A stretch of 64,000 nt of DNA from a virus: the IMG/VR virus record IMGVR_UViG_3300033141_003979, positions 32,001-96,000 of that record; one strand, given 5' to 3'. Positions 1 through 64,000 of this stretch are shown here, in pieces; positions within the stretch are counted from its first letter, which is position 1, and each line of letters opens with the position of its first letter. Below the pieces are notes generated by a model that did not search any database, was not told where the DNA came from, and saw only the letters and a program-made list of their open reading frames with translations. The position numbers were made by a program, and so were the translations under genes.

Positions 1-899
1 TTTGACCAAGAATTTCCTTTCCACATCTTCTGTGAATAGTCCCTTGCCTTCCTTACATCCTTCCCCCTCAAAGGATAAGGAAATCCAAAGTCTCCACCTT
101 GAGTTCTAAACATATGAGCAAACCAAGTATTCTTGTTTATTACCTGCCTGCCACCGCTAAGCCAACTTTTGCATGAAATTTCTGTCCCCATCTGACCCCA
201 AGAACCATGCCCTTCATCTAAACCCCCCAGATCCCAGTAGCGTTCTCTGTGCATCATCCAGCAGGCGCCTATTGCAGTCATCTGATCAGTGATCTTCCCT
301 TTAGCCCAATCCCTACGGGAGTGAGAGTACTTGTGCTTGATTGCAGGCATGTCTTTTCCATACTTTGATAAGTGATTCCTGTCAAAGTAAGAAAATTTCA
401 TATCCTTATCAAACCACATATAATCTGACTTCCTCCCCTTGCGGCGTTGCCAGATCATGATCATTTCAAATCCAGTTTGACTTTCACACTTGCTGCATTG
501 AGTTGGCTTTGGTCCCTGGTAAGTTTTATTCCCACATGACTGACATTTCCAATCAAAAGCGTGTAGATTATACATGCGGGGAACCATTGTCCAATCATAC
601 TTACAAGCAGTTATAAGCTTAACATCAAAGCCCTTGTCAAAGGCACAATGGGCATCACACTTCATAATGAACTTGGCCTGTGACAGTTTGGCGGCCTCAT
701 TCGTCGCTGCCCTCTGACCTATCGATTCCCCATGATAAATCAATTTCACTCTTGGATGATCCTTGACAGCCGGCTTAGGCCAACTACCATCACAAACAGA
801 GATGACTTCTGTATTACCCTCGACATTTTCAAGGATGTTCTCAATAGTTTGGGCTAAGAACATTTCATTTCGACTAGGGATAAGCACTGAGAGATCCAT
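1..899 (-). CDS. GT2-family glycosyltransferase with Zn-ribbon insertion (partial, runs off the left edge; not in ORF track)
   Basis: Hand translation from ATG at 899 gives MDLSVLIPSRNEMFLAQTIENILEN...KFIMKCDAHCAFDKGFDVKL. It is a paralog of the N-domain of 3320..5314 and contains WKCQSCGNK...TQCSKCES. Confidence 0.85.
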   Translation of the reverse strand, partial: MDLSVLIPSRNEMFLAQTIENILENVEGNTEVISVCDGSWPKPAVKDHPRVKLIYHGESIGQRAATNEAAKLSQAKFIMKCDAHCAFDKGFDVKLITACKYDWTMVPRMYNLHAFDWKCQSCGNKTYQGPKPTQCSKCESQTGFEMIMIWQRRKGRKSDYMWFDKDMKFSYFDRNHLSKYGKDMPAIKHKYSHSRRDWAKGKITDQMTAIGACWMMHRERYWDLGGLDEGHGSWGQMGTEISCKSWLSGGRQVINKNTWFAHMFRTQGGDFGFPYPLRGKDVRKARDYSQKMWKGNSWS

Positions 900-1009
900 T
901 ATCTATATTCTATATCCTTTTTCAAGAGAACTCCTGTTAGAATTGATGTCAGGCAGTTTAAATAGGGTATTTAAAGGGTATCTTAAAGTGTTTTCCATAT
1001 TTTATCTCC

Positions 1010-1294
1010 CTAATTGATAGTCACTTCTTTTTCTTCCGTAACAACCCAATCCTCTCCAGCGATGTCGCCGGTGGAAACAATCAAGGGGTGAAACTTTTTG
1101 TCCTCTTCCTTATAAACCATCAATTGATTGTCCATGATGGCAAACCTTGCATTTCTTTCTTCCCACTCTAGTCGTCTGACATGCCTGCCTTTCAATACTT
1201 CATTCATTGCATCCCCAAAATTCATCTGCGGTATCTCAGGAATATCCGCTGCCGTAGGTGACTGTTTGCCACCAGTGTTGTCTCTTTCATTCAT
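1010..1294 (-). CDS. DUF2829 / Tad2-like protein
   Basis: MNFGDAMNEVLKGRHVRRLEW...STGDIAGEDW matches the DUF2829 pattern MxFxxAxxxxKxGxxVxRxxW...SxxDxxAxDW. Confidence 0.65.
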   Translation of the reverse strand: MNERDNTGGKQSPTAADIPEIPQMNFGDAMNEVLKGRHVRRLEWEERNARFAIMDNQLMVYKEEDKKFHPLIVSTGDIAGEDWVVTEEKEVTIN

Positions 1295-1311
1295 CTCTCT
1301 TTTCCTCCTGT

Positions 1312-1911
1312 TTAAAATTCATACCCTAGTAATTCAACGTCCTTACGGTAAACATTATATACAATATCTATACACTCGTCATCGTAGTAATCACGGTATG
1401 GTCCATGTTGAGAACGGTTCTTGTGAGGAAGAACTGGACTGCAATCTATTGCAGAAGCTATTATCTCCCAATCTTTTTTTATGTTTTCTATCCTTGCCAC
1501 AAAATCAACAAAAACTTGTCCTTTGAAATAAACCCTTGGATACTGATGCTCAAAATGCGGATCACATAAAATCCCTTTATCACAAAAGGTAGTTTTCATA
1601 AAATGTTGAAAAGTCTCTCCTTTGCCAATGCATGGCCTGCCCGCTTGCTGCAAAGCATAAAAGGCTGATACCATCCTGTCCCAAGGATTTCTAACAATAG
1701 TAAATTTGAATATCTTATTGACATCAGTAATAGCCAATCTATAAGTCCATAAATTCCGACAATCTCTATAAGTCATTGCCCTGAGTTTTAACAAATCCCT
1801 GTAGACAGAATGGAGGCAACACTTACGAATACCAAAAAATATGAACTTCCCTTCAGTATCAAGAACCACGGGATGCAATTGTCTAATGTGTTTTAGAAGA
1901 GTTTTCATCAA
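1312..1911 (-). CDS. Sulfotransferase family 2 protein
   Basis: FTIVRNPWDRMVSAF (3'-PB motif), VDFVARIENIKKDW and a C-terminal YRDYYD...YRKDVELLGYEF. The 5'-PSB loop is divergent (IRKCCLHSV). Confidence 0.8.
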   Translation of the reverse strand: MMKTLLKHIRQLHPVVLDTEGKFIFFGIRKCCLHSVYRDLLKLRAMTYRDCRNLWTYRLAITDVNKIFKFTIVRNPWDRMVSAFYALQQAGRPCIGKGETFQHFMKTTFCDKGILCDPHFEHQYPRVYFKGQVFVDFVARIENIKKDWEIIASAIDCSPVLPHKNRSQHGPYRDYYDDECIDIVYNVYRKDVELLGYEF

Positions 1912-1936
1912 ATTCTATTAATTAGCCTTATATTTT

Positions 1937-2587
1937 TTACAAACATAACTCATCAAATAACTTTTCTGCTTTTCCCCATAATTGCAATCTATTAAATCTC
2001 TCTCTCATGCCATGCATATAAGGATGCAACCCATCATCATGATCAACACTAATTACAAAATATTTAGTTCTAAAAACTCCAAATCCAAAAGATCTAAAAG
2101 GAATTGGGGGACATCTCAAATTTTCTGTATCAATCCACATTGGCCTGTTAGCCATTATCTTATCTAAGATTTTAAGCAAATATTCACGGTTTGATATTAT
2201 TGCACCAACAAATCCCGCACGCTTTCTAGCAAAGATCGGAATTCTTGAATCAAACATACATACTCTTCTATTATAGTACACTGTATTTTGCTCCCTGTTA
2301 TAAGGGCGAAATTGAAAATGTTCTTTGGGATATAATGAATCCGCCTCTGCAAATGCAACATAAGGAGTATCTGCGTTTTCTACTCCAATAAATATCTGCC
2401 TAAATATATTATGGCTAGATCGCCCTACATCTCCAACACAAATATTTTTCCCGAAACTTAACTCTTTCTGTGATACAGATATAAGAGGTAACTCTTCAAT
2501 AACTAACAAAAGATTTTTTCTGATTTTTTCTGCAAAAGATTCCTTTTCCTTATTGGCCGTATAATAAATAATAGTAAGATCTCTCAT
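1937..2587 (-). CDS. GT-A-fold glycosyltransferase-like protein
   Basis: N-terminal LTIIYYT strand, a DxD-like YVAFAEADSLYP motif, and glycosyltransferase neighbours. Confidence 0.55.
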   Translation of the reverse strand: MRDLTIIYYTANKEKESFAEKIRKNLLLVIEELPLISVSQKELSFGKNICVGDVGRSSHNIFRQIFIGVENADTPYVAFAEADSLYPKEHFQFRPYNREQNTVYYNRRVCMFDSRIPIFARKRAGFVGAIISNREYLLKILDKIMANRPMWIDTENLRCPPIPFRSFGFGVFRTKYFVISVDHDDGLHPYMHGMRERFNRLQLWGKAEKLFDELCL

Positions 2588-2610
2588 ATTCTTATTTTAA
2601 CAAAAAGCTA

Positions 2611-3315
2611 TCACCTTGGACAAATTGAACAATAATCATATTTGTTTCTTCCGCCAGGCATTGACAAATCTTTTACGAATTTAATGTGCTTTTTGCCAAA
2701 CCAATATTGTCTTAAATCAATTTCCGGGAAAGACCCAAACCCAGAAATACCATTAAGATCCTCACAACATAAACAATACCGACCCTCATAATTTATTATT
2801 AATCTTTTTACAAGCGGTTGTTTGCATTTCAGATCATTTAATGATATTGCTTCTGGATGAAAATGAGTCTTTATATGCCATCCTTTTATCTGCACTTTGG
2901 TTTTTTTAAATAAAAATCTTACAGCATTTTTTTTATTATAAGGCCTTCTATCATAAAGAGAAATAATAATTTTATTCAATATCTTGTCCAACCTACCAGC
3001 CATTTCGTCAGTTAAAAAATCTCCATTAGTCACCAGATATATAGTTTTAATCCCATTCTCTTTAAGTAATTTTATTATATCAACAATTCTTGGGTCCATC
3101 AAGGGTTCATTATAATGAGAAAGACAGACACTAGAATTAAAATCTAGTTCAATATATTGCTTTACAAACTCCTCAATCATCTCCATAGACATAAAATTTA
3201 GTTCAAACCGAGATTTAACTGCTTCCCTATCAAGGTAAGAATTTCTAATGCAGGTCGGGCAAAATCGATTACACATCGAACTCGTCTCTAAAACTATTAC
3301 AGGAGGCCTCTTCAT
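2611..3315 (-). CDS. Radical SAM protein with SPASM/twitch-like C-terminus
   Basis: CNRFCPTC (CxxxCxxC), NEPLMD, TNGDFL, and a Cys-rich tail (CLCCED...CSICP). Confidence 0.85.
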   Translation of the reverse strand: MKRPPVIVLETSSMCNRFCPTCIRNSYLDREAVKSRFELNFMSMEMIEEFVKQYIELDFNSSVCLSHYNEPLMDPRIVDIIKLLKENGIKTIYLVTNGDFLTDEMAGRLDKILNKIIISLYDRRPYNKKNAVRFLFKKTKVQIKGWHIKTHFHPEAISLNDLKCKQPLVKRLIINYEGRYCLCCEDLNGISGFGSFPEIDLRQYWFGKKHIKFVKDLSMPGGRNKYDYCSICPR

Positions 3316-3319
3316 TCTC

Positions 3320-5314
3320 TTATTTCTTTACCCAAAAAAATGATGGAGAAGATTCATCTGTCACAAATAAATCCTTAATCCCATGAACCCGCACATAAAT
3401 ATTTACTGCATCAACAACACCTCCAACAGCTCCTCTAGTTGAAACCCAATTAAAATAATCATGCCCTGAAATTATCCCTCCTATACGAACCTTCTTTGAC
3501 CATTCAATAAGATCTTGCATTACATAATCAAATGTATGATTCCCATCAATATAAACAAAATCAAGTGATTCTGGTTCTACTTCTTTGATAGCATCCATAC
3601 TTTTCTTTACAATAAATTGAACATCATAAGGTTTAAGTATTTTCTTAGCATGATTATAAAAAGAATTATGGTTTACATCAGAAATTTCAACTTCATCTTC
3701 TCCATAACTAATATATGGATCAACAAGTTTTAATGATAAACCCGGAATATGTTTGCATATTGCTAATGCATTTATCCCACGCTTCACCCCTATTTCTGCT
3801 CCGTACTTAAATCCAAGTTCATTAAACAATGAATACAAATATCTTCTTCTATACTTCCTCACCTTTATTGGTGATATTGCCTTCCTTGATATACTACCTC
3901 GCTTTCTAAAAATAAATCGTAAATTATTCTCTCCCTCTGCCATCCCCCAATGCCGTTCAGTATCCATTACAATCCTCTCTAACCAGTGAACTTTGTATTT
4001 TTCATCAAGCACCGCCTTAATAAAAAAGAAATCTCCTGCATTTTGACGACCAAAACTTTTAATATGTTTTTGAAATACTTCATTCGAAACACAGATATTT
4101 CCACAAGCAATCCTCCCTCCAACAGGAATATGGGTTTCCCAAACATCTTTTTTTGGGTAAATAACATTTTTTATCAACTTCTTAACCATAACAACATCAA
4201 CATGAGAAGCTGATACAAGTTCTTTAACTGAAGCTACAAAATCTTTGTCTATTATGACAGAATCGTCATCTACTAAATAAACATACCTCCCTTTAACTTT
4301 GCTTCGATTAACATAAAATTGTTTATTCGCCCATCCAATACCTCTCCCTATATCATCTACTATAAATATGTGTTCAAAATCTTTATCTGTTTGAGCATTA
4401 ATAGAATCAATGCATTTCTGTAATGCTTTAGGTCTCTTGTAACATCTTGTAACAAAAGACATAAATGGAATTTCGGGAGCTTGTTTTTGTTCTGCCTGTT
4501 TATTTATATCTTTCACCATTGTATTCTCCCAAGAAGGCACCGGAGCAAATTTATCTACCAACCACTGTAAGGAGTGTTTATATCCATGACTATTTCCCGA
4601 CCAAAACTTCAAAGCAAACTCCGCAGATTTTCGCTTCTCCCCCCTGACATCTCTATAAAGTCCCGTGTCCTTCGCCCAATGGGCATACCAAGTATTGCGA
4701 TTGAGCACATACCGGCCACCAGAAAGCCAAGTCTTCAAACATACTTCCTGAGCTTCTTTGCCCATCGCCCCGTAGTTGACTTCATCCAATCCTCCAAGTT
4801 CCCAAAACCTTTCTCTATGCATGAACCAACAGGAGCCTTGAGAGGTCATCAAATCAACTATTGTCTGTCCTACTACCCGATCAGCATATTCATGCCAGTC
4901 CTTTCCTTTAAGATCCGTCTGCCTGATATACTGAAACTCATAACTTTTGTCTTCTCTTTCCCATAATTTAACATTCAATCTATATCTAACCGGAACTACA
5001 GTCCAATCATATTCACAGTTTTCAATTAACTTTATATCAAATCCCTCATCAAAAGAACAATGAGCATCACATTTCATCAAATACTTGCCCTTAGCAATCC
5101 TTGCCCCGGCATTTATCGCTTGTCGCATTCCTTCTGTTTCAGAGAAATGGACTAATGTAACATTCGGGAAGTCTCTTACCGGCGGATCAGGCCAGTAGCC
5201 ATCCAACATAACAATAACTTCAACAGCTCCTTTGGCCTTAACCAAAAGATCATCAATTGTCCTTTGCAAATATGGATCATTCCGCGCCGGTATTATGACA
5301 GACGTTATTTCCAT
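3320..5314 (-). CDS. Tri-domain GT2-GT-class I SAM methyltransferase fusion
   Basis: TSVIIPARND...KCDAHC (GT2), a second GT-A domain with YLVDDD, and a C-terminal GAEIGVKRG...DFVYIDGNHTFDYV...GGIISGHDY (Methyltransf_24-like). Start set at ATG 5314 (TAATG overlap). Confidence 0.85.
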   Translation of the reverse strand: MEITSVIIPARNDPYLQRTIDDLLVKAKGAVEVIVMLDGYWPDPPVRDFPNVTLVHFSETEGMRQAINAGARIAKGKYLMKCDAHCSFDEGFDIKLIENCEYDWTVVPVRYRLNVKLWEREDKSYEFQYIRQTDLKGKDWHEYADRVVGQTIVDLMTSQGSCWFMHRERFWELGGLDEVNYGAMGKEAQEVCLKTWLSGGRYVLNRNTWYAHWAKDTGLYRDVRGEKRKSAEFALKFWSGNSHGYKHSLQWLVDKFAPVPSWENTMVKDINKQAEQKQAPEIPFMSFVTRCYKRPKALQKCIDSINAQTDKDFEHIFIVDDIGRGIGWANKQFYVNRSKVKGRYVYLVDDDSVIIDKDFVASVKELVSASHVDVVMVKKLIKNVIYPKKDVWETHIPVGGRIACGNICVSNEVFQKHIKSFGRQNAGDFFFIKAVLDEKYKVHWLERIVMDTERHWGMAEGENNLRFIFRKRGSISRKAISPIKVRKYRRRYLYSLFNELGFKYGAEIGVKRGINALAICKHIPGLSLKLVDPYISYGEDEVEISDVNHNSFYNHAKKILKPYDVQFIVKKSMDAIKEVEPESLDFVYIDGNHTFDYVMQDLIEWSKKVRIGGIISGHDYFNWVSTRGAVGGVVDAVNIYVRVHGIKDLFVTDESSPSFFWVKK

Positions 5315-5613
5315 TATCTCCACTTCGGATGTACGGTAAAATTTATAGTCCTGCAAAGCCCCTTAAAACCACCATCTGGAAACTCAAAGTACCCCTGAAC
5401 ATAATATTCCCCTGCAACATCCAGATCACCGGCCCCTGTAACATATCTCAAATACTTTTCTTCATATACTGTAGAAGCCCATTCTACTTCAACCCCATTC
5501 TTGAGAACTTTCATTGAATAAACAGTGGCAGTATCAAGGGTAACATCTGCATTTACCTTTATTGTTATTTCGACATTTTCATCATCTACATATATTCTGT
5601 CATCAATATTCAT
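5314..5613 (-). CDS. Small virion protein, BppU-N-like beta domain
   Basis: YVTGAGDLDVAGEYYVQ motif typical of BppU-like adaptor domains; translationally coupled at both ends. Confidence 0.5.
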   Translation of the reverse strand: MNIDDRIYVDDENVEITIKVNADVTLDTATVYSMKVLKNGVEVEWASTVYEEKYLRYVTGAGDLDVAGEYYVQGYFEFPDGGFKGLCRTINFTVHPKWR

Positions 5614-7166
5614 ATTCCCCTCGATTCAAGAGCCATTCCTATTTCAAAGGACATACTTGTTTTCAAAGAAGTTTCCAAACTTATACTCTTCAATATTCCC
5701 ATCGACGGCGATGGCGATGCAGATATTGAAGGGCTCACTGAAGCTGAAATTGAAGTGCTCGGACTCAGTGATGGCGATAAACTCGGTGATAAACTCTGTG
5801 AAACCGAAGGACTCACACTTAACGATATGCTTGCTGATGGAGAAATTGAAGCTGAGATTGATGCCGAAAGGCTCGGGCTCAAACTTGCTGATGGGCTAAT
5901 TGATGGACTAATTGACAGGCTCACCGATGGAGACAGACTTGCCGATGGACTGATACTTGGGCTGATACTTGGGCTGATACTTGGAGAAATACTTGGACTC
6001 AACGACGCCGAAGGTGAAATCGACGGGCTCAGGCTCTGTGAAATACTTAGTGATATACTTGGGCTCTCTGAAGCAGACGGACTCACTGATGCTGATAGAG
6101 ACAAGCTTATTGACAGACTTATGCTTGGAGAAATGCTTGCCGAAGAGCTGACAGACGGCGAAATTGATAAGCTGATTGAAGGGCTGATTGATAGTGAAAT
6201 AGATGGTGAAATTGATGGGCTAACAGATGGGGAAACGCTAGCAGATAAACTTGACGAAATGGATGAACTTAAACTAGCAGACGGTGACGGCGATGCAGAT
6301 ATTGAAGGGCTCAATGAAGCTGAAGGACTAACAGAAGACGATGGAGATGGAGAAATCGAAGGACTAATTGATGGTGACAAACTTGCTGATGGGCTAATAG
6401 ACGCCGAGATCGATGGACTGATTGAAAGACTGATTGAAGGTGATATGCTTGGGCTCGCTGATGAAGAAATTGATGAAGAAATTGATGGACTAACAGAAGC
6501 CGAAATTGATGGACTGATCGACGGGCTTATGCTCGCCGACGGGCTAACAGATGGGGAAACTGATAGTGAAATGCTTGGACTAATTGAAGGCGATGGAGTA
6601 TGCAATTCCATAGTCCAATCATCTATATCCAACTGAATATCATCAATACCAATAATAAGAGTTTCTAGGTTTTCATCAGAGTTGGTAATACCAGGCTGAA
6701 GTGCTTTAGGTATTCTTGTTGCTGTAACCAATGGTCCAATTTCCTCGATTGTATTTCCCTCAGCATTAAATTCAGCAACAAGATTAGGAATATCATATTT
6801 ATTTTCTAAGCGATACCATGTATTTTCATTAATAGTAAACGTAGAAGTAACATGAAAGTCCCCGCCTTCGGCGTCATCATAAAACTCAGATCTAAGCTTG
6901 AATACCCCACCATCATTTTCACAAACAAAATAAGTTACAGGATCTCCATTTACATCAACTTGCTTGCCAAAATGAAAAGAGTTTCCTATACTGAGAACCC
7001 CAGTATAAAGCTTAAACTCCAAATACACATAAGATGTAAGTGTCGATACACGTATAGCTTGACGACTCCCAGCAGGCTCAGTTGCAGGCAAAGATATTTC
7101 TAAGTAATCTCCCCCCTGATTGCTTAATGGCGCAGTCCTGCAATTTGCATTGTAAGTAACAGCCAT
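5610..7166 (-). CDS. Putative virion protein: lectin/LamG-like N-domain plus ~300-aa Ser-Pro-Ser-X tract
   Basis: Beta-rich N-terminus (NTWYRLE...IIGIDDIQL), then [11 protein letters not shown] repeats. Start at ATG 7166 (TAATG overlap). Confidence 0.7.
   Translation of the reverse strand: MAVTYNANCRTAPLSNQGGDYLEISLPATEPAGSRQAIRVSTLTSYVYLEFKLYTGVLSIGNSFHFGKQVDVNGDPVTYFVCENDGGVFKLRSEFYDDAEGGDFHVTSTFTINENTWYRLENKYDIPNLVAEFNAEGNTIEEIGPLVTATRIPKALQPGITNSDENLETLIIGIDDIQLDIDDWTMELHTPSPSISPSISLSVSPSVSPSASISPSISPSISASVSPSISSSISSSASPSISPSISLSISPSISASISPSASLSPSISPSISPSPSSSVSPSASLSPSISASPSPSASLSSSISSSLSASVSPSVSPSISPSISLSISPSISLSISPSVSSSASISPSISLSISLSLSASVSPSASESPSISLSISQSLSPSISPSASLSPSISPSISPSISPSISPSASLSPSVSLSISPSISPSASLSPSLSASISASISPSASISLSVSPSVSQSLSPSLSPSLSPSTSISASVSPSISASPSPSMGILKSISLETSLKTSMSFEIGMALESRGI
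5700..6600 (-). repeat. Degenerate 12-nt-period coding repeat encoding (S-P/A/L-S-I/A/V/L)n
   Basis: Serine at every second residue; DNA units are synonymously diverged. Confidence 0.9.
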
Positions 7167-10100
7167 TATGGTATATCTTCCCAATAAGATTGATCTGTGT
7201 TATCACTATCCCAATCATCGTCAACCGCAGCATCGGGATCAAAAGTTTCACTAATGACGCGAGATTCAAAAGAAAAATCCATCGTCATTAGACCCATGAA
7301 CTCTGGATCTGGAGGTTCATCTGGAATCCCATCACTCTCAGTTGCATTATTAACAACAGCTCCAAGTCTTTCGCAAATCTCAACCTTCCATTTTTCTTCA
7401 CTATTTAGAATCTGAATATGAGCGAATGAAATCAAACGGATTGGATCTGATAAGTAATCATGATTCGCTGCCATGCCAGCATGATAATAGGACCGGTATC
7501 CACCAACCCTATACTGCCTACAACTAATAATCGAAGCATGTCTACCTAGTGGGGATGCACCAATATTAGGCCACCCATCATCTGCATGACTACCATCATC
7601 GAGGAACCCACAGTGACGATCACCTCCAAGTCCTATACCATTATGGGCTAACCATTGACGCACATTATACTCCCTAGCCGCACATCTCCGCCAAAAATCT
7701 GGCTTATAGATCTGAATAGTGGTTGATTCAGCAGGGATAACATCATCGACCTCTACTTTCTTTTCCCCAGCGTTCCAATACCAAACCTGTTCATTTCCAT
7801 CTATCTCATCTGCACTGAATACTTCCTCCATGACCGTTCTTGAAGCGGTGATAAGAGAGTTATCACGAGCTACAGCCCCAGGCTTTAAAGCACCCCCATC
7901 TGAATTCAAAAAGGGTTTGCGTGACCTCATCCTGGTGCCATCTACATCGTCAATGGCTTCCCATTGCGTATCCCCAACTCCTATTTCATCTAACAGTTCA
8001 ATCCAGAAACACATCCCGTCATAATCGCACCATTTATCACCCTGCCCGGCCTCTCCGTGAAAAATGGGTGTTTCTGATACAAGACAATAGTAATCAATAT
8101 TGGGGTCTGTTCGATCTGTAAATATATCTTCAACAAACGTCCTGAAGATATGACCTGCATTTATAGCCTCTTCTGGAGTACTATGTATTGAACTACCAGA
8201 TTCGTAGAAGTACATGAAGTGATTAGCCTCAACGGTATCATCATTACAAGTCTCCCAAGCAATTTTGACATAAGTATCTGTGACTTCTTCGACTAGAAAA
8301 TGCCCAACAACATCACCTTCACCATCAGCAGCCGTTCTAACCTCAACCATATCCCATCTATTGACAAAGGAAGTAAGGTCGCCTGTGTAGTTAAATATAT
8401 TATGAGTGTCAACAGAATCAATTTCCATTGAATCCTGATCATCTACTGTATTACCACCAACCAACGGCTTACTCAGTTGATTGATCACCAGCCCATAAGC
8501 AATAGTATCTAATTTACACCCCCCGAAAGTCCAATTTGGATCTCGCTTGTGGCGAATGTCAATAACGATAAACCTGATATTATCCATATCAAAGGTGTGG
8601 CAAAGTGAAGCTCGTTGAACAAGGTATCTAATATTTTCAGTTGTAGAGAAATCTTTTCCATCTGATAATGCTTGACAAAAATGGATAGTAGTTCCGCCTA
8701 TATATTTTACAAATGAATATTCACAAACAGACTCATCTGTTTCGTCCAAATACCTAATACATTGACCAGGATAAAGACCATACTTTGAAACTGTTGGAAA
8801 TCCGTAACTACCGTCTATTGTAGCCTCTGCGCTACTATCATCACCAATTACAACTTCATCATCTGACGGATAAGAGCCAGAAGTGTATTCAATTACAAGC
8901 TGATATGTACCTGTCCCATCCTGTCTTTCGTCGTGCAGTAATGTACCAACCCCATCTATCCCCCATGTCACGCCCTCTCCCTGTGTTAAATTCCCTGTAT
9001 AAGCATCATAAGTAATTTGAAACTCAGGTGGACTTGTATCAACTAAGGTAACATCAGATCCATCTGTATGTGCCCCCTCATAATTATTCCCCATATGAAG
9101 ATCTGGAAGCGGAGTCATTTCTTTGTAAACTCTCAGCGCAGTAGGAACCATATAAGCGTTTAAGGCATCGTCATAATTGCCACCACCTACACAATTAGCG
9201 TTATTTACAAGAAAATCATGGTCTGAAAATATATGGGCAGCAGGATACTTATTATATAATTCAAACTGTTGCCAGTAATTAGATAGCTGTGAACCTCGCC
9301 TTTCATAGACTATATTTCGTATAACTTGTGCTTCGTCTACAGTAGCTATCTCCGGCGATATACTCCATTCATCTCCAAGCTTCCAAACAAGATCAGGAGT
9401 TTTAGCAGACATTGAGGTAAAGACATTGTGGTCTTGCTCCTGGTGATGTTCGTCAGCACCAGCAGCAACAACCATGTCACTTCGAGTACCTGGAGCTTGG
9501 AATGTCTTACAACTTGGAAGAGTACTCCAGTAATAGGCACTTGCCCCACCCTCAAGTTCATACGCCGATTGCCAGCACCCATTCTTTTGTTCAACAAGAA
9601 TATCATAATAGTATGTTTTATTTGCAGTGAGACCTGTTATGGGAACGATTGCCGTGAAGTCTTTGGAATAGCCCTTTGGATCTGTAGCGGTTATTGCCGT
9701 GGCAGAACTTGTGTCGGTGTCTCCTGAATTGGTTTTTACGTCTCCCTCTACCGTACCATATCGTATTCTTACACTACTGGCTTCACTAATTCGTAGCCAT
9801 ATTCTAAGTTCTGTCGAAGACACACAGGCAACTAGCGGCTCATGTGTGACAAAGGCATCTCCTGTTGCCCCACTTATCACTTCTGCATAACAATCAGATA
9901 TTCTATATCCAGAAAAATCTTGCGCACTAGCTCGTATATATCCATAAGCTTCTTTTATTTGCGCCCACGACCAAGCACCATCCCCTTCTGGGTCATTTAC
10001 GGCAAGGAAATAAAAATCTGCCCATACCGCATCTCCAACTTCCCCTCCTGGACTGAACCCACTTGATTTCGGGGTGCTTGCTACTCCAAGACCTTCCTTG

Positions 10101-11998
10101 CGAATAAACGGCACACATTCGTAATGACTAGTATCATATTGCTGACCCCGCCAAAATACCCTTTTAGCTTTTGGGTCTCCCAATGTCTCATCAGGATCTT
10201 CAAAGGCAAGAAGCATTCCCGATCTGTCTGTAGAGTCGTCACTTTCTTTTTTAACTTCAACGAAGGTAAGATCACTGCTATCAGTCACAACCTCTAGTGC
10301 CCCTTCAGCATCGTCTATCCAATCGGCTGCCGTCTCCCACGTACCCGCAGCGATCATTACATTGTCTATATAAAGTTTTCGGGCGCTAACACCTAATTGT
10401 TGTAAGTTTGTAATAGAGCCACCAAAATAAAGTTTATCGAGGGTTTTTGATGCACCTTCATCCGCCTCCTGTACGGCTCCTACAACCCCATTATCCGTAA
10501 ATCGCCATCCGCAGGTGTTTGTCCCTTTACGATAAAACTCAACCCTATGCCATTCACCCGTAGCAAAAGCTACGTCGTTTCCTACTTGAACTCCATTATG
10601 TTCAAGATATATCTTCCCATCAATTGTGGTGATAACTTCTATATACTCAGAATCATCAGCGATGCGACACTGAAAAATTATTTTCTCATTATGTGTCGTT
10701 GCAAAATTGAGATAAAGCCGAAATGAACCAATTATATCAGCTGTATCAAAATTCCCATCATATTTCAGTCTTGAACGGGCTACAATGTCATCCTTATACT
10801 CAAACTCGCAGTATGTGCCAGAGCGTCCTCCGATACCAGAAGCATCTGCATCTATAGAAGAGTTAGAGCCTACGACAGAAGGAACATAAACAACATTTGA
10901 ATTGTCTGTATGTCCAGTAATATCTACGCCAGGGAGGAGGTTTATATCGGCTTCCTCAAAAGACTCCCTGAATATAATTTTATTCCCATTGGTAGGCACA
11001 TAGCCGGGGAGAACTCGTTCATCTGCTCCACCGCCAAGCCACTCGTTAGGTTCAAGAATTTGTTTTCTACAACCAAAGGTTACAAACGTTTTTCCACCAC
11101 CAGACATTATGGCTTCTTCATAAAAAGGTGAAGGACTCGGTGAAACACTAGGACTAAGTGATAGACTGATTGACGGGGATAGGCTTAGTGATATAGACGG
11201 ACTCAAACTTGCCGATGGACTAATTGATGGCGACATACTTGGTGAAATACTCAAACTAATTGATGAAGATATACTAGCTGACAGGCTCAATGACGGCGAT
11301 ATACTTGCACTAATTGATGGTGATATACTTGGACTTGGTGAACCTAGGAGGGCATTTAAGGCTATTTGATAGCCATGCCATTCTGCACCAGTAACATGCC
11401 CATCATAATCAACCGTACCAGAATACGTGTCTATATTTGCTTGTGCTTTAGATCCCATGCAGATATTACCATCCTGCCTGAATACTGCCTCGTGAGTTGT
11501 AGAGCCAGCCTCTACGGTTACATCGGCATCTGTAGCTGCTGCATTAGTCAACGCAGTAGCTACAATAATCAAAGTATCAGTTTCTGTTGTTGTTATATCA
11601 CTACATGTTGCAGTACCAGCAGCATCTATAGTATCATCGCTCTTCGCAGATGAAACATCAATAAGATCCCCTTGTCTTGTTCCTTCTATTCGGAGAATAG
11701 CCCCTCCCCAACCTCCTTGCCCACTCAAACCTGTCCAAGTATAGTTTGCCCCTTCACCTGAAGCACTAGTAATATACTTATAACAAATTACTGAAGATAA
11801 ATCTCTACCAGTAGTGGTATTCTGTTGATAGAGTTGTGTCCATCCTACCGGTATGCCAATTGCTGGAGTATCATCTCCCCTCGAAACACAGGCAATCAGT
11901 AAATCGTTGTCTTGCAGATCAGCAGGTTTATTTATAACAAAACTAGCGGCGGCAACAGTATCATTTTGTGTACTAGTTTTATATTCTGGAGATGCCAT
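7166..11998 (-). CDS. 1610-aa mosaic protein: N-terminal beta domain, Ser-Pro tract, LamG-like domain, PhoD-like metallophosphatase with insertions
   Basis: DFTAIVPITGLTANKTYYY (PhoD N-domain), PDLVWKLGD, IFSDHDFLVNN, FIVIDIRHKRD, GGDRHCG. Confidence 0.7.
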   Translation of the reverse strand: MASPEYKTSTQNDTVAAASFVINKPADLQDNDLLIACVSRGDDTPAIGIPVGWTQLYQQNTTTGRDLSSVICYKYITSASGEGANYTWTGLSGQGGWGGAILRIEGTRQGDLIDVSSAKSDDTIDAAGTATCSDITTTETDTLIIVATALTNAAATDADVTVEAGSTTHEAVFRQDGNICMGSKAQANIDTYSGTVDYDGHVTGAEWHGYQIALNALLGSPSPSISPSISASISPSLSLSASISSSISLSISPSMSPSISPSASLSPSISLSLSPSISLSLSPSVSPSPSPFYEEAIMSGGGKTFVTFGCRKQILEPNEWLGGGADERVLPGYVPTNGNKIIFRESFEEADINLLPGVDITGHTDNSNVVYVPSVVGSNSSIDADASGIGGRSGTYCEFEYKDDIVARSRLKYDGNFDTADIIGSFRLYLNFATTHNEKIIFQCRIADDSEYIEVITTIDGKIYLEHNGVQVGNDVAFATGEWHRVEFYRKGTNTCGWRFTDNGVVGAVQEADEGASKTLDKLYFGGSITNLQQLGVSARKLYIDNVMIAAGTWETAADWIDDAEGALEVVTDSSDLTFVEVKKESDDSTDRSGMLLAFEDPDETLGDPKAKRVFWRGQQYDTSHYECVPFIRKEGLGVASTPKSSGFSPGGEVGDAVWADFYFLAVNDPEGDGAWSWAQIKEAYGYIRASAQDFSGYRISDCYAEVISGATGDAFVTHEPLVACVSSTELRIWLRISEASSVRIRYGTVEGDVKTNSGDTDTSSATAITATDPKGYSKDFTAIVPITGLTANKTYYYDILVEQKNGCWQSAYELEGGASAYYWSTLPSCKTFQAPGTRSDMVVAAGADEHHQEQDHNVFTSMSAKTPDLVWKLGDEWSISPEIATVDEAQVIRNIVYERRGSQLSNYWQQFELYNKYPAAHIFSDHDFLVNNANCVGGGNYDDALNAYMVPTALRVYKEMTPLPDLHMGNNYEGAHTDGSDVTLVDTSPPEFQITYDAYTGNLTQGEGVTWGIDGVGTLLHDERQDGTGTYQLVIEYTSGSYPSDDEVVIGDDSSAEATIDGSYGFPTVSKYGLYPGQCIRYLDETDESVCEYSFVKYIGGTTIHFCQALSDGKDFSTTENIRYLVQRASLCHTFDMDNIRFIVIDIRHKRDPNWTFGGCKLDTIAYGLVINQLSKPLVGGNTVDDQDSMEIDSVDTHNIFNYTGDLTSFVNRWDMVEVRTAADGEGDVVGHFLVEEVTDTYVKIAWETCNDDTVEANHFMYFYESGSSIHSTPEEAINAGHIFRTFVEDIFTDRTDPNIDYYCLVSETPIFHGEAGQGDKWCDYDGMCFWIELLDEIGVGDTQWEAIDDVDGTRMRSRKPFLNSDGGALKPGAVARDNSLITASRTVMEEVFSADEIDGNEQVWYWNAGEKKVEVDDVIPAESTTIQIYKPDFWRRCAAREYNVRQWLAHNGIGLGGDRHCGFLDDGSHADDGWPNIGASPLGRHASIISCRQYRVGGYRSYYHAGMAANHDYLSDPIRLISFAHIQILNSEEKWKVEICERLGAVVNNATESDGIPDEPPDPEFMGLMTMDFSFESRVISETFDPDAAVDDDWDSDNTDQSYWEDIP
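11125..11345 (-). repeat. Ser-Pro-Ser-X coding repeat
   Basis: [21 protein letters not shown]... tract of about 70 aa. Confidence 0.9.
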
Positions 11999-12001
11999 TA
12001 G

Positions 12002-12415
12002 TTAATCATCCAAGCTAAGGTTGCAATCCCCAGCATCTAATATGAGTTGATCGTCTTCAGTAATTATAACACCGCCCGTAATAGTTCCCCCAATTAAAAA
12101 ATCCCCGTTACTAGGATCAGGATGGTTCCACAAACCAACATAAGGAATAGAAACCCCACCATTCCAATCCCCTCCAGCAGCTTGCGGAAAAGTAATTGCT
12201 GCCCCATTATCAGATGTTCCTGCTGCCCATGCGTTCCAATTTGCAGCAATCACCTGCACACGATCATAAGCATTTTCTTCAGTTATTTCATTTGAACCAT
12301 CATTTCCAGGTGTTGCTGAATGCAAAGCAATGTAGATGTCATCAGTTTCGAATCCATAATTAACTTTACCTAGTAAATGATTTAAAAATGCTTCCTGTAA
12401 ATATTCACCTAACAT
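12002..12415 (-). CDS. Conserved phage tail-fibre-associated small protein
   Basis: YLQEAFLNHL...IYIALHSATPG...NEIT...YDRV...AITFPQA...W...YVGLW pattern, common in phage structural modules. Confidence 0.65.
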   Translation of the reverse strand: MLGEYLQEAFLNHLLGKVNYGFETDDIYIALHSATPGNDGSNEITEENAYDRVQVIAANWNAWAAGTSDNGAAITFPQAAGGDWNGGVSIPYVGLWNHPDPSNGDFLIGGTITGGVIITEDDQLILDAGDCNLSLDD

Positions 12416-12424
12416 AGTATCCTC

Positions 12425-13564
12425 CTAACACCGTACCAATTCCATATCTGTTTCAAAAGCCATACTTGTTGTCAAAGACGATTCAAAAGCAATGATCTTC
12501 AATATCCTTGAAGTTGCCGGCGAAGGACTCGGCGAAGCCGACACGCTCAAGGATATTGAAGGGCTAATACTTAGCGAAATAGACGGGGAAATGCTCAGAG
12601 ATATTGATGTTGAAGGAGACAGAGAAATGCTTGCACTTGGCGATATGCTCGAACTTGGACTGACTGATGGGCTAATTGATAGACTGATACTAGGTGACAG
12701 GCTCAAGGAAATAGAAGCAGAAGGAGAGACCGAAGGGCTAATACTTAATGATATACTTGCTGATGGAGAAACCGAAGCAGATATTGATAAGCTTACCGAT
12801 GGAGAAATACTTGCACTCAAACTAGCAGACGGGCTTATACTTGCACTCGGACTGAGTGATGGAGAAACACTCGCACTAAACGATGCTGATGGAGAAATAC
12901 TTGCACTCGGACTCACAGACGGCGAAATGCTTGCGCTCAGACTTGCCGATGAAGAAACTGATGGACTGATTGATGCTGATGGACTGACCGAGGCAGAAAT
13001 ACTTGGTGAAATGCTTAGCGATATACTTGCCGATGGACTGATCGATGGACTAATACTTGCCGATGGAGAAATCGAAGGGCTTATGCTCAAACTTATGCTT
13101 GCGCTTAATGATGGAGATATACTAGCAGATGGAGATACTGAAGCTGATGGACTGATTCCGGTGATGCGTAATACCACATCCTGAACATATTCAATAGGGG
13201 CAGGACTCGGACTTGGTGATGGTGATGGGGATATTGAAAGGCTCACTGAAGCTGAAAGAGATGGAGAAAGACTTGCCGATGGGCTGATTGATGGACTAAT
13301 ACTTGGTGAAATACTAGGACTGATTGACGCCGAAATGCTCGGGCTAACACTTGAAGATATTGAAGGGCTGAGGCTTGCACTTGGTGAAATGCTTGCTGAA
13401 ATGCTTGGGCTGATTGATGGGCTCAAACTAGCTGACGGACTGATACCAGAGATACGTAATACAACATCCTGAACATACTCGGTTGTTGCTTCATCTCTCG
13501 GAATCCCTCTAGTTGGAACTCCACGTCCTGGTAACCCTCTTTTTGGTACTCCTCTAGTCCCCAT
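12425..13564 (-). CDS. Almost entirely Ser-Pro-Ser-X repeat protein
   Basis: RGxP N-terminal repeats, two [10 protein letters not shown][S/T]G motifs, and a C-terminus homologous to that of 5610..7166. Confidence 0.75.
12520..13445 (-). repeat. Ser-Pro-Ser-X coding repeat
   Basis: About 300 aa of alternating Ser. Confidence 0.9.
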
Positions 13565-13573
13565 ACTTAACCC

Positions 13574-15421
13574 TTATAAAGTAGAAGTCATTTTAACTTG
13601 AACATATCCCAAAGATACAAATGGTATAGTATAATTATTCCATCCAGCTCCTTCACAGGCTACTTTTGTTGCTCCGTGTCTATAATCCATATCCACGTCA
13701 TCCCCTGTAGGATCATAATTATTTTGCAATAATGTCACAGTAAAGGCGCCTGTGTTAACTACTTCAGACACCATATTTTCCCCTGCATTCAATTCAAGCC
13801 GTTCAGCATCACCAGCATTCGCTATTACCCCAGTCCCTGTCCAATGCCAAGCAAATGTACGTACATTTGTCTCAGTCACAGCTGTAACATGTCCCCAACA
13901 AGTATCCCCAGGTATTGCAGGTGAAGGAGATGGGGATATTGAAGGGCTAACTGAAGGCGATAAAGATGGACTCAATGACGGTGATATACTAGGTGAAATG
14001 CTCGGGCTGATTGAGGCTGAAGGACTATATGATGCAGAGATACTTAGTGAAATGCTCAAGCTTATTGATGGGCTTATACTCGCACTTGGACTGATTGAAG
14101 GACTTAGGCTTGCACTCAGACTCGGCGATAAAGATGGTGAAATTGAAGCTGAAGGAGTAGATGGAGAATATGATGGGCTTATACTTGCCGATGGACTATA
14201 TGATGCCGATGGAGACGAAGAAATCGAAGCCGAAATCGAAGCCGAAGGGGTATCTGGTGATGGACTTGGTGATGGTGAAATCGATGGACTAATTGATGGT
14301 GAAATTGACAAACTAATTGATGGTGAAATGCTTGCAGATGGGCTTAATGATGGACTGATTGATGCCGACAATGACGGGCTTTCTTCCACAAACTCACTTG
14401 CCCCTACATCCCATCTAGCATCCGTACCAGCAGGCCTGGCATTTCCTTCTATACTAAAAGCATAAAGTGGATCAGGGGTAGTAAAGAAATTCATAGGGTT
14501 CCATGTGCCAGAAACATCATTAACTGGCGACATGCCGCAATTGCCCTCACCTAAATTATCGACACCATCCCTAGTAGATAGACTGGCCGTAGCTAAGTAA
14601 TCAGCATCTAGTGAGGCGTCCAAATCCAAACTGTTATCCCATGCAGTAGGAATTCCTCCAGCATCTAAGTCCGCTGTATCATCGTCAGCAGCGTTCCAAT
14701 CCGAAGGTACATCAATATCAACAGCAGGAAATACATCTCCCCCTATGTCCATTCCATAGCAACTAAAAATAATACCTGTGCCATCTGTTAGAGAAGAATA
14801 AAATCCTGCACCACAATCTGCCCCAGTACAACAAATACAGCCCATTGTATATCCTGCGGCCGGAGAGAATCTAAAAGCAAGATCCTCATGCCCATAGGAG
14901 ATACAAGCATAGGCCATACTGTCTTCACCAAACATCCGAAACCCCTGCGGATTTCCACCAGAAGAAACTCCATCATAGGCAATACAATGTATAAAAAACA
15001 CGAAGTCTGCGTCTTCACATCTGAAAATATGAGCACCTGTCGAACCAGTATAACTAGCACTTATTTTAACAATTCTACTATAGAAATCCTTAACTTCAAA
15101 AACAAAAACATTTGCTCCTGTATAAACAAACGTAGCTCCAGTTGCTACAGTACCAGCAAAAGGAGTAGCACAACTTGGTGAGGATTGAATCTTTCTATAG
15201 TGTGTTGCATCTACAATAGCATCTTGGAGTGCGACAGAATCATCATGTACTTGGCTATCATAGCAGTCGAGCACAAGAATACCAAGACCGGTGATATCTA
15301 CATCTGTATCAGCTTCCCAAGTGCCTAAAACACTATAATCTGGATCTCCAGCGCCAGGCAACGAACCGTTGCCTCCAGAATCATAGGTTCAAAGATATGG
15401 TGCTTGATCCCAACAAGCCAT
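13574..15421 (-). CDS. Putative virion protein (beta-helix-like domain plus Ser-Pro tract) with in-frame UGA at codon 11; candidate selenoprotein or readthrough product (615 aa)
   Basis: ATG 15421 overlaps the upstream stop (TAATG). Translation MACWDQAPYL*TYDSGGNGSLPGAGDPDY is in frame with the track ORF 13574..15361, which starts at TTG. Confidence 0.65.
13915..14380 (-). repeat. Ser-Pro-Ser-X coding repeat
   Basis: About 150 aa of alternating Ser. Confidence 0.9.
15333..15391 (-). promoter_or_regulatory. UGA plus SECIS-like stem-loop
   Basis: UGA (15391-15389), 14 nt, then AGGCAAC-GGUUC-GUUGCCU (15374-15356). A lower helix CUAUGAU-UCUGG / CCAGAUUAUAG is possible. Confidence 0.55.
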
Positions 15422-16119
15422 TAGCTAATAAGCCCCTTTTTTGGTTCTAACATATTCAGCCCATCAAAAGCGCTAACAATGCGACCCTTAAGTTTATCCC
15501 AGAAATCAGTCTTACCAAGAGATCTGGACACCGCAGGAGTATAAACATCGTGCCTGTCAAACATCCTTACGGTGTTGACCCCTAGTGTGTCTAAATCAGC
15601 AAGGGGCACACAGAACCTACGTTTTTTAATAATATCCGTTGGATTCGCACCAATATCCCACGATCCCGTTATATCGTAGTAAGGCTCGCATAAGGCTTCT
15701 ATCTTTGGACGATCTAAGTCGGTCACGGGGACAATTAAAAAATGCCTTCTTTCTAGATTGGTCCACCCATGACCCTCTGCTTTATGAGCAATAATATCTC
15801 CGGGTCGTGGCCTTTTGTCGGTCTTCATATCTTCGTGAACAGAATATAGGTTAGGGTCAAATCCTGTTGGATAATCAATACTTTTGCTAACAAGTTTATT
15901 TATAAGGACAGAACCAGCTTTAGCAATATCTGGCGTTAATTTGTTATAGGGGCCGTTCGCATAGCCTTTGCCATCAGCGCATGGAAAGTTCTTGTCGTAA
16001 TAATATGGCTCGCCATTCCAGCCATGAGCGACAACAGGGAAATGATCTGTCAGGCTTTTCTCCTTCATAAGATAACGATTTTTATAGTAAGCAAATAAAG
16101 CTAATTCAAAGTTAGCCAT
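15421..16119 (-). CDS. Hypothetical phage protein
   Basis: 232-aa ORF with a GAGAGGA RBS, inside the operon. Confidence 0.7.
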   Translation of the reverse strand: MANFELALFAYYKNRYLMKEKSLTDHFPVVAHGWNGEPYYYDKNFPCADGKGYANGPYNKLTPDIAKAGSVLINKLVSKSIDYPTGFDPNLYSVHEDMKTDKRPRPGDIIAHKAEGHGWTNLERRHFLIVPVTDLDRPKIEALCEPYYDITGSWDIGANPTDIIKKRRFCVPLADLDTLGVNTVRMFDRHDVYTPAVSRSLGKTDFWDKLKGRIVSAFDGLNMLEPKKGLIS

Positions 16120-16138
16120 CAGTCCTCTCTTCTATAAA

Positions 16139-19100
16139 TTAAGGAGTCAAAATCATAACAACTGTATCTTCATAATCTGCCCCTAACAAAGCCGTCAAAT
16201 TCTGAATATAAAACATGTCCTTGTAATCATAGTCTTCAAATTTCCAAGGAAGATAATTTACCATATCTTCAAACAATTCATCTTGAATGTAAATTTTGGC
16301 TTGAAACATATCGGCAGCTAAAGCAGGCGAACTACTATCTATTTCATTAGATCCAACAATTACAGCATGACTAAAATCACCCATGTACCACCAAGGATTA
16401 TACTTTTCGACTGAGGCCATAAAGTCACTGACGATATCAGACGCATTACTCTGTATAGTAGCCCCTAGTTCTGGGATTATTGGGTCAAACCCATGTAGCC
16501 TGAATGGGGCTTTGGCTACCCACGAAGAATAGGACTGTGTACTATCGATATCGTGTACTTGCCTAAAATCATTAGTTGCTGTCAGATTACCCTCAGCAGG
16601 CATCGGAGAAAGCCCTTGACTATATCCCCAATCTTCCCAATCTGTATAGTTATCGTCTGTACCAGGATGCGCTGCTCTTGCAAAATTAACCCAACCAGTA
16701 GCCGCATCATTACAAGTTGTAAACCAAGCAGTAATCATATCATCATAGTAGCCCTGAACCTCTGCTTCCGTGGCCGCATCTCCCCGATAATTTGCCATTT
16801 CTATCATCGCATACATAGCAGCAACTTGCTTGACGGGGTGGAAATTACCAGACGTCCAAGTAACCCACTCAAAGAAGCCACTATCAGCTTCCCAGGTATG
16901 GTTTGCGTCATTGTCAAATAAAGCGTACATAGTATCGACTACAAAATCCCAGACATCTCCACCCCCTAATGCCTCATCCAGCTTGGCCCAGTCATCGCTT
17001 CTTTGGCAGTATTTATAAAGCCCATAAATTCTATCAGCTATATCATTCCTATTTGACCAACGCCAGCGGCGATAAGGAGATGTATTGTTACAAGTAGTTT
17101 CAAGGGAATGAGTATCATAATCAAGACAACCCCAGACATAGGCATATAAGTTACTGTCTAAAATATAGGTATCAACCAAATTACTCAAATATAATATTGT
17201 ATTTGCCTTCAGGGGCTCTTCAAGATATGGGAGTGCATCTGAAAGTGTCCTTAAAACTTCTCCATCTTTCCAAAATACTTCCTCGGGTGCAGTTGAACTT
17301 TGAGCCCAAAACATTTGCGTAGCCGGATCTAAGTGTGCATCATCATCGACTATATCCTGTACCACTGCGTTAAGAAGTGTTTTCACATTATTTCTTGACA
17401 AACCTAAGTCTGGCGGTGCCACAAACAAATCTAGAGGATCATAGGTATTGCTTGCTTCTGGTGATTCATGAGTCAAGCAGAACAGATGCCCCCAGCTTAC
17501 CCAAAAAACTTCATTTCCGGCAACCACTACAGGGCTAACAGAATCATTTGCTCCCCCGATACCGCCAGTTGTCGAACATCCGAAGCGAGTAAAGAATTTA
17601 TGCATTCCATCTGGATAAATAGTGGTTGGTGTACTGTCTATCAAAAGAGGTTTTCTGTGAGTACCGAATCCATCCCCATAAACAGTTGTGTTAAGTGCCG
17701 GTGTCTCAATATCATAGTATCCTATATCTTCACTTAGAGTCTGATAAAACCTATCATTTACCAGCGTGTAACGACCTATCTCATCTGGCCTCATTACAAA
17801 CGTAGGACTATCATCTTCATCAGCAATTTGAATGCAACTTCCATCATCTAAATCTACCTTAACAAGCCTGTCATCATGATCTAGTGGATCTGTGTAAGCC
17901 CCACCATAGGGCACAAAATAGGCATATCCATCATTACTGATTACTGGCGTGTAAAGCCCCCAGTAACCAAGATAAAGCGGAGTATAGGCTGATCCGCTCC
18001 ACAAATCTGTTCCGTCTGTAGCGTTGAAATAAAATAACGGTCTACGCTCTCCATAAGCTGTATAATATGTATTGTACTCAGAAAGGACAGTTGCAATAGC
18101 CTTATACCCGACAGGCTCAGTATCGTATAGAAGTGCGTTTGGTGCATTTTCCCCCACAAAGGAGTAATCATTTCCTGGCTTGCGTGTGACAAATATAACT
18201 ACTTTAGTGCCTCCGTCACCTTTACCATAAACAGCCATTGTGCGTTTTGTGAATACCCCCTTCATTGTAGCTGTCCATAACTCCGTACCATTTTCCCTCA
18301 AGGCATAAGCGGTATTTGCCCCTGACTGAAAAAATATCGCTGATTCTATTGGAGTCGTTTCTACTTCACCAATAGCAGCCGTACACGATATAGGGCTATC
18401 GGCTGGGTAAGTCCATAAAAGAACCCCAGTAGAAAAGTCATAAGCTTTAAAGTTGCCACCAATATTCCCTACAAAGACCTTGTTGTTATGCACCGCAGGA
18501 GTAACCCAAAGGGAGTCCCCCGTGTCAGCACTCCATATAAGATTACCAGCATCACTCAGACAATAGAGATAACCATCTGTCGAGGCAGCTAGAATACGCA
18601 GATTATTATCTTTGTCACGATCTACTGTTAATGCACTAGGGAGAGCCCCTCCACAGGGGTAAGACCAATCAGTTGTCCCGTCGGATGTATCTAAAGCGTA
18701 AACTTTACCATTCATCAAACCAATATAAACTACATCACCAACAACTACTGGTTCTGCTTCAATCTCTATTCTCTCACCCAAGAATCTGCGCCACCTAAGA
18801 TTTAAGACTCCACTATCTAATTCAAGATCATAAGGGACAAAATAATGCCTATCCATCGAACCACCACGAGTGGGCCACTCTGGTAGATAGATTTTGTAGG
18901 CTACATCATCTGATGTAGCGGCGATGGGAATAGTTATTAGCGCATCTCCATTACTTTCAATAACGTCTGTGGAATTAATGAGGCCCGTATCTGTGTCCCA
19001 CTCCTCTAATATAAAATCAGTATCCGCCATACCTGTCATGGTAAAAGTAAGGTTATTAGGATTTGTTGGGGTTATTCCAGCAGAACAATCAACAGCCCCT

Positions 19101-21307
19101 TCCTGTGCCCCTTCATGTAAACACCAACCATAATCATCATTCTGAGCATGTATATATGCTTTACCTTTTGTTACATTTTTCTGACCTATGCTATCTATCC
19201 CAGCCGGATCATCAGCATCAATGGCCACATATCCTCCATGATGAACATCCAAATCTTCTACAAAATTATAGAAGGCGGCAAGAATAGGCAAATACCCACC
19301 AGATACCTTATCTAAATGCTCTCTCCACCAATATGCCCCCATGTAAAATGGCTGATGATGAAGTCCACCACCCCATACTAGATTATGCAACCACACCCCA
19401 TCATTTGCATTTCCGTCGAGCCAATCCCCACGATCATCGCCCGTAGCTGCCGGGTCAATTCCGCTTTCACTCATTATAAAAGGTTTGCTTATTTGATCAT
19501 CTAATATATCTAATGACCACGAAATACTCCAATCGTATAAATCACTCCCACAAATGCTATTGATGGTACATTTATCATCAGCCTCGTCGGTATATTCATG
19601 AATGTTAACAACATCTAAATTGATACTAGCGACATTATTATCATAATCAGTTTGACGCCAATAGGTTACTTCCCATACTGAAGTTCCAAGAAGATGTACG
19701 TTGGCTGCGGAGTCGATTGATTTCATATAAACGGCGAAGTCATCAGCAGCAGAATACCAATCAGCATCGTTTGGATGATGCTCATTGCAAAATTCCCAAA
19801 GAAATACAGCAGTAGAGTATCCCCAACGAGCAACACAATAACGCCACCACATTTGAATATGCCATTTTGACTTAGTAGTTAAAGCTTGGTTATAGCCATC
19901 ACCTGTATCCGTCCAACTTCCATCATCCTCATCAAGATGTCTAGGAACCCAATCGTTTTTCTCAAAGATAACATACTGGAGTTTGACCCCTGCTGCTTCC
20001 GCTGCTTCCACCTGTTTATCAAAAAAGAAAGATGGCTTTTGTTCTATAACTCTATGCCTATCTGCGCTTTCGTAACGCATAATTTCTTGATCATATACTC
20101 CATCATCATCTGTATCAGCCTTAATGCTTAACTTAGCTATCCAAACTTCACCATAAGAACAGTTATCAAGGTAGAAACTCAAATAGTCCCCATACGTGGT
20201 GCCATCAGCAACTTGGTGATCAAATGTCACTACTGTTGAGTCCCAATCGGTAGTAGCAATCTCATGCCCAAAACCACCCAAAGTATTGTTGCCCCGGATA
20301 GATTCGTAAAAGAAAGCCCCTGTATAATCACATTTATCATCTCCGGCCGGGAATCCATGAGTCTTTAATGTAAATCCGTGATCTTCTCCTATATCTACAG
20401 GGCCAACTAGACCGACAATTTTATAAATAACTGTCATCTGGTAATCAGGAAAGGTATCTTCTGGACCACCATAATCAACAAAATCATGGGAATATCTCGT
20501 GTTCTCCCAAGGGCCTGTCCATATACCACAAGCACCATCCGTGACAGTAATATACCAAGACAACTCCATATCTGTATATGCTTCTTCAAAGTCCAAGGGC
20601 ATTTCAAACCCTTCGTTGCCTGAACTTTTATCTACCCGGATATAGTCTGCCCACTGATTACAATAAGCTGCTTCCGGTCCCATCCACTGGCGGTGAATAT
20701 TTGCCCCTTTACCATCAAAAGAAGTATAACCAGTTGAAGTTTCCATATCTGCCCCACCTATGGGCCAAAAAATATCTCCACTCCCACTATACTCAAAATA
20801 TCGAGTATCGGTTGCAACCTGGATAAAACCCTTTTTAGTTGGTGCTCGTGCTTCAAATGAGCCTGTGGCAGCAGAGGATGTGCCCCCTACATCTTCAGCA
20901 ACTATTGAGTATTGCCATGTACCGACCTTATCCGGTTTAAACCGAATTTTGAATGAATCGTCATCTAGTTTTTCTGTAAGATGATAATTTGATTGAGGGA
21001 AGGTCCCAGATACCTCCATGTCACGATAATAAAATCCAGGTACGTCATAAGCGACGGAATCAGGGCCAGTCATTGTGCAAGTAACAGTTACTCCTTCCTC
21101 TGGAGTCACATTTTCTGGCTGGCTACCATCTTCAACATAAACCTCATAAGGATTATCAAATGTTCCTGTGAGATCAAAAGTAAGCTCATACTTCTCATAA
21201 CAGTTAACTGGATCTGAGTTCTCCGTTACGTTTGAGATAACAGGCACAGCTCCCCAAGCTAATGTTGGAAACAACATTAGAAATGCAAATATAAATATCT
21301 TTTTCAT
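16139..21307 (-). CDS. ~1720-aa signal-peptide protein: DUF5060-like Ig domain, GH5/clan-A-like TIM barrel, PQQ-type beta-propeller, helical C-domain
   Basis: MKKIFIFAFLMLFPTLAWG signal; YEKYELTF...VPGFY...FKIRFKPDKVGTWQY; RYCVARWGYSTAVFLWEFCNE (acid/base Glu); KPFIMSESG (nucleophile); repeated GKVYALD...G...W propeller blades. Confidence 0.75.
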   Translation of the reverse strand: MKKIFIFAFLMLFPTLAWGAVPVISNVTENSDPVNCYEKYELTFDLTGTFDNPYEVYVEDGSQPENVTPEEGVTVTCTMTGPDSVAYDVPGFYYRDMEVSGTFPQSNYHLTEKLDDDSFKIRFKPDKVGTWQYSIVAEDVGGTSSAATGSFEARAPTKKGFIQVATDTRYFEYSGSGDIFWPIGGADMETSTGYTSFDGKGANIHRQWMGPEAAYCNQWADYIRVDKSSGNEGFEMPLDFEEAYTDMELSWYITVTDGACGIWTGPWENTRYSHDFVDYGGPEDTFPDYQMTVIYKIVGLVGPVDIGEDHGFTLKTHGFPAGDDKCDYTGAFFYESIRGNNTLGGFGHEIATTDWDSTVVTFDHQVADGTTYGDYLSFYLDNCSYGEVWIAKLSIKADTDDDGVYDQEIMRYESADRHRVIEQKPSFFFDKQVEAAEAAGVKLQYVIFEKNDWVPRHLDEDDGSWTDTGDGYNQALTTKSKWHIQMWWRYCVARWGYSTAVFLWEFCNEHHPNDADWYSAADDFAVYMKSIDSAANVHLLGTSVWEVTYWRQTDYDNNVASINLDVVNIHEYTDEADDKCTINSICGSDLYDWSISWSLDILDDQISKPFIMSESGIDPAATGDDRGDWLDGNANDGVWLHNLVWGGGLHHQPFYMGAYWWREHLDKVSGGYLPILAAFYNFVEDLDVHHGGYVAIDADDPAGIDSIGQKNVTKGKAYIHAQNDDYGWCLHEGAQEGAVDCSAGITPTNPNNLTFTMTGMADTDFILEEWDTDTGLINSTDVIESNGDALITIPIAATSDDVAYKIYLPEWPTRGGSMDRHYFVPYDLELDSGVLNLRWRRFLGERIEIEAEPVVVGDVVYIGLMNGKVYALDTSDGTTDWSYPCGGALPSALTVDRDKDNNLRILAASTDGYLYCLSDAGNLIWSADTGDSLWVTPAVHNNKVFVGNIGGNFKAYDFSTGVLLWTYPADSPISCTAAIGEVETTPIESAIFFQSGANTAYALRENGTELWTATMKGVFTKRTMAVYGKGDGGTKVVIFVTRKPGNDYSFVGENAPNALLYDTEPVGYKAIATVLSEYNTYYTAYGERRPLFYFNATDGTDLWSGSAYTPLYLGYWGLYTPVISNDGYAYFVPYGGAYTDPLDHDDRLVKVDLDDGSCIQIADEDDSPTFVMRPDEIGRYTLVNDRFYQTLSEDIGYYDIETPALNTTVYGDGFGTHRKPLLIDSTPTTIYPDGMHKFFTRFGCSTTGGIGGANDSVSPVVVAGNEVFWVSWGHLFCLTHESPEASNTYDPLDLFVAPPDLGLSRNNVKTLLNAVVQDIVDDDAHLDPATQMFWAQSSTAPEEVFWKDGEVLRTLSDALPYLEEPLKANTILYLSNLVDTYILDSNLYAYVWGCLDYDTHSLETTCNNTSPYRRWRWSNRNDIADRIYGLYKYCQRSDDWAKLDEALGGGDVWDFVVDTMYALFDNDANHTWEADSGFFEWVTWTSGNFHPVKQVAAMYAMIEMANYRGDAATEAEVQGYYDDMITAWFTTCNDAATGWVNFARAAHPGTDDNYTDWEDWGYSQGLSPMPAEGNLTATNDFRQVHDIDSTQSYSSWVAKAPFRLHGFDPIIPELGATIQSNASDIVSDFMASVEKYNPWWYMGDFSHAVIVGSNEIDSSSPALAADMFQAKIYIQDELFEDMVNYLPWKFEDYDYKDMFYIQNLTALLGADYEDTVVMILTP

Positions 21308-21323
21308 CAGTTTTTTCAAATCT

Positions 21324-22019
21324 CTAATCCGTCAAATCAAGTGTACTTTCTTCTGCCCTATCTCCATCCGATCCCACATTAAGTTGGATCAGCATATTTT
21401 TCCCGTCTCCAATATTCCTATAAGTAATATCCCAATCCTCTGCCCCATTCTTTACCACACTTGTCTTGCCTGCAATGAAGGCAGAAAAAAGCCTCATCAA
21501 ATCACTGTGAGAATATGTACCTTCAATATCTTCATCCATAAATGCATCTACTACAGTTGCTGTAGTGTCAAGAAGGTCGGCATCCACAGCATCCCCTCCG
21601 AAAGTGCCATCCCCTGTATGAGAAGCACGATTAGCATCCCATATCAATGTCGATGGTGCAGTATTATAATCAGGAGCAGTTGTCCATGTCGCACGGGGGC
21701 AACCATAACATTGAATGTTTCCTGTTGAACTTTCTGGCATCATTGCTACATAATCGCCATTAGTTTCATCTGCGTCTATATCAAAAGCATAATACCCATC
21801 TTCTAATTCTGTGGGATTTGCATCAGTCACAGCAACCCCTGCCACTCCATCAATACTAACTTCTGCTGTGATCTGTGCCGCATCTCCTGCTTTTGCCGTA
21901 TGGTCTGTTTCATCAAAGCAAAATACTACCCACTTTTGACTGGCTACATTCTTTTCAAGAGCGAAAGAATGGGAGCAAAATGCAAAGATTAAAAACAATG
22001 CAAAAATTATTCTCTTCAT
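21324..22019 (-). CDS. Phage structural-module protein with N-terminal signal peptide
   Basis: MKRIIFALFLIFAFCSHSFA; NPTELEDGYYAFD...ETNGD; C-terminal LMRLFSAFIAGKTS...ITYRN...DGDR. Confidence 0.65.
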   Translation of the reverse strand: MKRIIFALFLIFAFCSHSFALEKNVASQKWVVFCFDETDHTAKAGDAAQITAEVSIDGVAGVAVTDANPTELEDGYYAFDIDADETNGDYVAMMPESSTGNIQCYGCPRATWTTAPDYNTAPSTLIWDANRASHTGDGTFGGDAVDADLLDTTATVVDAFMDEDIEGTYSHSDLMRLFSAFIAGKTSVVKNGAEDWDITYRNIGDGKNMLIQLNVGSDGDRAEESTLDLTD

Positions 22020-22023
22020 AGTA

Positions 22024-22689
22024 CTACCTCACCATTACATCTACCGTGCGAAATAAATCCAACAATGGCCGTGCCTCAGGTGGTGGGTTCTTGCTATCTA
22101 AAACCCTCGTCGCCTGAATCGTTGCCGCCCATAATTTTATAGCATCCCGAATTGGGGCGGGCACATCAGGAGGATCAGGCCCATAGCCTGCTACATACCG
22201 AATCAAGTACCCTCCATAATCCCGTACCGTATTGGAAGGAGCAGTTACAGACTTCTTCAATACCAGTTTGCCAGGCGTTCCCTCAGTGATGACATAATAA
22301 TTGTCCGAATCATATTCTGTCTCAGTATCATCTTCATCTAATGTCGCCACCTTAGTCACAGAGATTAACGGAGGCTGAGGCAATTTGATCACCATACTTG
22401 GCCAATAATCCATCTTCATATCGATGGTCCGGGAGATCAAGGATCTACCAAGATATTCTTCGGTTGCGACACGTGCTGCCATAATGAAACCTTCCAGCAA
22501 CGAGTCCTCATCAGTCACATCAGCCAATCTGCCAAATTCTTTTAACACACCCAATGTAACAGGTTCAACAACAGGGATGGTTGAAACCGACCATACCCTA
22601 TTGCCATGACCAGGAAGGGCTTTTGTAATCAGCCTTCCAGTCTTCCTATCCAGACCGCCATAGGCTAGTTGTGCTAAATCAGTTTCCAC
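22024..22689 (-). CDS. Head-tail connector (phiE125 gp8 / gp6-like)
   Basis: VEPVTL...EDSLLEGFIMAARVATEEYLGRSLISRT...IRYVAGYG...DVPAPIRDAI. Confidence 0.85.
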   Translation of the reverse strand: METDLAQLAYGGLDRKTGRLITKALPGHGNRVWSVSTIPVVEPVTLGVLKEFGRLADVTDEDSLLEGFIMAARVATEEYLGRSLISRTIDMKMDYWPSMVIKLPQPPLISVTKVATLDEDDTETEYDSDNYYVITEGTPGKLVLKKSVTAPSNTVRDYGGYLIRYVAGYGPDPPDVPAPIRDAIKLWAATIQATRVLDSKNPPPEARPLLDLFRTVDVMVR

Positions 22690-22700
22690 AGCCTCCTCCT

Positions 22701-23141
22701 CTACTTAGCAAGTCCAGCCCTGATCTTTTCCGCTTCCTCTTCTGTCAATCCACTTTGAGCCACTTTGATAGAAATCCCCAATGCCCTGGCCTTTTTTATG
22801 ACTTTCTTAGAAGGTATCCCAAGCTCATCAGCCAACTGATAAACCCGCGTTACTGTGGAATTTTCCTCAAGGCTTTTACCACTTACAGCTTCTGCTTCTT
22901 CTTCCGTCTTAGCAGAAACGGTTCCAGCAACTTTATTTTCTGGTACATCCTTAACCATTTTATTCTCAGGAGCTTCTGGCTCTGCCTTTCTCACTCTGAC
23001 AATCTCGGCAACCCCCATGTGTCCTATGAAAGCCTTAGCAAGGTCTTCGGTCACATCATATTCTAGATCCTTCAAAAAATACGTGACAGTAAACCCGTCA
23101 AGGCTCCCTTTGTCATCTCGGAGCATTCTAATTCTAGGCAT
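22701..23141 (-). CDS. Neck-region protein with C-terminal IF-2 N-terminal-like domain
   Basis: APENKM motif typical of post-capsid small genes; TRVYQLADELGIPSKKVIKKARALGISIKVAQSGLTEEEAEKIR matches the IF2_N pattern. Confidence 0.7.
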   Translation of the reverse strand: MPRIRMLRDDKGSLDGFTVTYFLKDLEYDVTEDLAKAFIGHMGVAEIVRVRKAEPEAPENKMVKDVPENKVAGTVSAKTEEEAEAVSGKSLEENSTVTRVYQLADELGIPSKKVIKKARALGISIKVAQSGLTEEEAEKIRAGLAK

Positions 23142-23166
23142 AACAAACCTCCTATCAAATTAAAAG

Positions 23167-23817
23167 TTAAACCGCTGGCTCTTCAATCACACAAACCCCA
23201 ACGTCACTTACTGAAAATCCATTATCTATGATCGCCCAAACTCCATCCTCAACCCCAACTAAGCGAAGAAACGCTCGACTATCTGCGGAGGCGGTTAGGA
23301 TAATGGCAGACAAGGCATCTTCACTATGCCCGATGAGGCCAACCCCACTAATATTGAGGGTACTAGTTTCACCAGATGCAAAAATATGGATACTCCCAGC
23401 TTCACAATCACCCCGGATCATAAGAACTAACTCTTCTCCTTGATGAGCCGAAGGCAATCTTGCGGATGCCGCAGATTGATCATCATTAATAGAAAAAACA
23501 ATATATCCCTGCATGGATGGAAGAACAGGGGGAGATGATCCTCCCATTGCTGAAAGTTTTTCACTTGCAACATCAACAGGTCCAATGATTGACCATCGTC
23601 CCCTACCCGCCAGAAAATTAAACATTCGAGCAGCAGAAATAGTCTCATCATTCATAAAAAACTCAAAACCTTCTTCACAACTAAAATAGCCGACGCTATT
23701 TCCCATCAACTCGCCGCCAGACCAAAGAGTACAGGCACCATCACTTCCAATATGATGGGTATCTCCTGGCCTTTGGCGAAATACATCTGTCTGATATGTT
23801 ATATCTTCGGTTGCCAT
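23167..23817 (-). CDS. Head decoration/fibre-like protein, paralog B3
   Basis: MATEDITYQTDVF...GEELVL...RAFLRLVG...WAII, shared with the next two genes. Confidence 0.6.
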   Translation of the reverse strand: MATEDITYQTDVFRQRPGDTHHIGSDGACTLWSGGELMGNSVGYFSCEEGFEFFMNDETISAARMFNFLAGRGRWSIIGPVDVASEKLSAMGGSSPPVLPSMQGYIVFSINDDQSAASARLPSAHQGEELVLMIRGDCEAGSIHIFASGETSTLNISGVGLIGHSEDALSAIILTASADSRAFLRLVGVEDGVWAIIDNGFSVSDVGVCVIEEPAV

Positions 23818-23841
23818 AACACAAAGCCTCCTATCTAAAAA

Positions 23842-24495
23842 TTAAACTCCCTGAGTCACTATACTTCCTCCATCTCCCATTTCTCCGCCTTGATTTACAA
23901 TTGCCCATGTGCCATCTTCAGGACAAACAAGTCGAAGAAAAGCCGCACTAGCAACAGATGCTGTCATAAGAAGGCTTGTCAATTGCCCCTCATCACTCAT
24001 CCCTATTACTATTGGGCTAGCAAGAACGGAGTCAGAAAAATGCATAGTAAGCGCAGTAGAATCCCCTGTCCCCCTCATCTGGATGACTAATTCTTCTCCC
24101 TTATATCCACGAGCTAAACGGCAAGACAGCTGATGATTGTTCTCCGTCTGAACCATCGAAAGAAAAAAGTATCCTATACGAGAAGGCAAAATTGGCGGTT
24201 GTGAATCAGCCGGGGCTCCAGCAGATAAAGTCGTGCCTGACAAAATCAATACAGACCACTGATTTCTGCCTGTCAGATAGTTCCTCATAACCTGAGCGGT
24301 GACAAAATCTTCTCGAACCCCAAAATTGAAATCTGATAAACAACTCATCGTTGTACTATCAGTGCAATTTATCATCCCTCCAGATTCTACAACAAGGGCA
24401 CCAGATGTCGCAACAGTATATCCACTTACCGTCCTTCCATCCCCATCAGATACCCGCTGATAAACTTTAGTTGTGTATGTATTGTCTTGTGCCAT
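23842..24495 (-). CDS. Head decoration/fibre-like protein, paralog B2
   Basis: Start corrected to MAQDNTYTTKVYQ (RBS GGGAGGG). Confidence 0.6.
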   Translation of the reverse strand: MAQDNTYTTKVYQRVSDGDGRTVSGYTVATSGALVVESGGMINCTDSTTMSCLSDFNFGVREDFVTAQVMRNYLTGRNQWSVLILSGTTLSAGAPADSQPPILPSRIGYFFLSMVQTENNHQLSCRLARGYKGEELVIQMRGTGDSTALTMHFSDSVLASPIVIGMSDEGQLTSLLMTASVASAAFLRLVCPEDGTWAIVNQGGEMGDGGSIVTQGV

Positions 24496-24509
24496 AAGTC
24501 CCTCCCTTT

Positions 24510-25175
24510 TTACACTAGTTTTCGTTCTACCACTTGATTGCCAGTTCCCGTTGCCTGAGTATTGCCTATAATAGCCCAACAACCAGCATCGATCCCAAGC
24601 AAACGGACAAAGGCACGAGACGCAGCAGAAGCATATAGCAAAAGGCTGCTAAGTTGATCACCTGATGTTCCCATTATACTGACACCAGTGAAGTTTTTTG
24701 CACTGTCAAAAGATGAACAACGAAGTATCATACTAACCCCATCGCCTGCCTCTCCTCTAAGAATTATACATAATTCTTCACCCGAATACGCTGAATGAAG
24801 ATTTGCAGAATAGGCATCATCGTTTGCCAAAGAAAATACAATGAATCCTGTCCGAGATGGAGTAACCGGGGCTGCATTGACCCCATTAAAAGAAGTAATA
24901 TTTGGCCCCATTGTTGCTGAAATTTCACCAGCCGCCGAATTAACAACAACTGACCATCTCCCTTTGCCCATCAATGCGTTCCGCATCCGATCAGTAAAAA
25001 AAGTCTCCCCGGCAAGAAAGAAATCAAAAGCAGCAGAACAAGCCATTGACCCTCCGCTGAGGCCCGTTATTGCCCCATCGGATTCAACAGTAAGATCTCC
25101 ACTACTTCCAATTTCTAAATCATTTCCTCCGTGGGGCTGATACACATTTGTTTGATAAGTATCATCTTGAGGCAT
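24510..25175 (-). CDS. Head decoration/fibre-like protein, paralog B1
   Basis: MPQDDTYQTNVYQ...GEELCI...RAFVRLLG...WAII. Confidence 0.6.
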   Translation of the reverse strand: MPQDDTYQTNVYQPHGGNDLEIGSSGDLTVESDGAITGLSGGSMACSAAFDFFLAGETFFTDRMRNALMGKGRWSVVVNSAAGEISATMGPNITSFNGVNAAPVTPSRTGFIVFSLANDDAYSANLHSAYSGEELCIILRGEAGDGVSMILRCSSFDSAKNFTGVSIMGTSGDQLSSLLLYASAASRAFVRLLGIDAGCWAIIGNTQATGTGNQVVERKLV

Positions 25176-25202
25176 AACAATCCTCCTCCTTTATTCAGGT
25201 TA

Positions 25203-25224
25203 GGTTAGGGCCGAAGCCCTAACC
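25203..25224 (-). promoter_or_regulatory. Intergenic C(UUCG)G tetraloop hairpin (stabiliser or weak terminator)
   Basis: GGTTAGGGC-TTCG-GCCCTAACC is a perfect 9-bp stem on the minus strand, with no U-tract. Confidence 0.7.
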
Positions 25225-25241
25225 ATCCCATTATTTCGTTC

Positions 25242-25844
25242 CTAAACAACCCCTAATGTCGTATCATGTTTGACAAAGTTAATCGGCCAATCGGCCTCTA
25301 ACCCCTGAATGGCATAACAGGCAACTGTAACCCCGTCAACATTTCCAGCATTACTCACTGAAAGTAAATTACGGACCCATCGTTTCTTGCCTATATAACC
25401 CGCAGCATATACACGAGACATGGCATCAGAAATTGAAGCTACCTGAACTCCCCATGCTCCCCATGTCCCTGATGCTGGGCCACCACCCTCTGAACCAGTC
25501 TGCATCAATGCATAAGAAGCGCTTAAATAATCTGACCACTGCCCACTATGGGTTACATCAATAAGCATATGTGAGGCTTGGCAATTTGCCCATATAACAG
25601 TCCCTGCATCATTGCTTTCCCCATGCTCCATCCGAATCCAAAAACCGGAATCGAAATCCATGCTTATATCGCCAGATGCTTCCCCGGATGCTTCATTCCA
25701 AGCAAAAAGAAAAGTTAATGTCTCATACCCCATCATATCAACTGTGGCCCCTGTAACAGTTGCCGCTGCCGCAGGTTCATAAACCTGTGGACTCATGTGT
25801 TCAAAAAATCTAAAGTTTGAATAACCATCTCGTACTCCACCCAT
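25242..25844 (-). CDS. Capsid cement/decoration-like protein, paralog A2
   Basis: Start corrected to MGGVRDGYSNFRFFE; TGATVDMMGYETLTF...GYIGKKRWVR. Confidence 0.65.
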   Translation of the reverse strand: MGGVRDGYSNFRFFEHMSPQVYEPAAAATVTGATVDMMGYETLTFLFAWNEASGEASGDISMDFDSGFWIRMEHGESNDAGTVIWANCQASHMLIDVTHSGQWSDYLSASYALMQTGSEGGGPASGTWGAWGVQVASISDAMSRVYAAGYIGKKRWVRNLLSVSNAGNVDGVTVACYAIQGLEADWPINFVKHDTTLGVV

Positions 25845-25869
25845 AATATAGTCCTCCTTATCTTCTCTT

Positions 25870-25904
25870 TGAGACAGGCTGAAGACTTTTTCCAACCTGC
25901 CTCA
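25870..25904 (-). promoter_or_regulatory. Intergenic 14-bp hairpin
   Basis: UGAGGCAGGUUGGA-AAAAGUC-UUCAGCCUGUCUCA; the G-U pairs work only on the minus (mRNA) strand. Confidence 0.6.
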
Positions 25905-25924
25905 TTTCAATTAAAAATTGCCTG

Positions 25925-26524
25925 TTATCCAACATTGCGTTCAAAGTTAACAGGCCAATCAGCTTCTTTGCCAAGTATTGCAATTCCAGCAAGAGCGACC
26001 GTACTTGTATCACCAGCATTACTAACTGACACTACAAGCCGTACCCATCTCTCACTACCAATATAACCTGCCGCAAAAGCCTGAGATTCCCAATAACTCT
26101 GCAAATCTGCACTCACTCCACCAAGGCAGAAGAATGTACCAGCGGTCAATCCAGAACCAGCATTGCTCACATTCAGGACTCCCATACTTCCACTTATAAA
26201 TCCTGAAGTATTCGCTCCAGCAGCAGCTCCACTTAATCGCAAATCAACGAGAATGTGTTCCGCAGAGCAATTTGCCCATATAACAGTGCCGGCGACATTA
26301 CTTGCTCCATGCTGCATCCGAATCCAAGCACAAGAAGTTACGGAAATCTGTGCAGAAGCTTCTCTTGATCCTTCCCCACCATGAACAACAAAGGTTACTG
26401 TTTCATATCCTTGCCTATCAACAGTTGCCCCAGTCAAGCTAGCAAAAGTTGTTCCATCATAAGTTGATGGTGCAAGGGCTTCAAAGAACTTGAAATTACT
26501 GAAACCGTCTCTTACTCCACCCAT
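25925..26524 (-). CDS. Capsid cement/decoration-like protein, paralog A1
   Basis: Directly after the major capsid gene; MGGVRDGFSNFKFFE...TGATVDRQGYETVTF...GYIGSERWVR. Confidence 0.65.
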   Translation of the reverse strand: MGGVRDGFSNFKFFEALAPSTYDGTTFASLTGATVDRQGYETVTFVVHGGEGSREASAQISVTSCAWIRMQHGASNVAGTVIWANCSAEHILVDLRLSGAAAGANTSGFISGSMGVLNVSNAGSGLTAGTFFCLGGVSADLQSYWESQAFAAGYIGSERWVRLVVSVSNAGDTSTVALAGIAILGKEADWPVNFERNVG

Positions 26525-26576
26525 AATATTGCCTCCTTATCTTGTATAATTGGTTGCATTATCTGCATAACCAAAA

Positions 26577-28043
26577 CTATACGGCAATATTGCCAAGTTT
26601 AATTGCTTGATAGTTGACGACATCGCCACCAACTCGCTTCCGGGTATAGAACTCAACCATCGGTTTAACGGTAAATGGATCTCTTTGAATGGTGACTCCA
26701 AGACGATCAACGATCATATAAGCCTCTGTCCAATCGGCTAATGCCACAGCTCTAATACCAGCAGCAACAGCAGGCATCGTAGTACTCATTCGCACCGGCA
26801 GGCCCAAGATGGTACTTGTTGCATCGTCCTGAAAACCAGGCTTCCAAATATAGCGCCCTGCACCATCTTTAAGATACATTGCATCAGCCACAGTGCCCCT
26901 GTTCATTACCCAAGTGCCTCGATTCAAATACTGCTCAACCAGGCTATACTTGACTGCAATAAATCCATCGGCGGTAAGGGCCGCAGCGGCTCGCATATTG
27001 GTTCGTTCTATGGCACCCCACTGATCAACTCCAGCGGTGGTATAATTGTTGTAGGTATTAAAGCCTCTAGGCTTACCTACCCCATCGCCAGTAACAAATG
27101 CAACTCCCTCACCTCTGATAAAGCGGCTAGCTACCTTATCAGCCAACCAGTTTTCAATGTTAATCCCTGAGTCCTCAAGCAATGTCTGACTTGCCCTCGG
27201 CTTGGCATACATCACATGAACCGGAATGCGTTTCTTATAAAGCTGAGGAGTTGTAGTCTCTGCTCCTGCTTCAGTCTCGCCTTCCCATCCCCAACCGGCC
27301 TCATCGAAATCAACCATGAACTCGATGGCGCCTGTAGTAATAGATTCCACCGTAGCAAGCTGACGAATGGGATCAACCTCATACAGCCGCTTGGTAATAC
27401 GAGAACTCATATAAGGAGTAACGGTATATCCACCATCAGGATCGATGGCGACCGTCAGGGCCTTAACATTTGTAGGATCAAGCAGCCTTTCATCCTTACG
27501 GAGAAAGGAAATAAGTGCTTTGCGATATGCTCGAAATGCCTCTACATCGGGTTTTATCGCATCTTCTTGATCTGATGTAACCCCAACCCCATCCTTTTGA
27601 ACCACTAAGGCATTAAACTGAAAATCCCTGGCATCCTTCTGTTCCTGAGCAATTGCATCTGCCGACTGTGCCCCGCCCAACGGGACTCGCTTCATGGCTG
27701 CCTCAACGGCATCAATCCGCTTGGTCGCCAACTCATCCAACTTCGCCATAATGTCAGTCTCGACCTTAGCATTAGCATCTGCAATGTCCTTGGCATTCTT
27801 TACATCCAATGCATCCTGCCGGGTTGTAATGTCTTCGGTTAATTTTACGGCCTGTGCTTTGACAAGAACATCCATTCCGTTGTCTTTCTCATCGACCAAC
27901 TTCTTCAAATCTTCATGAGCCTTGCGAAGTTCATCATAATTGGCCTTGGTGTTTTCGCCCAGTTTTTCAATCTCTGCTTTAACAAGCTTTACAACCTCAG
28001 GCTCTTTGGCTCCGCCTGCATCTTTCGTCAAATACTTATCCAT
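26577..28043 (-). CDS. Major capsid protein, HK97 family
   Basis: Coiled-coil delta domain; DPDGGYTV, ASQTLLEDS, FVTGDGVGKPRGF, GRYIWKPG, FYTRKRVGGDV. Confidence 0.95.
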   Translation of the reverse strand: MDKYLTKDAGGAKEPEVVKLVKAEIEKLGENTKANYDELRKAHEDLKKLVDEKDNGMDVLVKAQAVKLTEDITTRQDALDVKNAKDIADANAKVETDIMAKLDELATKRIDAVEAAMKRVPLGGAQSADAIAQEQKDARDFQFNALVVQKDGVGVTSDQEDAIKPDVEAFRAYRKALISFLRKDERLLDPTNVKALTVAIDPDGGYTVTPYMSSRITKRLYEVDPIRQLATVESITTGAIEFMVDFDEAGWGWEGETEAGAETTTPQLYKKRIPVHVMYAKPRASQTLLEDSGINIENWLADKVASRFIRGEGVAFVTGDGVGKPRGFNTYNNYTTAGVDQWGAIERTNMRAAAALTADGFIAVKYSLVEQYLNRGTWVMNRGTVADAMYLKDGAGRYIWKPGFQDDATSTILGLPVRMSTTMPAVAAGIRAVALADWTEAYMIVDRLGVTIQRDPFTVKPMVEFYTRKRVGGDVVNYQAIKLGNIAV

Positions 28044-28085
28044 AACCAAATCCTCCCTTTTCCAACTTACTATTAATTGATATGC

Positions 28086-28763
28086 CTAAAATTCTGAGTT
28101 AGCTTTCTTCAGGCTCTCCAGTATCATCGAAAGCCCATCCATATCCACCGTCCCTGAATCCCTCAAGGCCGTCTTGTGCCGACTAAGGAAAATTTGAGCA
28201 TCGGTCTTGGAATATCCTGATTCCCTCAAAAGCTTTTCCAGATCTCGCTCAGTCTCAGCCTGTTGTAATTGTTCCTTGAACTCCTGTTCCTTAACCGCAG
28301 TAACCTGTGCACGAAGATTGGCCCCGAATGTTACAGGACTAATTTCCCACAATTCTACTTCTTTCAAATAGTTCACCTTTTTCTTTTCGTCTACTTCACG
28401 TTGAACTGTGTCGTAGCCAATACTCAATCCCCTGAGAGCTCCTATTTTCATTAACTCAAACGTCGTATTACCATCTTGAGTTTTCATGGCAAGCTGGCCA
28501 GTGACCTTGAGCCCTCGCTTATCTTCTTTCAGCTCAGTCCATACTCCGATGGGACGACGGGCATCATGTTGATACAGCATAGCAATGCCAGTACCATTGC
28601 GCCCGCCATTATTAAGGGTCTTTAAAAAGGCTCCTGACACGATGATATCTCCATGGCTGTCTGGCTTACCACCGAACATGCTGCCATATCCTTTGAAGAT
28701 TCCAGAATCTTCAACATCATCTGCTTTCAGTTCAAAAGGGACATTCAAAATTTTCTTTTCCAT
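28086..28763 (-). CDS. HK97-family prohead protease
   Basis: GIFKGYGSMFG..DSHGDII..GAF, MLYQHD, GLSIGY, LWEISPVTFGAN. Confidence 0.95.
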   Translation of the reverse strand: MEKKILNVPFELKADDVEDSGIFKGYGSMFGGKPDSHGDIIVSGAFLKTLNNGGRNGTGIAMLYQHDARRPIGVWTELKEDKRGLKVTGQLAMKTQDGNTTFELMKIGALRGLSIGYDTVQREVDEKKKVNYLKEVELWEISPVTFGANLRAQVTAVKEQEFKEQLQQAETERDLEKLLRESGYSKTDAQIFLSRHKTALRDSGTVDMDGLSMILESLKKANSEF

Positions 28764-28810
28764 GATCTTATCCTCCCATCTTGGAGTGGGATAGGGTGAA
28801 TAGTTATTTT

Positions 28811-28918
28811 TCTAAAGCAGGGCAAAGAAAAAGGCAGCAAATATGAGAAGTATGGTCCCATACTGACCGCCTTGTATTCTTTCTTGCGTCTGCTTTAGAT
28901 TCGTCAATCCTTAGCAGA
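28811..28918 (-). promoter_or_regulatory. Structured leader upstream of the protease-capsid genes
   Basis: TCTAAAGCAG (28811-20) / CTGCTTTAGA (28890-99) with nested AAGGC/GCCTT and AGTATG/CATACT; a competing TCTGCT/AGCAGA hairpin. Confidence 0.55.
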
Positions 28919-29072
28919 ACCCTATTTATCAATTATTATATTATAGATCTATATTTCTCATCAAAATTTCTATCCCATTTTATCATTAAGCACCATAATA
29001 ATCCTATACCGATTATTATCCCCACACAAACCCCCTGTATAAAAAACATTATTTACTCACTCCTTCCCATAA

Positions 29073-29270
29073 TCAACGTTCAAAAACAATATCATTACCT
29101 TGGTTCTTTAATGGTTTTAAATGCCGATTATTGCCATAGGCAATCTCTACTGGAATCCCTTTCAAAAATGCCTTGCAATTATTAACTTCTGTCAATTCTG
29201 TTCCATCCGGCTGTATAACGCCTATATAATGTTTGCACTTTCTTGTAAAACATCTTGGTTCTGCAATCAT
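29073..29270 (-). CDS. Small Cys/His protein downstream of MuF (putative immunity/partner)
   Basis: C..KCKHY...CKAFLKGIPVEI..G...H.KP...Q..DIVFE; ATGA-coupled to muF. Confidence 0.65.
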   Translation of the reverse strand: MIAEPRCFTRKCKHYIGVIQPDGTELTEVNNCKAFLKGIPVEIAYGNNRHLKPLKNQGNDIVFER

Positions 29271-30745
29271 TTAATTTTTCCTAATAATTTCTCAAATACC
29301 TCTTCTAATTCTTTTGGCAACATTCTTCTTTTATATAATGGAGATGTAATAGCCGTAAAACATTCAGCAAGAGCCTCATTTTTATTGGATGCACTATAAA
29401 TACTTACATTATTTTCAAACCATTCTTTGGCTAAATGCTGATATTCTATTCCATCAAAAGTAGCTTTTTTATTCCAAAATTTTGTAAATCGTTTTGATAT
29501 ATTAGGAATATTTTCTAAATGGTGACTAAGTTCATGGCGCAAAGTAGTTTTAAAATCTCTACTAACAAGAAATTTTCTTTTGCCGATAAATAAAGAAGGA
29601 CTAAGTCTTTCAGTTAAATCGGGTATTGCCAATTTAATTCTATTAAATCTTGTATCATATTCACCAAGAAATCCTCTTTTTATTGATTTTTTCAATCCTC
29701 TACCTTTAAAGAAATCAATTCCTTGAATTTTTTCCTTATTTAATTGCTTTGTTAAATATGGAAATTTAATCTTTAGTCTTTCCAATTCTTCAAGAGTGGG
29801 ATTTAGTGCATTGTCAATAAAACTTTTTTCAGTTTCCCATCCATATTTTCCACCTAATTGCCCAATATTATTAATTCCTAAAGATTTAAATCTTTCTTCC
29901 GCCTCTTGAATAGTTGAAGTAGGCAGAAATCCTTCCTCCGGCTCATAAGGTTTCATCGGCTCAGACCGCCGGACAGTATGATACATTAAAACACATCGAC
30001 ACAACACAGTATTATCAGCCCCGCCGGCAGGATCGCCAGGATATTCCATCGGCATCCCGTCAACAATAAAGACAGCATCTTGGGCAATCCTATCACCATC
30101 AACATCAGCATGGGTATCTCGTGTACGTTTATCCATTGTAGCCAACCACTCTTTTTCCATCTCAACCCGAGTACTGGCCACCGCCACATCCACACTTTTA
30201 ACAGCCCCTGTATGTGTCTCGGTCGCTGCAATCACCCTCGCCCTGTAAGGAGTCGCAATCCTGCCGGTCCTGACTATCCGCTTGGCAATCTCCCGATGGC
30301 TTTCTCCCTCAGCCATTCCGTGATAGATAACATTTGCTAAAACTTTCTTTGTCGTCTTCTGCACTTTCGTAATCTGCTGAGCTGCCGTTGTATTAGCCCA
30401 ACGATTTAGCTCTGCCCAAAACTCATTTTCCGGCCCCTTGGTTTCGGGCACAACTAAACCTTTGATCTTACTGTCCTCAAAGATGCGGAAAGTCTTCTTA
30501 CTAAACACTGTTCCTGTCCTATGATATTGATTCCATAACTGTATTTCTAATCGTTCACGCTCTTTATTCACCGCATGATCAACCCCATCCAATATCCCTT
30601 GCCTAACCAGTTTGGCAGTATTCAGGTATTGCCGGTTTAGGATAGGCTTTAATCTTTTAGCGTATATATTTTCTAGTCTTACCATTTGCCTTGTCATCTC
30701 AGCGTGATAACGCCTGCGAGCTATTTTATTGGTTATGTTGATCAT
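29267..30745 (-). CDS. MuF / SPP1 gp7 minor head protein with C-terminal zincin-like domain
   Basis: RARVIAATET, KEWLATMDKRTRDTH, YPGDP...CRC; C-terminal RHELSHHLE...EALAECF. Confidence 0.85.
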   Translation of the reverse strand: MINITNKIARRRYHAEMTRQMVRLENIYAKRLKPILNRQYLNTAKLVRQGILDGVDHAVNKERERLEIQLWNQYHRTGTVFSKKTFRIFEDSKIKGLVVPETKGPENEFWAELNRWANTTAAQQITKVQKTTKKVLANVIYHGMAEGESHREIAKRIVRTGRIATPYRARVIAATETHTGAVKSVDVAVASTRVEMEKEWLATMDKRTRDTHADVDGDRIAQDAVFIVDGMPMEYPGDPAGGADNTVLCRCVLMYHTVRRSEPMKPYEPEEGFLPTSTIQEAEERFKSLGINNIGQLGGKYGWETEKSFIDNALNPTLEELERLKIKFPYLTKQLNKEKIQGIDFFKGRGLKKSIKRGFLGEYDTRFNRIKLAIPDLTERLSPSLFIGKRKFLVSRDFKTTLRHELSHHLENIPNISKRFTKFWNKKATFDGIEYQHLAKEWFENNVSIYSASNKNEALAECFTAITSPLYKRRMLPKELEEVFEKLLGKIK

Positions 30746-32151
30746 TCTTGATTAGCTTTATCCAACTCTTCCTGCACTAACCAAGCTGGAGTCGGCACCC
30801 CAAGCATATCCTCAATCTCTTCAACATTATACCCTTGATCCAATAATTGCCGGTATGTCTTTTTCTCCTCTTCCTCTTCCTCAATTTCTTCCTCCTCTTC
30901 CTCTTCAATCCCCGCCGCTTCAATAGGAATTTTCGATGCCTCGATAAATATCATCGACCCAGGATCATCCGAAGGCTCATACTTATCTTTACCCACCAGC
31001 TCTCTCTTTTCATCCAATGTCAAAAAGTCTGAAGTCCGTGCCCGATCCCATAACATATCCCGTTTGACTGCCAAGGCAGGTACATCGTCTAATATATAAT
31101 CAAGAAACATCTCACTATCTTTTTCAAATAACCAATTATTCAATTCTCCTTTCAGATAATTGAGCCAGAAGAAAATGGTGTTTTCCCAGAAGGCCAACCT
31201 CGCCTCTTTGTAATTAGCAAATGTTGCCTCACCTGGAATACCTATTAGCATCGGTGGCACCCCATATCCCATTGCAATCTTACGCATCAAGCGGTGGTCA
31301 CCCTCATTGAAATCCAAATCCGCCGGAGTCCACCCATAAGGGGTTACCGTAGTTCCTTTATCCCCTGTAATGATAATGTCCCTTCCAACATTCTCAGGCC
31401 CAGCCCTCTCCTCAAGAGTCCTCTCAAGGCTATCAAACTGATCTACCCCTAACTGCCCAACTAAGGTATAAACCATTCCTGGCCGACCCTGCTGATCGAT
31501 CAAGGACTTATTCCATTGTGTCGCTGCATTGCTTGTATCAACCTCCCTTGCTGCGGCCTCAGTCGCCGCCGCTCCCCACCAATCATCTAATGGGTGAAAT
31601 GTTTTCAGATGTAATATATCACTCTGTAAAGTTACAGGGTCAACTTCATACTCAACTTTCCTTCCCTGAACCTTATATATGTACTTACCAACCTGCCCTG
31701 TCACAGAATTAGTTCCTATCTCAAACCTATCCGGCCTCAAGGTATACAATTCACGAAGTTGTCCACTATTCGGACCTGTCCCCAATTTAATCCGTTCCAA
31801 AAAACCATTGCCACTCATAACCAAAAAAGCCGCAGCCCTGAGAATCACATACTCCAAGCTCTCAGTCGGGTTTGGTCTCTTCAATACCTCCACTACATCT
31901 CCTTCTTGCTCTTCCTCCCGGCCACCACCAGAAAGCTTCCGAAACTGCTTCCAAGGGACTGACGCCACGCTTTGTGCCACTTCCCTTATAGCCGTAAAGG
32001 CCGTGACGTTCTTGAGATAGGTCTCCTTGGCAAAGTTATCATATCCCTTCGGGGTCCATATTGTTCCGCCAGAGCCGGGAGCCCTAATCAATGCAGCAGT
32101 GCGACTATCCTTCCTGCTAAATATACTTTTTGCTTTCTGCCATATATTCAT
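30742..32151 (-). CDS. Portal protein, HK97 family
   Basis: LKRPNP, LYTLRPDR, ILHLKTFHPLDDWWG, IAMGYGVPPMLIG...ATFANYKEARLAFW, LTLDEKRELVG. Confidence 0.95.
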   Translation of the reverse strand: MNIWQKAKSIFSRKDSRTAALIRAPGSGGTIWTPKGYDNFAKETYLKNVTAFTAIREVAQSVASVPWKQFRKLSGGGREEEQEGDVVEVLKRPNPTESLEYVILRAAAFLVMSGNGFLERIKLGTGPNSGQLRELYTLRPDRFEIGTNSVTGQVGKYIYKVQGRKVEYEVDPVTLQSDILHLKTFHPLDDWWGAAATEAAAREVDTSNAATQWNKSLIDQQGRPGMVYTLVGQLGVDQFDSLERTLEERAGPENVGRDIIITGDKGTTVTPYGWTPADLDFNEGDHRLMRKIAMGYGVPPMLIGIPGEATFANYKEARLAFWENTIFFWLNYLKGELNNWLFEKDSEMFLDYILDDVPALAVKRDMLWDRARTSDFLTLDEKRELVGKDKYEPSDDPGSMIFIEASKIPIEAAGIEEEEEEEIEEEEEEKKTYRQLLDQGYNVEEIEDMLGVPTPAWLVQEELDKANQE

Positions 32152-32339
32152 TTCGCATCTTCTTCAGTCTTCTTAAAATAGAATACCAGTGCAGTACCTA
32201 ATGACCCAATCAAGGCCCCGATTACTGTGGCCTGTACTTCTTCCTTAGTTGTAAATGCCATAACCCCAACTATTCCAACTAGTGATAATGTAGTAACAGT
32301 CCTAGTTACTGCTTGTAGCATTTCTTTACTCATTGTCAT
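32148..32339 (-). CDS. Small 2-TM protein, holin candidate
   Basis: Two hydrophobic segments and a charged C-terminus, close to the endolysin candidates. Confidence 0.5.
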   Translation of the reverse strand: MTMSKEMLQAVTRTVTTLSLVGIVGVMAFTTKEEVQATVIGALIGSLGTALVFYFKKTEEDAK

Positions 32340-32348
32340 TTTATTCTC

Positions 32349-32867
32349 CTATAATATCTTTACTTGAGGCAATGTCGCCCCAAGACTGTCCATTTCACCA
32401 GGCTGTTTGGCTTGCCTCTCAGACGGAATAACATCATTATCTTCCCAACATATCTGCCCAAATTCTGAACAGAACAATTCCCTTGCATCTGTTGAAACCC
32501 TCATAACCGCCTGTTTAACCAAAGACCATTTATCATAACCAACCCCTACATAGGACAATGCTGACCCGCCAATCCCAAAACGTTTACTATTATGCTCAGG
32601 TTTAAGGGAATGCCAATAACAAGTTCCTCTATGGTTTCTAAGGCGTTCTGAAAGCGCGCGTAATACAATTCCCGGCCTTAGAGCTTCAAGTGTGAATATC
32701 CGGTTTTCATCATACTGCCTAAAGCGAATGACAAGCCCAAAATGATTAACCGGATAGCCAGTAACTATCTGAATGGTCTTGCCAAGAATAGTTTTACTGC
32801 CCCAAGTAAGCCCATCTCCAGTTTCTAAAAAATGGCGTCTTTCATAATATAGGTCGAGTTTACCCAC
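32349..32867 (-). CDS. Permuted papain-like (NlpC/P60, YiiX-like) protein
   Basis: TGD...NHFGL...YD...LFCSEF, with His before Cys. Confidence 0.7.
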   Translation of the reverse strand: MGKLDLYYERRHFLETGDGLTWGSKTILGKTIQIVTGYPVNHFGLVIRFRQYDENRIFTLEALRPGIVLRALSERLRNHRGTCYWHSLKPEHNSKRFGIGGSALSYVGVGYDKWSLVKQAVMRVSTDARELFCSEFGQICWEDNDVIPSERQAKQPGEMDSLGATLPQVKIL

Positions 32868-32869
32868 TT

Positions 32870-33304
32870 CTACCCTTCTACTACTGTGACTATAAAGTTT
32901 ATCGTAGCCCCAGGGGGTTCGAAATCAATTGTTGTAGTGCACACATTCCCTTCTATATCTCCATAGCACCAATCAGAGCTATTAGCGCTTGTATCCATCG
33001 CCTTTATTCTGAACCAGTATTGAACTTCCTGATCATCAGGAGAAGAGAAAGTCTGTTCAGATATATATTCGGTTATCCCATTATTATAGGCTATCTCAAA
33101 GAAGGGTTGCCAATCTGTCGCCTCTTCACCACCGGTCACAGAAGATTCAAGGACAAACTTGTCCAGATCATCCTCAAGTACTTCCTTCTGCCAAGACAAT
33201 TCAATCTGTTTTTCCCCAGCGAATGATGCACTACCAACCACAAACCAAACCGACAAACAAAACGCCAGGCACGACCCCCATACAAACAACTTCCCCCAAT
33301 TCAT
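32870..33304 (-). CDS. Secreted FnIII-like protein
   Basis: N-terminal hydrophobic signal; LSWQ...YWFRIKAMDTSANSSD. Confidence 0.6.
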   Translation of the reverse strand: MNWGKLFVWGSCLAFCLSVWFVVGSASFAGEKQIELSWQKEVLEDDLDKFVLESSVTGGEEATDWQPFFEIAYNNGITEYISEQTFSSPDDQEVQYWFRIKAMDTSANSSDWCYGDIEGNVCTTTIDFEPPGATINFIVTVVEG

Positions 33305-33921
33305 ACCTTAACCCTCCTTTTCGTTTCGTCCCTTGACTGCAAATGAAAATGTGGTCCGAAGTCTTTCAAAAACCCTCCACCAGCCCCACACTTAATACAA
33401 GTTGTCGAGCCGGTAATTCCAATGCCGGGGTCAATCTCAAATTTCCTCTCGCATTTCTCGCATCTAACCGTTCGATGGTACGTGCATACCTGATATGACT
33501 GATCCGTTTTTGGATTGATCTTCCCATAATCCCACTCTCGGTTAAAATCATTCTCGACAATCCGAGGATTAGAAAATTCAGTACTCCTCAAATCAGCGCC
33601 CCTCATCTTTGGAAGGGCCCCATGAATCCCTTTATCTCCTTTCCTATGCCCAGAAGTAAAGACAATCTGCTCTGGCCAACGCTTTAATCCCCAAAAAATA
33701 ACCTCTTTTAACATCGGATGCCAAGAAATCACAATCAATTCTGCTAATACAACTTCATTCTTGGCACAAATCAAAGAAGTACGATCAGGAAAACGATTCG
33801 CGACATCATCAATCCTGACAATAGCCTTCTCCATCTGACGTCTTGCTAATGATAAATCAGTTAAGGCATGTCTCAGCTCATGTTGCCCTTCATTTCGTGT
33901 CATTTTAGTTTCCGATGTCAT
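33301..33921 (-). CDS. M15/Hedgehog-fold Zn peptidase (endolysin candidate) with Zn-ribbon insertion
   Basis: FTSGHR...GIHG...RGADLRS...HFHLQ, with CEKC...CIKC inserted. Confidence 0.65.
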   Translation of the reverse strand: MTSETKMTRNEGQHELRHALTDLSLARRQMEKAIVRIDDVANRFPDRTSLICAKNEVVLAELIVISWHPMLKEVIFWGLKRWPEQIVFTSGHRKGDKGIHGALPKMRGADLRSTEFSNPRIVENDFNREWDYGKINPKTDQSYQVCTYHRTVRCEKCERKFEIDPGIGITGSTTCIKCGAGGGFLKDFGPHFHLQSRDETKRRVKV

Positions 33922-33930
33922 TTCGTGTCA

Positions 33931-34212
33931 TTATCCCAGCAAGACTTTCAATTCAGCGATCCATCTACGGTACTGGTCATACTGAAACTGAGGCATCAGC
34001 CCCTGACAACTTAAAGCATTGGGTCGTATGTCCGAACACCCATACTGATCTTCGATTTGCCATATCCACTTCTGGAGAACGTCTACTCTATATTCCTGTC
34101 TGAATCCAACAAACTCAGATCGAGGGGTAAACCACTGATATGCAGCAATTGGGGCTCCACCGAATACAACTAAACTAGCAATTATTGCCATCACTATTTG
34201 AAATCTCTTCAT
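33931..34212 (-). CDS. Small 1-TM protein
   Basis: N-terminal hydrophobic helix; lysis-region context. Confidence 0.55.
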   Translation of the reverse strand: MKRFQIVMAIIASLVVFGGAPIAAYQWFTPRSEFVGFRQEYRVDVLQKWIWQIEDQYGCSDIRPNALSCQGLMPQFQYDQYRRWIAELKVLLG

Positions 34213-34225
34213 CCCACTATCCTCA

Positions 34226-34534
34226 TTAATTCTCTAGCACATCAGCCAGTTTAATCCCCAAAGCCTTCTCATATTGAAGAATTTTTTCCTGCAATCCTTT
34301 CCCATTAGCAATATCTGACATAACCAAATTTCCAAGAGTCAATCTCTTAGAAATCTTTTCTAAAACCACAAAAATCCTTTCTTCAGATTCTTTCCGGGCT
34401 CTCATACAGGCCTCCGCAGCATCGTTAGTTCTGTATTTTCCTTCCATTTGATAAGTATCCCACAATTTAACTACAAAAGCAGTAATACTCCCTGTAACAA
34501 CTGTTGCAAGCATTACACATTGATAAGTCTCCAT
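34226..34534 (-). CDS. Small 1-TM coiled-coil protein (holin-like)
   Basis: N-terminal TM segment with a helical tail. Confidence 0.5.
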   Translation of the reverse strand: METYQCVMLATVVTGSITAFVVKLWDTYQMEGKYRTNDAAEACMRARKESEERIFVVLEKISKRLTLGNLVMSDIANGKGLQEKILQYEKALGIKLADVLEN

Positions 34535-34592
34535 CTTCTAGCACCCTCCATTTCGCTCCATGTTTTCAACTTTTAATAAGAAGATGTTTCAA

Positions 34593-35822
34593 TTATATCA
34601 CCTGTAATTCCAACCAGACAACCGTACTGTTTCCACCGGATTCGCACTTGGCTTCGGCGACTATTTGTGTCCCTTTATTAAAAATGTGATCAGTGGCAGT
34701 TGGGGCAACCGATGCTGATCTTTTTTGTGCATTTACTTCTCCTTCAATAGAGATATCATCAAACCATGTTAGGCCACCATCAGCACTTAAATGTATTCTG
34801 AATTTTTCGGCGGCATTGGCTTCAACAATCGTGGCAACAATCTTAAATGGCTTGGTAGCTGTTAGTGCAGCCCTTATCTCAACGGGGGCGGCGGTCCATG
34901 CATCTCCAGCTCCACCAGTTGCAACAGTAACCCCTGTAAAATTATCAGGTTCCAAGGTTACATCAAGTTCACCACCTATATTATTCCATGTGGAATCACC
35001 GATATCATCAAGAACATTATTGGTATTATGATGAAAAAGAATATGATCAAAAAGATGTTCATTTCCAGCATCAATATCTATGCCTGTAGCACAATCACCG
35101 ATATCAATAACTTCAAAATGATTATAATCAGAAAGGGCATCATCAATATGAATTCCAGTCAAGCACTTGTGAAGATGCATATGCCTAAACTCATTAACCC
35201 TAGATTTATCTATATGAAGCCCCTTGGTATGGGTAACATGACCAATTACCTGAATGTCATCTATAATTCCGCCCTGAGTCATGCCACCAGAACCATCAAT
35301 GTGAATTGCGGTCACGGCCCCATTTACCCCTTCAGAGTTAAACCCACATTTTCTGATCCTAAAACCATGATTTGTGAAGACAATACCATCACAATTATTA
35401 GTGCTGTCCTGAAATATCGCCAAGTTTGTAAGTGATATTTTACCCGTGAACTTCATTACGGATGTTGCGCCGCCATCTGAATTTTTAATTGGAGACCATA
35501 ATCTATGCGGCCCAACAATTTCATAATTGCCTGCCCATGTCGGATCGCCAACCGCATCAATATCATAAAATCCGGCGATAGGAGCAAGGAGAATCAAGGT
35601 CAAATCATTGGCATCTGTACTAGCCGCATCTAGGGCATCTTGAATTGTTGTAAAAGCCTTATCCCATGTCGACCCATCTGTACCATTTCCATCTGGTGAA
35701 ACATGAAGTTTAGAGGTTATTGATCGACCAGTAACAGCCCCACCTGCTACAGATACCAACTCTTTAGTATTGATCCATGTATCTGTTATCGGTTGGGCTT
35801 GTGCATCAACTATTAATGGCAT
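34593..35822 (-). CDS. Right-handed beta-helix (pectate-lyase-like) spike protein
   Basis: HVSPDGNGTDGSTWDKAFTTIQDALDAA cap motif and repeated TGIHID/TGIDID rungs. Confidence 0.7.
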   Translation of the reverse strand: MPLIVDAQAQPITDTWINTKELVSVAGGAVTGRSITSKLHVSPDGNGTDGSTWDKAFTTIQDALDAASTDANDLTLILLAPIAGFYDIDAVGDPTWAGNYEIVGPHRLWSPIKNSDGGATSVMKFTGKISLTNLAIFQDSTNNCDGIVFTNHGFRIRKCGFNSEGVNGAVTAIHIDGSGGMTQGGIIDDIQVIGHVTHTKGLHIDKSRVNEFRHMHLHKCLTGIHIDDALSDYNHFEVIDIGDCATGIDIDAGNEHLFDHILFHHNTNNVLDDIGDSTWNNIGGELDVTLEPDNFTGVTVATGGAGDAWTAAPVEIRAALTATKPFKIVATIVEANAAEKFRIHLSADGGLTWFDDISIEGEVNAQKRSASVAPTATDHIFNKGTQIVAEAKCESGGNSTVVWLELQVI

Positions 35823-35830
35823 AATTTATC

Positions 35831-36217
35831 TCAAATCCTCACAGCCACATACTTAGCCATAATTTCACCCATCTTACCAGGAGCACGTCTTCCAAGAAAA
35901 TTGTCAAACACTGCATGCCCTAACTCATGCGCTAACACTTTATTTTTCCCATCTCGAATGCATAGATGTACCGTTTTATTATAGTGAGAGTAATAGCCTT
36001 TCGGGCGAAGCATGTGAACCCTACGATGTAGTCTTATTTTGAGGCCCTTCATAGATGGGCAATCCAGAAGAGTCTGCACCCGCACAAACAATTTATCAAC
36101 TCTATCTTCAACTGGAAGCTTTCTGAAAAGTCGATTTCCATAGGTAATCCTCCTAGACCAAATAAGGAGTTCTTCCTCCTCGTAATGAATTTCAGTATAT
36201 TTAGTCCTTAGTATCAT
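35831..36217 (-). CDS. HExxH metallopeptidase-like protein
   Basis: GYYSH....VHL...VLAHELGHAVFD...E.MA.YV. Confidence 0.6.
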   Translation of the reverse strand: MILRTKYTEIHYEEEELLIWSRRITYGNRLFRKLPVEDRVDKLFVRVQTLLDCPSMKGLKIRLHRRVHMLRPKGYYSHYNKTVHLCIRDGKNKVLAHELGHAVFDNFLGRRAPGKMGEIMAKYVAVRI

Positions 36218-36223
36218 TATTCC

Positions 36224-36412
36224 TTACCATTCTTCATCTTCTTCAATTGACTTACTAGGACTAGCAGAAGGACTAACCCCCTCATTCTTAGCCAATAAAG
36301 GCTTATCTAGTTGCTTAGGTGACTGACTCAATGCCCCTTTTACCAATGTTGGCCCCAAGGCGACTGTCCCAACTAACAATGGAAACTTCTTTAAAAAATC
36401 TCTTCTTTTCAT
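36224..36412 (-). CDS. Small twin-arginine-signal peptide with SPSASPS motif
   Basis: MKRRDFLKK plus a hydrophobic core; VSPSASPSKS. Confidence 0.5.
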   Translation of the reverse strand: MKRRDFLKKFPLLVGTVALGPTLVKGALSQSPKQLDKPLLAKNEGVSPSASPSKSIEEDEEW

Positions 36413-36419
36413 TTCTTTC

Positions 36420-37169
36420 CTATACTCCAAACCAAGAACGTTCTCTTGCAAACATATTTTGCCATTCCAGCGGGGGCAAGGAACGATCCCAAATTCTCGG
36501 CCTATACATCAACCCCTTATACCAGTTGGCATCTTTAGTAAATCGGCATCCTATCACTAAATCACGATTACATGTATCAGGATCAAGCATCCCAGAGGTC
36601 TCATAAGCTACTGTCAACTCAGCTCCATTCCGATAATGCTTAGGATAAATACTACCCCCCTTTCGAGAAATGCCAAGGAGGCACCACTGACCAGGTGCCC
36701 AGCCAATGGAAAAACAATTGCTATTCAAATTCGGAGTTAGGCTTGCATGATGGTGTCTTTGAGAAAGGGTATTCCTCCCTCCGCTAATATCAAAATAAAT
36801 CTCCCATCCATCAAGATCAACTCCATATCGCCCTATCACTATCGAAGAATAGCCATTCCAAGTCCACTTTACCCAACAACCAAGGCTGAAAGCCCCTGTA
36901 GTAAAATCGAGATCGGCGGTATCGGCAGCAGCGGCATCAAGATAAACCCCGGCAACTGCCCCACCACCTGTTGTGACAAATTCCAATGCCATGAGTCCTG
37001 TGCCTAAAGTAGTCCAAATAAATGAACCGGTGCCAGGGTCGTGCATTCCTATCGGACGATGATGAGGCTTCGCATGATCAAAGGTTTCCATCCCTGAACC
37101 TTCACGATAAGGCAGATCCAGTAAGATCGAATCATTCTCAGGAACTTTATCGTAGCTTCGTGCAATCAT
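36420..37169 (-). CDS. LamG/concanavalin-like domain virion protein
   Basis: FSLGCWVK...GQW...YRNG...LVIG...YKGLMYRPRIWDRSL. Confidence 0.75.
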   Translation of the reverse strand: MIARSYDKVPENDSILLDLPYREGSGMETFDHAKPHHRPIGMHDPGTGSFIWTTLGTGLMALEFVTTGGGAVAGVYLDAAAADTADLDFTTGAFSLGCWVKWTWNGYSSIVIGRYGVDLDGWEIYFDISGGRNTLSQRHHHASLTPNLNSNCFSIGWAPGQWCLLGISRKGGSIYPKHYRNGAELTVAYETSGMLDPDTCNRDLVIGCRFTKDANWYKGLMYRPRIWDRSLPPLEWQNMFARERSWFGV

Positions 37170-37579
37170 ATCTTATATGTCATTTCCCACTCGTAGGCTC
37201 TGTTCGCCCCACCAGTCTTCTCAATCGTAATCTGAACCCCATACCGATTATCTTTAAGATCAATATTTAATAACAAAGGATCTATCGCGCCCGCATGTGT
37301 GTCCTCAATCTCCATAACCATTGCCCCACCGGACTCAACACGATAATAAATCCGAACTACTATAGTTTCACCCGCCGTATGATTGGTACAATCCAACTTC
37401 AACATTCTTGGAGAGTAAAGGGCAGAGGGGGCATTGTTGAGATAGATATCCTGCTCAGTGCCATCAGTGGTAACTGTCCCCCCAGTCTCCGTCAAAGTCA
37501 AAATCGATGATGCCAAACTAGTAAGGGAAGCAGCAAGATTTGCATAAGTTTGTTCTACGGTATCAATTTGTAATGTCAT
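37166..37579 (-). CDS. Hypothetical beta-sandwich virion protein
   Basis: 137-aa operonic ORF, beta-rich. Confidence 0.6.
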   Translation of the reverse strand: MTLQIDTVEQTYANLAASLTSLASSILTLTETGGTVTTDGTEQDIYLNNAPSALYSPRMLKLDCTNHTAGETIVVRIYYRVESGGAMVMEIEDTHAGAIDPLLLNIDLKDNRYGVQITIEKTGGANRAYEWEMTYKI

Positions 37580-37893
37580 CCTCTACCCTCCCCAAAAAAT
37601 ATTTCCTGCCTCTTTTCCATAACCTTTTTTATAAATCCAGATCTTATTTTGAAATGCTCAGAACAACCATCTACAAATTTCAGCCAGTTATATCCGATTA
37701 AAAAGCAAAACCCCTCTAATTCGTATTCATCCTCTACGAAATCAAGTGGACTCAAAGATACATCCCATGTCCCTTTATCGCATACGATTGACAAAATTCG
37801 CATTGCTGCATATTCCATCTCTGTTTTTCCAAATACAGAAGCTAAATTATCTGGAACATAAGTCGGAACAGGATGTATAGATTTTACATTCAC
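37576..37893 (-). CDS. Hypothetical protein
   Basis: ATGA-coupled ORF. Confidence 0.55.
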   Translation of the reverse strand: MNVKSIHPVPTYVPDNLASVFGKTEMEYAAMRILSIVCDKGTWDVSLSPLDFVEDEYELEGFCFLIGYNWLKFVDGCSEHFKIRSGFIKKVMEKRQEIFFGEGRG

Positions 37894-37895
37894 TC

Positions 37896-38312
37896 CTATC
37901 CTCCAGTCGGCACTGTAATGGCCCAGCCACTGATCTCTAAACCATAGATATTAGCTGCACTATATTCCATTGATAGATGAATTTCATCTCCTGGATGCAA
38001 TTTTATAGTCGGGTCAGGTTGATACATCACATCCTTAACCGCCAGCATAGCCTGAGAGATAAGATTCTGGTTATAGTGGATTCCCAGATGATTGCTGACA
38101 TATACCATAAAATCAACAATACTAGTATGCACAACAGAAAGCCGCAGTCGGATCTTCTCTAACTCAAAGCCCCCATTCCAGGCAAAATTCTCTGACAATG
38201 TGCTTTCCGTTGCGGCTCCTCCCGCAATGCTACCATCTGTAGCAAAATAAGTAATATACTTTTGCCTTGTGTATGGTAAGTATTTAGTCGTTGACGCTGC
38301 TGCATGTGCCAT
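37896..38312 (-). CDS. Hypothetical beta-rich protein
   Basis: AAGGAG RBS; 138 aa. Confidence 0.6.
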   Translation of the reverse strand: MAHAAASTTKYLPYTRQKYITYFATDGSIAGGAATESTLSENFAWNGGFELEKIRLRLSVVHTSIVDFMVYVSNHLGIHYNQNLISQAMLAVKDVMYQPDPTIKLHPGDEIHLSMEYSAANIYGLEISGWAITVPTGG

Positions 38313-38339
38313 TGTTTTTCTCCTTATTTAAATCAAAAA

Positions 38340-38882
38340 TCACAACCAACATGCTATCCTTTGCCCTTCCTTTATCCCTTCCTTCACCAACTGATTAATC
38401 CTACTGGCTGTAAGACTCAAAACTTCAGATATCTCCCTCTGCGACATATCACTCATGTAGTGTAATCTCAAGACAACTGCAAGTCTCTGTGGTAAGCGGG
38501 AAAGGATTTTATATGCCAAATCCTTTGTAGCCGTCCTATCTTCTGTCCCATTTGCACTCAGGGAATTTAAAGTCTTGAAGGAAAGATCCTCAATACTAAC
38601 AAACCGTAGCTGTCTTTTCTTTGAGAATTCTGTGCGCCCTATATTTTTCCTGATACAATCTTTGACAAATCCCCGCAAACGGTGCCTCAAATAGGTCTGA
38701 AAACTAGCCCTTTTATCTGGATTGTATGTCCTAGTGAATCGAACAAGACCCAATCTGGCTTCCCCAAGAAAATCATCAACCTCCCACTCCGGCACATTAT
38801 GGGCTCTGCAAAGATTGACCATAATGCCATCAGTAAGTTTAACAAGCTCTGGGGTTATTTCAATGGGCATATCTTTATCCAA
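38340..38882 (-). CDS. Sigma-70 family factor (FliA/WhiG-like)
   Basis: DDFLGEARLGLV...YNPDKRASFQTYLRHRLRG (region 2); LPQRLAVVLRLHY..DMSQREISEVLSLTASRINQL (region 4). Confidence 0.85.
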   Translation of the reverse strand: MDKDMPIEITPELVKLTDGIMVNLCRAHNVPEWEVDDFLGEARLGLVRFTRTYNPDKRASFQTYLRHRLRGFVKDCIRKNIGRTEFSKKRQLRFVSIEDLSFKTLNSLSANGTEDRTATKDLAYKILSRLPQRLAVVLRLHYMSDMSQREISEVLSLTASRINQLVKEGIKEGQRIACWL

Positions 38883-38951
38883 CCCACTTCTTCCCTATAA
38901 ATATCACTAAAACAATAACTCCCAGTCCAATAATAATCGTTATTACTTCCA

Positions 38952-40370
38952 TCAATATCTCCCCAACCCATGCTCAATTCCGGTAGGTCTTTTCCCACTT
39001 CCGAGCTTCTCCCATCCTACAATCACACCGCCTTCATCAATCGGAATCCATTCTTCACCAGGCTTTGTATCAGGCTTTTCACTCACTTCAATATTCTTCC
39101 TGGGCTTTGTCCCCACAACACTTATGCGAGGCTTGACCCTCAGATCTGCCATATCGCTTTCCATGGCATATCGGATATCATCAATATGATGGTTGAACTT
39201 ATCTATTGGAATATTTATTGTTTCCCCGGATTTTGTTTTCTTCCATTGATAGACCTGAAATTCATTTATGGTTTCCTGACAATCCGGATCAATCAGAATT
39301 TGATGCTGCTTGAGCCATTGGATACCGAAATTAACTGAGTCCTTTCCTTTTACCGCTCCTACAGCACTAATACCACAATCCTTCAATTCCTGAATAGACT
39401 TGGGCTCTGCACTATCACAAACCACCCGCTCCCTATCCACAATTGGCATGAGCAAATCTGCCAACTGGGGGTTAGTCAAGCCATATTCATGCAGTTCTCG
39501 GAAAATGTATATTAATTTCCGCTTCGGATCATAATGAACCCTGTTATAGGCAGAAGGATCATCAGCAAAGCCAAAATCAAGGCCATTCCTGATATTGTCA
39601 AAGAATGGGATTCTCTCTGACAGATCCAACACCCGCCAGTTAGTAAATATAACATCCCCTAAGACACCCCAATTCCCTAGGGTATAAACATTGTAGAAAT
39701 ATTCATCCGACTCATTCTCAAGTGCCCGGATATCATCAGCCTCTAAAAATCTCAAGTTATCCTTATATATAGTCTTTAAAATTGACAGATCTTCATCCTT
39801 ATAATGCCTGTCGCCATCATGAAATCGATTCTTAAAATAGGTTTCATGAATCCAGTGGCTGCGAAGTATAGGGTTAAAAACTAATGTCAACCGCTTCTGC
39901 CTCTTGATCTTAGACTTACCCCTAAGTCTTTTCTCCAACTGTTTGATGTCTGTTTCAGAGGTTTCTGTGGCTTCTTCAACCACTATATCTGTAATGATCC
40001 CTAGTTCCGGAGTAACACTCTTGAGTTTTTCAACATCATCTAGGCCAGCAAACAATATCTGATACCTATTGACACAAGTAATAACCATGTCAGACTTATT
40101 GACCTTGAAATACTCACCGACTTTCCAGTTAGATATTGTTTTGCGGATTTCATTAAAGGTTGACTGGCGGGAAGTACGAGCAACATTACGAACTATCAAA
40201 TAATTCCTGCCACCCTTGAGAATATCCCATACCGGTCTCTGACCAATAGCGAAAAAACTCTTTCCAGAAGAAGCCCCGCCAAAAAATATCTGCGTGCGGG
40301 TATCGTCATCCAAGAATGGTAGATATACTTTATTAAAAATTTTGCGGCTTATAGTTAGGTTGATTTCCAT
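38952..40370 (-). CDS. terL: Terminase large subunit, PBSX family
   Basis: GGASSGKS (Walker A), IVVEEATE (Walker B), FNP, GLDFGF, CDSAEPKSI, NHHIDDIRYA. Confidence 0.95.
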   Translation of the reverse strand: MEINLTISRKIFNKVYLPFLDDDTRTQIFFGGASSGKSFFAIGQRPVWDILKGGRNYLIVRNVARTSRQSTFNEIRKTISNWKVGEYFKVNKSDMVITCVNRYQILFAGLDDVEKLKSVTPELGIITDIVVEEATETSETDIKQLEKRLRGKSKIKRQKRLTLVFNPILRSHWIHETYFKNRFHDGDRHYKDEDLSILKTIYKDNLRFLEADDIRALENESDEYFYNVYTLGNWGVLGDVIFTNWRVLDLSERIPFFDNIRNGLDFGFADDPSAYNRVHYDPKRKLIYIFRELHEYGLTNPQLADLLMPIVDRERVVCDSAEPKSIQELKDCGISAVGAVKGKDSVNFGIQWLKQHQILIDPDCQETINEFQVYQWKKTKSGETINIPIDKFNHHIDDIRYAMESDMADLRVKPRISVVGTKPRKNIEVSEKPDTKPGEEWIPIDEGGVIVGWEKLGSGKRPTGIEHGLGRY

Positions 40371-40371
40371 A

Positions 40372-41010
40372 TCAATCCGTCAAGCCTACATTTATCTGGA
40401 CAGGAATCAAAGGGCGCCTCTGTTCATTGTCTTCTTTGAACATACCGAGGTATTTGCCGATAGAGTCAAGGACCCCTTTCTTTTCTGGTAGTTTAAATTC
40501 CTTGATCCTATCTACAATACGAACTTCATCTGCTAAAGTTATTATCTTTCTACTATGCTTAAATCCACCAATAGCATATAATTTTTCTTTAGGAATTTCA
40601 CTTAAAGGCTTCATTGCTCCATCATCATTATAAAAATCATCTATACTATAATCAGACAACATCTTGTATCTCTGCAGTACCCATTCCGTGTCTATCTCAG
40701 CATCAGCACTTAGTTTATCAAGTTTTTTACTTATATACTCAGCTACTTTAGGTAATCTAAGGAGTTCAAAAGCACACACACCTGCAGTCTCATCCTTCTT
40801 CACATTAGGATAAGACACCTTATAGGCACGAGTTCCGTTTCGATCAACAAGCCACTGATCTGCAAATATCTTCTGATTTGCAGTCAACCTACCATTACCA
40901 TTACTCTTCTTCTTTTTTACTATTGGATTTGATTCTTTAGGAACAGGAGATCTTTGTCGTCTATGGAAGCAGGAAGGAATTGGAAAGGCCTTTCTTTTGA
41001 ATCTAGCCAT
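40372..41010 (-). CDS. terS: Terminase small subunit
   Basis: LTANQKIFADQWLVDRNGTRAY...LLRLPKVAEYI...KLPEKKGVLDSIGKYLGMF. Confidence 0.9.
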   Translation of the reverse strand: MARFKRKAFPIPSCFHRRQRSPVPKESNPIVKKKKSNGNGRLTANQKIFADQWLVDRNGTRAYKVSYPNVKKDETAGVCAFELLRLPKVAEYISKKLDKLSADAEIDTEWVLQRYKMLSDYSIDDFYNDDGAMKPLSEIPKEKLYAIGGFKHSRKIITLADEVRIVDRIKEFKLPEKKGVLDSIGKYLGMFKEDNEQRRPLIPVQINVGLTD

Positions 41011-41285
41011 TGTTTAGGCCTCTTTCTTATTGGTTAAAAGGATTAAAAATAATGGCATTTTTCTCCCTTTTTTCTTTGAAACTTATAACATACTAAATTT
41101 ATTGACATAACATAAGGGTCATTTCTACAAGTATGACCATCATTATACCTATATTCTAGGGTTATTTGGTAGTTTTTGACAAGGAAAAAATTATTTATTT
41201 TACAACTATTTTTATCTGTCTGATTTTATCTAATGATAACAACATATTGTAGAGATCATTTTTTTTCCTTTTTTTCCTTTTTTCC

Positions 41286-41313
41286 TTGATTTCTTTATTT
41301 TAATAATTATAAT
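41286..41313 (+). promoter_or_regulatory. Sigma70-like early promoter
   Basis: TTGATT-16-TATAAT in the AT-rich divergence region, followed by AAGGAGG and ATG 41345. Confidence 0.6.
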
Positions 41314-41344
41314 ATAGATGAACAATTAATAAAGGAGGCACACA

Positions 41345-41560
41345 ATGGGAAAAGGATTTTACAGCAACAAAGACTTAAAAGATTGGAGAGAAACAGAAAG
41401 AACCATGAGGAAAGACCCGAATTCATTATCTGATATGGCCTGGAAGCGCAGAGAATTAATGTTTGCAACAGATCCAGAAGCGTATGAAGATAAGGATATT
41501 CCTGAAGATAACGGGCATGGGATAGTAGAAGTGGAAGAAGAAGTGGATTGTCCATTTTAA
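41345..41560 (+). CDS. Small early protein
   Basis: Strong RBS; acidic C-terminus ending DCPF. Confidence 0.65.
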   Translation: MGKGFYSNKDLKDWRETERTMRKDPNSLSDMAWKRRELMFATDPEAYEDKDIPEDNGHGIVEVEEEVDCPF

Positions 41561-41630
41561 GATTATCTTAACCCACTAAAACAAAAGCCAAGTGGATGGA
41601 CCAAACAATAAATAAATCAAACAAAATAAC

Positions 41631-41690
41631 GGGGCAGAGTTTCAGGCTTTTGGTTTCCTCAACCAAAACATCCACACTGGACTTTGCCCC
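41631..41690 (+). ncRNA. Candidate structured RNA / leader hairpin
   Basis: GGGGCAGAGTT..CAG / CTGGACTTTGCCCC outer stem, TTTTGGTT/AACCAAAA inner stem, CATCCACA bulge. Confidence 0.45.
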
Positions 41691-41731
41691 CCTTCATCTT
41701 TCTTTACCCTATTAACAGAAAGGAGAACAAC

Positions 41732-41938
41732 ATGACAAAGAATGAAGCAGCACTTTGGATGACCGTAGATGCCATTGATGATGCAATCAAAGAATCCGGA
41801 ACCCAAGGAATTCCTGCCGGACATCTCTATGCAGCAATAATGGGGCAAATGAATCTGGAAACCTTTAATGCAATCATCAGCCTCCTGAAAAAAGGAAAGA
41901 AAATAAAAGAAACTAACCACCTTTTAACGGCTATCTAA
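41732..41938 (+). CDS. Small early protein
   Basis: AAGGAG RBS; MTKNEAAL...GIPAGHLYAAIMG. Confidence 0.65.
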   Translation: MTKNEAALWMTVDAIDDAIKESGTQGIPAGHLYAAIMGQMNLETFNAIISLLKKGKKIKETNHLLTAI

Positions 41939-42011
41939 GCCATCAAACCAAAAGGAGAAACACGAACTATGTTGTTACCAATTCATTCTATGATAAAGGA
42001 GGTGAAAGTAG

Positions 42012-42185
42012 GTGAAAAAAATCAGAATCATAATCACAAAAGCCTCAATGATTGTAAATGTTATTGAACCCGTTGGAATAGTACTTACGCCCAACGGGAA
42101 TGTTTCTAGAAGTGGAAAGACTGTCTTAAAGTATATCCAAGAGGCGATTGACAATGGCCTTGATGTGGAAATAATTGGTAGGTAA
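42012..42185 (+). CDS. Small early protein (57 aa, not in track)
   Basis: AGGAGGTG RBS, GTG start, MKKIRIIITKASMIVNV...GR*. Confidence 0.55.
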   Translation: MKKIRIIITKASMIVNVIEPVGIVLTPNGNVSRSGKTVLKYIQEAIDNGLDVEIIGR

Positions 42186-42213
42186 ATAAAAAATACCCGA
42201 GGAGGCAAACAAA

Positions 42214-42762
42214 ATGAAGAAAGTACAAACTGAGTATGGAGAAGCTGATTTAATTTTTAATAAGTATGCCAATGGACGGTTGGCAATATCTCTTGTATCA
42301 TCAGATATTGGGGAACCTATTGCTGGTCTTACCGTCAATCTTCCTGAAGAGGCGCTTGAAGATGGAGAATTTTTTGTCAAGACCTGGAGTGAAAATGCGG
42401 AGATTGCAAAAGACTGTCTTGCAAGTGGCCATTTCGTAGATACCAGAAAGCGAGTAACTACAGGATTTGTTCAAGCACAGGTTTGGAAATTCAATGAAAG
42501 GGGAGTAAATAAGATGCCAAAAGAAAATTTCGATTGGACAAAGTGCCCCAAAAAAAAGCCCGTACAAATGCTCAACCCGCTTACATGGGAAAAGAAAACC
42601 CTCTTTGGTAGTACTAAGGAATCAACTTTTGAATACCACGGATGCATCCTTCATTGCAGCGGCCCTCCAATGGGGGCCTGCACCTATCCAATGATCATGA
42701 CCCATCACCAAGGAGATCCGTGCCTGAGACTGACTCCTAAATTCTTTGAAGGGGGTGAATAA
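42214..42762 (+). CDS. DUF4313-like protein, apparently fused to a second small gene
   Basis: YANGRLAI...GEPIAGLTVNL...FVKTWSEN...TGFV; internal GGGGAG RBS before MPKENF. Confidence 0.55.
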   Translation: MKKVQTEYGEADLIFNKYANGRLAISLVSSDIGEPIAGLTVNLPEEALEDGEFFVKTWSENAEIAKDCLASGHFVDTRKRVTTGFVQAQVWKFNERGVNKMPKENFDWTKCPKKKPVQMLNPLTWEKKTLFGSTKESTFEYHGCILHCSGPPMGACTYPMIMTHHQGDPCLRLTPKFFEGGE

Positions 42763-44174
42763 ATTGAACTGTCCATATTGTAATGCTAAAGAAGATAATT
42801 GTGTTCCAGATGTTGTTTATCGCCACGCTGAAAATTATGGTGGAGGAATGAGTAATTTTAGATGTTTAACTTGCAAGAAAGTTATAAGAGCCTCAGTGAA
42901 TGTTTGCATTTCTATTAAATTCCCTGAAAAAACCAATGAAAAAAGCGATTGGTAAAAAGATTCAAAGGAGAACACTATGGTAACACAAGCAGAAAGAGCA
43001 GCACTAATGAAGTTCGCCCGCCCCTTGAAACCACAGGGGCCAGATCTAATCGTTACAATCAGAACGGACCTGTTTGAAGAAAGAATGCTTAAACAATATG
43101 ACAAAGGCAAGCTGCGGCCCTTATGGTGGCAGAAAGAGGACAAAGCAAATAACCGAATTCAGTTAGCCTTCGGGCCGGGGAGGTAAGAAAAAGTGACAAA
43201 TTTACAATTCTCTAAGGAAAAGGAATTGCTTGGAAAACAACTTTCCCAAAGAAAGCACAAAAAAAGGAGAATAACCACAATGAAAAGGATCAAAGAAAAG
43301 ACTGCCCGCAGATGGCTGAACCGAAACGAATGGAAAATCATTACATATAGTAAATACGGACACAAGAAATTCTGGCGGCAATATGCCGTATGTATGCGGA
43401 CACTAACTATATTCAAAAAGTTTTAATAGGAGGTGAAAGAAAAGTGATAAGCTGCCAATACTGTAAATCATTTCAGAAAGGAAGGTCCTGCCAAGAATAT
43501 AAAATTCCAATGAGGCTATGCACCATCAAAAATAAGCCCGTACAATACAGAGATAAGGCCTGCGATGAGTTCCAATTAGCCAAGCGATTCTGGTGTGAAC
43601 GGCATAAAATGTGGCTAGATCCTGAATTATGCAAAATGAACCAGAAAAAGAGGAGGAATGGTTGTGTGACTTGTCGGCAAGGGGAGATCATCAATAAACT
43701 TCTATCCCCGGCGGTAGTCAAATCAAGATTCCAGAGGAGGGAGAAGAACAGTGAATAATCCAAACAGACCAACTGTTAAACTCATCGGAGAAGATGGAAA
43801 TGTCTTTTACATTCTTGGAAAGGTCCGGGCAGCATTGAAAAGTGCAGAGTATTCCAAGGATGCTATATCGGAGTTCACCAAACAGGCAACCTCTGGCAGC
43901 GATTATGATACAGTACTGCAAACTTGCATGATATGGGTTGATGTCGAGTAAAGGAATTGTCATGACCACTAAACTACTCTACTACACTGAATTCAACTGG
44001 TATGGAGAAGTCCATGACTTCTGGACCCATGCCAGAAACCCGGAAGCAGCCAAGCGGCAGTCTGTCTCCAAGTTGGCAAAACGACTAGGCACTTCCAGAT
44101 ACCGGGTAAGATGCTACTTTTCAGGATATAAAGACAATTTCAAAATCACAGAAAAAGAAAAGGAGCCTAACTAA
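42746..44174 (+). CDS. Cluster of about six small early genes, several Cys-rich (42746-42955, 42977-43186, ~43193-43426, ~43390-43758, 43751-43951, ~43938-44174)
   Basis: Tightly packed co-oriented ORFs with RBSs. 43751 has the common VKLIGEDGNVFYILGKVRAALK...SGSDYD motif. Confidence 0.55.
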
Positions 44175-44708
44175 ATGCAAAAATATGAAGACCACCAAAA
44201 ACTTATCCATTGCTTAGCCTATCGATTCCATCATACCACAGGCATCGAAGCCAATGAACTTATTTCATGCGGAAATCTTGAGTTCATGGAATGCCAAAAA
44301 AACTACAATCCTGCAAAAGGGACAAAATTCAGCACATATCTCTATACAAAACTACAAGGACTTTTCCTAGAAATGGGAAGAAAAAAGGAAACTGCCCCAA
44401 AAATCATCAGCATAGAAAATGATTATTGGGGTAAACCTTTATCAGAAACCTCTCCGTTCATGAACGAGATCACTCCTGAAGACAACTGCCTATTCAAAGA
44501 AATAGTCCTTGGCTTACCAGAAGATGCCAAAGAAGTCGTGAAGATTGTTTTTAATACCCCAATAGATCTCATGAAAATGCTTCCAAAAAAGCAGCCCCGT
44601 GGGATCAACAAAACTCAAACCCAAAAATACCTGAGGCAACAGTATGGCTGGTCCTTTTCCAGAATACAAAAAGCATTTACTGCAATCAAAAAAGGATTAT
44701 CATTTTAA
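44175..44708 (+). CDS. Sigma-70-like phage factor (region 2)
   Basis: LIHCLAYRF...ELISCGNLEFMECQKNYNPAKGTKFSTYLY; HTH-like C-terminus. Confidence 0.7.
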   Translation: MQKYEDHQKLIHCLAYRFHHTTGIEANELISCGNLEFMECQKNYNPAKGTKFSTYLYTKLQGLFLEMGRKKETAPKIISIENDYWGKPLSETSPFMNEITPEDNCLFKEIVLGLPEDAKEVVKIVFNTPIDLMKMLPKKQPRGINKTQTQKYLRQQYGWSFSRIQKAFTAIKKGLSF

Positions 44709-44709
44709 T

Positions 44710-44739
44710 CTTTGAAATTTTCTTATAATATAACATATG
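44710..44739 (+). promoter_or_regulatory. Phage-specific promoter-like motif, copy 1
   Basis: CTTTGAAATTTTCTTATAATATAACATATG is nearly identical to 57160-57189. Confidence 0.6.
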
Positions 44740-44747
44740 GAGAAAAA

Positions 44748-44903
44748 ATGAATAATGACTATGAAATCGAATGTGAAAATTGTGGGTGGTCAGGACGTTC
44801 CGACGAACTGGTAGCATTAACAGAAGATCTTAAAGACTGTGATTTTTCATATCGTCCTGATTGCAGTAGTCAAGACATTATAGATATAGATCAAGATGAA
44901 TAG
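44748..44903 (+). CDS. Small Zn-ribbon-like protein
   Basis: CENCGWSG...YRPDC (the second pair lacks one Cys). Confidence 0.5.
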   Translation: MNNDYEIECENCGWSGRSDELVALTEDLKDCDFSYRPDCSSQDIIDIDQDE

Positions 44904-46223
44904 TTCAGGCCTTGCCATTACGATCACAATTAGAAATCTTGCGGAGATTTCATTTATCAATGATGAGCTTAATACTGAAATCCTTAGCCTGCTTACTATT
45001 AGAAATCCCAAATGGGCAGAAAACCGCAAGATGAAAAGATGGCAAGGCGATACTCCAAAACTACTGACATTTTATGAGCAAGATGATAACAACCAACTCT
45101 TCGTGCCACGTGGGGCAATTGAGCCCATAATCGAAATCTGCAATAAAAGAAATATTGATGTAGATCTCATTGACGAAACAAACCAATTAACCCCAATCAA
45201 TCTTTGTTTTAAAGGAACCCTGAAAGATTTCCAAAAACCAGTAATCTGTACCATATTAGAACATGAAGAAGGAACTCTTTGTTCCCCAACTGGCTCCGGC
45301 AAAACCATCATGGCCTTATATCTAATTGCACAAAGACAACAACCTGCCTTGATCATAGTTCATACCAAAGAATTACTTGATCAATGGAAAGATAGGATTG
45401 AAACCTTTCTTGGAATCCAAAAAGATAATATAGGTCAATTCGGGGATGGACAAAAGTGGGTCGGTGAAAAAATAACAGTAGCTCTAATCCAGACACTACG
45501 CAAGATCAAGAAATTGCCAGAAATAGGGCATTTAATAACCGATGAATGTCACCGAATTCCAGGTACTACTTTCCATGAAACCATCAAAAGATTCAACTGC
45601 AAATATCTTCTAGGGCTATCGGCCACCCCATATAGAAGAGATGGTTTATCAAAACTAATCTCTTGGTATGCCGGCCCCATCAGATACAAAATAGATCCTC
45701 GCGAATTAATGAAACAAGGACACATTACTAAAATCCAATCAATAATCAAAAAAACAAATTTTATCTGCCAACTTCGAGATAAAAAAGGAAACAAAATTAA
45801 TCCAGCAGATTTGCGGAAGCAAAGCAAGGAGAAACCTGTCTTGTACTAACTGACAGGAAAGAACATTGTACTGCATTGACAAACTTAACCAGTCATAACG
45901 GATTAAGAGTTGAAGAATTAACTGGAAGTCATTCAGAAGGGCATAGAAAAAGGGTAATCCAAGATATTAATGATGGCAAAATCAATGTCCTAATAGCAAC
46001 CGGACAACTAATTGGTGAAGGATTTGATTGCGAAAATCTTTCTACAATATTCCTAACTACCCCAATAAGATTTTCCGGCAGAATAATTCAATACATCGGA
46101 CGAGGACTAAGGCCAATGCCAGGAAAAGAGGTGGCAAAGATTTATTATTATCATGATCAAACGATAAAATGTTTATATGGCTCATATAAAGCAATACTGA
46201 AAGTTTGTAAGGATCTAGAATAA
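44896..46223 (+). pseudogene. SF2 DExH helicase split by a frameshift near 45801-45815
   Basis: PTGSGKT, DECH and GLSATP lie in 44896..45849; LVLTDRKEHC, GEGFD and QYIGRGLR lie in the -1 frame ending at 46223. Confidence 0.75.
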
Positions 46224-46229
46224 TCCTCA

Positions 46230-46640
46230 ATGGCACCCTTACTACCTACATCTGATGAACTTAGCCTTGAAATTGATAGATTTGAAATTGACAATCTTGA
46301 TCCAGAAATTTTAGAAGGAAACGAAACAACAAAAGGATATTCCACCATGTCACCAGAACAAGCAATGTGGGCAGCAGTCATTGAACAAGCAGCTAGAGAT
46401 CTTTTCTATATGCCAAATGCACAATTTATAACAGGCCAAATAATAACAATCAGGAATTCTTCCTATGCCTTTTTCTTTTCAAAAAGTTCTCATTATATAC
46501 AATACAGGGATTTTGTCCTCACAACTATTGACCTTGATTTAGATGTAATTCTATCTGCTTTACAAAAACGAATTAAAAAATTCAAACAAAATCAACAAAA
46601 GTCTTCAAAATGCAAAGCCCATGTTTTGAATGTGAATTAA
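46230..46640 (+). CDS. Hypothetical phage protein
   Basis: PEQAMWAAVIEQAARDL motif. Confidence 0.6.
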   Translation: MAPLLPTSDELSLEIDRFEIDNLDPEILEGNETTKGYSTMSPEQAMWAAVIEQAARDLFYMPNAQFITGQIITIRNSSYAFFFSKSSHYIQYRDFVLTTIDLDLDVILSALQKRIKKFKQNQQKSSKCKAHVLNVN

Positions 46641-46882
46641 AAAAATCAGACAAAAATAATCTCGTCTGTGCAAAATGCAGGGAAAGGATTAATTATGCTC
46701 TTTATCTTGAATATCCTAATAAATTGTCTGCTATCCCTCCACAAAAATGCAAAACCAAAGGATGCAAAAATCCTAACCGTGTTAATGATTTATGTTTGAG
46801 ATGCGCTATTATCAACTGGAAATTAACACATCCAAAAGAAAGAATATGGATAAAAAGAGGAATCTACAATGTTTTCCGCTGA
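46610..46882 (+). CDS. Cys-rich small protein
   Basis: SPCFEC...CAKC...CKTKGC...LCLRC. Confidence 0.55.
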   Translation: MQSPCFECELKKSDKNNLVCAKCRERINYALYLEYPNKLSAIPPQKCKTKGCKNPNRVNDLCLRCAIINWKLTHPKERIWIKRGIYNVFR

Positions 46883-47765
46883 ATCATTCTGTGAAGACTA
46901 TCAAATCCCTTGGTTCCCTCCAGGCACTAAAAATGTAGGCCGTGGGTATATAGGAATATGCTGCCCCTTCTGTGATGATACAAGCTCACATGGTGGATTC
47001 AATATCTCTAAGTCCTTTTACAATTGCCATCGATGCGGAGGACATTGGATATTAAAAATAATTGCGGCCTTAACAAAAACCAACATCCATAATGCAAAAA
47101 AAATCTTTGAAAAATATTCATCAGACGAATCGATTGCCGAAAAATTCAAACCCAATAAATATGTTTCAGAAGTTACTTTTCCTCCAGATACAGGTCCACT
47201 AAATGAAAAGGCAAAACAATATCTCATTAATCGAAACTTTGATCCAAACAAACTAGTCTCTGAATGGGGGCTCCTATCAACCGGTCACGCCGGAGAATAC
47301 AAATTCTCTATCCTAGCTCCTATCTACCTACATGGACTTCTCATATCATACCAATGCAGGGATATTACGGGTAAAAATCCCACTCCATACAAAGGGTGCT
47401 CGATTGATGAATCTGTCTACAATCATAAGCATTCACTATACGGAATTGATAAGGCAATGCCACAAAAGAAATGTGTAGTTGTTGAAGGAATCACTGATAC
47501 CTGGAGACTTGGGCCGGGAGCGGTAAGCACATTCTCAATGAATTTTACCATACCACAAATCAGATTATTAGTTCAATCATTTGATTACTCCTTCATTCTA
47601 TATGATCCAGAACCTCAAGCACAAGCACAAGCAGAAAAACTTTTTCATTACATAACCGGATGTGGCAAAGAAGCAGAAATTCTTAACCTACCAGACTGGA
47701 TAAAAGACCCAGGCGACTTATCAGATAACTCGGCTAAAGAAATTATGAAGGAATTAGGACTATGA
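46869..47765 (+). CDS. DNA primase (Zn-binding plus Toprim)
   Basis: CPFCDD..SH...YNCHRCG; VVVEGITD, ILYDPE, KDPGDL. Confidence 0.85.
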   Translation: MFSAESFCEDYQIPWFPPGTKNVGRGYIGICCPFCDDTSSHGGFNISKSFYNCHRCGGHWILKIIAALTKTNIHNAKKIFEKYSSDESIAEKFKPNKYVSEVTFPPDTGPLNEKAKQYLINRNFDPNKLVSEWGLLSTGHAGEYKFSILAPIYLHGLLISYQCRDITGKNPTPYKGCSIDESVYNHKHSLYGIDKAMPQKKCVVVEGITDTWRLGPGAVSTFSMNFTIPQIRLLVQSFDYSFILYDPEPQAQAQAEKLFHYITGCGKEAEILNLPDWIKDPGDLSDNSAKEIMKELGL

Positions 47766-47989
47766 AAGTAAAATATGTTGTAATAAATTATCACGGCGAT
47801 GACACCATGATTATCTTTCCTGGATATATTCAACATGCCACTATGGCAAAAATAGGATGTGTTATAATATCTGCCGGTTTTGTCAATATGAAAACAAAAG
47901 CCTGCTATGGAGAATCTGTAAGCTTAAAGGTAAAATCAGATCCAGAGCTTGATAACATTTTATTAGAAGAATTTTTTAATCAGGAATAA
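47762..47989 (+). CDS. Small conserved phage protein
   Basis: KYVV...IIFP..IQH...ISAGFV...CYGESVSLKVKS. Confidence 0.65.
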   Translation: MKVKYVVINYHGDDTMIIFPGYIQHATMAKIGCVIISAGFVNMKTKACYGESVSLKVKSDPELDNILLEEFFNQE

Positions 47990-47996
47990 AAAAAGC

Positions 47997-48025
47997 TTGA
48001 TTTTTATAAAAAGATATTTTATAAT
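47997..48025 (+). promoter_or_regulatory. Sigma70-like promoter
   Basis: TTGATT-17-TATAAT. Confidence 0.7.
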
Positions 48026-48033
48026 ACATTTTA

Positions 48034-48151
48034 GTAGAAATTCTTGGCGGGATTTCTACCTCCAAATTGGCCAGCTGTGATAGCGCACACAGTTATGGGA
48101 GGGGCTATCGTCCCCTCCCGGCTTCTTTTCTTTCGACCTTACGATAGGAGG
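48034..48151 (+). ncRNA. Structured leader RNA with kissing loops
   Basis: Hairpin at 48034-59 and a three-way junction at 48070-122. Loops GATAGC and GCTATC are complementary; CTATCGT is also complementary to ACGATAG (48141-47). Confidence 0.6.
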
Positions 48152-48156
48152 TTGTC

Positions 48157-48213
48157 TTGAGCAAAATAAATCAATTTTTATTAAAATCAAAACAAGGAGA
48201 TAATTATGTCTAA
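48157..48213 (+). CDS. 18-aa uORF overlapping the next start
   Basis: GGAGG RBS, TTG start; its stop lies just inside the gene starting at 48206. Confidence 0.4.
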   Translation: MSKINQFLLKSKQGDNYV

Positions 48214-48946
48214 TACCGAATACAGATACGGCTGCCAAGTAATTTGTAACGAAAACGATATCTATCCTGCCATGAAAGACCTTGTTGAAAACAAGGGAAT
48301 GTCTGTAAATGCTGCCGCTAAGTTCGTTCACAAGGACAGCAGTGGTGAGGTAACTAAGGGAAGGGCAGAACAAGTATATCTAAGACGAACTCCTTCTATG
48401 CACATAGAACCTGATAAACCTTTGAAAAAACAGACAAAAGAAAACACAAAATTACAGTTAAGCGATATAAGGAAAGAAATCAAAGCAGGAAATGTGTCTG
48501 ATGACGATACGAAAAAGTTAGTAGATACTATTGCAGATGAAGTGTCAAAAGAAACAGTTCACCCAAGAATTGGGTCAAGGCTAAATACCGCTATAAAAAA
48601 GTATCATACAAAAAGAAGATTGACTCCAAAAACAGATGAAAAAAGTAAAATCGAAATGCTAAACAAGAAATTGGGGGAATGCTCTACCGAGCTTAAATTA
48701 TTGGTGGATGGTCAAATAAAAACGGCCTCCGGTGACCAGAAATATTTAGATGCCATAAAAGGCCACGCCCCTATGATCATATGGAGTTTTCATGATCTTG
48801 GGATAGACATACAAAAGGTATGCAGGTTGATAAATGGCAGAAAGGAGATTTCAAATGATGGTACAACCCAAGTTCAACCTCACGACATTATCGACATTAT
48901 CCCCAAAACCATTATCTCTACGACAATTAATCAAAAGGAAAATTGA
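48206..48946 (+). CDS. Hypothetical protein, possible N-terminal HTH
   Basis: AAGGAG RBS; GMSVNAAAKFV...AEQVYLR. Confidence 0.65.
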   Translation: MSNTEYRYGCQVICNENDIYPAMKDLVENKGMSVNAAAKFVHKDSSGEVTKGRAEQVYLRRTPSMHIEPDKPLKKQTKENTKLQLSDIRKEIKAGNVSDDDTKKLVDTIADEVSKETVHPRIGSRLNTAIKKYHTKRRLTPKTDEKSKIEMLNKKLGECSTELKLLVDGQIKTASGDQKYLDAIKGHAPMIIWSFHDLGIDIQKVCRLINGRKEISNDGTTQVQPHDIIDIIPKTIISTTINQKEN

Positions 48947-49574
48947 TTATATAATAGAGACAGAAGTTCGCGTATCCCCATTTATAACTTGGATTAGCAA
49001 GGGGCAAATTCTTTGGGGAAACGGAATGCACTGGAAAAATGCAAAAGACAAATGGCTTAAAGAAGGAATAACCAAACATGCAGGAATAACAAGACCAACA
49101 AACGATGAGCTTAAATATCAAATCGGAGAATATGGATATTGTATGCCATGGCCTCCCCCGACATTTCCACCTATGTTAGGCCAAGTAATGCGTCCTGATT
49201 TTGTTAACCAATGGATTGACGGAAAACAATATACAGATCTTCGTTTTTTTTGGGGGTTAGGGTATGTCAATGAACAAGGCAAGCTAATTCCTGAATATGG
49301 AAATGGAGTAGCTGGATATTTCATGTTTATGGCAGATTCGCCTTTCCGTGAATTCCAACAACAATGGTTAGATAAACAGCCAAAATGGAAGAGGATACAA
49401 TGGGCTAGATGTAATGATACTTACATTTCTGCAGTTGACTATCAAATAAAAGCTAGCCGCAGAAAAATGATAGTAAGCCAACGACTTCTTGGAGTTCAAG
49501 AATATAAAGAGCTTGATGCCGCTAAAAATTTAGAATTAGAAGATACTCCATGGAGAAAAGAAAGTAAAGAATAG
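48834..49574 (+). CDS. Hypothetical protein (start uncertain)
   Basis: 246-aa ORF overlapping the previous gene. Confidence 0.6.
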   Translation: MAERRFQMMVQPKFNLTTLSTLSPKPLSLRQLIKRKIDYIIETEVRVSPFITWISKGQILWGNGMHWKNAKDKWLKEGITKHAGITRPTNDELKYQIGEYGYCMPWPPPTFPPMLGQVMRPDFVNQWIDGKQYTDLRFFWGLGYVNEQGKLIPEYGNGVAGYFMFMADSPFREFQQQWLDKQPKWKRIQWARCNDTYISAVDYQIKASRRKMIVSQRLLGVQEYKELDAAKNLELEDTPWRKESKE

Positions 49575-49634
49575 ATAATAAAAAAGAGCATTCCCCCTCT
49601 TTTTATTTTTAATAAAAAAGGAATATAAACTACT

Positions 49635-50909
49635 TTGACTAAAAATAATAAAGAAGAACAAAAAAAAGGAATCAAAGGCGTTTTTATTCCTGGCGAAGTT
49701 GCTTTTAATAAAACCCTCACAAAAACAGATATGTTTATTTGGTGGCAGATCGATTCACTTGACTGCACAGAAAAGCATTGTTTTGCAAGCAATGAATTCA
49801 TTTCTGATCAACTTGACTTAAACCCCCAGACAGTTTCAAATTCCATATCTAAACTAAAAGATCTTGGATATTTCAAGCAGGTAAGTTTCAATGGCCGCAA
49901 GAGAGTTTTAGCAAGAGATGATAGTTACCTTGAAAAATACAGGCATCTCGTTGATAAATATAACAGTGATAATAAAAACAGACTAAATCGATCCTTATAT
50001 GCAGACTATAATGACTCTTATAAGCAGACTAAGTCAACTCTTATAGGAGATATAAATAAGAATAGTAATAATAGTTTAGAAATTAATTCTAAAGAATTAA
50101 TAAATGATTCTGACGAATCACAAAAAATCTTTCCTGACAAAAATCCTATCAAACCTTCATACTCATCCAAATATGAAATATTCTCCTTGAGATTAATTCA
50201 ATTCTGGAATTCATTTCCTCATACCTCTATTCATAAAATTATTACTCCTCCAACAAAAACCTATCAATCCTTAATTAAAAATCTCTGTTCCTTGCAAACA
50301 GGAACCTTCCATAAGAACGGGAAACAATTTGATCCTGAATGGATCAAAAAGGACAAAATCCCTGAGAAATGGTTTTCTCTTGCTTGGACATATCAAGAGT
50401 TACGTGATGGAATTCAAGAAGCATCTAAATATAGTATGGAAGGATATTGGCCTTATAAAAAAAGAGAATTTTTCAAATCCTTAGCAAATCTCATATATGA
50501 TGCACACAGTCGAAAGAGTTGGTTGTTGGCCGCTATAAAAAACCCACCTAAGCTTCTCAAAGAATCTTCAAATGAACAATGGCAAAATCCTTTTCCGGAA
50601 ACAACTAAGATCTTTTTGGATGCAGGAATTTGGCCAAATGGATATGAAGTAGATTGTAAGATGCTTGCCAGAGGCATTGCCTCCTTGAAGATCTTCTCTG
50701 ATAATCTAGTCCCAGATTCCTACAATAAAATCAATCATTGGTTTGGTACCTTATATAAGCTTTCCACTGAATATATTACTTGGTTACAAGATCAAGACTG
50801 GTTGACCGATATCAAGGAAAATGTCATCGGGACAGAAAACGGAGTGTTTAAAAAATTCATTGAAGATCAGGAAAGGGAAATTGGGGTGAAGATAAGGGTG
50901 CAAGAATGA
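49635..50909 (+). CDS. Winged-HTH replication initiator-like protein
   Basis: IDSLD....CFASNEFISDQLDLNPQTVSNSISKLKDLGY (HTH_36-like); upstream of DnaB. Confidence 0.7.
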   Translation: MTKNNKEEQKKGIKGVFIPGEVAFNKTLTKTDMFIWWQIDSLDCTEKHCFASNEFISDQLDLNPQTVSNSISKLKDLGYFKQVSFNGRKRVLARDDSYLEKYRHLVDKYNSDNKNRLNRSLYADYNDSYKQTKSTLIGDINKNSNNSLEINSKELINDSDESQKIFPDKNPIKPSYSSKYEIFSLRLIQFWNSFPHTSIHKIITPPTKTYQSLIKNLCSLQTGTFHKNGKQFDPEWIKKDKIPEKWFSLAWTYQELRDGIQEASKYSMEGYWPYKKREFFKSLANLIYDAHSRKSWLLAAIKNPPKLLKESSNEQWQNPFPETTKIFLDAGIWPNGYEVDCKMLARGIASLKIFSDNLVPDSYNKINHWFGTLYKLSTEYITWLQDQDWLTDIKENVIGTENGVFKKFIEDQEREIGVKIRVQE

Positions 50910-51136
50910 TTGATACAATGGCTCAATATGCCATCATGGTGTTAGGGCCTACAGCAACTTGGGTTGTGGGTTGGAAAGGAGAAAAAAGACGATGGGGCTA
51001 TATCATCGGGATTGCCTGTCAACCTTTTTGGTTCGTTACTTTATATGAAAACAAACAATGGCCAATCTTTATTGTTGCTTCTTTATATACCTTTTCCTGG
51101 ATACAAGGGTTTTGGAATCATTGGGTGAAGAGATGA
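50906..51136 (+). CDS. Small 3-TM protein (PnuC-half-like)
   Basis: RRWGYIIGIACQPFW...QWPIF...GFWN. Confidence 0.6.
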   Translation: MIDTMAQYAIMVLGPTATWVVGWKGEKRRWGYIIGIACQPFWFVTLYENKQWPIFIVASLYTFSWIQGFWNHWVKR

Positions 51137-51333
51137 AAAATCAACCCATCGGCATTTGCCGGATCTGCCATAAAGAATTTTGTATAACCCGGTTAGGCAA
51201 AATGTATCGGCATGGGTATAGGTATCACAGGATTAAAAGAGATGGCGGATTCTTTTCATTTATTCGTTATCAGACAATTAGAACACAGCCTCCTTGTACA
51301 GGTAGCGGAATAAAGCCGTTGAGGGTAAAATAA
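51133..51333 (+). CDS. Small Zn-finger protein
   Basis: GICRICHK...RHG...CTGSG; start corrected to the ATGA overlap. Confidence 0.5.
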   Translation: MKNQPIGICRICHKEFCITRLGKMYRHGYRYHRIKRDGGFFSFIRYQTIRTQPPCTGSGIKPLRVK

Positions 51334-51337
51334 TATA

Positions 51338-52855
51338 ATGTTACAAAGATCTAAGCCCCCAGATTCGCGCATAGAACGCCAGATTTGCACCGGGCTTATA
51401 GTATCGGAGCAATTTATCAGAGAGATTAAACCAATCCTTCAACCAAATTCCCTTCAGCTTCCATTCACTCAGATAGTAGCAAACTGGTGTCTCGAATACT
51501 TTGATCAGTTTCAAACAGCTCCTGGCAGAAACATCCAAGACATATTCATCGAACACCGAAAAAGTAGTCTTGATCCTGATACAGCAGAATTGATTGAGGA
51601 TTTCTTGACTGGAATTTCTGATGAATATGAACGACAAGATGTATTCAATATTGGTTATATTCTAAAGAAAGCAGAAGATCATTTAAGGAATGTTTCTCTG
51701 CAAAACCTTTCCAAGGAGATTGCAAAAGCAGCTAGCGGAGGTAGGATTGAGGAAGGGGAAGCATTAGTAAAAGGTTATGAACGCATAGCAAGGCCACAAG
51801 CCAGAGGGGTAGACCCTATCAATGATTCTTCTGTCATTGTCAATGCCTTCACAGAAGATTCCGGAGACAAGTTATTTTCCCTGCCCGGAGCAGTAGGGAA
51901 AATGATGGGGCCGATGGAAAGAGGATGGTTATTCTCATTTGTTGCACCTGCAAAGGGAGGGAAAACTTGGTGGTTAATGCTAACTGCTTTGAAGGCATTG
52001 TTTTCTGGATATAATGTAATTTTTGTCAGTATGGAAATGTCAGAAAAGGCCATGACCAGGAGAATTCATCACTACATAAATGGTTTACCGACAAGGCGGT
52101 GGGCGGGGGAAATGTTGATCCCTGTCTTTGATTGTGAATGGAATCAGAAAGATACCTGTAAGAAATCAGTACGAAAGAATAAAATCAAATTATTATCTGA
52201 TGAAGGAAACCAGATTTCAGATTTTGATGACGCTTTAAAAGATTATACCCCTTGTACAGAATGCATGGGGACAAAGAAGTTTGCCTGTGAAAGTTGGTTT
52301 AAGAAAGTTACCAAAAAAGAACTGACAATCGAGCAAGCACTTAGAAAAAAACAGGCAATAAAGAGATCTGCCCTGGTCCGTGGTAGCCGGTTTCATCTTG
52401 TGGAATTCCCTTCAGGCACTTTAACTATGTCAGAATTGAAAGCATATTTGTATAATCGGGAACAATATCGTGGAGAGATCTATGATGTTATCTGCACAGA
52501 TTATGCAGATAAAATGAAGGCAGAATCCAGCTGGGAATATCGCCATGGGATAAATGAGATTTGGGAAGGACATAAAGGATTAGCACAGGAGAAAAACGCC
52601 CTAGTTGCCACTGCCAGCCAATCTAATACTGCCAGGTCAGGGAAAGACATTAAGCAAGGAGATTGGGCCGAGGATATTAGGAAATTGAACCTGATTGATG
52701 CTGGAATGGCACTCAACATGTCACCAGAAGAAAAGAAAAGAGGAGTTATGCGAGCAGGGCTCATGGCACAGAGACATGAATTTTTCGATGTTTTAGGAAT
52801 TGTTCATGTTTTACATCAGTTGAAGATAGGTCGTCCGTATTTGCAAAGTTATTGA
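51338..52855 (+). CDS. dnaB: DnaB-like replicative helicase with Cys-rich insertion
   Basis: APAKGGKTWWL (Walker A), VSMEMS, ICTDYADKM, TASQSN, AEDIRK. Confidence 0.85.
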   Translation: MLQRSKPPDSRIERQICTGLIVSEQFIREIKPILQPNSLQLPFTQIVANWCLEYFDQFQTAPGRNIQDIFIEHRKSSLDPDTAELIEDFLTGISDEYERQDVFNIGYILKKAEDHLRNVSLQNLSKEIAKAASGGRIEEGEALVKGYERIARPQARGVDPINDSSVIVNAFTEDSGDKLFSLPGAVGKMMGPMERGWLFSFVAPAKGGKTWWLMLTALKALFSGYNVIFVSMEMSEKAMTRRIHHYINGLPTRRWAGEMLIPVFDCEWNQKDTCKKSVRKNKIKLLSDEGNQISDFDDALKDYTPCTECMGTKKFACESWFKKVTKKELTIEQALRKKQAIKRSALVRGSRFHLVEFPSGTLTMSELKAYLYNREQYRGEIYDVICTDYADKMKAESSWEYRHGINEIWEGHKGLAQEKNALVATASQSNTARSGKDIKQGDWAEDIRKLNLIDAGMALNMSPEEKKRGVMRAGLMAQRHEFFDVLGIVHVLHQLKIGRPYLQSY

Positions 52856-52866
52856 TATTTTTTTTG

Positions 52867-52898
52867 TTTTGAAACTTTGATATTTTCTTATAATAAAA
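52867..52898 (+). promoter_or_regulatory. 32-bp promoter-like repeat, copy 2
   Basis: TTTTGAAACTTTGATATTTTCTTATAATAAAA is identical to 57152-57183. Confidence 0.75.
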
Positions 52899-52993
52899 TA
52901 TAAGGAAATAATAAGGTGTTTAAAAAGAAATATAATGTAGAAGAGATTAGAGGAAATAATATCTAAAACCAAGAGGTTGAAAACAAGAATATT

Positions 52994-53740
52994 ATGAGAG
53001 ACAAAAACAATTTAAAAAGCCGGTTTAAAAGAAAAAATATAAATACAAATTCTTTAGAAAAAGAAATTTTAGAACAGGCTAATAAATTATTTAAAGGATT
53101 AGACAAATTAAAGTCTGAAACAAAAATTAACACTATAAATGAAATAAAGAAAAAACTCCATAATTATAGCCCGTTTAAAAACGAACCGGTTGATTGTGTT
53201 TTGTGGGCAAGAGGCAAAGATATATATGCCAATGATTATAATCCAAATGCTGTCGCTCCTCCAGAAATGGAATTGTTAAAACAATCCATTTTAGAGGATG
53301 GATTTACCCAACCAATTGTATCATGGAAAACTGAAAATGGAATTGAGGTTGTTGATGGTTTCCATAGAAATAGAGTTGGAAAAGAAGTGCCAGAAATACA
53401 GGATCGCCTTTTTGGATATTTACCTGTTGTAAATATTAATCAAAACAGAGAACAAAAAGGAGATAGAATAGCATCTACTATTCGGCATAACAGAGCAAGA
53501 GGGACCCACAATATAGAATTAATGAGCACTATTGTCACCGAATTAGTAGAAATGGGAAAAGGAGATCCTTGGATTTGTAAGCATGTAGGGATGAGTATAG
53601 ATGAATTATTAAGATTAAAACAAATAACAGGAGTTGCTGCGTTATTTAAAAATAGAGACTTTTCTGAAAGCTGGGAAGTAGACATTAGTGTGGATTATTA
53701 TGAAAACAACCAAAATGATTTTATAGAACAAAAAGAATGA
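52994..53740 (+). CDS. ibrB: IbrB-like ParB/Srx-domain protein
   Basis: SPFKNEPVDCVLW...ANDYNPNAVAPPEMELL..SILEDGFTQPIV...VVDGFHR...ASTIRHNRARGTH. Confidence 0.85.
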   Translation: MRDKNNLKSRFKRKNINTNSLEKEILEQANKLFKGLDKLKSETKINTINEIKKKLHNYSPFKNEPVDCVLWARGKDIYANDYNPNAVAPPEMELLKQSILEDGFTQPIVSWKTENGIEVVDGFHRNRVGKEVPEIQDRLFGYLPVVNINQNREQKGDRIASTIRHNRARGTHNIELMSTIVTELVEMGKGDPWICKHVGMSIDELLRLKQITGVAALFKNRDFSESWEVDISVDYYENNQNDFIEQKE

Positions 53741-54120
53741 AAAAGATTTGGCATCCTTGGTATTTATGGGAATGTTATAAGGCAGGCTTTTATTCTTCAT
53801 TTTTAGATATAAAAATAGACATTGAAGATGCTCAAGAACAATACAAAGTGTTTTTATCAGATTTAAAATTGTTCGAAAGAGTATTAAAGTGCGTAATTAT
53901 AGAATGGAAATATTCATGCGAACACTTTTTGACCGATAAAGGCAGGAATAGAATTGCGTGGTTGGGGCAAGCATGTATGGCGTATTATGCCGGAATACCA
54001 TCCGAGGCCCGTGCTGGATTTAAGTTATTAACAGAACAGCAACAAATTAATGCCAATGCAATGGCGTTGAAATATTTAAAAATTTGGGAAAATAAAAATT
54101 CGGATAAAGTCCTTGAATGA
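53737..54120 (+). CDS. Hypothetical protein in the IbrAB cassette
   Basis: WHPWYLWECYKAGFY...WKYSCEHFLT...NRIAWLGQA; ATGA-coupled on both sides. Confidence 0.7.
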   Translation: MKKIWHPWYLWECYKAGFYSSFLDIKIDIEDAQEQYKVFLSDLKLFERVLKCVIIEWKYSCEHFLTDKGRNRIAWLGQACMAYYAGIPSEARAGFKLLTEQQQINANAMALKYLKIWENKNSDKVLE

Positions 54121-55685
54121 AAACTAAGATAAAAAAATATATTCAAATGTGGAATAATCGCGGATACACAGAAGATATTCCTGATGAAGTTCCTGAAAAA
54201 TTAATGCAATTAAAATTAGCTCCGTCATATAAAGCCATAAGCATAGCAATTTTAAAAAATGACCACTCTATGAAAAATCTCGGATTTACTCCTAAAAAAT
54301 CCAAGTGGTATAATGAATTTAAACGCATAGAAATAGAAAATAGAAACAAGGAAACTTCTATGGAACAATACAATAATCCGAGGCTACTACGAAAATACAA
54401 TAAAAATAAAAACGTACATGATGCTACCAACGAACGATTTAAATTTATTTTTGATAATTTCCCAAGAATCTATTTGTCATTTTCAGGGGGAAAGGATAGT
54501 GGCATTATGCTTAATTTGGCACTAGAGTATATGAGAAAAAATAAAATAACTAAAAAAATAGGGTTGATGATTTTAGACAATGAAGCAAATTATGAGTATT
54601 CTCTTGAGTTCATGCACAAGATAATTAGAAAAAATCTTAATTTGCTTGATGTTTATTGGTGCTGTTTACCAATTACATTACCTTGCACGGTAAGCTCATA
54701 TGCTGTTGAATGGCAATGTTGGGGTGAAAGGGACAAAAAAAGATGGATAAGACCAATGCCACCTGATAGCTACATTACAAATTTTAAAAACCACAAGTTT
54801 GATTTTTTTTGGGAGGATATGAATTATGACGAATTTTGGGATAAATTTGGAGATTGGTATGGCCAAGGGCAAAGAACTGCATGTTTAATAGGTATTAGAA
54901 CTGTTGAAAGCTTGAATAGATATAGAGCCATAATGAACCCAAAAAAGAAAACTCTTAGGGGGCAAATGTGGACAAAAAAGAATACTAAATATGTATATAA
55001 TTGTTACCCAATATATGATTGGAGAACAGAAGATATTTGGACAGCTAATGCTAAATTTGGATGGGAGCATAACAAATTATATGATATTTTTTATAAAGCA
55101 GGAGTACCAGTTCATAGCATGAGAGTAGCATCTCCATTTATGTCTGAATCTAAATCAAGTCTTGGGCTATATAGGGTAATTGATCCTCATGTTTGGGCGA
55201 AGCTTTGTGCAAGGGTTCAGGGGGCTAATTTTATTGCAACGTATGGAAAACAATTAAATTATAGATCATTTAAACTACCAAAAGGACATACATGGAAATC
55301 CTTCACAAAATTTTTATTAGATACTTTGCCAAAAGAAGTAGCTGAAAATTTTAAAATGCGCTTCATTCAATCGTTTAAATATTGGGGAAGAGTGGGGCGC
55401 GGATTACCCAATAAAACTATAGAAGAACTAAAACAATATGATATTTCATTTAAATTAAATGGCCTTACTCATCATGGCAGAAAAGACTTATCTAGAGTAA
55501 GAATTCAGTCACTCCCTGATCATCTTGATATGTTAAGTTGTAATAATAGTCAAGTTACTTCATGGAAGCGATTTGCATTAACTATTTTGAAAAATGATCA
55601 TACCTGTAAATATATGGGACTTGCTCCTACAAAAGAACAAGCACTTAGACAAAGACAAATAATGGAAAAGTATAAAAATATTTAG
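54117..55685 (+). CDS. ibrA: IbrA-like PAPS-reductase-family / DUF3440 protein
   Basis: SFSGGKDSG (PP-loop), LIGIRTVESLNRY, YPIYDWRTEDIW, MRVASPF, SWKRFALTILKND. Confidence 0.85.
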   Translation: MKTKIKKYIQMWNNRGYTEDIPDEVPEKLMQLKLAPSYKAISIAILKNDHSMKNLGFTPKKSKWYNEFKRIEIENRNKETSMEQYNNPRLLRKYNKNKNVHDATNERFKFIFDNFPRIYLSFSGGKDSGIMLNLALEYMRKNKITKKIGLMILDNEANYEYSLEFMHKIIRKNLNLLDVYWCCLPITLPCTVSSYAVEWQCWGERDKKRWIRPMPPDSYITNFKNHKFDFFWEDMNYDEFWDKFGDWYGQGQRTACLIGIRTVESLNRYRAIMNPKKKTLRGQMWTKKNTKYVYNCYPIYDWRTEDIWTANAKFGWEHNKLYDIFYKAGVPVHSMRVASPFMSESKSSLGLYRVIDPHVWAKLCARVQGANFIATYGKQLNYRSFKLPKGHTWKSFTKFLLDTLPKEVAENFKMRFIQSFKYWGRVGRGLPNKTIEELKQYDISFKLNGLTHHGRKDLSRVRIQSLPDHLDMLSCNNSQVTSWKRFALTILKNDHTCKYMGLAPTKEQALRQRQIMEKYKNI

Positions 55686-55701
55686 AAAGGTGAGTTAAAA
55701 T

Positions 55702-56037
55702 ATGGCGGGGGCAAAAGAAAAAACTTATATAGATTGCAATGGTAAAAAAATTATTGCGATAGGACAAATTTATAAAATAATTTACCCAAATGGCAAAATA
55801 TATATTGGGCAAGACAGAACAGATGATATAAATTATTTTGGAAGTGCAAATAGCCATATAATAGCAGCAAGCTTTACAAAAAAACAAAGGAGGTTATTTA
55901 CTGTTACTAAAGAAATACTGTTTGAAAAAGCGCATTTAACAATTCAAGAACTAAACAGAATAGAGCGCAAATACATTGCATTATATAATTCTGATGATCC
56001 TGTAATTGGGTACAATAGAACAAAAAGGAAGGAATAA
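55702..56037 (+). CDS. GIY-YIG nuclease-family protein
   Basis: QIYKIIYPNGKIYIGQD...E..YI...GYN. Confidence 0.75.
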   Translation: MAGAKEKTYIDCNGKKIIAIGQIYKIIYPNGKIYIGQDRTDDINYFGSANSHIIAASFTKKQRRLFTVTKEILFEKAHLTIQELNRIERKYIALYNSDDPVIGYNRTKRKE

Positions 56038-56193
56038 AATGAGGTATTTTGGAGAATATGGTCTGTACCCTTTAAAACCACTAGATTATATTATAAATGA
56101 TATAAAGAATACCAACGAAAATGATTTAATTATTAAAGAAATATTAATATTTCTTTGTAAAAAAATAGCTGTTCTTGAAAAAGAGATAAAACA

Positions 56194-56574
56194 ATGAAAG
56201 TTATACAGATTGATGAATTAAAAGATACCAAAAGAGAAGTGAAGTTTCCATGCGGAATGATTAGCAATCGAATATTGCTAAAAAAAGACGCTATGGGGTA
56301 TACTTTAACAAGAACAGATATTCCAAAAGGGAACTGGCGTCATTGGCATTATAAAAATCATTTGGAAACTTGCTATTGTATATCGGGCAAGGCATTATTA
56401 CACGATATCAAAACTGGTATAATATATAATATTAATCCTGGATATATATATGTTTTAAATCAAAATGATAATCATAAATTTAAGGCATTAGAAAATACTG
56501 TTTTAATTTGTATATTTACTCCTCCATTAACTGGAGAAGAAATACATAATAGTAATGGTTCATACAGTATCTAA
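56194..56574 (+). CDS. ectC: Ectoine synthase (EctC)-like cupin
   Basis: SNRILLKKDAMGYT...HYKNHLETCYCISG...PG.IYVL.Q.D.H...CIFTPPLTGEEIH..NGSY. Confidence 0.85.
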   Translation: MKVIQIDELKDTKREVKFPCGMISNRILLKKDAMGYTLTRTDIPKGNWRHWHYKNHLETCYCISGKALLHDIKTGIIYNINPGYIYVLNQNDNHKFKALENTVLICIFTPPLTGEEIHNSNGSYSI

Positions 56575-56600
56575 AATTTAGACACTAGCAGTAAAAAGAA

Positions 56601-57140
56601 ATGATAGCCAAAAACCTAAAGAATAGCTGGATTCAGACCTATACAGGCAAACAATTTTTTCCATTAGCTCCAAAGATTGACCAGATCTGCATTGAGGACA
56701 TTGCACAATCTCTTGGAAAGATATGCAGATTCAATGGGCATACTTTAAAATTCTATTCGGTAGCAGAACACAGTATCTATGTCAGTCATTATGCTTCTGA
56801 GAAGAACTCCTTATGGGGCTTATTGCATGATGCTGCAGAGGCATATCTAGGGGATATAGTTAGGCCATTAAAGCCATTTCTGAATGGATACAAAGAAATA
56901 GAAAAGAATCTAAGTAAATGCATAGCCAAAAAATTCAATCTTGAATGGCCGATGCCAGAGGAAATCAAACAAATTGATATAGCAATACTACATGACGAAT
57001 CGATTCAAGTTATGGGTAAAAAGCCACAAGCATGGTCTCAGCTTAGCCTGTCTCCGCTTGGGGTTAGAATAATAGGTTTTGATTATAGTGATGCAACCCG
57101 AATATTTCTAGAAAGATATCAAGAATTGGTTAAATGCTAA
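56601..57140 (+). CDS. HD-domain 5'-deoxynucleotidase-like protein (YfbR/YfdR family)
   Basis: WIQTYTGKQF...IEDIA..L...CRFNGH...FYSVAEHS...LLHDAAEAYLGD. Confidence 0.85.
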   Translation: MIAKNLKNSWIQTYTGKQFFPLAPKIDQICIEDIAQSLGKICRFNGHTLKFYSVAEHSIYVSHYASEKNSLWGLLHDAAEAYLGDIVRPLKPFLNGYKEIEKNLSKCIAKKFNLEWPMPEEIKQIDIAILHDESIQVMGKKPQAWSQLSLSPLGVRIIGFDYSDATRIFLERYQELVKC

Positions 57141-57151
57141 TAAAAATAATC

Positions 57152-57183
57152 TTTTGAAACTTTGATATTTTCTTATAATAAAA
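57152..57183 (+). promoter_or_regulatory. 32-bp promoter-like repeat, copy 3
   Basis: Identical to 52867-52898. Confidence 0.75.
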
Positions 57184-57221
57184 CATATGAAACATAACCC
57201 AAAAGTAAAAGGAGAAAGAAG

Positions 57222-57851
57222 ATGGCAGAAGAAAACGGAATAGCAAAAGCAGAATTGGTAGTAGCAGCCGAAGAATTGAATGAAAAGATTCTAACTAAAG
57301 AAACGGCAATCAAAATTACCGGAAGAAAGGCAACATCAGACCAGCTTGAGAAAGATATCAAAGATGCGGCTGCACTGATCAACCCTGAAGACCAATTTTC
57401 CGAAGAAACCTGGAAAGTCCTGAGAGAAATGGCGATAGAGGGGCTTCCGCAGATTCCTGTTAATGATAGCCCTCAGACAAGTGAAGTTGTTGAAGAATCG
57501 ATGGTAGAGACAGAAAAAACAGAATTGGCTACAGGCAAGACTGATAATACTCCCGAGAAGCAAGCAGATAGCTTACAGGACAAGCCGGAAGCTACAGGTG
57601 AAGGGCAAACTAAGGGGAAAGCAGGAAAAGCCGTTAAAAAGGCTGAGGCGAAGCCGAAGGGAAAGAAAAAAAGAAACAAGGGAATTGGTGAATTTGTACG
57701 TTCCGGCCTGATTGACGGATCTTTTAAGGGGATGAAAAACGCAGAAATTGCAAAATTGGCCGTAGAAAAATTTCACGGAAACACAAAACCTTCTTGTATT
57801 GGTTGGTATAAGAACAAATTGCAAAAAAGCAATATTGAAATAAATATTTAA
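57222..57851 (+). CDS. Hypothetical protein, acidic linker plus basic C-terminal DNA-binding-like domain
   Basis: AAGGAG RBS; K-rich segment then NAEIAKL...TKPSCIGWYKNKL. Confidence 0.65.
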   Translation: MAEENGIAKAELVVAAEELNEKILTKETAIKITGRKATSDQLEKDIKDAAALINPEDQFSEETWKVLREMAIEGLPQIPVNDSPQTSEVVEESMVETEKTELATGKTDNTPEKQADSLQDKPEATGEGQTKGKAGKAVKKAEAKPKGKKKRNKGIGEFVRSGLIDGSFKGMKNAEIAKLAVEKFHGNTKPSCIGWYKNKLQKSNIEINI

Positions 57852-57863
57852 AAAAAACAAAAC

Positions 57864-58943
57864 ATGCAGTATTTTGATTTTTCATATAAATGGCAACTAA
57901 AGACTGGATATCCAAAAAAGAAAAATGGCTATTTTGTTTTTAGTTGTTTTGCCTGTGGTGGCGGTTCAACAATGGGATATAAATTAGCCGGATATGATGT
58001 TTTAGGGTTTAATGAAATAGACCCTAAAATGGCAGAATGTTATATTGAAAATCATAATCCCAAATATCAATTTATAGAACCTATACAAGAATTTAAAAAT
58101 AGAAATGATTTGCCAAAAGAATTATTTAATCTTGATATTCTTGATGGTTCACCCCCATGTTCAAATTTTTCAATGGCAGGCAATAGAGAAAAAGACTGGG
58201 GCAAAAAGAAAAAATTTAGAGAAGGGCAACAAGAACAAGTTCTTGATATCTTATTTTTTGATTTTATTGACCTTACTAAAAAATTACAGCCTAAAATTGT
58301 AATTTCAGAAAATGTTCCAGGAATTTTAATGGGAACGGCATTTCAATATGTTCAAAAAATATATAAGGATTTTAAAAATGCGGGATATTATACAATTCAT
58401 AGACTTTTAGATGCATCAAAAATGGGAGTCCCTCAAAAAAGAAAACGGGTATTTTTCTTTTCAATTAGGAAAGATTTAATAAAACATATTGATACATATG
58501 ATTTTTTTGATGAAAATCCTAAAATTGATTTAATGTTTAATGAGAAGGGAATTTTATTTAAAGAAATAAAAACAAATTCAAAAAGAAAAACTATTCAAAA
58601 AACAATTCAAGATGCTTATCATTATTGCACAATTAATAAAAATTCTGATTTTGCGCAATATTTTGAAAAAATAAGTGGCAAAAGAAAATATTTTAACACA
58701 CGATTGATTTTTAATAATGAAATTTGCAGCACAATAAAAAGTGACTGCACTCATATTATTGAAGGGGAGAAAGCATATATAAATAATGAGGAAATAAAAA
58801 AGGCAAGCACATTTCCTAATGATTATAATTTTAAAAAAAACAAAGTTGATTATTTATGTGGAATGTCAGTTCCACCAGTAATGATGGCGCAAATATCAAA
58901 ACAAATTGAAATTCAATGGCTTGATAAAATTTATCAAAAATAA
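57864..58943 (+). CDS. C5-cytosine DNA methyltransferase
   Basis: FACGGG (motif I), DGSPPCS (IV), ENV (VI), GVPQKRKRVF (VIII), GMSVPP (X). Confidence 0.92.
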   Translation: MQYFDFSYKWQLKTGYPKKKNGYFVFSCFACGGGSTMGYKLAGYDVLGFNEIDPKMAECYIENHNPKYQFIEPIQEFKNRNDLPKELFNLDILDGSPPCSNFSMAGNREKDWGKKKKFREGQQEQVLDILFFDFIDLTKKLQPKIVISENVPGILMGTAFQYVQKIYKDFKNAGYYTIHRLLDASKMGVPQKRKRVFFFSIRKDLIKHIDTYDFFDENPKIDLMFNEKGILFKEIKTNSKRKTIQKTIQDAYHYCTINKNSDFAQYFEKISGKRKYFNTRLIFNNEICSTIKSDCTHIIEGEKAYINNEEIKKASTFPNDYNFKKNKVDYLCGMSVPPVMMAQISKQIEIQWLDKIYQK

Positions 58944-58945
58944 AA

Positions 58946-59359
58946 ATGAAAACAGAACCAATAAAAATATTATTTAATAGGTATATTTATGCTGAAGTAG
59001 ATAAAATTAGTCATGTTTTCGGGACAATCTTTATGGCTAATTGGGATTTTTACTACATCATGAGTGTTGATGCTATTAAACAGCACATGACTTCTGCCAT
59101 TAAATTGGTTGAGGAAATACAGCCAAAACCACCAGCAGCTATAAACAAAACTATCAAAGCTATGAGAAGAATGATTGATAAAGTAGAAGAAAAAGAGCAC
59201 TTTCTTCAGTTTATTAGTGATCTTGTTTTAGCAAAAGAAGGCCTTGGATTATTGCCAGGATTTGGTTGTGCCTTTACTGAAACCAATGAAGGCAAGGTAA
59301 AAGTTAAAGCAAAGATATGGCTTAATCCTGAAAAGCAATCTATTCGGGCAATTAAATAA
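58946..59359 (+). CDS. Hypothetical protein
   Basis: 137-aa operonic ORF. Confidence 0.6.
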   Translation: MKTEPIKILFNRYIYAEVDKISHVFGTIFMANWDFYYIMSVDAIKQHMTSAIKLVEEIQPKPPAAINKTIKAMRRMIDKVEEKEHFLQFISDLVLAKEGLGLLPGFGCAFTETNEGKVKVKAKIWLNPEKQSIRAIK

Positions 59360-59397
59360 TACTAGGAAATAATAAACCAAAATAAGGAGGAAAGTCA

Positions 59398-60459
59398 ATG
59401 GCAAGACGAACAAGGCAAACAGTAGAGGCAGAACCACAAACACAAGCAAATGAAGTTAATCGACAAGATCTCATTGATGCCCTGACTAAAGTCAACCCCG
59501 GTTTGGCAAAAAAAGAATTGATTGAGCAGTCAACCCATTTCATTTTTGACGACGACAAGATTTGGACTTACAATGATCAGATCACTATTATGCATAAATT
59601 CAACACCGGATTAACAGGGGCTGTCAAGGCAGAGAAATTCTTCAAGCTTCTTGATAAAATCCCCGATGAAACAATCCAGATCTCAGGTACCGAAAAGGGG
59701 AAAATAAAACTCTCCGGCAAAAAGATCAAGGCCACTATCAATATTGATCCAGATATCAAACTTCAGCCCATCCAGGTTCCCGGCATCAATTCTAAGCAGT
59801 GGGAGGAGTTGCCTAAAAACTTCTCAGATGCCATCGCTTTTGCCGCCTTTTCGGCAAGTCGAAACATGGCCCGACCAGAACTTACTTGCATTTGGATTAC
59901 GGACGGGCAGGCCGTATCATGCGATTCCTACCGGGGCACCAAATATCAGTTGGATTCCAAGATGGAGCAGGACTTTCTTCTCCCCGCAACAGCCGCAGTA
60001 GAGCTGGCAAAGTATACCCCCTACAAAATCATTATTGACGGGGGATGGCTGCATTTCATCAATAATGAGAAAACCTCATTTTCCTGCCGGACATATTATG
60101 ATGAAGAATATCCCGCAATGATCTGGAAGTTCTTTGAAATAGAAGGGCAAAAGATAGTGCTCCCAGACGACTTTCTTGATGCAATCGGAAGGGCAGAGAT
60201 CATGCTGACTGCGGACTTTGATCTTGATCGATTTGTATTACTAACTATGGAGGCCAATACATTAACCTGTAAAGGGGAGGGGATATATGGAGAGTTTGAA
60301 GAAACTACAGATATTGATTACAGCGGGGAAAAGATTGAAATCAAGGTCCATCCTGTTCTGCTCTCGCAAATCCTAAAGCACATCCAGGTTATGGTTGTTG
60401 GAGAAAGGCTCCTATTTCATGGGGATAAATTTCAGCATGGAGTTTGTTTGAGCTGCTAA
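59398..60459 (+). CDS. DNA polymerase III beta-clamp-like protein
   Basis: 353 aa; VNRQDLIDALTKV...AFSASRNMARPELTCI...SCDSYR...YP; close to DnaE. Confidence 0.7.
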   Translation: MARRTRQTVEAEPQTQANEVNRQDLIDALTKVNPGLAKKELIEQSTHFIFDDDKIWTYNDQITIMHKFNTGLTGAVKAEKFFKLLDKIPDETIQISGTEKGKIKLSGKKIKATINIDPDIKLQPIQVPGINSKQWEELPKNFSDAIAFAAFSASRNMARPELTCIWITDGQAVSCDSYRGTKYQLDSKMEQDFLLPATAAVELAKYTPYKIIIDGGWLHFINNEKTSFSCRTYYDEEYPAMIWKFFEIEGQKIVLPDDFLDAIGRAEIMLTADFDLDRFVLLTMEANTLTCKGEGIYGEFEETTDIDYSGEKIEIKVHPVLLSQILKHIQVMVVGERLLFHGDKFQHGVCLSC

Positions 60460-60471
60460 AAGAGGTGCAAA

Positions 60472-61020
60472 ATGAAAAAGATACCAACTATATTTAAACG
60501 TAATCCCAAAAATATGCGAGAACTCTTAGATGAAGTTCATCCAGATTGTTTATGGGTATTCGCTGGCGAGGGGATAGCGACCAGAAAGTATGACGGCACA
60601 TGCGTAAAAATAGAAGACGGAAAATATTTTAAACGGAGAGAAGTTAAGAGAGGTAAAAACGCACCCACTGACTTTATTGAAGAACAACTTGACGAAAATA
60701 CAGGCAAACGAGTTGGATGGGTGCTTGTTGACCCAAACTCTAAAGAGGATCAATGGCACATGGAAGCTTTCAACACATCCTTCATTGACGGTACATATGA
60801 ACTTGTCGGGCCTAAAATCCAAGGGAATCCTGAAGGGCATGGGCGCCATGCTCTTATAAAGCATAGCGAGGCGGGTATTTTTGGCAATGCACCACGAACA
60901 CTGGATGGTATCGCAGAGTTTTTAAAGGACAAAAATATAGAAGGGCTTGTATTTCATCACCCCGATGGTCGGATGGGTAAAATCAAAAAGAAGGATTTTC
61001 AACAAAAGAGGATTCCATGA
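60472..61020 (+). CDS. RNA-ligase-like nucleotidyltransferase (DUF5565-like)
   Basis: TRKYDGT (motif I), YELVGPKIQGNP (III), EGLVF (IV), KIK (V). Confidence 0.75.
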   Translation: MKKIPTIFKRNPKNMRELLDEVHPDCLWVFAGEGIATRKYDGTCVKIEDGKYFKRREVKRGKNAPTDFIEEQLDENTGKRVGWVLVDPNSKEDQWHMEAFNTSFIDGTYELVGPKIQGNPEGHGRHALIKHSEAGIFGNAPRTLDGIAEFLKDKNIEGLVFHHPDGRMGKIKKKDFQQKRIP

Positions 61021-64000
61021 CAGGTTTCTGCCACATCCATACCCATAATGAGTTCAGTTATCTTGATGGGTTCGGCTCTGCAAAACACTACATTGCCAAA
61101 GCAAAAGAACTAGGCATGCTGGCAATTGCCATAACAGATCATGGCGTGGTCGATGGTTGTATCGAGTGGCAAAAGGAATGTGACAAACAGGAAATGGGGT
61201 GTATTTTAGGGGTAGAAGCTTATATCGTTCCAGACGCCAATATCAAAAAGAAGGAAGATAAGCCTGCCCATATTACAATTCTTGTTCGTAATACTGCTGG
61301 CTGGATTGAGTTATGCAAACTTCTAACAAGGGCAAACCTAACAGGGTTTTATCGCAAACCCCGCCTAGATTTCAATACTTTACTCAATGCAGATTTATCC
61401 GGCCTTATCATTCTCACTGGATGCTCAAATTCATTCTTGAATTTGCCTGGCGGAATTGAAACTCTAAAAGAAATGCAGGATAGAATGAAGGGAAGAATCT
61501 ATCTTGAAATTATGCCGCATGATTTTCCTGTCCAATATGAACATAATAATCTAATCCAGAAACTACATGAAAAACATGATATCCCATTAGTAGCAACAAA
61601 TGACTGCCACTACATTGAAGAGGAAGACTGGGAGGCCCAGGAAATCTTGCTAGCCATTCAGACCAAAGCCAAGTGGGATGATCCGAAGCGGTGGCGCTTC
61701 GGGATTAAAGGATTACATCTTAGGACAGAAAGAGAGATGCTATTTGCATTCAGGAAACACTCTTTTTCTTCTAAGCAGATTGAACAGGCAATAGGCAATA
61801 CAGTTAAGATCGCAAAACTATGCTGTGAGTTCAGAATTCCAAAACAGGAGATCAGTTTGCCTTCCCCTTATGACAAAATCAATGATAATAAATTTCTGGA
61901 TAAACTATGTTGGCAACAGATCGATAAAGAAAAGTTAGATGATGATTATCAAAATCGATATCTCCATGAGTACCGTCTCATCAAGAAGAAAAAGTTTGCA
62001 AGATATTTTCTCATCGTCTATGACATCATCCAGCATTGCCATAGAGAAGGTATTGCGGTTGGCCCCGGAAGAGGAAGTATCGGAGGGTCACTGATCGCCT
62101 ATTTGTTGGGCATTACACAAGTTGATCCCATCAAATTCCATCTATCTTTTGCTAGATTCATTAGTGAAAATCGTATCGACTGGCCGGACATAGACCTCGA
62201 TTTCGAGACACGTCATAGAGAAAAGGTCCGCGAGTATCTATGTGATAAATACGGGAACAATAATATCTGCGGCATCTCTACAGAAATGAAGATGAAAAGC
62301 AAGGCTGCCCTGAGAGATGTAGGGAGAGTATTTGACATTCCTGCGGCAGATGTAGATGAAGTCACCAAAGCCATCAGGCAAAAGGAACACGAGCACGGAA
62401 GTGGCATTCAATCCGTAATTGATAAAACCAAAGAAGGAGAGAGATTCGCAAGGAAATATCCAAAAATAGTCAAGTTTGCCAAAAAGATGGAAGGCCATGT
62501 CCGGGGCAGTGGACAACATGCGGCGGCAGTCATCATATCAGACGAAGACTTGTCTGAGGGGAAGAAATGTGTCCTTGTCAGGCGTAAAGATAGAATTGTT
62601 TGCAATTGGAATATGAAAGACTGTGAATATGTTGGGTTGATGAAACTAGATGTTTTAGGATTGTCCACATTATCTGTATTGGCAGAAAGTGAAAGATTGA
62701 TTCAAGATATTCCTCTTGAAAGATTTAATCTTAACGACACCCCATTAGATGACAAAAAAGTATTTGACCTCATCAACAAAGGGGGGACTGCCGGAATGTT
62801 CCAAATTTCTGCAACTCCAACTACAATACTTTGCAAGGAAATGGGAGTTAACAATTTTGAAGATATTGTTGCCGCAATTGCCCTAGTCCGGCCCGGACCA
62901 GCAGATTCGGGGATGACAGAAAAATATCTCAAAAGAAAACACGGAGAGGCTTGGGAAAAGAAACATCAAATATATGAAGAGATTACTAAACATACTTATG
63001 GCATCCCGGTTTATCAAGAACAAATCATGCAGATAATCAGTCGTGTAGCAGGATTATCTGAAAGTACCGCAGATGAAATTCGCAAAGTAATTGGAAAGAA
63101 AAGAGATCCAAAAGAATTTGAACTATATCGAAAACAGTTTAAGAAGGGTTGTAAAAAAGCAAAAACCCTATCAGAAAAGGAAGCAGATGATTTTTGGAAA
63201 GGATTGTTAAAGTGGGCTAGTTATGGATTTAATCGTGCCCATTCTGTTTCCTATGCCTTGATTGGCTACTGGACAGGATGGTTAAAGGCAAATTACCCAG
63301 CAGAGTTTATTTGTGCTTCACTTTCCTATGGGGATTTCGACGACAAGTCATCGGATCTTGCCAAACAAAAGAAACCGCTCCTTGAGGAAATAATAAAACT
63401 TGGCATCACAATTATGCCTCCGAAAAAAGATTTATCAGATCCTACAAGATGGACGGTTAAGAATAATAGATTATACGTTCCATTTATAGAGATAATTGGA
63501 GTAGGGGAAACTCAAGCACAAAAATGTGCACAGAGCAAAAATACACAAACACGGCTAAAAAGCTTTTTTGGAAAAGAGTATCTTCCTGAAAAGAAAAACA
63601 AGATTGACACAATCCTTGACGAACTTAAAGTGTTCGACCCAGAAGTAATTCCATCATCGAAAGTCTTGTCAAGATATCTCCCTTTCAGCATTGAAAAAGA
63701 AGAGTCGTATTGTGGGTTAAAAGAAGTTCTTGGTTTTAGTTTCCCTAGAAAAGAAATCCCTAAATGGAAAACCCTTTATATTCCAAAATATCGTCTTCCT
63801 CCTGGATTAATCAGGCAAGCCCGCTTTCGCAATAGCAATTTAACAAAGTGTAGAAACTGTGAACTCGTAAATGAATGTAGAGCCCCTGTCATGCCTTCCT
63901 GTGGAATGTTTAATGTAATGATAATTGGCGAAGCTGCTGGCCCACAGGAGGACGAATATGGTAGGGGATTCTATGAAGAGGCCCCTGCAGGAGAATTGTT
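61017..64000 (+). CDS. dnaE: DNA polymerase III alpha (DnaE) fused to a uracil-DNA-glycosylase family-4-like domain (partial; not in ORF track)
   Basis: MTGFCHIHTHNEFSYLDG (PHP), GPGRGS, WPDIDLDF, KLDVLGL, YGFNRAH; then in frame CRNCEL...V...G..NVMIIGEAAGPQEDEYGRGF. Confidence 0.9.
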   Translation, partial: MTGFCHIHTHNEFSYLDGFGSAKHYIAKAKELGMLAIAITDHGVVDGCIEWQKECDKQEMGCILGVEAYIVPDANIKKKEDKPAHITILVRNTAGWIELCKLLTRANLTGFYRKPRLDFNTLLNADLSGLIILTGCSNSFLNLPGGIETLKEMQDRMKGRIYLEIMPHDFPVQYEHNNLIQKLHEKHDIPLVATNDCHYIEEEDWEAQEILLAIQTKAKWDDPKRWRFGIKGLHLRTEREMLFAFRKHSFSSKQIEQAIGNTVKIAKLCCEFRIPKQEISLPSPYDKINDNKFLDKLCWQQIDKEKLDDDYQNRYLHEYRLIKKKKFARYFLIVYDIIQHCHREGIAVGPGRGSIGGSLIAYLLGITQVDPIKFHLSFARFISENRIDWPDIDLDFETRHREKVREYLCDKYGNNNICGISTEMKMKSKAALRDVGRVFDIPAADVDEVTKAIRQKEHEHGSGIQSVIDKTKEGERFARKYPKIVKFAKKMEGHVRGSGQHAAAVIISDEDLSEGKKCVLVRRKDRIVCNWNMKDCEYVGLMKLDVLGLSTLSVLAESERLIQDIPLERFNLNDTPLDDKKVFDLINKGGTAGMFQISATPTTILCKEMGVNNFEDIVAAIALVRPGPADSGMTEKYLKRKHGEAWEKKHQIYEEITKHTYGIPVYQEQIMQIISRVAGLSESTADEIRKVIGKKRDPKEFELYRKQFKKGCKKAKTLSEKEADDFWKGLLKWASYGFNRAHSVSYALIGYWTGWLKANYPAEFICASLSYGDFDDKSSDLAKQKKPLLEEIIKLGITIMPPKKDLSDPTRWTVKNNRLYVPFIEIIGVGETQAQKCAQSKNTQTRLKSFFGKEYLPEKKNKIDTILDELKVFDPEVIPSSKVLSRYLPFSIEKEESYCGLKEVLGFSFPRKEIPKWKTLYIPKYRLPPGLIRQARFRNSNLTKCRNCELVNECRAPVMPSCGMFNVMIIGEAAGPQEDEYGRGFYEEAPAGEL

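Follow-up and report, generated by a model that had tools for sequence, protein, structure and literature searches.

A putative phage-encoded protein O-glycosylation module associated with (Ser-X)n repeat proteins in a late structural operon

Repeat proteins and their genomic setting

The phage considered here is uncultivated and its genome is complete at 109,770 bp. The window is a stretch of 64,000 nucleotides from this genome (positions 32,001 to 96,000 of IMG/VR record IMGVR_UViG_3300033141_003979). Every ORF of the complete contig was searched with a regular expression for strict runs of S-x dipeptides, and only four ORFs genome-wide were found to carry such (Ser-X)n tracts. All four are on the minus strand and their tracts sum to 812 aa, in agreement with the initial annotation, which had located the four genes and put the total above 800 aa.

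Repeat protein A (5610-7184, 524 aa) consists of a 197-aa N-terminal domain with weak CBM-like leads only, a tract of 298 aa (residues 198-495) and a 29-aa C-terminal tail of three short strand-like repeats. Repeat protein B (7166-11998, 1610 aa) has a 219-aa N-terminal domain, a tract of 72 aa (residues 220-291) and a 1319-aa C-terminal body; it has weak Pfam matches to DUF7800 and Pur_ac_phosph_N and no match in a PDB sequence search. Repeat protein C (12425-13564, 379 aa) has a short, basic N-terminal part. Each of its two tracts (80 and 212 aa) follows a copy of one short motif, and its C-terminal tail resembles that of A. Repeat protein D (13574-15361, 595 aa) starts at a TTG with GGAGG about 10 nt upstream. 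Its 327-aa N-terminal domain, for which the lead is a right-handed beta-helix, is followed by 150 aa of tracts (42, 30 and 78 aa) and a 114-aa C-terminal domain with 51% identity to the C-terminus of the repeat protein of another phage (L039).

The X positions of the tracts are occupied by Pro (31-39%), then by Ile, Leu, Ala and Val, and Thr accounts for 3 of the 812 residues. The unit was originally described as Ser-Pro-Ser-X; this tetrad is the most frequent one, but what never varies is (Ser-X)n. Pro at adjacent X positions is rarer than expected (3 observed versus 14 expected in protein A). The chance of 12 consecutive S-x dipeptides at about 7% Ser is near 1e-14 per position, and such runs are beyond chance. 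All six Ser codons are intermixed in the tracts and Tandem Repeats Finder detected only short, imperfect repeats in the tract DNA, therefore the pattern is kept at the protein level. Plus-strand ORFs lying over the tracts (e.g. 5755-6636) were rejected as genes and are antisense shadows of the tracts.

Between the genes of C and B lies a gene for a Gp80-like fibre subunit (12002..12415, minus strand), which matches Pfam PF23140 (Gp80, podophage GP4 fibre I) at 7.2e-21 and phrog_240 at 2.6e-14. The gp80 protein of GP4 is reported to be a fibre monomer (PMC13730344). Three small minus-strand ORFs are also present. The one between the repeat genes and the glycosyltransferase genes (5314..5613, 99 aa) has a 47% identical counterpart at the same position in the closest relative (L007). 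The ORF list places a second, of 94 aa, at 1010..1294, between the sulfotransferase gene and the glycosyltransferase gene at the left edge of the window. The third, upstream of D (15421..16119, 232 aa), has no Pfam match; in one other locus (L019) its homolog adjoins a homolog of the N-terminal domain of D.

The module sits in the late structural operon with head-completion genes on one side and tail genes on the other, and it occupies the same insertion site in the closest relative. The genes had been described as coupled or near-abutting, and this is borne out by overlaps and abutments of -43 to 59 nt with a single exception of 110 nt. Terminator-like sites are not in excess (8 versus 10.7 expected from shuffling). 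The repeat proteins and the enzymes are soluble, as none contains a 19-residue window of transmembrane-level hydrophobicity; signal peptides are absent from the enzymes and, as first noted, from the repeat proteins.

Enzymes of the cluster

Downstream of the repeat genes, the initial annotation listed a GT2-GT-methyltransferase fusion, a radical SAM enzyme, a GT-A protein, a sulfotransferase and another GT2. Pfam and AF2 agree with these assignments, with the refinement that both GT2 genes are paralogs and that, among solved proteins, polypeptide GalNAc-transferases (ppGalNAc-Ts, CAZy GT27) come closest to them in sequence and in predicted fold. The first paralog, GT27a, is part of a triple fusion (3320..5356, minus strand) in which Pfam recognizes two GT2 stretches and Methyltransf_24; translation likely begins at the ATG at 5314, which is coupled to the stop upstream of it. 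In a PDB sequence search the best match of the fusion was GalNAc-T10 (4.8e-7, with the DxH aligned), and no solved virus-encoded glycosyltransferase was among the matches. The gene of the second paralog, GT27b, runs past the left edge of the window, which holds its N-terminal 299 aa (1..899, minus strand; Pfam GT2, 3-899). The whole gene (contig 31193-32899, equivalent to L002:15193-16899) encodes 568 aa and its stop overlaps the first tail gene. GT27b combines a GT27-like catalytic domain with a second GT-A domain of the small 'IIYYT' type, homologous to the product of 1937-2587 (E 4e-18).

The best matches of GT27b in the PDB sequence search were ppGalNAc-Ts, and with its AF2 model (pLDDT 91.8) Foldseek ranks 1-42 were all ppGalNAc-Ts, at about 1e-14. 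A profile of five sequences searched against the PDB returned GT27 enzymes as its top 13 matches (best 7e-12), and the half of the profile with the Gal/GalNAc-T motif was matched by GT27 only. Both D-A-H-C and a His further downstream are fully conserved, in a set of 5 homologs and in one of 40. These searches and models support the view that the predicted initiating enzymes resemble protein O-glycosyltransferases (GT27) and not DNA or LPS enzymes.

The small GT-A glycosyltransferase (1937..2587, minus strand; 'IIYYT' family, ExD motif) has no Pfam and no PDB sequence match. Its AF2 model (pLDDT 91.9) has a GT-A fold, for which Foldseek returned the GT-A enzymes AvpGT, WrtF, SpsA and TarP (E about 5e-7), and all 53 sequences compared keep E81 and D83. 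It is probably a glycan-elongating enzyme. The radical SAM/SPASM enzyme (2611..3315, minus strand; Pfam Radical_SAM 2e-11, SPASM weak) has homologs of about 240 aa in metagenomes, at least 121 in number, and of 23 viral loci that carry this family only 2 also have the GT27 module. The sulfotransferase (1312..1911, minus strand) matches Pfam Sulfotransfer_2 (2.9e-11) and the PHROG galactose-3-O-sulfotransferase (5.9e-17); no APS kinase was found in the phage genome.

Outside the window, the same genome encodes a nonulosonic acid pathway of pseudaminic/legionaminic type, with PseB-like (E 2.5e-108), PseC/DegT, GNAT, NeuB/PseI-like and cytidylyltransferase proteins and a Maf/PseD-like MptE protein. 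About 16 kb separates these genes from the glycosyltransferase cluster and over 20 kb from the repeat genes; they are on the opposite strand and belong to a different module. The target of the pathway could just as well be host flagellin or surface glycans.

Co-occurrence of tracts and enzymes

In viral loci anchored on the GT27-like enzyme, a same-strand (Ser-X)n ORF was found in 74 of 82, and in 56 of 62 clusters after clustering at 70% identity. These (Ser-X)n ORFs measure 24-1460 aa and lie at a median of 511 bp from the enzyme gene, and the GC content ranges from 0.34 to 0.62. Neither tract nor enzyme was found in any of 80 terminase-anchored control loci (1.10 Mb). The difference corresponds to a Fisher p of 2e-37, a value that overstates independence because gene content was not matched in the controls and the loci are related by descent. 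An independent distribution of repeats and glycosyltransferases, which would have spoken against the initial proposal, was thus not seen. In the reverse direction, 80 loci were picked by a Ser-Pro-Ser-hydrophobic DNA pattern, of which 47 had a real tract and 33 did not. The enzyme lay within the short locus in 18 of the 47 and in none of the 33; three further loci with real tracts had it elsewhere on the contig, and among loci with long tracts it was present in at least 20 of 30. One complete viral contig (L138) has a 344-aa tract and no enzyme, therefore the coupling is not absolute.

Homologs of GT27b and of the small GT-A protein are each present in 78 of the 82 loci, the latter often in 2-3 copies, and the methyltransferase domain in 55. 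The conserved core is made up of the two GT27-like enzymes, the small GT-A protein and the methyltransferase. The sulfotransferase has a homolog in one locus, and the radical SAM enzyme and the middle GT2 domain of the fusion in none; Maf or NeuB within 10 kb was found in 0 of the 82, so the tract is independent of them. These components, including the nonulosonic acid pathway, are additions particular to the studied phage. The radical SAM enzyme and the sulfotransferase, initially counted as parts of the system, are accessory, and co-occurrence gives a glycan role for them no support; a sulfated glycan would therefore be peculiar to this phage and is speculative.

Outside the repeats, the domains of the tract proteins recur in 0-1 of the 82 loci. 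As these domains vary and the enzymes are conserved, the tract travels with the enzymes and not with any particular protein. Where Pfam recognizes N-terminal heads in relatives, they are lectin- or glycanase-like (Laminin_G_3, CBM96, F5/8C, beta-helix, GDSL). The proposal of lectin and enzyme heads is in keeping with these relatives, but in the studied phage it is a mere lead. Many repeat proteins have foldon-like or strand-repeat C-terminal tails, as in virion fibres.

The GT27-like enzyme is absent from GenBank phages, including every cultured one. The module is present in many unrelated phage contigs, but the description of the system as phage-encoded is too narrow, as it is also found in many CPR and DPANN genome bins, which may include mis-binned phage contigs, and in a complete Woesebacteria chromosome. 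There it has an apparently cellular setting, with no phage genes within 10 kb and with sugar-nucleotide genes, TatC and ComM as neighbours, and thus virion attachment is not intrinsic to the system.

Comparison with known glycosylation systems

No published description of this system was found in the literature. The ppGalNAc-Ts (CAZy GT27) start mucin-type O-glycosylation, and those compared here are the animal and other eukaryotic enzymes GalNAc-T1, T2, T4, T7, T10, T12, PGANT9 and Toxoplasma GalNAc-T3. The phage enzymes share with them the GT-A catalytic domain, the DxH and downstream His of the Mn site and a Gal/GalNAc-T-like motif, WGxxGxE...WLSGG, at only 13-19% identity. A further likeness is that they are encoded beside proteins with long Ser/Pro-rich tandem tracts, and the two paralogs recall the initiating and follow-up isoforms of ppGalNAc-Ts. 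The phage enzymes differ in having a fused second GT-A or methyltransferase in place of the ricin-type lectin domain and, in some of them, a zinc-ribbon-like CxxC...CxxC insert. They have no membrane anchor and are thus cytoplasmic, and the candidate acceptor tracts use Ser strictly, Thr being nearly absent. GT27 enzymes have a ricin-type lectin domain, are located in the Golgi lumen and generally prefer Thr. The missing lectin domain, the cytoplasmic location and the nearly Thr-free tracts set the phage proteins apart from GT27 enzymes and acceptors, and count against mucin-like glycosylation.

The A064R protein of chlorovirus PBCV-1, with two GT domains and a methyltransferase, builds the capsid glycan. 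The phage fusion resembles it as a soluble viral GT-GT-methyltransferase protein of about 640-680 aa that is presumed to put methylated sugars on a virion protein; unlike the phage system, PBCV-1 has a eukaryotic host and its glycans are N-linked on the capsid protein.

The SRRPs of Gram-positive bacteria (Fap1, GspB, SraP) are fibrillar adhesins with a ligand-binding region, glycosylated inside the cell by glycosyltransferases from adjacent genes with stepwise GT-A extension (PMC7948813, PMC6973325). The phage repeat proteins are similar in their very long Ser-rich tracts and adjacent glycosyltransferase genes. However, the phage system does not belong to the SRRP/aSec family, whose adhesins the initial annotation cited as a known parallel, since it has no GT4 GtfA/B initiator, SecA2/SecY2, long signal peptide or cell-wall anchor; the proposed initiator is GT27-like and the genes are in a phage structural operon. 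In mycobacteriophages, according to the account of Freeman et al. (2023) given in PMC12619734, glycans are found on the C-termini of capsid and tail-tube subunits. By that account, glycosyltransferases encoded by the mycobacteriophages act in the cytoplasm on structural proteins of the phage itself, as is proposed here. In the studied phage, in contrast, no tract occurs in the major capsid protein, and the proteins that may accept the sugars are separate, fibre-like ones whose tracts are hundreds of residues long. Its glycosyltransferases also come from a different family, and the modification is a predicted one. The phage genome also recalls Maf flagellin glycosylation in its MptE-like and Maf N-terminal domains and its near-complete CMP-nonulosonate pathway, but it encodes no flagellin, and these genes lie outside the module and are unlinked to it in other phages.

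Alternative explanations

It has to be considered that the module glycosylates the repeat proteins but that these are not parts of the virion, and are instead released after late synthesis or come to lie on the infected cell or in its vicinity. They could then serve as adhesive or shielding fibres, in superinfection exclusion or as decoys, much as CPR bacteria seem to use this module for cellular fibres. The Woesebacteria chromosome and the many CPR/DPANN bins favour such an explanation, the bins less so if they contain mis-binned contigs. It is nevertheless unlikely, given the absence of signal peptides, the virion-fibre style of many C-terminal tails and the location of the genes in a structural operon beside a Gp80-type subunit in both the studied phage and its closest relative. 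The tracts might instead be unmodified flexible or beta-structured spacers in a shared "fibre plus accessory" cassette, with the glycosyltransferases acting on DNA, on another protein of the virion or on glycans of the host envelope. Modular carbohydrate-active proteins commonly contain low-complexity Ser/Pro linkers, an alternation of polar and hydrophobic residues could alone give a trimeric beta-fibre, and GT2-type GT-A enzymes are often polysaccharide builders. We regard this as quite doubtful in view of the coupling of the tract to the GT27-like enzyme across unrelated phages with varying attached domains. In addition, the nearest solved relatives are protein O-GalNAc-transferases and not polysaccharide synthases or DNA glycosyltransferases, the enzymes lack the membrane domains of envelope-glycan synthases, and the genes are in a late operon and not in an early DNA-modification module.

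Maf enzymes carry out O-transfer to Ser/Thr in the cytoplasm, and the main modification could be a nonulosonic acid placed directly on Ser by the Maf-like enzyme, as in flagellin, with the GT27-like module being secondary. The presence of the pathway and the MptE protein in the same genome fits this; the lack of linked Maf or NeuB genes in the 82 loci and the distant position of the pathway, on the other strand and in a separate module, make it improbable. On balance, a cytoplasmic mucin-like protein O-glycosylation module, encoded by the phage for stalk proteins of its late structural operon, is the explanation that we favour with reasonable confidence.

Proposed pathway and conclusions

In the proposed pathway, the substrates would be the four soluble proteins with long (Ser-X)n tracts, X being mainly Pro, Ile, Leu, Ala or Val. 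The two soluble GT27-like paralogs, with their DxH...H metal site, would add the first sugar to tract serines, and the small 'IIYYT'-type GT-A enzymes, one free-standing and one fused to GT27b, would extend it; the studied phage would also have an extra GT2 domain available. The fused SAM methyltransferase may O-methylate the glycan. The sulfotransferase and radical SAM enzyme would be this phage's own additions, and the pseudaminic/legionaminic-type pathway with its Maf-like O-transferase may act on these proteins too, either by capping or by direct modification. The role of the tracts as acceptors, the choice of sugars and the order of the steps are inferred.

The overall interpretation given in the initial annotation is supported by gene content, enzyme kinship, metal-site conservation, solubility, synteny and the coupling of tract and enzyme, with glycosylation of the tracts, stiffness of the stalks and attachment to the virion as putative features. 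The product would be extended, glycan-covered stalks that keep variable N-terminal glycan-binding or glycan-cutting heads off the particle and that may be fixed or trimerised through their short C-terminal tails. The repeated occurrence of tract and enzymes side by side, in many phage contigs that are not related to one another, makes it probable that the phage coats its own fibres with sugars.

Serine-repeat proteins

A search of all ORFs of the complete genome for serine at strictly every second position returned exactly the four minus-strand genes that the initial annotation had singled out, those for protein A (5610-7184), protein B (7166-11998), protein C (12425-13564) and protein D (13574-15361). 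The strict (Ser-X)n runs, or tracts, are 298 residues long in A and 72 in B, are divided in C (80+212) and D (42+30+78), and sum to 812 residues. Proline occupies 31-39% of the X positions, followed by Ile, Leu, Ala and Val, and there is nearly no Thr. Pro at two successive X positions is scarce (protein A has 3 cases against 14 expected). The tracts mix all six Ser codons and Tandem Repeats Finder detected only short imperfect DNA repeats, which argues that the pattern is maintained on the protein and is not left from recent slippage. The same two results exclude an origin of the tracts by recent DNA-level repeat expansion. On the plus strand the tracts are overlain by long ORFs, which are antisense shadows. 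The frame of protein D is also opened at 15333-15421 (minus strand) by an ATG that overlaps the upstream stop (TAATG), with an in-frame TGA ten codons on. The annotated start is a TTG at 15361 and, since a GGAGG lies about 10 nt upstream of it, protein D is explained by an ordinary start without read-through.

The 131 distinct tract proteins compared usually have an N-terminal domain of 130-500 residues ahead of the tract, and after it they either end or continue in a tail of about 25-60 residues. Often the tail is a series of two or three short strand-like repeats and in other proteins it is similar to the fibritin foldon, possibly serving for trimerisation or docking. Proteins A and C share the strand-repeat type of tail (5610-5700 and 12425-12515). 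The tail motif is 8-11 residues long, occurs in two or three tandem copies and differs by lineage, as seen in loci L026, L036, L039, L051, L056 and L115. The majority of the 104 N-terminal domains scanned have no Pfam match, and those that Pfam recognises are glycan-binding or glycan-cutting domains (Laminin_G_3 in ten cases, CBM96, F5/8 type C, beta-helix and GDSL esterase). The lectin and enzyme heads that had been proposed for these proteins are supported in the relatives, but for this phage there are only leads, a beta-helix-like head in D and a CBM-like head in A. Neither the 1318-aa body of protein B nor the N-terminal domain of protein D gave a significant match in PDB sequence searches. 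A gene for a Gp80-type fibre subunit sits between C and B.

GT27-like enzymes

The glycan-building enzymes listed downstream of the repeat genes in the initial annotation agree with Pfam, and the list can be refined in that the N-terminal domains of two of them are GT27-like paralogs. One is the N-terminal domain (GT27a) of a 678-aa triple fusion (3320-5356, minus strand; Pfam GT2, GT2 and Methyltransf_24), where it is followed by a GT2 domain and a methyltransferase. The other (GT27b) belongs to a 568-aa enzyme, assigned to GT2 by Pfam, that enters the window at 3-899 on the minus strand. The best PDB matches of both are polypeptide GalNAc-transferases (phmmer E 4.8e-7 for the triple fusion). 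A profile built from five of the enzymes gave GT27 entries for its first 13 PDB matches (best 7e-12), and the second half of the catalytic domain, where the Gal/GalNAc-T motif lies, was matched in this search by GT27 entries alone. For the AlphaFold model of GT27b (pLDDT 91.8) Foldseek ranks 1-42 are all GT27 structures, at about 1e-14.

In GT27 the DxH motif and a downstream His are the Mn2+ ligands. D82-A83-H84-C85 and H211 are invariant in the five-sequence alignment, D82/H84 and H262 are invariant across the alignment of 40 sequences, and the invariant D-x-H and downstream His align with D-S-H and G-H-I-Y-R of GalNAc-T10. A similar segment, (S)WGxxGxE...K.WLSGG, aligns to the Gal/GalNAc-T motif (WGGE...), and the motif is degenerate in the GT27a paralog. 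A zinc-ribbon-like CxxC...CxxC insert lies inside the catalytic domain at about columns 118-145 of the five-sequence alignment (for example residues 119-141 of the enzyme at L002:16000-16899). It occurs in most members of the second type of GT27-like enzyme and is missing from the first.

No ricin-type lectin domain was matched by Pfam in the GT27-like enzymes. In GT27b its place is taken by a C-terminal GT-A domain homologous to the small glycosyltransferase at 1937-2587. GT27 enzymes are type II membrane proteins active in a secretory compartment, but here there is no hydrophobic anchor, the highest 19-residue Kyte-Doolittle means being 0.65-1.32. Since the lectin domain and membrane anchor of GT27 are absent, the enzymes are named GT27-like and not GT27 members. 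The repeat proteins were said to have no signal peptides, and indeed no N-terminal hydrophobic segment is present in any of the four. With no hydrophobic segment in either enzymes or substrates, any modification would be cytoplasmic.

Co-occurrence of tracts and enzymes

The initial annotation proposed that the repeats and the glycosyltransferases form one system, and whether they occur together in other viruses was the check that it called for. Scanned against IMG/VR, the enzyme alignment matched at least 446 viral stretches, and the best 80 of these plus two from a previous scan make up the 82 module loci, each anchored on a GT27-like enzyme. A tract ORF, defined as one on the same strand whose strict (Ser-X)n run covers 24 residues or more, is present in 74 of them. 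In contrast, neither tract nor enzyme occurs in 80 control loci (1.10 Mb) that were retrieved with a terminase alignment. The Fisher p of 2e-37 for this difference is an upper bound on significance because the loci are not independent. When the enzymes were clustered at 70% identity the tract was retained in 56/62 clusters. None of the eight tract-less loci covers the full 20-kb span, and five of them are entire contigs 6-13 kb long. The tracts reach 1460 residues in loci whose GC content ranges from 0.34 to 0.62, and a tract ORF lies a median of 511 bp from the closest enzyme ORF. A single-protein PseB query meant to supply "sugar gene" control loci gave no match, and the terminase loci served as the control in their place.

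The association was also approached from the repeats. A DNA pattern for Ser-Pro-Ser-hydrophobic repeats retrieved 80 loci, 47 of which have a real in-frame tract. The enzyme lies within the short locus in 18 of these 47 and in none of the 33 tract-less loci, and a whole-contig search of some of the negatives added three more strong cases. The enzyme is found in at least 20 of the 30 loci with tracts of 100 residues or more. One exception came from the whole-contig searches, a complete 42-kb contig that has a 344-residue tract and no enzyme.

The second type of GT27-like enzyme and the small GT-A each have homologs in 78 of the 82 loci and the methyltransferase in 55. The non-repeat domains of proteins A-D have homologs in 0-1 of the 82. 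The enzymes are thus shared while the non-repeat domains are not, so the tract follows the enzymes and has been joined to a wide range of proteins, as expected if the tract is the acceptor of these enzymes. In its main line the interpretation first given to this region is supported.

Distribution beyond phages

A tblastn search with GT27b against 50,697 GenBank phages gave no match. The species-representative prokaryote genomes gave 78 enzyme matches, all in metagenome bins, which are mostly CPR/Patescibacteria and DPANN with others labelled Gammaproteobacteria, Planctomycetota etc. A downstream tract ORF is present in 37 of the 78 bins. In the complete Woesebacteria chromosome CP066693.1 (locus L350, 9986-16222) genes for a GT27-like enzyme and a methyltransferase, together with about 1200 residues of (Ser-X)n, have sugar-nucleotide genes of the FnlA/B/C type, a carbamoyltransferase, TatC and ComM as neighbors, and no phage genes are seen around them. 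The tract of this locus is broken into three ORFs, for which misassembly of the repeat may be the reason. The tract protein has a Gly-rich N-terminal domain and no signal peptide. The presence of the module in Woesebacteria, other CPR and DPANN as well as in phages indicates a system common to phages and ultra-small cells. An exhaustive profile search (E <= 1e-30) puts the enzyme family at no fewer than 456 clusters at 50% identity.

The small GT-A and enzymes particular to this phage

The small GT-A (1937-2587, minus strand, 216 aa) was assigned from a model with a GT-A fold (pLDDT 91.9) and an invariant ExD motif. It has no match in Pfam or in a PDB sequence search, and a profile of the small GT-A proteins gave nothing significant against the PDB. 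Its neighbors, both on the minus strand and recognised by Pfam, are a radical SAM/SPASM protein (2611-3315) and a Sulfotransfer_2 protein (1312-1911). The radical SAM protein was rejected as a conserved glycan enzyme, being present in 0/82 module loci. Its family is mostly in phages without the module, which accompanies it in just 2/23 viral loci. Small radical SAM/SPASM homologs lie directly upstream of portal genes in phages without a glycosylation module (L369:412-2819 and L377:326-2687), and the position of this family beside portal genes hints at a function unrelated to glycans. The sulfated glycans that had been suggested may be considered for this phage, but as a general feature sulfation was rejected (sulfotransferase in 1/82 loci and no APS kinase in the phage). 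The radical SAM protein, the sulfotransferase and the middle GT2 domain of the triple fusion (0/82) are additions of this phage. Locus L378 has the same combination of tract protein, small GT-A, methyltransferase/sulfotransferase, radical SAM protein and GT27-like enzyme.

Genes of a Pse/Leg-type pathway and a Maf-like transferase are located on the plus strand left of the window (L001:1240-16174), about 16 kb from the glycosyltransferase cluster. They include a PseB-like dehydratase (2.5e-108), a DegT/PseC aminotransferase (1.7e-54), a GNAT protein, a NeuB/PseI-like synthase (8e-48), a CTP_transf_3 cytidylyltransferase (2.5e-21) and a Maf/PseD-like transferase (MptE-like 3.1e-43, Maf_flag10_N 7e-5, PseD domain 8.9e-27). 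A Gfo/Idh/MocA oxidoreductase and a BNR protein are in the same region. No PseG was recognised among the ORFs scanned, and the pseudaminic/legionaminic-type pathway is near-complete. It is present in 0/82 loci and was rejected as part of the conserved module. A TPR-rich ORF with an initial Maf-like motif comes after the pathway, and small ORFs and a DUF559-type nuclease are interleaved with it. The ORFs at L001:11173-12219 and contig 106680-107363 are paralogous with similar N-termini. The former, the one of the pair that was scanned, has a C-terminal DUF559/restriction-endonuclease-like domain, and both look like scattered free-standing homing endonucleases.

Genomic setting

The contig of 109,770 bp is the genome of a tailed phage. 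It has a terminal overlap of 35 bp, is in the direct terminal repeats class of IMG/VR and is 100% complete according to CheckV. The minus strand of the window encodes the small and large terminase, portal, SPP1 gp7-like head protein, protease, major capsid protein and head-tail connector. Left of the window are tail-completion genes, a tail-sheath-like gene and more tail-region ORFs, the last named only from position and sequence. The repeat and enzyme genes fill about 22 kb with the head block on one side and the tail block on the other. L007, the closest relative found (tail proteins 50-67% identical, tail-sheath-like protein 57%), has the same layout, with the repeat and glycosyltransferase genes directly upstream of the first tail gene. 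The module genes overlap or abut and terminator-like sites are no more numerous than expected from shuffled sequence, which is compatible with a single transcript but is no proof of one.

The structural operon also encodes a 1726-aa protein (16139-21319, minus strand) with DUF5060 and a PQQ/BamB-like beta-propeller resembling carrageenase propellers. Its N-terminus is signal-peptide-like (19-residue hydropathy 2.07), and a cleavable-looking signal is unusual in a phage structural gene. It may serve as a spike that degrades glycans, or else be secreted as an enzyme. In the head-tail region a 146-aa ORF (22701-23141, minus strand) matches the IF-2 N-terminal domain in its C-terminal part (Pfam IF2_N, E 1.9e-14).

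Comparison with known systems

Mucin-type O-glycosylation initiated by GT27 is regarded as a eukaryotic trait, and the GT27 reaction is a retaining transfer of GalNAc from UDP-GalNAc to Ser or Thr in a polypeptide. The phage system is like that of animals in the kinship of the enzymes and in having a Ser/Pro tandem candidate acceptor. The enzymes share with the GT27 family the GT-A catalytic domain and the DxH/His metal site but not the ricin-type lectin domain or the membrane anchor. To our knowledge, glycosylated phage particles have so far been found for a few actinobacteriophages. Full-text searches gave no description of GT27-like enzymes together with serine-repeat proteins, either in phages or in Patescibacteria.

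The serine-rich repeat proteins (SRRPs) of streptococci are glycosylated in the cytoplasm by adjacent glycosyltransferases and the product is fibrillar (PMC7948813, PMC6973325). The phage proteins resemble them in their long serine-rich repeat region, and would also do so in being modified in the cytoplasm by neighboring glycosyltransferases and in forming fibrils. Membership in the SRRP/aSec family was ruled out, however, because its defining features are absent. PF00534, the domain of the GT4 initiators GtfA/GtfB (GT-B fold), has no match in the complete phage genome (controls were positive in 14/14 genomes). Of SecA2/SecY2 export, the long signal peptide and the cell-wall anchor, there is no SecA domain and no N-terminal hydrophobic segment in the four proteins. 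In mycobacteriophages it is the major capsid and tail-tube subunits that accept glycans, at their C-termini (Freeman et al. 2023, as summarized in PMC12619734), and both the candidate acceptors and the enzymes differ here. The major capsid protein of this phage (26577-28049) is without a tract, the tracts being confined to proteins A-D. Maf-dependent glycosylation of proteins with nonulosonic acids is represented by both its parts in this genome, an MptE-like Maf transferase and a CMP-nonulosonate pathway.

Implications

The genomic association argues strongly that the tracts are likely to be glycosylated. It is plausible, and somewhat favored, that the repeat proteins are attached to the virion. 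Sulfation and nonulosonate capping, like a radical-SAM step, are possible in this phage in particular but find no support in the comparative data. The phage might even make a sialomucin mimic, with fibers of hundreds of residues bearing GT27-type O-glycans on every second residue that are methylated, sulfated and capped with nonulosonic acid by Maf and the Pse/Leg pathway, and the clade from phages, CPR and DPANN might be a prokaryotic sister to the eukaryotic initiators or have given rise to them, but we consider this improbable.

The work ties a GT27-like family to (Ser-X)n proteins in phages and ultra-small CPR/DPANN cells. One complete 110-kb phage provides a rich example, with four candidate substrates, a triple-fusion enzyme, a sulfotransferase and a sialic-acid-like pathway. 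If the tracts are glycosylated, many uncultivated phages would carry dense glycan brushes that could govern adsorption to polysaccharide matrices, particle shielding and colloidal behavior. The enzymes would then be soluble, bacterial-type tools to build mucin-like glycoproteins in the cytoplasm, and their relationship to GT27 would bear on the origin of eukaryotic mucin glycosylation.

Follow-up and report, generated by a model that had tools for sequence, protein, structure and literature searches.

Bacterial selenoprotein genes, of which E. coli fdhF is the prototype, carry an in-frame UGA that aligns with Cys in homologues, as in the TGA/Cys-pair families described by Zhang and Gladyshev (PMC1976440). 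A stem-loop with a G in its apical loop, the in-ORF SECIS that SelB reads, lies shortly downstream of the UGA (PMC4607533), Sec and Cys have been interchanged repeatedly and a partner Cys is found nearby. By the published computational criteria, a new family of bacterial selenoproteins is recognized from TGA/Cys pairs, at least two different TGA sequences and a stem-loop directly downstream whose apical loop has a conserved G (PMC1976440; PMC4607533). Besides those of cells, selenoproteins are known from two poxviruses (molluscum contagiosum and fowlpox viruses), whose glutathione peroxidases are the only viral selenoproteins in the 2021 review of viral recoding (PMC8310308). In these virus genes UGA is redefined as Sec by the host machinery, and the fowlpox gene has its SECIS within the coding sequence. 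No selenoprotein from a virus of bacteria is described in that review, in the 2025 deep-Sep paper or in the 2026 BSepDB database paper.

The locus analyzed here shares with bacterial selenoprotein genes all the features listed above, yet it differs from them in being located in a phage genome, in encoding a putative virion beta-helix protein rather than a redox enzyme, and in having its proposed Sec as early as codon 11, just 30 nt from the start, and in a C-x7-U spacing. Unlike them, it also comes without any encoded Sec machinery and would depend on a host that has not been identified. The poxvirus genes belong to eukaryotic viruses and are captured cellular enzymes with a eukaryotic SECIS, whereas the present gene belongs to a bacterial virus, has a bacterial-type hairpin and is part of a structural family without any cellular selenoprotein relative. 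We consider it likely that UGA codon 11 of this 615-residue beta-helix gene, starting at ATG 15421, is decoded as Sec by host SelB and tRNA-Sec with the help of an in-ORF SECIS, although no read, RNA or protein evidence is at hand and the host is unknown.

Organization of the gene

The window, i.e., the whole stretch of 64,000 nt that was analyzed, belongs to the 110-kb genome of an uncultured phage, of which an exact-flank pattern search found no second copy. Read through the UGA, the full gene (13574..15421, minus strand, like all features below) consists of 615 codons and a TAA stop, i.e., a 10-codon leader, Sec11 and 604 further codons, an extent that is based on the translation and on homologues that align from residue 1. 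Its ATG (15419..15421) overlaps the stop of an upstream 232-aa gene of unknown family (15421..16119). This TAATG junction, which the initial annotation interpreted as translational coupling and which also occurs at 7166 and 5314, is indeed present, and an xTAATG junction is found in most relatives as well. Also as first described, leader codons 2-10 (ACWDQAPYL, 15392..15418) are followed by the in-frame TGA (15389..15391), the proposed selenocysteine codon, in the frame of the ORF that translation table 11 starts at TTG 15361. This TTG (Leu21, 15359..15361) is a possible re-initiation codon, not conserved, within the 3' arm of the hairpin described below.

We propose that ribosomes coupled from the upstream gene would start at the TAATG junction and that the hairpin located 14 nt 3' of the UGA (5-8 bp, GG(U) apical loop) would act as an in-ORF bacterial SECIS, recruiting host SelB.GTP.Sec-tRNA(Sec) to the UGA. 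The Cys3-x7-Cys11 pair of relatives would thereby be replaced by Cys3-x7-Sec11, which most likely would form a selenylsulfide (or bind metal) in the cap at the N-terminal end of the beta-helix. That the inserted residue is Sec and that SelB binds to the hairpin is inferred, as is the chemistry proposed for the pair.

Codon 11 in related phage genes

An alignment-based scan of IMG/VR found relatives of the gene, a single-sequence pattern scan of the same resource having given none. A TGA-specific DNA pattern search yielded no loci beyond those already known, and cultured phages contained no match to the gene in either megablast or tblastn. The homologues, which belong to uncultured phages, are tailspike-like beta-helix proteins and share the N-terminus MACYDxxPYxC-TYDSGGxGSLPGGG. 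The window protein reads MACWDQAPYL-UGA-TYDSGGNGSLPGAG and its UGA consequently sits on a conserved Cys. The initial annotation proposed tabulating codon 11 across relatives, and the outcome bore out its suspicion: 14 distinct DNA sequences carry TGT or TGC and 12 carry TGA, while TGG, TAA and TAG are absent. Among 31 protein representatives, codon 11 corresponds to Cys and to no other residue. This is the classic selenoprotein signature. The 12 TGA sequences are the window, L003, L004, L009, L012, L013, L039, L044, L053, L055, L056 and L057; DNA behind shortened gene calls (P0015, P0016, P0035, P0036, P0048 and others) is not included in these counts.

The 11 TGA sequences other than the window originate from at least 8 other samples, and the window protein is 35-45% identical to the four TGA-form relatives that were compared with it (L003, L004 and L012/L013). 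Terminal branches of the tree measure 0.7-2 substitutions per site, and one clade consisting only of TGA forms has 96% support. TGA and Cys forms are interleaved; parsimony requires 7 changes, of which supported branches force at least 2. The TGA forms are thus diverse as well as old. Ten of the other TGA forms remain open over 330 codons downstream of the TGA, and L056 does so over the 171 codons up to the end of its fetched DNA.

Conservation was observed on both flanks of the alternating codon. Cys3, Asp5 and aromatic residues at positions 4 and 9 are present in 12/12 TGA sequences and Pro8 in 11/12. The leader together with residues 12-15 shows synonymous variation and is conserved to the same degree in the TGA and Cys groups, and the conservation in the TGA group extends over residues 12-20 (TYDSGGxGS). 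The suggestion that the UGA encodes a functional residue, made initially because Cys3 lies nearby, gains weight from the finding that Cys3 and Cys/Sec11 are always either both present or both absent. TGA/Cys pairing, at least two TGA sequences, coding conservation on both sides and a downstream stem-loop with G are thus all found in this family. Given the position of the UGA on a conserved Cys and the occurrence of the same UGA and hairpin in at least 11 diverged phage relatives, the codon is most likely read as selenocysteine.

A hairpin downstream of the UGA

The perfect stem AGGCAAC-GGUUC-GUUGCCU reported initially was recovered at 15356..15374, beginning exactly 14 nt 3' of the UGA and lying within the G-G-N-G-S-L-P codons. 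This SECIS-like hairpin has a 7-8 bp stem and a GGUUC loop, and the 23-nt hairpin folds at -11.7 kcal/mol as compared to -4.8 kcal/mol for synonymous-codon shuffles (p = 0.002). A local hairpin occupies the same place in all 11 long-form TGA sequences (-7.6 to -13.8 kcal/mol), 9 of which beat their synonymous-codon shuffles at p < 0.05 (Fisher 5.5e-12). Stems of 5-8 bp beginning approximately 14-17 nt 3' of the UGA are found in 11/12 TGA sequences, and the GG of the Gly19 codon, in or beside the apical loop, is invariant. In L004, the sole TGA sequence of the short form, the apical stem is weak and only 3 bp long. The hairpin was observed to covary beyond the codon-level null: 76% of cells pair vs 64% in shuffles (0/500), and the covariation score is 0.314 vs 0.154 in shuffles (0/500), with its best value at slide 0. 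The pair between the wobble positions of codons Gly17 and Leu21 is found as GC, UA, CG and AU.

Whether this hairpin is linked to TGA, as the initial annotation implied, received a mixed answer. The mean energy is lower in the long-form TGA sequences than in Cys forms (-11.0 vs -6.6 kcal/mol, Mann-Whitney p = 0.0017), but only 2 phylogenetically independent contrasts are available and the test consequently has no power. The hairpin is not confined to TGA forms, as the Cys form L011 has a hairpin identical to that of the window, a strong hairpin is also present in the Cys form L006, and L040 and L059, two Cys sequences of the short form, are more stable than their own nulls. Cys forms pair nearly as well when the register is fixed (72%), and the pairing potential is partly built into the Gly-Gly...Leu-Pro codons. 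The 11-bp helix that had also been proposed is able to form in the window, but it lacks covariation and is no better than shuffles; with 66% of cells pairing in TGA relatives and 65% in Cys relatives, it is a by-product of the conserved YDS...DYS codons and not a conserved element. Folding of the 111-nt region was ordinary (z = -0.78), and so was that of the 39-nt region, against shuffles or synonymous nulls. None of the Rfam families matched the region, and a SECIS hit was absent even at E <= 10; bacterial SECIS elements are poorly captured by common models (PMC12013277).

Alternative readings of the UGA

Four other explanations were weighed against decoding as Sec. UGA is the leakiest stop codon of bacteria, and the phage protein Qbeta A1 is made by UGA readthrough. 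By analogy, a near-cognate tRNA (Trp, Cys or Arg) could be accepted at low frequency, perhaps aided by the hairpin, in a selenium-independent programmed readthrough that sets the amount of full-length protein and does not serve to insert a particular residue. The lack of any host for which Sec machinery has been shown and the occurrence of hairpins in Cys forms leave room for this explanation, which we nevertheless regard as unlikely. TGG would be expected if the identity of the residue were unimportant or if Trp were inserted, yet the 26 distinct DNA sequences contain only TGA, TGT or TGC, the protein representatives contain only Cys and the partner Cys3 is invariant. Such readthrough would also leave nearly all product as a 10-residue peptide. 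The resemblance to Qbeta A1 lies in a phage structural protein produced through a UGA. However, A1 carries a C-terminal extension of the coat protein in which the inserted Trp is unimportant, while the present UGA stands close to the N-terminus, where relatives have a conserved Cys, and TGG is never found in its place. Quite unlikely, too, is that the coupled 10-codon ORF merely encodes a leader peptide whose translation opens a hairpin hiding GGAGG and TTG 15361, the protein then being re-initiated at Leu21. The window does contain GGAGG 10 nt before the TTG with both inside the hairpin, and the family members P0002, P0010 and P0012 are devoid of the Cys-pair leader, hence the beta-helix can work without it. 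However, the idea that homologues start at the TTG position did not survive the comparison, since position 21 is a start codon in only 2/12 TGA sequences (the window and L055). In the others the first in-frame ATG, GTG or TTG after the TGA is found at codon 26, 31, 32, 43 or 51 or is absent, L039 having none within 120 codons; a conserved restart at Leu21 was therefore rejected. Moreover, the conserved residues 12-20 would be missing from a protein started at Leu21, and the residues conserved in the leader are those that are also conserved in the fused N-terminus of the Cys forms.

A nonsense mutation, pseudogene or assembly error in one genome is conceivable insofar as a single base change converts TGT or TGC to TGA, but it is highly improbable: eleven independent assemblies with the same TGA, all open downstream and with a conserved leader, rule out the sequencing error or recent nonsense mutation that the initial annotation had left possible. 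Phages with recoded stop codons exist, and TGA could in principle be a sense codon in the code of the phage or of its host (table 4 or 25). We hold this to be barely tenable. TGA was observed to act as a standard stop elsewhere in the genome, terminating 32/108 long ORFs, including the portal and MuF-like genes, and the code is thus standard; a TGA-sense code was rejected on these grounds and on the dense coding under table 11 (89%). Furthermore, no suppressor tRNA was found in the genome, and the residue aligned with the UGA is Cys, not Trp or Gly.

The protein as a putative virion spike

The AF2 model of the protein (pLDDT 84.5, pTM 0.90) contains only beta structure, built from short, repeated strands. 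Together with Foldseek and homologue annotation, it predicts a right-handed beta-helix domain at approximately residues 40-340 (14402..15304). The translation reveals a Ser-x-Ser-Pro repeat linker at residues 348-503 (13913..14380), and a C-terminal domain of approximately 110 aa (13577..13912) belongs to no known family. The best Foldseek matches are PL9 rhamnogalacturonan and pectate lyases, a fucoidan lyase and phage depolymerases, all of them weak; the top PDB and BFVD matches are without exception beta-helix lyases or phage spikes (E >= 1.6e-3). PF13229 is recorded on two homologues and clusters of the protein atlas carry Beta_helix/NosD/DUF1565. The gene is located within a virion gene block, where it adjoins a gene for a GP4 gp80-like fibre protein. 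From this fold and position, the protein is predicted to be a virion-associated beta-helix of the tailspike/depolymerase type. It shares its predicted fold and its place in the virion gene block with the right-handed beta-helix tailspikes and depolymerases (pectate-lyase superfamily, PF13229), but unlike them it has no Pfam or PHROG family match of its own and only weak structural matches (best E = 1.6e-3). Two of its features, the N-terminal MACYD..C/U cap and the Ser-Pro repeat tail, belong to the present family alone.

Host and possible significance

Neither tRNA-Sec nor selB nor selD was found in the phage or in four relatives (records G000-G004). In the absence of Sec machinery encoded by the phage, decoding as Sec must depend on an unidentified host. 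A scan of genome contigs for this host returned only a distant match in a Saccharimonadales MAG, without the leader, and no host sequence flanks the 'provirus' record G003. Relatives of the capsid and portal proteins are scattered over many phyla, and the best named matches of a PseB-like gene come from mixed taxa and share only about 50% identity with it. Just one named carrier of a homologue, in the Cys form, is available, a 6-kb contig of a Smithella sp. MAG.

If Sec at codon 11 is confirmed, phages would exploit the host machinery for the 21st amino acid to make a virion protein, and their fitness would be tied to selenium and to a Sec trait that is patchily distributed. The C-x7-U pair would then represent a non-enzymatic, probably structural role for Sec. 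One could imagine that a Cys3-Sec11 selenylsulfide staple caps the virion spike, that assembly and infectivity need the host Sec machinery and selenium, and that habitat or host decides whether a lineage switches to the Sec or to the Cys form; this scenario is possible but remains doubtful. If it were true, the staple would withstand reduction better than a disulfide. The Sec/Cys state could, if Sec is confirmed, also mark the host range of uncultured phages. Samples in which two or more distinct family members were found contain either only TGA forms or only Cys forms. Confirmation would finally expose a systematic annotation error in the family, whose public gene calls start within the conserved N-terminus (MPGGG..., MLSTWE... 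or MATWE...), apparently because the UGA was taken as a stop.

Gene layout and relatives of the protein

The ATG at 15421-15419 (minus strand) overlaps the stop (TAA) of gene 15421..16119 (232 codons), forming a TAATG junction of the kind that the initial annotation had also placed at 7166 and 5314, where identical junctions are indeed present. The frame opened by this ATG reads MACWDQAPYL, a TGA at 15391-15389, 604 sense codons and a TAA at 13574; the TGA is thus in frame, as had been claimed, with the ORF that translation table 11 starts at TTG 15361, and only the portion from this TTG on (595 aa) is given by the table 11 ORF list. At the other two overlaps (7164-7168 and 5312-5316, minus strand), the list places the starts of the downstream genes further upstream, at TTG 7184 and TTG 5356; translation of both probably begins at the coupled ATGs instead.

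The neighbouring genes form a virion block (portal, MuF-like, major capsid, head-tail adaptor and GP4-gp80-like fibre genes) within a 109,770-bp phage record of IMG/VR with direct terminal repeats, of which the window spans bases 32001-96000. The genetic code of this phage is standard: coding density is 89% under table 11, TGA terminates 32 of 108 long non-overlapping ORFs, those of the portal and MuF-like genes included, and ARAGORN found no tRNA genes in the whole genome. The TGA at codon 11 therefore needs a local explanation. Upstream of the window start, genome positions 9564-10550 (L072:9564-10550, plus strand) encode a PseB-like UDP-GlcNAc 4,6-dehydratase, next to DegT, Gfo/Idh/MocA and MptE-like (Maf-type) genes. 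An identical protein occurs on four contigs, the largest of 109,920 bp, so the phage was assembled more than once.

No relatives of the protein were found among cultured phages. A search of 5.8 billion proteins retrieved 28 homologues to its first 330 residues (33-47% identity), and because most of them begin with MACYDxxPYxC-TYDSGG(xGSLPGGG)xPDYS, the 10-codon "upstream peptide" is the real family N-terminus, with the TGA sitting at a conserved cysteine. An exhaustive profile search put the family at 1074 representatives (clustering at 50% identity), with E <= 1e-30 for 125; among the representatives listed, the Cys pair opens the protein in 31, and neither cysteine is present in 9. One Cys-pair homologue (P0037) carries GAGCGGSGC in place of GSLPGGG and so gains a second pair, C-x4-C, right behind the N-terminal one.

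About 12 gene calls among the best ~70 start within the conserved N-terminus, at MPGGGNPDY, MGSLPGGG, MLSTWE, MLQTWE, MATWE or MGTWE (P0011, P0015, P0016, P0035, P0036, P0048, P0049, P0055, P0058, P0061 and P0066). In readable loci, the internal starts of public gene calls coincide with the next start codon downstream of the TGA: the MATWE call (P0011) is the gene call of locus L004, on the same 46,227-bp contig, and the MLQTWE call (P0055) fits the GVG start after the TGA of L044. Behind such calls there are probably additional TGA forms that gene finders have annotated wrongly, an inference made without reading the DNA of most of them.

Codon 11 and probable translation through the UGA

An alignment-based scan of IMG/VR and JGI metagenomes for the DNA of relatives left 26 distinct N-terminal sequences once duplicates were removed. 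The tabulation of codon 11 that the initial annotation had called for gives TGA in 12 of them (the window, L003, L004, L009, L012, L013, L039, L044, L053, L055, L056 and L057), TGT or TGC in 14, and TGG, TAA or TAG in none of the 26. Cys3 is invariant alongside this alternation, and homologues without the leader (P0002, P0010, P0012, P0013 and L005) are also without both cysteines. Were the UGA a leaky stop read by tRNA-Trp, TGG would be an equivalent codon one step away, yet it is never seen. Since only TGA and TGY alternate, Cys3 is invariant and leaderless homologues lose both cysteines, the sequences point to the expected behaviour of a Cys/Sec pair rather than of a leaky stop. Nor are the TGA forms recent accidents, given their divergence (identity between the window protein and its TGA-form relatives L003, L004 and L012/L013 is 35-45%, and terminal branches of the tree measure 0.7-2 substitutions per site), an all-TGA clade of L003, L009, L012 and L013 with 96% support, and the interleaving of TGA and Cys forms on the tree, with 7 parsimony changes of which at least 2 are forced by well-supported branches.

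All TGA forms remain open downstream, for 330 codons in ten and, in L056, for the 171 codons up to where the retrieved DNA stops. Their leader is conserved (Cys3, Asp5 and aromatic residues at 4 and 9 in 12/12, Pro8 in 11/12) while its codons vary synonymously (GCC/GCT/GCG, TAC/TAT, CCA/CCC/CCT), as in the Cys group, and residues 12-15 (T/S-Y-D-S) are equally conserved in both groups. Re-initiation at a start codon after the TGA would yield a product missing the near-invariant T12, Y13, D14, S15, D28, Y29, W35 and E36. A conserved restart codon was rejected: the next in-frame ATG, GTG or TTG lies at codon 21 in the window and L055 only, at codon 26, 31, 32, 43 or 51 elsewhere, and is absent within 120 codons of L039. 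From these patterns we regard it as very likely that the UGA is decoded. If decoding failed, re-initiation at TTG 15361 could make up part of the loss in the window, as it could in L055, and the earlier idea of a gate tied to host selenium status thus stays open for these two genomes alone.

Wherever at least two distinct family members occur in one sample or project, the codon 11 state is uniform. Three are all TGA (L003/L009 in 3300033145, L012/L013 in 3300033148, L053/L055 in Ga0209013) and two, with three lineages each, are all Cys (L006/L008/L010 in 3300018080, Ga0180431-434; L014/L015/L049 in Ga0172381). Such uniformity is a hint of a link between Sec or Cys state and habitat or host, a reading confounded by relatedness within samples.

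The hairpin downstream of the UGA

The reported AGGCAAC-GGUUC-GUUGCCU hairpin was recovered at 15374-15356 (minus strand), beginning 14 nt after the TGA, as a perfect 7-bp stem with a GGUUC loop (8 bp and a triloop by RNAfold). All 11 long-form TGA sequences (those with the GSLPGGG segment) form a 5-8 bp hairpin of -7.6 to -13.8 kcal/mol (23 nt, codons 16-23), which in 9 of the 11 is more stable than in synonymous shuffles (Fisher 5.5e-12; 1000 shuffles preserving peptide and family codon usage). Mean energy is -11.0 kcal/mol versus -6.6 kcal/mol for the nine Cys sequences of the long form (Mann-Whitney p = 0.0017). At least eight different stems are used (GGCAAC/GUUGCC, GGUAAU/AUUACC, GGUAGC/GCUACC, GGGGCU/AGCCUC, GGGGC/GCCUC, GGGAG/CUCCC, GGGGAG/CUCCCC and GGGAG/CUUCC), pairing in one common register in 76% of cells (shuffles: 64%, 0/500); covariation scores 0.314, compared with 0.154 for shuffles (0/500), all slid registers being worse, and the wobble-base pair Gly17-Leu21 is seen as GC, UA, CG and AU. 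Bacterial SECIS elements have a 5-6 bp apical hairpin a few nt after the UGA and a conserved loop G (PMC4607533; PMC1976440); the family hairpin resembles them in its downstream apical stem and in the invariant GG of the Gly19 codon, in or adjoining the apical loop.

This evidence is real and needs care. Some of the pairing follows from the Gly-Gly...Leu-Pro codons themselves, folding of the wider region is not unusually stable, and the hairpin region has no Rfam match. The lower helix proposed initially did not hold up, as it lacks covariation and pairs equally often in TGA and Cys groups. In the identical register, pairing exceeds that of shuffles in the Cys group too (72%); L011 has a hairpin identical to the window's and L006 a strong one. 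The only TGA member without GSLPGGG, L004, forms a long imperfect hairpin starting at the UGA with an apical stem of just 3 bp (p = 0.05), and L040 and L059, Cys sequences of the short form, are each more stable than their nulls, with L040 folding better than L004. With just two phylogenetically independent TGA/Cys contrasts, the association of TGA with hairpin strength is not established on the tree. Hairpins in some Cys forms fit fossil SECIS elements after recent Sec-to-Cys replacement; they could also be the sign of a second role.

Proposed decoding and novelty

We propose that ribosomes coupled from the upstream gene would start at the TAATG, that host SelB and Sec-tRNA(Sec) would bind the hairpin and decode the UGA at codon 11, and that the product would carry Cys3-x7-Sec11; SelB binding is inferred. 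tRNA-Sec, selB and selD are absent from the window's genome and from the records holding L003, L004, L009 and L012, and the phage supplies no Sec machinery. TGA/Cys alternation, conserved flanks, the lack of a conserved restart and a hairpin beyond the codon-level null support the initial interpretation, and on sequence evidence alone selenocysteine is the probable residue, the unidentified host being the main gap.

Our literature search found no published description of a bacteriophage selenoprotein gene. A 2021 review of viral recoding names only poxvirus glutathione peroxidases as a viral case (PMC8310308), viral sequences were scarce or absent among the selenoprotein families of a metagenomic survey (PMC9402790), and the 2025 deep-Sep and 2026 BSepDB database papers make no mention of phages or viruses. 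By the criteria of the field (PMC1976440), the tailspike-like family qualifies as a new bacterial selenoprotein family. Novelty lies in the phage carrier, the virion beta-helix protein and the codon 11 position, the mechanism itself being that already known from bacteria.

Structure of the protein

The protein has no Pfam or PHROGs match. Residues 1-340, modelled with AlphaFold2 from a 25-sequence alignment with U replaced by C, are predicted to form stacked short beta-strands (pLDDT 84.5, pTM 0.90), with residues 10-13, Sec11 included, making a short strand that precedes the helix. The best PDB matches (PL9 rhamnogalacturonan lyase, pectate lyase Pel9A, fucoidan lyase, phage depolymerases and tailspikes) and BFVD matches, which include pectate-lyase-superfamily phage tail fibres, are weak (E >= 1.6e-3) and uniformly beta-helix; PF13229 is found on two homologues and Beta_helix/NosD/DUF1565 on language-model neighbours. 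We read the protein as a putative glycan-directed spike associated with the virion and bearing a Cys/Sec cap at its N-terminus. The remainder consists of a Ser-x-Ser-Pro repeat of ~155 residues and a C-terminal domain of ~110 residues, the latter belonging to no known family. Long Ser-x-Ser-Pro tracts occur at 13913-14380 (minus strand) and in neighbouring virion genes at 5610, 7166 and 12425. In the record of L009, an ORF (L071:7687-9045, plus strand) with an intein/Hint splicing domain (Pfam E = 1e-11) adjoins a terminase RNaseH-like domain and the portal gene; it probably represents an intein in that phage's large terminase.

Follow-up and report, generated by a model that had tools for sequence, protein, structure and literature searches.

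A covarying loop-loop contact at the masked Shine-Dalgarno sequence of a phage replication initiator operon: a candidate translational lock

The window analysed here is a stretch of 64,000 nucleotides, bases 32001-96000 of the virus record IMGVR_UViG_3300033141_003979, which is 109,770 bp long, carries direct terminal repeats and has a G+C content of 39.6%. Within the window, a 216-nt gap that separates two gene blocks is filled by the leader RNA region described in this work (Table 1). On the one side lies a block with a helicase, several small genes, a DnaG-type primase and a 75-aa gene, and on the other side begins an operon leading to a replication initiator and a DnaB-like helicase. A preliminary description, made from the sequence alone, had already placed the element ahead of coupled genes leading into a replication operon, and the annotation agrees with it. 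The first long gene of the operon, gene 48206, belongs to no known family: Pfam, PHROG and protein-atlas searches gave no lead. The protein family to which it belongs (P0002-P0008) is modular, with a conserved centre (DKPLKKQTK ...) and C-terminal part and two unrelated N-terminal segments. Gene 48206 has a Shine-Dalgarno (SD) sequence of its own, AAGGAG at 48195-200. The ORF that follows overlaps gene 48206 by 113 nt, so its true start is probably later than the one listed. Among GenBank phages we find no DNA match to this phage and no tblastn match to gene 48206, and the helicase reaches only ~24% identity with its best match there. Judging from these comparisons, no cultured phage is close to this one.

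Table 1. Features of the leader and the flanking genes (positions are those of the window)
Feature	Position	Strand	Remarks
Upstream gene block			helicase, several small genes
DnaG-type primase	46869-47765		upstream block
75-aa gene	ends at 47989		upstream block
Sigma-70-like promoter	47997..48025	+	TTGATT (47997-48002)-17-TATAAT (48020-25); 10/12 match, best of region
5' hairpin	48034-44/48049-59	+	11 bp including 2 G-U; loop UGGC within UUGGCG (48044-49)
Three-way junction	48069..48123	+	P1 48069-72/48120-23
P2 of junction	48073-79/48088-94	+	loop 1 AUAGCGCA at 48080-87
P3 of junction	48097-104/48112-19	+	loop 2 CUAUCGU at 48105-11
U-tract UUCUUUUCUUU	48123..48133	+	directly 3' of P1/P3
SD-masking hairpin	48134..48154	+	stem 48134-40/48148-54; -6.8 kcal/mol
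18-codon leader ORF	48157..48213	+	TTG start 5 nt after GGAGG; TAA 48211-13 overlaps ATG 48206
Gene 48206	48206..48946	+	first long gene of operon; 246 aa, no known family
Second gene	48834-49574		as ORF; without known function
Replication initiator	49635-50909	+	HTH_36 domain
Small gene			between initiator and DnaB-like helicase
DnaB-like helicase	51338-52855	+

We refer to this leader as W and to the leaders of related uncultured phages by L numbers. W opens with a sigma-70-like promoter, recovered as the preliminary description had proposed it, from which transcription probably starts near 48032-48033. Folding likewise confirms the 11-bp hairpin and the three-way junction of that description, each where it had been placed; the leader has an MFE of -40.4 kcal/mol (z = -3.5 versus shuffles) and its MFE and centroid structures are the same. 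P3, followed by the tract UUCUUUUCUUU, scores terminator-like in W, a point absent from the earlier account. The leader is also spanned by a 38-codon ORF (48044-48160) that starts with TTG without an SD and ends in a TGA (48158-60) overlapping the TTG of the 18-codon ORF (TTGA); it is probably meaningless. (U)UGGCC or UUGGCG is frequent in a hairpin loop upstream of P3, as in W (48044-48049, 48067-48072), L014, L060, L061, L103 and L109, and these words occur at 4.1 per kb in 13 leaders versus 1.35 per kb in the loci. One of the references of PMC10724649 names the hexamer present in W, UUGGCG, in its title as the loop motif of Inc RNA. We found no conserved partner for this loop, which is perhaps a further recognition loop, perhaps mere coincidence.

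The preliminary description had reported that loop 2 is perfectly complementary to a heptamer at the ribosome binding site. The match is indeed exact: loop 2 and ACGAUAG (48141-47) are reverse complements, and the latter overlaps the first G of GGAGG (48147-51). What had been missed is that ACGAUAG constitutes the entire 7-nt loop of a hairpin that sequesters the SD, the 3' arm of which holds GAGG. The contact with loop 2 is therefore of the loop-loop, or kissing, type, between two loops of 7 nt. On the plus strand of the genome ACGATAG occurs just twice, the other copy having no adjoining SD, and a search of the genome revealed no second SD-adjacent target for loop 2.

A match in one genome proves little, as 7-mers that precede GAGG and have their complement at most 90 nt upstream number 8 in this genome, against 5.5 expected from shuffles; the evidence must come from relatives. 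The other genomic coincidences (14543, 95942, 103343; also L021-L030) lie inside coding sequence without hairpin context and were set aside. That such coincidences are about as common as in shuffles, and that the leader has three GAUAG-like words (48079, 48105 on the other strand, 48143), is what would be expected of an ordinary promoter and terminator with chance complementarity, or of 7-mers that a protein binds in the DNA, for example as operator or iteron half-sites. This explanation is addressed by the comparison of relatives.

Relatives were obtained by way of a neighbouring gene. As single protein queries, gene 48206 and the initiator found no viral relatives; an alignment search with the initiator returned only contigs already in our set, and searches of genome contigs gave no match. 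In viral contigs, the exact P3 pattern had no match and the P1-P2 pattern had just three, all in contigs already in the set. The neighbouring primase has many metagenomic homologues, and two primase alignments (A5, A10) led to ~95 IMG/VR loci. Downstream of primase homologues in these loci we find 12 independent leaders: W, L010-L015, L041, L055, L060, L061 and L103, with L041 counted once, as L042 is identical to it. Distant homologues of gene 48206 (L002-L006) lack the leader.

The leaders share a common layout, in which a TTGATT-17-TAnnnT promoter is followed by at least one hairpin, a last hairpin and, 20-35 nt on, a hairpin of the form (A)CCUU-[loop]-GAGG(U) and the start codon. The promoter stands at the equivalent position in W, L012, L013, L014 and L015, and in L010 and L011 it reads TTGATT-17-TATAAA. 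At the place of the 5' hairpin most relatives have a hairpin, the sequence of which is not conserved. The three-way junction is found also in L010-L013 and L041, with stems of other sequence; RNAalifold retains P3, and 5/8 of its pairs are changed on both sides. In all 12 leaders a hairpin loop lies 20 to 35 nt upstream of its complement, which is 6-7 nt long (5 bp in L010) and ends at the first G of the SD (Table 2). Pairing is kept through compensatory changes in 11/12 leaders, which hold 11 different and fully matched loop/target pairs. L109 is a weaker and differently built thirteenth case.

Table 2. Loop and target sequences of the 12 independent leaders
Leader	Loop	Target
W	CUAUCGU	ACGAUAG
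L011	CCUAUA	UAUAGG
L012	CUGCUA	UAGCAG
L013	CCUGUUU	AAACAGG
L014	CUAUGAC	GUCAUAG
L015	CCGUGAA	UUCACGG
L041	CCUUGUC	GACAAGG
L055	CUGCUAU	AUAGCAG
L060	CCUGUUA	UAACAGG
L061	CCGUUAA	UUAACGG
L103	CCUAUUU	AAAUAGG
L010	UUGCA (5 bp)	UGCAA

Given that MAFFT and RNAalifold alignments of the leaders place loops and targets out of register, covariation was counted from explicit tables, anchored at the invariant first pair between the C of the loop and the first G of the SD. In this register 75/77 cells are Watson-Crick pairs, and the helix is free of internal mismatches. The first pair is C-G in 11/11 leaders, and pairs 2-7 each occur as 2-4 pair types. When loops and targets were re-paired at random, not one of 200,000 trials reached 75/77; non-cognate pairs match at a mean of 2.7-3.1 of 7 positions, with a maximum of 4 contiguous. 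The loop and its target are the most variable part of an otherwise conserved scaffold. The collection of homologues that had been proposed as a check on the preliminary description bears out its central complementarity, and on this comparative evidence we regard it as settled that the pairing of loop 2 with its target is a selected RNA contact. Covariation already contradicts chance complementarity: 11 different, exactly compensated pairs stand at the equivalent site in relatives, and both partners occupy hairpin loops of the transcribed strand, with a conserved promoter on one side and an SD on the other. The spacing varies from 20 to 35 nt, and a conserved DNA site for a protein would not change all its letters. 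We consider an explanation by coincidence or by protein sites hardly credible.

The same comparison does not extend to the other contact of the preliminary description, which had paired loop 1 with loop 2 and proposed a switch between two mutually exclusive states. In W the 6-bp match between GAUAGC (48079-84) and GCUAUC (48104-09) exists as described, yet it uses the closing base of each stem, and only AUAG/CUAU lie inside the loops. The match has 6 bp in W only and is 2 bp in L010-L013; in the five relatives with P2 the competing pairing amounts to just 2 bp. We therefore rejected kissing of loops 1 and 2 as a conserved state; the comparison does not support a conserved two-state switch, and the competing state would at best be private to W.

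The second feature conserved with the contact is masking of the SD. Across the leaders, the target flanks (A)CCUU and GAGG(U) form a stem of 4-7 bp. The SD of W has a predicted unpaired probability of 0.03; the median is 0.10 for 13 regulated SDs versus 0.66 for 73 SDs of long ORFs from the same loci (Mann-Whitney p 1.4e-5). The kissing helix covers one or two guanines of the SD and the CCUU anti-SD covers what remains of it. At least one SD guanine is always inside the helix, which fits occlusion of the SD and not its exposure. Moreover, the target is the loop and not the anti-SD arm of the hairpin, so that pairing cannot free the SD and could only stack on the masking stem and stabilise it. 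The high pairing of the SD, the inclusion of its guanines in the helix and the position of the target in the loop together lead us to read the leader as a translational lock.

An effect of opposite sign has to be weighed against this, since in a known group of plasmids a similar geometry activates. In the repZ/repA leaders of IncI1 (ColIb-P9), IncB and IncL/M plasmids, as here, an upstream loop pairs beside the SD in an initiator operon (PMC8053102), and coupling of a short leader ORF to rep is described for IncI1, IncB and R1 (tap-repA) (PMC8053102; references in PMC10724649). Without the pseudoknot, RepZ of such plasmids is not translated (PMC8053102). By analogy, pairing of the upstream loop 5' of the SD might help the ribosome to start, for example by holding the region in a favourable shape, and loss of pairing would then lower expression; that the hairpin loop pairing beside the rep SD of IncI1 and IncB is needed for translation (PMC8053102) would on this analogy count against a lock. 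The geometry here is that of the repZ/repA pseudoknot, with an upstream loop beside the SD of an initiator operon and sometimes a short leader ORF. However, guanines of the SD take part in the pairing, the conserved anti-SD CCUU binds what is left of the SD, and the target is a loop, so that pairing does not free the SD; a strong GGAGG should in any case need no enhancer. In the plasmids the activating pairing is blocked by a counter-transcript, whereas the anatomy of the present leader points to masking, and the two share no sequence relation. The loop pairing beside an initiator-operon SD is found here; as to a counter-transcript, a consensus scan for an antisense promoter in six relatives revealed none that is conserved. 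W alone has a minus-strand promoter-like site, TTGATT-16-TATTTT at 48190-48163, which would yield an RNA antisense to the SD hairpin and P3; not being conserved, it was rejected as the origin of a countertranscript. We consider activation by the contact improbable.

We favour, with a probability of roughly 55%, the reading that the leader, at least in cis, locks translation of the first cistron in the initiator operon. The host-type promoter would start an RNA that folds into the 5' hairpin and the three-way junction, and the 7-nt loop of P3 would pair base for base with the 7-nt loop of the small downstream hairpin. The loop-loop helix would take the first G of GGAGG and the stem CCUU/GAGG would take the rest; with both formed, the ribosome binding site of the first cistron would be fully paired and initiation of translation held down. 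In W the lock would be passed through the 18-codon ORF to gene 48206 by translational coupling, probably also by polarity, and a lock on this first cistron would reach the genes that lead to the initiator. Owing to the U-tract that follows P3 in W, many transcripts would probably end as an RNA of ~95 nt with a free loop 2. A lock that is always formed in cis requires an unlocking signal, a consideration that speaks against the cis reading.

Coupling through the 18-codon ORF is suggested by the overlap of its stop with the start of gene 48206, as the preliminary description had pointed out. The strength of this coupling is made uncertain by the good SD, AAGGAG, that gene 48206 has of its own, and this weighs against the lock as formulated for W. 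A short ORF overlapping the next gene is present in W (18 codons), L015 (36), L014 (22) and perhaps L055 (41). The ORF had been given as part of the device; it exists in W, but it is not a defining part of the family, since in 7/12 leaders (L010-L013, L041, L060, L103) a long gene stands directly behind the masked SD. This gene is the initiator in L010 and L041, in L014 an initiator homologue lies behind the 22-codon ORF, and in W, L011 and L013 the initiator comes one or two genes later. In four lineages the initiator apparently starts with TTG (49635 in the window; L011:6852; L014:6162; L041:5767), the N-termini being similar. The TTG of L014 lacks an SD and falls within the 22-codon ORF behind the masked SD, an arrangement that implies unusual coupling or an indel in the contig.

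The loop could act on its own message or on those of other genome copies. It is possible, although we regard it as rather unlikely, that the leader is a C4-like regulator working mainly in trans. An RNA of ~95 nt would arise from it by termination at the U-tract or by processing, and loop 2 of this small RNA would kiss the SD hairpin of full-length messages from any copy of the genome. The outcome would be a dosage-dependent negative feedback on initiator synthesis and, with each lineage having its own 7-nt code, lineage-specific interference between co-infecting relatives. The terminator-like P3 and U-tract of W, which come right after a strong promoter, would suit such a role, as would the U-tracts of L010, L011, L014 and L041. 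By the count used here (>=6 U in 8 nt), a U-tract is present in 5/12 leaders; it is moderate in three and absent (<=3 U in 8 nt) in L012, L013, L060 and L061. Since several leaders have none, termination is probably not the core function of the leader family; the tract is weak or missing in 4 to 7 of the 12, so that a small RNA made by termination would not be a product shared by the family. In addition, any message with the target has loop 2 in cis as well, where its local concentration is high. Two points favour action in cis: a target is always accompanied by the loop on its own RNA, and the terminator is not conserved.

The distribution of the codes also bears on this question. Each lineage has a private loop/target pair with little cross-match, and that loop and target are the most variable part of the leader is expected of a specificity determinant acting in trans and less so of a structural contact in cis. 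The private codes are, as far as sequences can tell, compatible with a C4-like small RNA that sets specificity in trans. For such a role there is a precedent in c4 of P1 and P7, which PMC12197685, citing Citron and Schuster 1990, presents as an antisense RNA that acts at the ribosome binding site region of ant mRNA and is the basis of heteroimmunity. Two leaders from one sample, L010 (L010:4636-4812) and L011 (L011:6080-6256), share ~97% identity between the promoter and the 5' arm of P3 and then have different loops and targets, as would be fitting for a change of specificity in trans. Yet they diverge from the P3 loop onward, L011 thereafter resembling L012. The difference is a mosaic joint exactly at the specificity loop, and looks like recombination and not like point changes.

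Among known systems, the leader comes nearest in layout to c4-icd-ant of P1/P7 and to the rep leader pseudoknots and leader-peptide coupling of the IncI1, IncB and R1 plasmids. The likeness to C4 of P1/P7 (immI, c4-icd-ant) deserves comment, as the preliminary description had invoked it. The comparison is apt as to layout, with an upstream loop on the same strand aimed at the ribosome binding site of a short coupled ORF. In both, the regulatory hairpin loop is located upstream of its target, on the same strand and transcript, and the target is at the ribosome binding site of the first cistron. In P1 immI this first cistron is a short ORF coupled to the next gene, and C4 presents two loop segments (a', b') that have two matching target segments. 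Citron and Schuster reportedly studied the c4 antisense RNA of P1/P7 in 1990. The leader has one covarying loop instead of two, loop 1 being without a conserved partner; its target is itself a hairpin loop on an SD-masking stem; and it heads the initiator operon of a large phage with direct terminal repeats, whereas C4 belongs to an antirepressor operon. Matched changes of loop and target, as here, are a property of C4 relatives according to PMC12197685.

Covariance models place the leader outside the known families, as had been surmised when its sequence was not recognised. Compared with C4 and the related P4 CI RNA by the RF01695 model and by layout, the leader does not match the model: at E values up to 10, neither C4 (RF01695) nor int-alpA (RF02996) has a match in 47800-48400. 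At gathering score no C4 match was found in the 64-kb window, and neither C4 nor int-alpA in the 12 related loci; at E up to 5, eight related loci gave no match to C4 or int-alpA. The Rfam check suggested at the outset found no family for the window, for the leader at permissive thresholds or for the related loci, and literature searches found no description of this leader element. By the standard of these searches, the leader is an uncatalogued control element.

Recognition by short loops is known from other RNAs. In ColE1 RNA I/RNA II and in S. aureus RNAIII, as here, recognition is by fully complementary hairpin loops, 6-7 nt in length, and hairpin loops of RNAIII arrest translation at the SDs of their targets by loop-loop contacts (PMC2837412). 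In those systems the partners are two separate RNAs, whereas here both loops lie 20-35 nt apart in one leader. The lambdoid PR'-6S RNA-tR' region, like other promoter-proximal terminators, resembles W in having a strong promoter and a terminator-like hairpin within ~100 nt ahead of an operon; in the present family, however, the U-tract is not conserved, and the conserved feature is the loop-SD pairing past the termination point.

Three paralogous units lie elsewhere in the genome, outside the window (L007:74-225, L008:63-215 and L009:61-215; genome 11173-, 97762- and 106680-). Each consists of a TTGA(T/C)T-17 promoter, a leader of ~36 nt, a three-way junction, a U-tract, a GGGGA or GGAGA SD and a small endonuclease-like gene. 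The junction has a P1 of 9 bp, a P2 with a GNRA loop and a P3, and the loop of P3 covaries with a word of the 5' leader (GUUGCU/AGCAAC, GUUACU/AGUAAC, GUUAUC/GAUAAC) that sits 3 nt before a UCCAAAA stretch pairing with the U-tract and the SD. They have no Rfam match. The principle, a loop contact beside an SD-masking helix, is the same as in the initiator leader, in another arrangement; homology between the two was rejected, there being no alignable similarity beyond the promoter and the U-tract.

Control of initiator synthesis by short RNA loop contacts is known for plasmids and from P1-type immunity, and is not known to have been reported for large uncultured phages such as this one. The contact reported here is backed by unusually clean natural covariation, with 11 different codes of 6-7 nt, and adds a candidate family of phage cis-regulatory RNAs that marks the start of the replication operon in genomes without cultured relatives. 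Being ~120 nt long, modular and self-contained, the element makes its mechanism accessible to reporters in which loops are swapped or changed in a compensatory way. Should the loops turn out to be orthogonal in trans, nature would have supplied a set of translational locks that can be programmed, and interference between related phages might have its basis here. Tentatively, although we think it rather unlikely, the private 7-nt sequence of each lineage may be regarded as an address, by which the terminated leader, present in abundance, would serve in trans as an RNA lock specific to the replicon. Such a lock would limit initiator synthesis as genome copies rise, and would shut down the replication genes of a co-infecting phage only where the code is shared. 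If true, large lytic-type phages would have an RNA-based system of incompatibility or exclusion that evolves through matched switches of loop and target.

Follow-up and report, generated by a model that had tools for sequence, protein, structure and literature searches.

A phage DnaE-type polymerase with a C-terminal family-4-like Fe-S UDG domain and its predicted role in replication-coupled uracil excision

The DNA analyzed here (the window; 64,000 nucleotides) corresponds to bases 32001-96000 of a virus genome that is available as a complete 109,770-bp record with direct terminal repeats. An ATG-initiated frame on the plus strand begins at 61017 and runs without a stop for 994 codons to the edge of the window, as the original prediction had held; beyond the window another 146 codons follow before the stop at window-equivalent 64437-64439. 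ORF lists and translations thus give a gene, dnaE-UDG (61017..64000 in the window, end at window-equivalent 64439; L002:3018-6440), with a product of 1140 aa, of which codons 1-994 lie in the window. Its ATG shares 4 nt with the stop of the upstream gene (60472..61020), and the N-terminus of the protein lines up with those of its homologs in alignment. The gene is situated in a replication module that encodes a clamp, a gamma-like clamp loader, a FEN, a helicase and an SSB, along with a dNMP phosphatase (5'-deoxynucleotidase-like). The clamp, encoded two genes upstream (59398..60459, plus strand), is a divergent beta-type sliding clamp of 353 aa that is recovered by phrog_947 (E = 2e-34), annotated as 'DNA polymerase processivity factor', and has a weak co-linear match to 2avt, a beta-subunit structure (E = 0.015). 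With 315 aa and none of the tau C-terminal domains, the phage DnaX is gamma-like. A C5 cytosine DNA methylase (57864..58943, plus strand; PF00145, 150 bits) is a neighbor that lies outside this system.

The proposed in-frame fusion of a DnaE polymerase with a family-4-like Fe-S UDG domain is confirmed by Pfam profile searches and by the predicted fold. Profiles for both DNA_pol3_alpha and UDG match within a single 1140-aa frame, in the order PHP (residues 6-168), DNA_pol3_alpha (293-548), finger (551-715) and UDG (966-1105), and the UDG match (PF03167; 74.6 bits, cut-off 24.3, E = 1e-20) is far beyond chance. Translation places the strings quoted in the original prediction at residues 736-742 (YGFNRAH; 63222-63242), 826-834 (IIGVGETQA; 63492-63518) and 945-986 (the stretch from CRNC through GEAAG to GRGF). 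Past the window, where a lack of the remaining UDG motifs would have refuted that prediction, they are present as VTNIVKC (1011-1017), C1034 and LHPAAV (1089-1094). The alternative that two separate genes were joined by an error of assembly or frame is effectively refuted: the frame is unbroken in 35/45 related IMG/VR records (open frames of ~1085-1250 aa, with shorter ones where the contig cuts the gene and longer ones where inteins are present), a continuous fused frame is seen in each of 40 long representatives as well as in 170 independently assembled proteins, and the fusion also occurs on finished Acinetobacter plasmids.

The gene provides the phage with a replicative polymerase of its own, of the C family (DnaE-type) and of a 'short' lineage without an OB fold or tau-binding domain. 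Its N-terminal PHP domain (residues 6-168; 61032..61520, plus strand; PF02811, 104 bits) contains all nine metal ligands (H8, H10, D17, H42, E67, H85, C136, D196 and H198), which are at least 90% conserved across 40-46 relatives. A DnaQ-type exonuclease was not found in the phage genome, and the PHP domain is probably a built-in 3'-5' proofreader, a candidate exonuclease by analogy with DnaE1 of M. tuberculosis. The Pol III alpha catalytic core and fingers follow (residues 293-715; 61893..63161, plus strand; PF07733, 262 bits; PF17657, 151 bits; TIGR00594, 727 bits), with the catalytic Asp positions located within PDIDLDF (390-396) and KLD (543-545); D391, D393 and D545 are conserved in relatives. 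In Foldseek comparisons the polymerase model matches Pol III alpha structures over ~900 residues, with a target-normalised TM of 0.80 against 2hnh. The next segment is an HhH domain of the beta-binding type (~780-847, including IIGVGETQA; 63354..63557, plus strand), which is predicted to contain strands and one helix; the DnaE models of NCBIfam align to ~851, and PF14579 (HHH_6) is detected in 11/40 relatives.

Immediately downstream lies a conserved C-terminal module (residues 848-890; 63558..63686, plus strand) with the motifs SFFGK, LDELKVFDP and RYLPF and the conserved columns F850, F851, L867, P879 and F890. It is common to fused and unfused relatives, and the unfused proteins end just past it. 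This module may contact the clamp or the replisome. When two copies of the phage clamp were modeled together with residues 790-900, the complex scored 0.55, which is weak support, against 0.01 for the best of three controls; its runs share at least 68% of contacts, the partner pLDDT is at least 74, and the output named no interface. The mark applied to such predictions is reached by 58/80 solved complexes and 2/110 mismatched pairs, and passing scores of 0.60 or below comprise 7 of the 80 solved complexes and both of the mismatches that passed. As alpha-beta complexes have already been solved, the pass may reflect structures familiar to the predictor, and it is not used in the mechanism proposed below. 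The module is followed by a variable linker of ~50 aa (residues 891-939; 63687..63833, plus strand), with a pLDDT of 50-63 and a poorly conserved, gap-rich alignment.

DnaE models of NCBIfam cease to align near residue 851, out of ~1146 model positions, and the DnaE model NF004226 scores 726 against a cut-off of 1002. An OB fold has no Pfam match in the protein or in 40 relatives, with only short helices in the model at 852-939, and a tau-binding CTD was not found in the protein by Pfam, NCBIfam or the model. Thus, in contrast to bacterial replicative DnaE1, the phage protein has neither an OB fold nor a tau-binding CTD, and its genome has no recognized DnaQ. The original prediction held that DnaE normally continues into an OB fold at this point, a rule that this clade does not follow: the nearest unfused relatives, which reach 67% identity, stop ~40 residues after the HhH, likewise without OB or CTD. 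The idea that the UDG replaced an OB fold was rejected for this clade, as these unfused sisters end after the same GFF...KYLxF module; the UDG is an appended accessory and not a replacement.

The UDG domain comprises residues 940-1118 on the plus strand, of which 940-994 are in the window (63834..64000) and the rest at window-equivalent 64001-64370. The former part contains C945-x2-C948, GEAAG (971-975) and F985, and the latter N1013, C1017, C1034 and H1090-P1091. The four predicted Fe-S cluster ligands (C945, C948, C1017 and C1034) are therefore all in place, and each is retained in 97-100% of the 170 fused relatives. Likewise, E972, F985, N1013 and H1090 are all present and align with their equivalents in UdgX and family-4 structures; among the same relatives the Glu is kept in 91%, the Asn in 91%, the His in 89% and all three together in 82%. 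Motif A is GEAAG instead of GE(A/G)PG, the position in question being Pro in 155/170 relatives and Ala in 2/170; GEAAG is also found in one PolA-fused UDG. The UDG region is modeled at a pLDDT of 80-92, and Foldseek recovers 1ui0 (TM 0.83, rmsd 2.2 Å, 189 columns) and 1vk2 (TM 0.82). In sequence searches of the PDB the domain matches UdgX and Tth UDG at 1e-16 to 1e-13. The curated NCBIfam cut-offs for family 4 are missed (TIGR00758, 77.3 against 125.3 bits; NF040953, 81.9 against 250), and we regard this UDG as a divergent branch whose membership in the superfamily is secure, whereas strict family-4 equivalog membership is not. A 22-residue tail that ends in DDIPF follows the domain.

Stand-alone UDGa proteins (Thermus thermophilus, Thermotoga maritima and Sulfolobus tokodaii; 1ui0, 1vk2 and 4zbx) share with it the fold (target-normalised TM 0.77-0.83), the four Fe-S cysteines, the motif A Glu, the stacking Phe, the TNxxKC Asn and the HP of motif B at ~25-28% identity; the phage domain differs from them in its fusion to the polymerase, the GEAAG motif and the DDIPF tail. 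UdgX of Mycobacterium smegmatis (6ail and others) provides the best PDB sequence matches (E = 1e-16) and shares the fold and the set of Fe-S cluster residues. Membership in UdgX was nevertheless rejected: the loop with the cross-linking His109 is missing (gaps in the phmmer alignment), and TIGR03914 (UdgX) reaches 85 bits where 190 are required. The TM of 0.67-0.79 is below that for classical family 4.

At least 545 relatives of the polymerase were found in IMG/VR, and 170 fused proteins were examined. UDG and polymerase core are about equally conserved (mean p-distance 0.59 vs 0.54), and among the nearest fused relatives identity is 56-60% for the C-terminal region and 51-65% for the core. 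Divergence of the UDG follows that of the core (r = 0.58; none of 500 permutations as high). The domain is under purifying selection. In two relatives (L062 and L063) an intein lies immediately ahead of the Fe-S cysteine in TNxxKC, which speaks for a functional UDG, since such sites are typical of functionally critical residues. The UDG module is inherited with the core, yet it switches between presence and absence at least 17 times on the core tree, for which repeated loss is the simplest account. Two complete relatives contain no UDG of any kind, and the function of the module is thus dispensable. Stand-alone UDGs were not seen in 45 related IMG/VR records, and seven short UDG matches (187-220 aa), at least two of which are fragments, are scattered without support among the fused UDGs in the tree. 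PolA-fused UDGs, which served as the outgroup of this tree, lie apart from the DnaE-fused ones. Among deposited phages close relatives were not found: the UDG part is at most 35% identical to GenBank phages, with matches to PolA-linked or stand-alone UDGs only.

The novelty implied in the original prediction does not hold, as this architecture was published in 2014, is carried by cultured Acinetobacter phage-plasmids and is frequent in metagenomes. A DnaE variant with a PF03167 UDG in place of OB and CTD ('DnaEX') was described by Timinskas, Balvociute, Timinskas and Venclovas (NAR 2014; PMC3919608) in a single sentence, with no function, phylogeny or phage context; the same study found a C-family polymerase in every bacterial genome analyzed. 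Like 'DnaEX' (PMC3919608), the phage protein combines PHP, the Pol3 core, (HhH)2 and a C-terminal UDG without an OB fold or tau-binding CTD, and both are an extra DnaE carried by a mobile element. The ~110-kb phage-plasmids of Acinetobacter baumannii, such as pABTJ2, carry a related protein with 30% identity over 95% of DnaE-UDG; its UDG-like domain is without the Glu, Asn, His and one Fe-S cysteine, whereas the protein of our phage, on the environmental branch, has the full catalytic set. DnaE-UDG of this phage is therefore a well-preserved example of an already known architecture.

A functional parallel is offered by the UDG-PolA fusions, in which a family-4-type UDG is also covalently joined to a phage replicative polymerase. 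Those of SP15-like phages (YerA41 and phiLo) are active, excising dU on the template ahead of the fork and bypassing the abasic site (Missoury et al., NAR 2026; PMC13697223), and others occur in SPO1-like phages and the PaBG group (PMC7412058). The phage UDG matches UDG-PolA proteins weakly (9qhs, E = 3e-4). In UDG-PolA the polymerase is of family A and the UDG is N-terminal, whereas in DnaE-UDG the polymerase is of family C and the UDG is C-terminal; the different polymerase family and the opposite end of attachment point to an independent origin of the two fusions.

By analogy with these proteins, the function of DnaE-UDG is predicted to be replication-coupled uracil excision by the tethered family-4 UDG, to which we assign a probability of roughly 0.6. 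The polymerase would probably proofread with its own intact PHP domain, while the flexible linker would tether the accessory [4Fe-4S] glycosylase to its C-terminus. The glycosylase, presumed to be catalytically active, could then clear phage DNA at the fork of uracil, whether from misincorporated dUMP or from deaminated cytosine, acting either on the template ahead of it or on the duplex behind, and repair might be completed by host enzymes together with the phage FEN and the polymerase itself. DnaE-UDG would accordingly represent the C-family counterpart of the active SP15-like UDG-PolA fusions. The catalytic set, its conservation, the fold match to classical family-4 UDGs, the intein site, the position within a replication module, the absence of dUTPase, the fact that this is the sole UDG in the complete phage genome and the precedent of the PolA-UDG fusions count in favor of this reading, whereas GEAAG, the missed NCBIfam cut-offs, the lack of AP endonuclease, ligase and PolX, the loss of catalytic residues in ~18% of fused relatives and the dispensability of the module count against it. 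Searches of the phage genome recognized no AP endonuclease of the ExoIII or EndoIV type and no ATP- or NAD-dependent DNA ligase; PolX was also not found there, a soft absence, as the search responded weakly in control genomes. A complementarity between dUTPase and UDG was rejected, with PF00692 absent from the phage genome and from 45/45 related records, fused or unfused; the absence of a dimeric dUTPase from the phage genome is again a soft one, the search being weak in control genomes.

The scanning of uracil during replication had already been suggested in the original prediction and is still the best functional guess, in contrast to the usefulness that was attributed to it in conjunction with the C5 methylase. 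An association of the fusion with C5 methylases was rejected: PF00145 is found in 0/12 complete fused relatives, and the one strong match is in an unfused record. Deamination of 5-methylcytosine yields thymine, which family-4 UDGs do not remove.

A second reading is that the UDG fold serves without catalysis, as a replisome module for DNA binding, processivity or the sensing of uracil (stalling), comparable to vaccinia D4 in the E9-A20-D4 holoenzyme or to the read-ahead pocket of archaeal family-B polymerases. Other replisome-linked UDGs, such as herpesvirus UNG, human UNG2-PCNA and archaeal UDG-PCNA, act in trans, and archaeal PolB bears its uracil read-ahead pocket inside the polymerase itself. 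The trans-acting enzymes are family-1 or archaeal and associate non-covalently, whereas in our phage the UDG and a C-family polymerase are covalently joined in one chain. Vaccinia D4 is reported to be a processivity cofactor that couples uracil recognition non-covalently to the replicative polymerase (PMC3946371), and herpesvirus UNG is reported to bind replication factors without need of its catalytic residues (bioRxiv 10.1101/2023.05.19.541466). Within the family, 31/170 fused relatives (~18%) lack one or more of E, N and H while keeping the Fe-S cysteines and the fold, and the Acinetobacter UDG is degenerate (ADCPT, TTLVKA and NP) yet retained, which indicates that part of the family works without catalysis. 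The rare Pro-to-Ala change in motif A and the failure to find phage partners for base excision repair would also agree with such a role in our phage. The full catalytic set, here and in 82% of the family, argues against it, and an essential structural or processivity role is hard to reconcile with the absence of the module from many sisters, including two complete genomes, with no substitute domain or stand-alone UDG. We therefore hold a non-catalytic role of this particular domain to be unlikely.

A further proposal is that the UDG polices base composition in a phage with a modified pyrimidine by removing unmodified dU, leaving the modified base alone to persist, or that it recognizes a base other than uracil. 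Policing of this kind has been proposed for SP15-like phages with T-hypermodified DNA, and the characterized PolA-UDG fusions come from T-modified phages (PMC13697223); the dNMP phosphatase gene in the same module and the uncommon variant of motif A, which could change the base pocket, might fit the same picture. SP15-like phages possess PolX, a ligase and T-hypermodified DNA, whereas none of these was found here; neither was a ThyA-like dUMP/dCMP hydroxymethylase in the phage genome, and no thymidine-modification genes were identified in an annotation that is not exhaustive. Moreover, the base pocket has the residues canonical for uracil, N1013, F985 and H1090. This proposal appears quite improbable, and the handling of a modified base, as suggested originally, is unsupported in this genome.

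Uracil excision itself might take a more specific form, in which template uracil is excised by reading ahead and then bypassed, while the DDIPF tail, which resembles an SSB tip, would bring in SSB-client repair enzymes of the host, which would complete base excision repair. Such recruitment would account for the phage having no AP endonuclease, ligase or PolX of its own. We judge this version clearly unlikely as it stands; if true, replication-coupled surveillance of uracil would have arisen independently three times, the archaeal PolB pocket and the PolA-UDG fusions being the other two cases. Bacterial chromosomes are copied by C-family polymerases, none of which is known to have a repair activity besides proofreading. 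The intact-looking UDG on a DnaE of the environmental branch would make it possible to test directly whether the coupling of uracil excision to replication, as demonstrated for phage A-family polymerases, also arose in the C family, for which the fused, unfused and catalytically degenerate close relatives form a ready-made comparison series.

The DnaE-UDG gene of this phage, whose source record is complete (109,770 bp, with direct terminal repeats), begins with the ATG at 61017, and ORF lists and translation bear out the original prediction of a plus-strand frame without a stop up to the window edge. In the fetched DNA covering the gene and the sequence beyond that edge (L002; gene at 3018-6440), the frame adds 146 codons and stops at 64437-64439 in window numbering continued past 64000, giving a protein of 1140 aa, henceforth P0002. 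The strings quoted in the prediction were all located in P0002 where it had placed them, and the extension supplied the UDG motifs that had still been missing, namely VTNIVKC (residues 1011-1017), C1034 and LHPAAV (1089-1094). Immediately upstream, the stop of a small RNA-ligase-like gene (60472-61020, 182 aa; phrog_14301, E 4e-57) overlaps the dnaE ATG by 4 nt (ATGA), an arrangement of translational coupling.

Pfam confirms the polymerase and the glycosylase in this single frame, with a PHP domain (residues 6-168), DNA_pol3_alpha (293-548), fingers (551-715) and a UDG domain (PF03167, 966-1105; 74.6 bits vs a cut-off of 24.3). The NCBIfam DnaE models (~1146 positions) align only as far as about residue 851, indicating that the OB and tau-binding parts are absent, and residues 940-1111 are matched by UdgX-family, archaeal UDG and family-4 models, all under their curated cut-offs. 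The AlphaFold2 model, built from 13 homologs (mean pLDDT 80.7; UDG region 80-92), agrees with this division: in Foldseek the match to Pol III alpha structures covers about 900 residues (2hnh, TM 0.80) and that to classical family-4 UDGs about 185 (1ui0, TM 0.83, rmsd 2.2 Å; 1vk2, TM 0.82), while residues 852-939 between them form nothing more than three short low-confidence helices. UdgX is a poorer structural match (TM 0.67-0.79), and its specific loop is missing from P0002 in the phmmer alignment. All four Fe-S cysteines (C945, C948, C1017, C1034) are present, as are the motif-A E972, the stacking F985, the pocket N1013 and the motif-B H1090-P1091; the sole oddity is GEAAG in place of the family GEAPG. 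Because all nine PHP metal ligands are kept and no DnaQ was found in the phage genome, the PHP domain is likely to act as the proofreader, by analogy with mycobacterial DnaE1.

Timinskas et al. (NAR 2014, PMC3919608) already described a DnaE variant in which a PF03167 UDG domain stands in place of OB and CTD, so the architecture is not new, and P0002 is a well-preserved case of a known and common one. The original prediction stands in the fusion and its motifs, and falls in its ideas of OB-fold replacement and a C5-methylase link; the rejection of these two ideas is new here, as are the apparently accessory and repeatedly lost nature of the UDG module and, as curiosities, a DDIPF tail and an intein at an Fe-S cysteine. 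In a plasmid collection the same architecture was recovered from ~110-kb Acinetobacter baumannii phage-plasmids (30% identity over 95% of P0002), a few of which (CP046537) have one uninterrupted dnaE gene of 1151 aa. In most, a NUMOD4 homing-endonuclease gene interrupts it near codon 785 (e.g. pABTJ2, NC_020524.1 19596-23839), which accounts for the separate RefSeq labels 'dnaE' and 'uracil-DNA glycosylase family protein'. In the Acinetobacter UDG-like domain the Glu, Asn and His and one of the cysteines are gone, whereas P0002 retains them. Among deposited phage genomes no close match to its UDG part was found, the similarities being at most 35% identity in PolA-linked or stand-alone UDGs.

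When residues 860-1140 were compared exhaustively with 1.84 billion representatives by phmmer, 115 sequences matched at E < 1e-30, and most of these are ~1,080-1,900 aa long and carry the UDG at their very C-terminal end; the 40 long hits scanned all combined pol3-alpha, fingers and UDG, and none had an OB fold. In IMG/VR the polymerase has at least 545 relatives. The nearest 120 relatives of the polymerase core (47-66% identity) carry PF03167 in about three quarters of cases, the remaining quarter being proteins of 880-950 aa without it. Fused and unfused forms share a module, SFFGK...LDELKVFDP...RYLPF (residues 848-890; 63558-63686). As the unfused proteins all end soon after it, the ground plan of the clade is a short DnaE that lacks OB and CTD, and the UDG is appended to it through a variable linker. 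The expectation that DnaE normally continues into an OB fold at this point thus does not hold in this clade, and the UDG as a replacement of that fold is rejected, since the unfused sisters lack both OB and CTD.

Of 45 related IMG/VR records, 35 carry a single UDG domain, in every case within the long polymerase frame, and the other 10 lack one; 12 of the 14 records at least 90% complete are fused, and the UDG is absent from any frame of two such records (G001, 75 kb, DTR; and G039). A FastTree phylogeny was built from 181 polymerase cores, leaving out the UDG columns and taking a Rhizobium-phage DnaE as outgroup; on it at least 17-18 changes are required to explain the fused/unfused label, and the nearest neighbours of P0002 are unfused (67% identity). 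Pairwise distances in the UDG correlate with those in the core (r = 0.58, reached by 0/500 permutations), with mean divergence slightly higher in the UDG (0.59 vs 0.54). The simplest reading is that the UDG was acquired once, long ago, was then inherited vertically along with the core under purifying selection, and was lost many times independently; that the direction is loss and not gain is something we infer, since the number of changes is the same wherever the root is placed. Among 170 fused proteins the Fe-S cysteines are kept in 97-100%, E972 in 91%, N1013 in 91% and H1090 in 89%, and 82% have all three of these residues. Two relatives (L062, L063) carry an intein between HITNVVK and the Fe-S cysteine, which is its +1 residue (...SHN/CWPS); that of L062 spans ~385 aa (ORF residues ~1050-1436), and the polymerase core of other relatives contains inteins too, with PF14890 detected in many hits. 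Among the near-complete IMG/VR relatives G000-G039, genomes with the fused UDG are the larger ones, with a median of 84.7 kb (n=14) against 65.2 kb (n=4) for those without it (Mann-Whitney p = 0.012, not adjusted for phylogeny); we treat this as a hint only.

The gene lies in a replication module with a DnaB-like helicase, a C5 methylase, a divergent beta clamp, FEN, a gp32-like SSB and a RecA-like protein. A gamma-like DnaX (315 aa, L002:8848-9795) without tau C-terminal domains fits a polymerase without a tau-binding domain; a DUF559/MTES_1575-type endonuclease (L002:7793-8845) lies between FEN and this clamp loader. The module also contains a ParB-like gene (phrog_2159) and, two genes further on, a gene for a PAPS-reductase/DUF3440 protein, the two forming an IbrA/IbrB-like pair (52994-55685). 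Another member, upstream of the methylase, is a dNMP phosphatase/5'-deoxynucleotidase-like gene (56601-57140; phrog_318, E 1e-62) that could edit nucleotide pools and bear on the alternative that the fused domain handles a modified base. The proposal that a glycosylase would be useful alongside a C5 methylase finds no support, as the methylase is not a trait of the family: 0/12 complete fused relatives carry one. The fused domain is the sole UDG in the genome, where neither type of dUTPase was found; this absence does not separate fused from unfused phages, because all 45 relatives likewise lack the trimeric type. Searches of the genome for AP endonuclease, ligase, PolX and a ThyA-like enzyme also found none.

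The fusion is real, its glycosylase fold and its ligand and catalytic residues are intact, and the module is under purifying selection yet dispensable. An essential structural or processivity role is disfavored, because the whole module is lost with nothing in its place, whereas conservation of the catalytic set and an intein placed at the Fe-S cysteine favor chemistry; retention of a minority of catalytically degenerate versions shows that a non-catalytic use of the fold exists as well. The domain is probably active, removing uracil at the fork. Its nearest characterized analog is the UDG-PolA fusion of SP15-like phages, in which an active UDG recognizes dU ahead of the fork, the abasic site is bypassed with dA, and co-occurring PolX and ligase complete repair (Missoury et al., NAR 2026, PMC13697223); that study makes no mention of DnaE or the C family, and phages of the PaBG group also have N-terminal UDG domains on PolA (PMC7412058). 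Excision by P0002 might take place in front of the polymerase, on the template, as it does in PolA-UDG, or close to the clamp, on newly made duplex, and without phage BER enzymes the AP sites would be handled by host enzymes or bypassed.

Complex prediction for residues 790-900 of P0002 and two copies of the phage clamp scored 0.55 (best control 0.01); the runs shared at least 68% of their contacts, and partner pLDDT was at least 74. The mark used was reached by 58/80 solved complexes and 2/110 mismatched pairs, scores of 0.60 or less accounting for 7 of those 80 and for both passing mismatches. This lends weak support to a polymerase-clamp contact, and the score may reflect solved alpha-beta complexes already known to the predictor. 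The shared SFFGK...RYLPF module, which the UDG follows, sits where bacterial Pol III alpha has its internal clamp-binding motif. P0002 itself ends in ...NIGDDIPF (L002:6420-6437; window-equivalent 64419-64436), matching the tip of the E. coli SSB C-terminal tail, DDDIPF. No other ORF in the genome ends in this way, and the phage gp32-like SSB has a basic tail (...RRRRQQPGNRR). The P0002 tail could mimic that of SSB or make contact with the clamp or replisome; about 10 of the 170 fused relatives end similarly (DEILF, DDIPF, DDVPF etc.).
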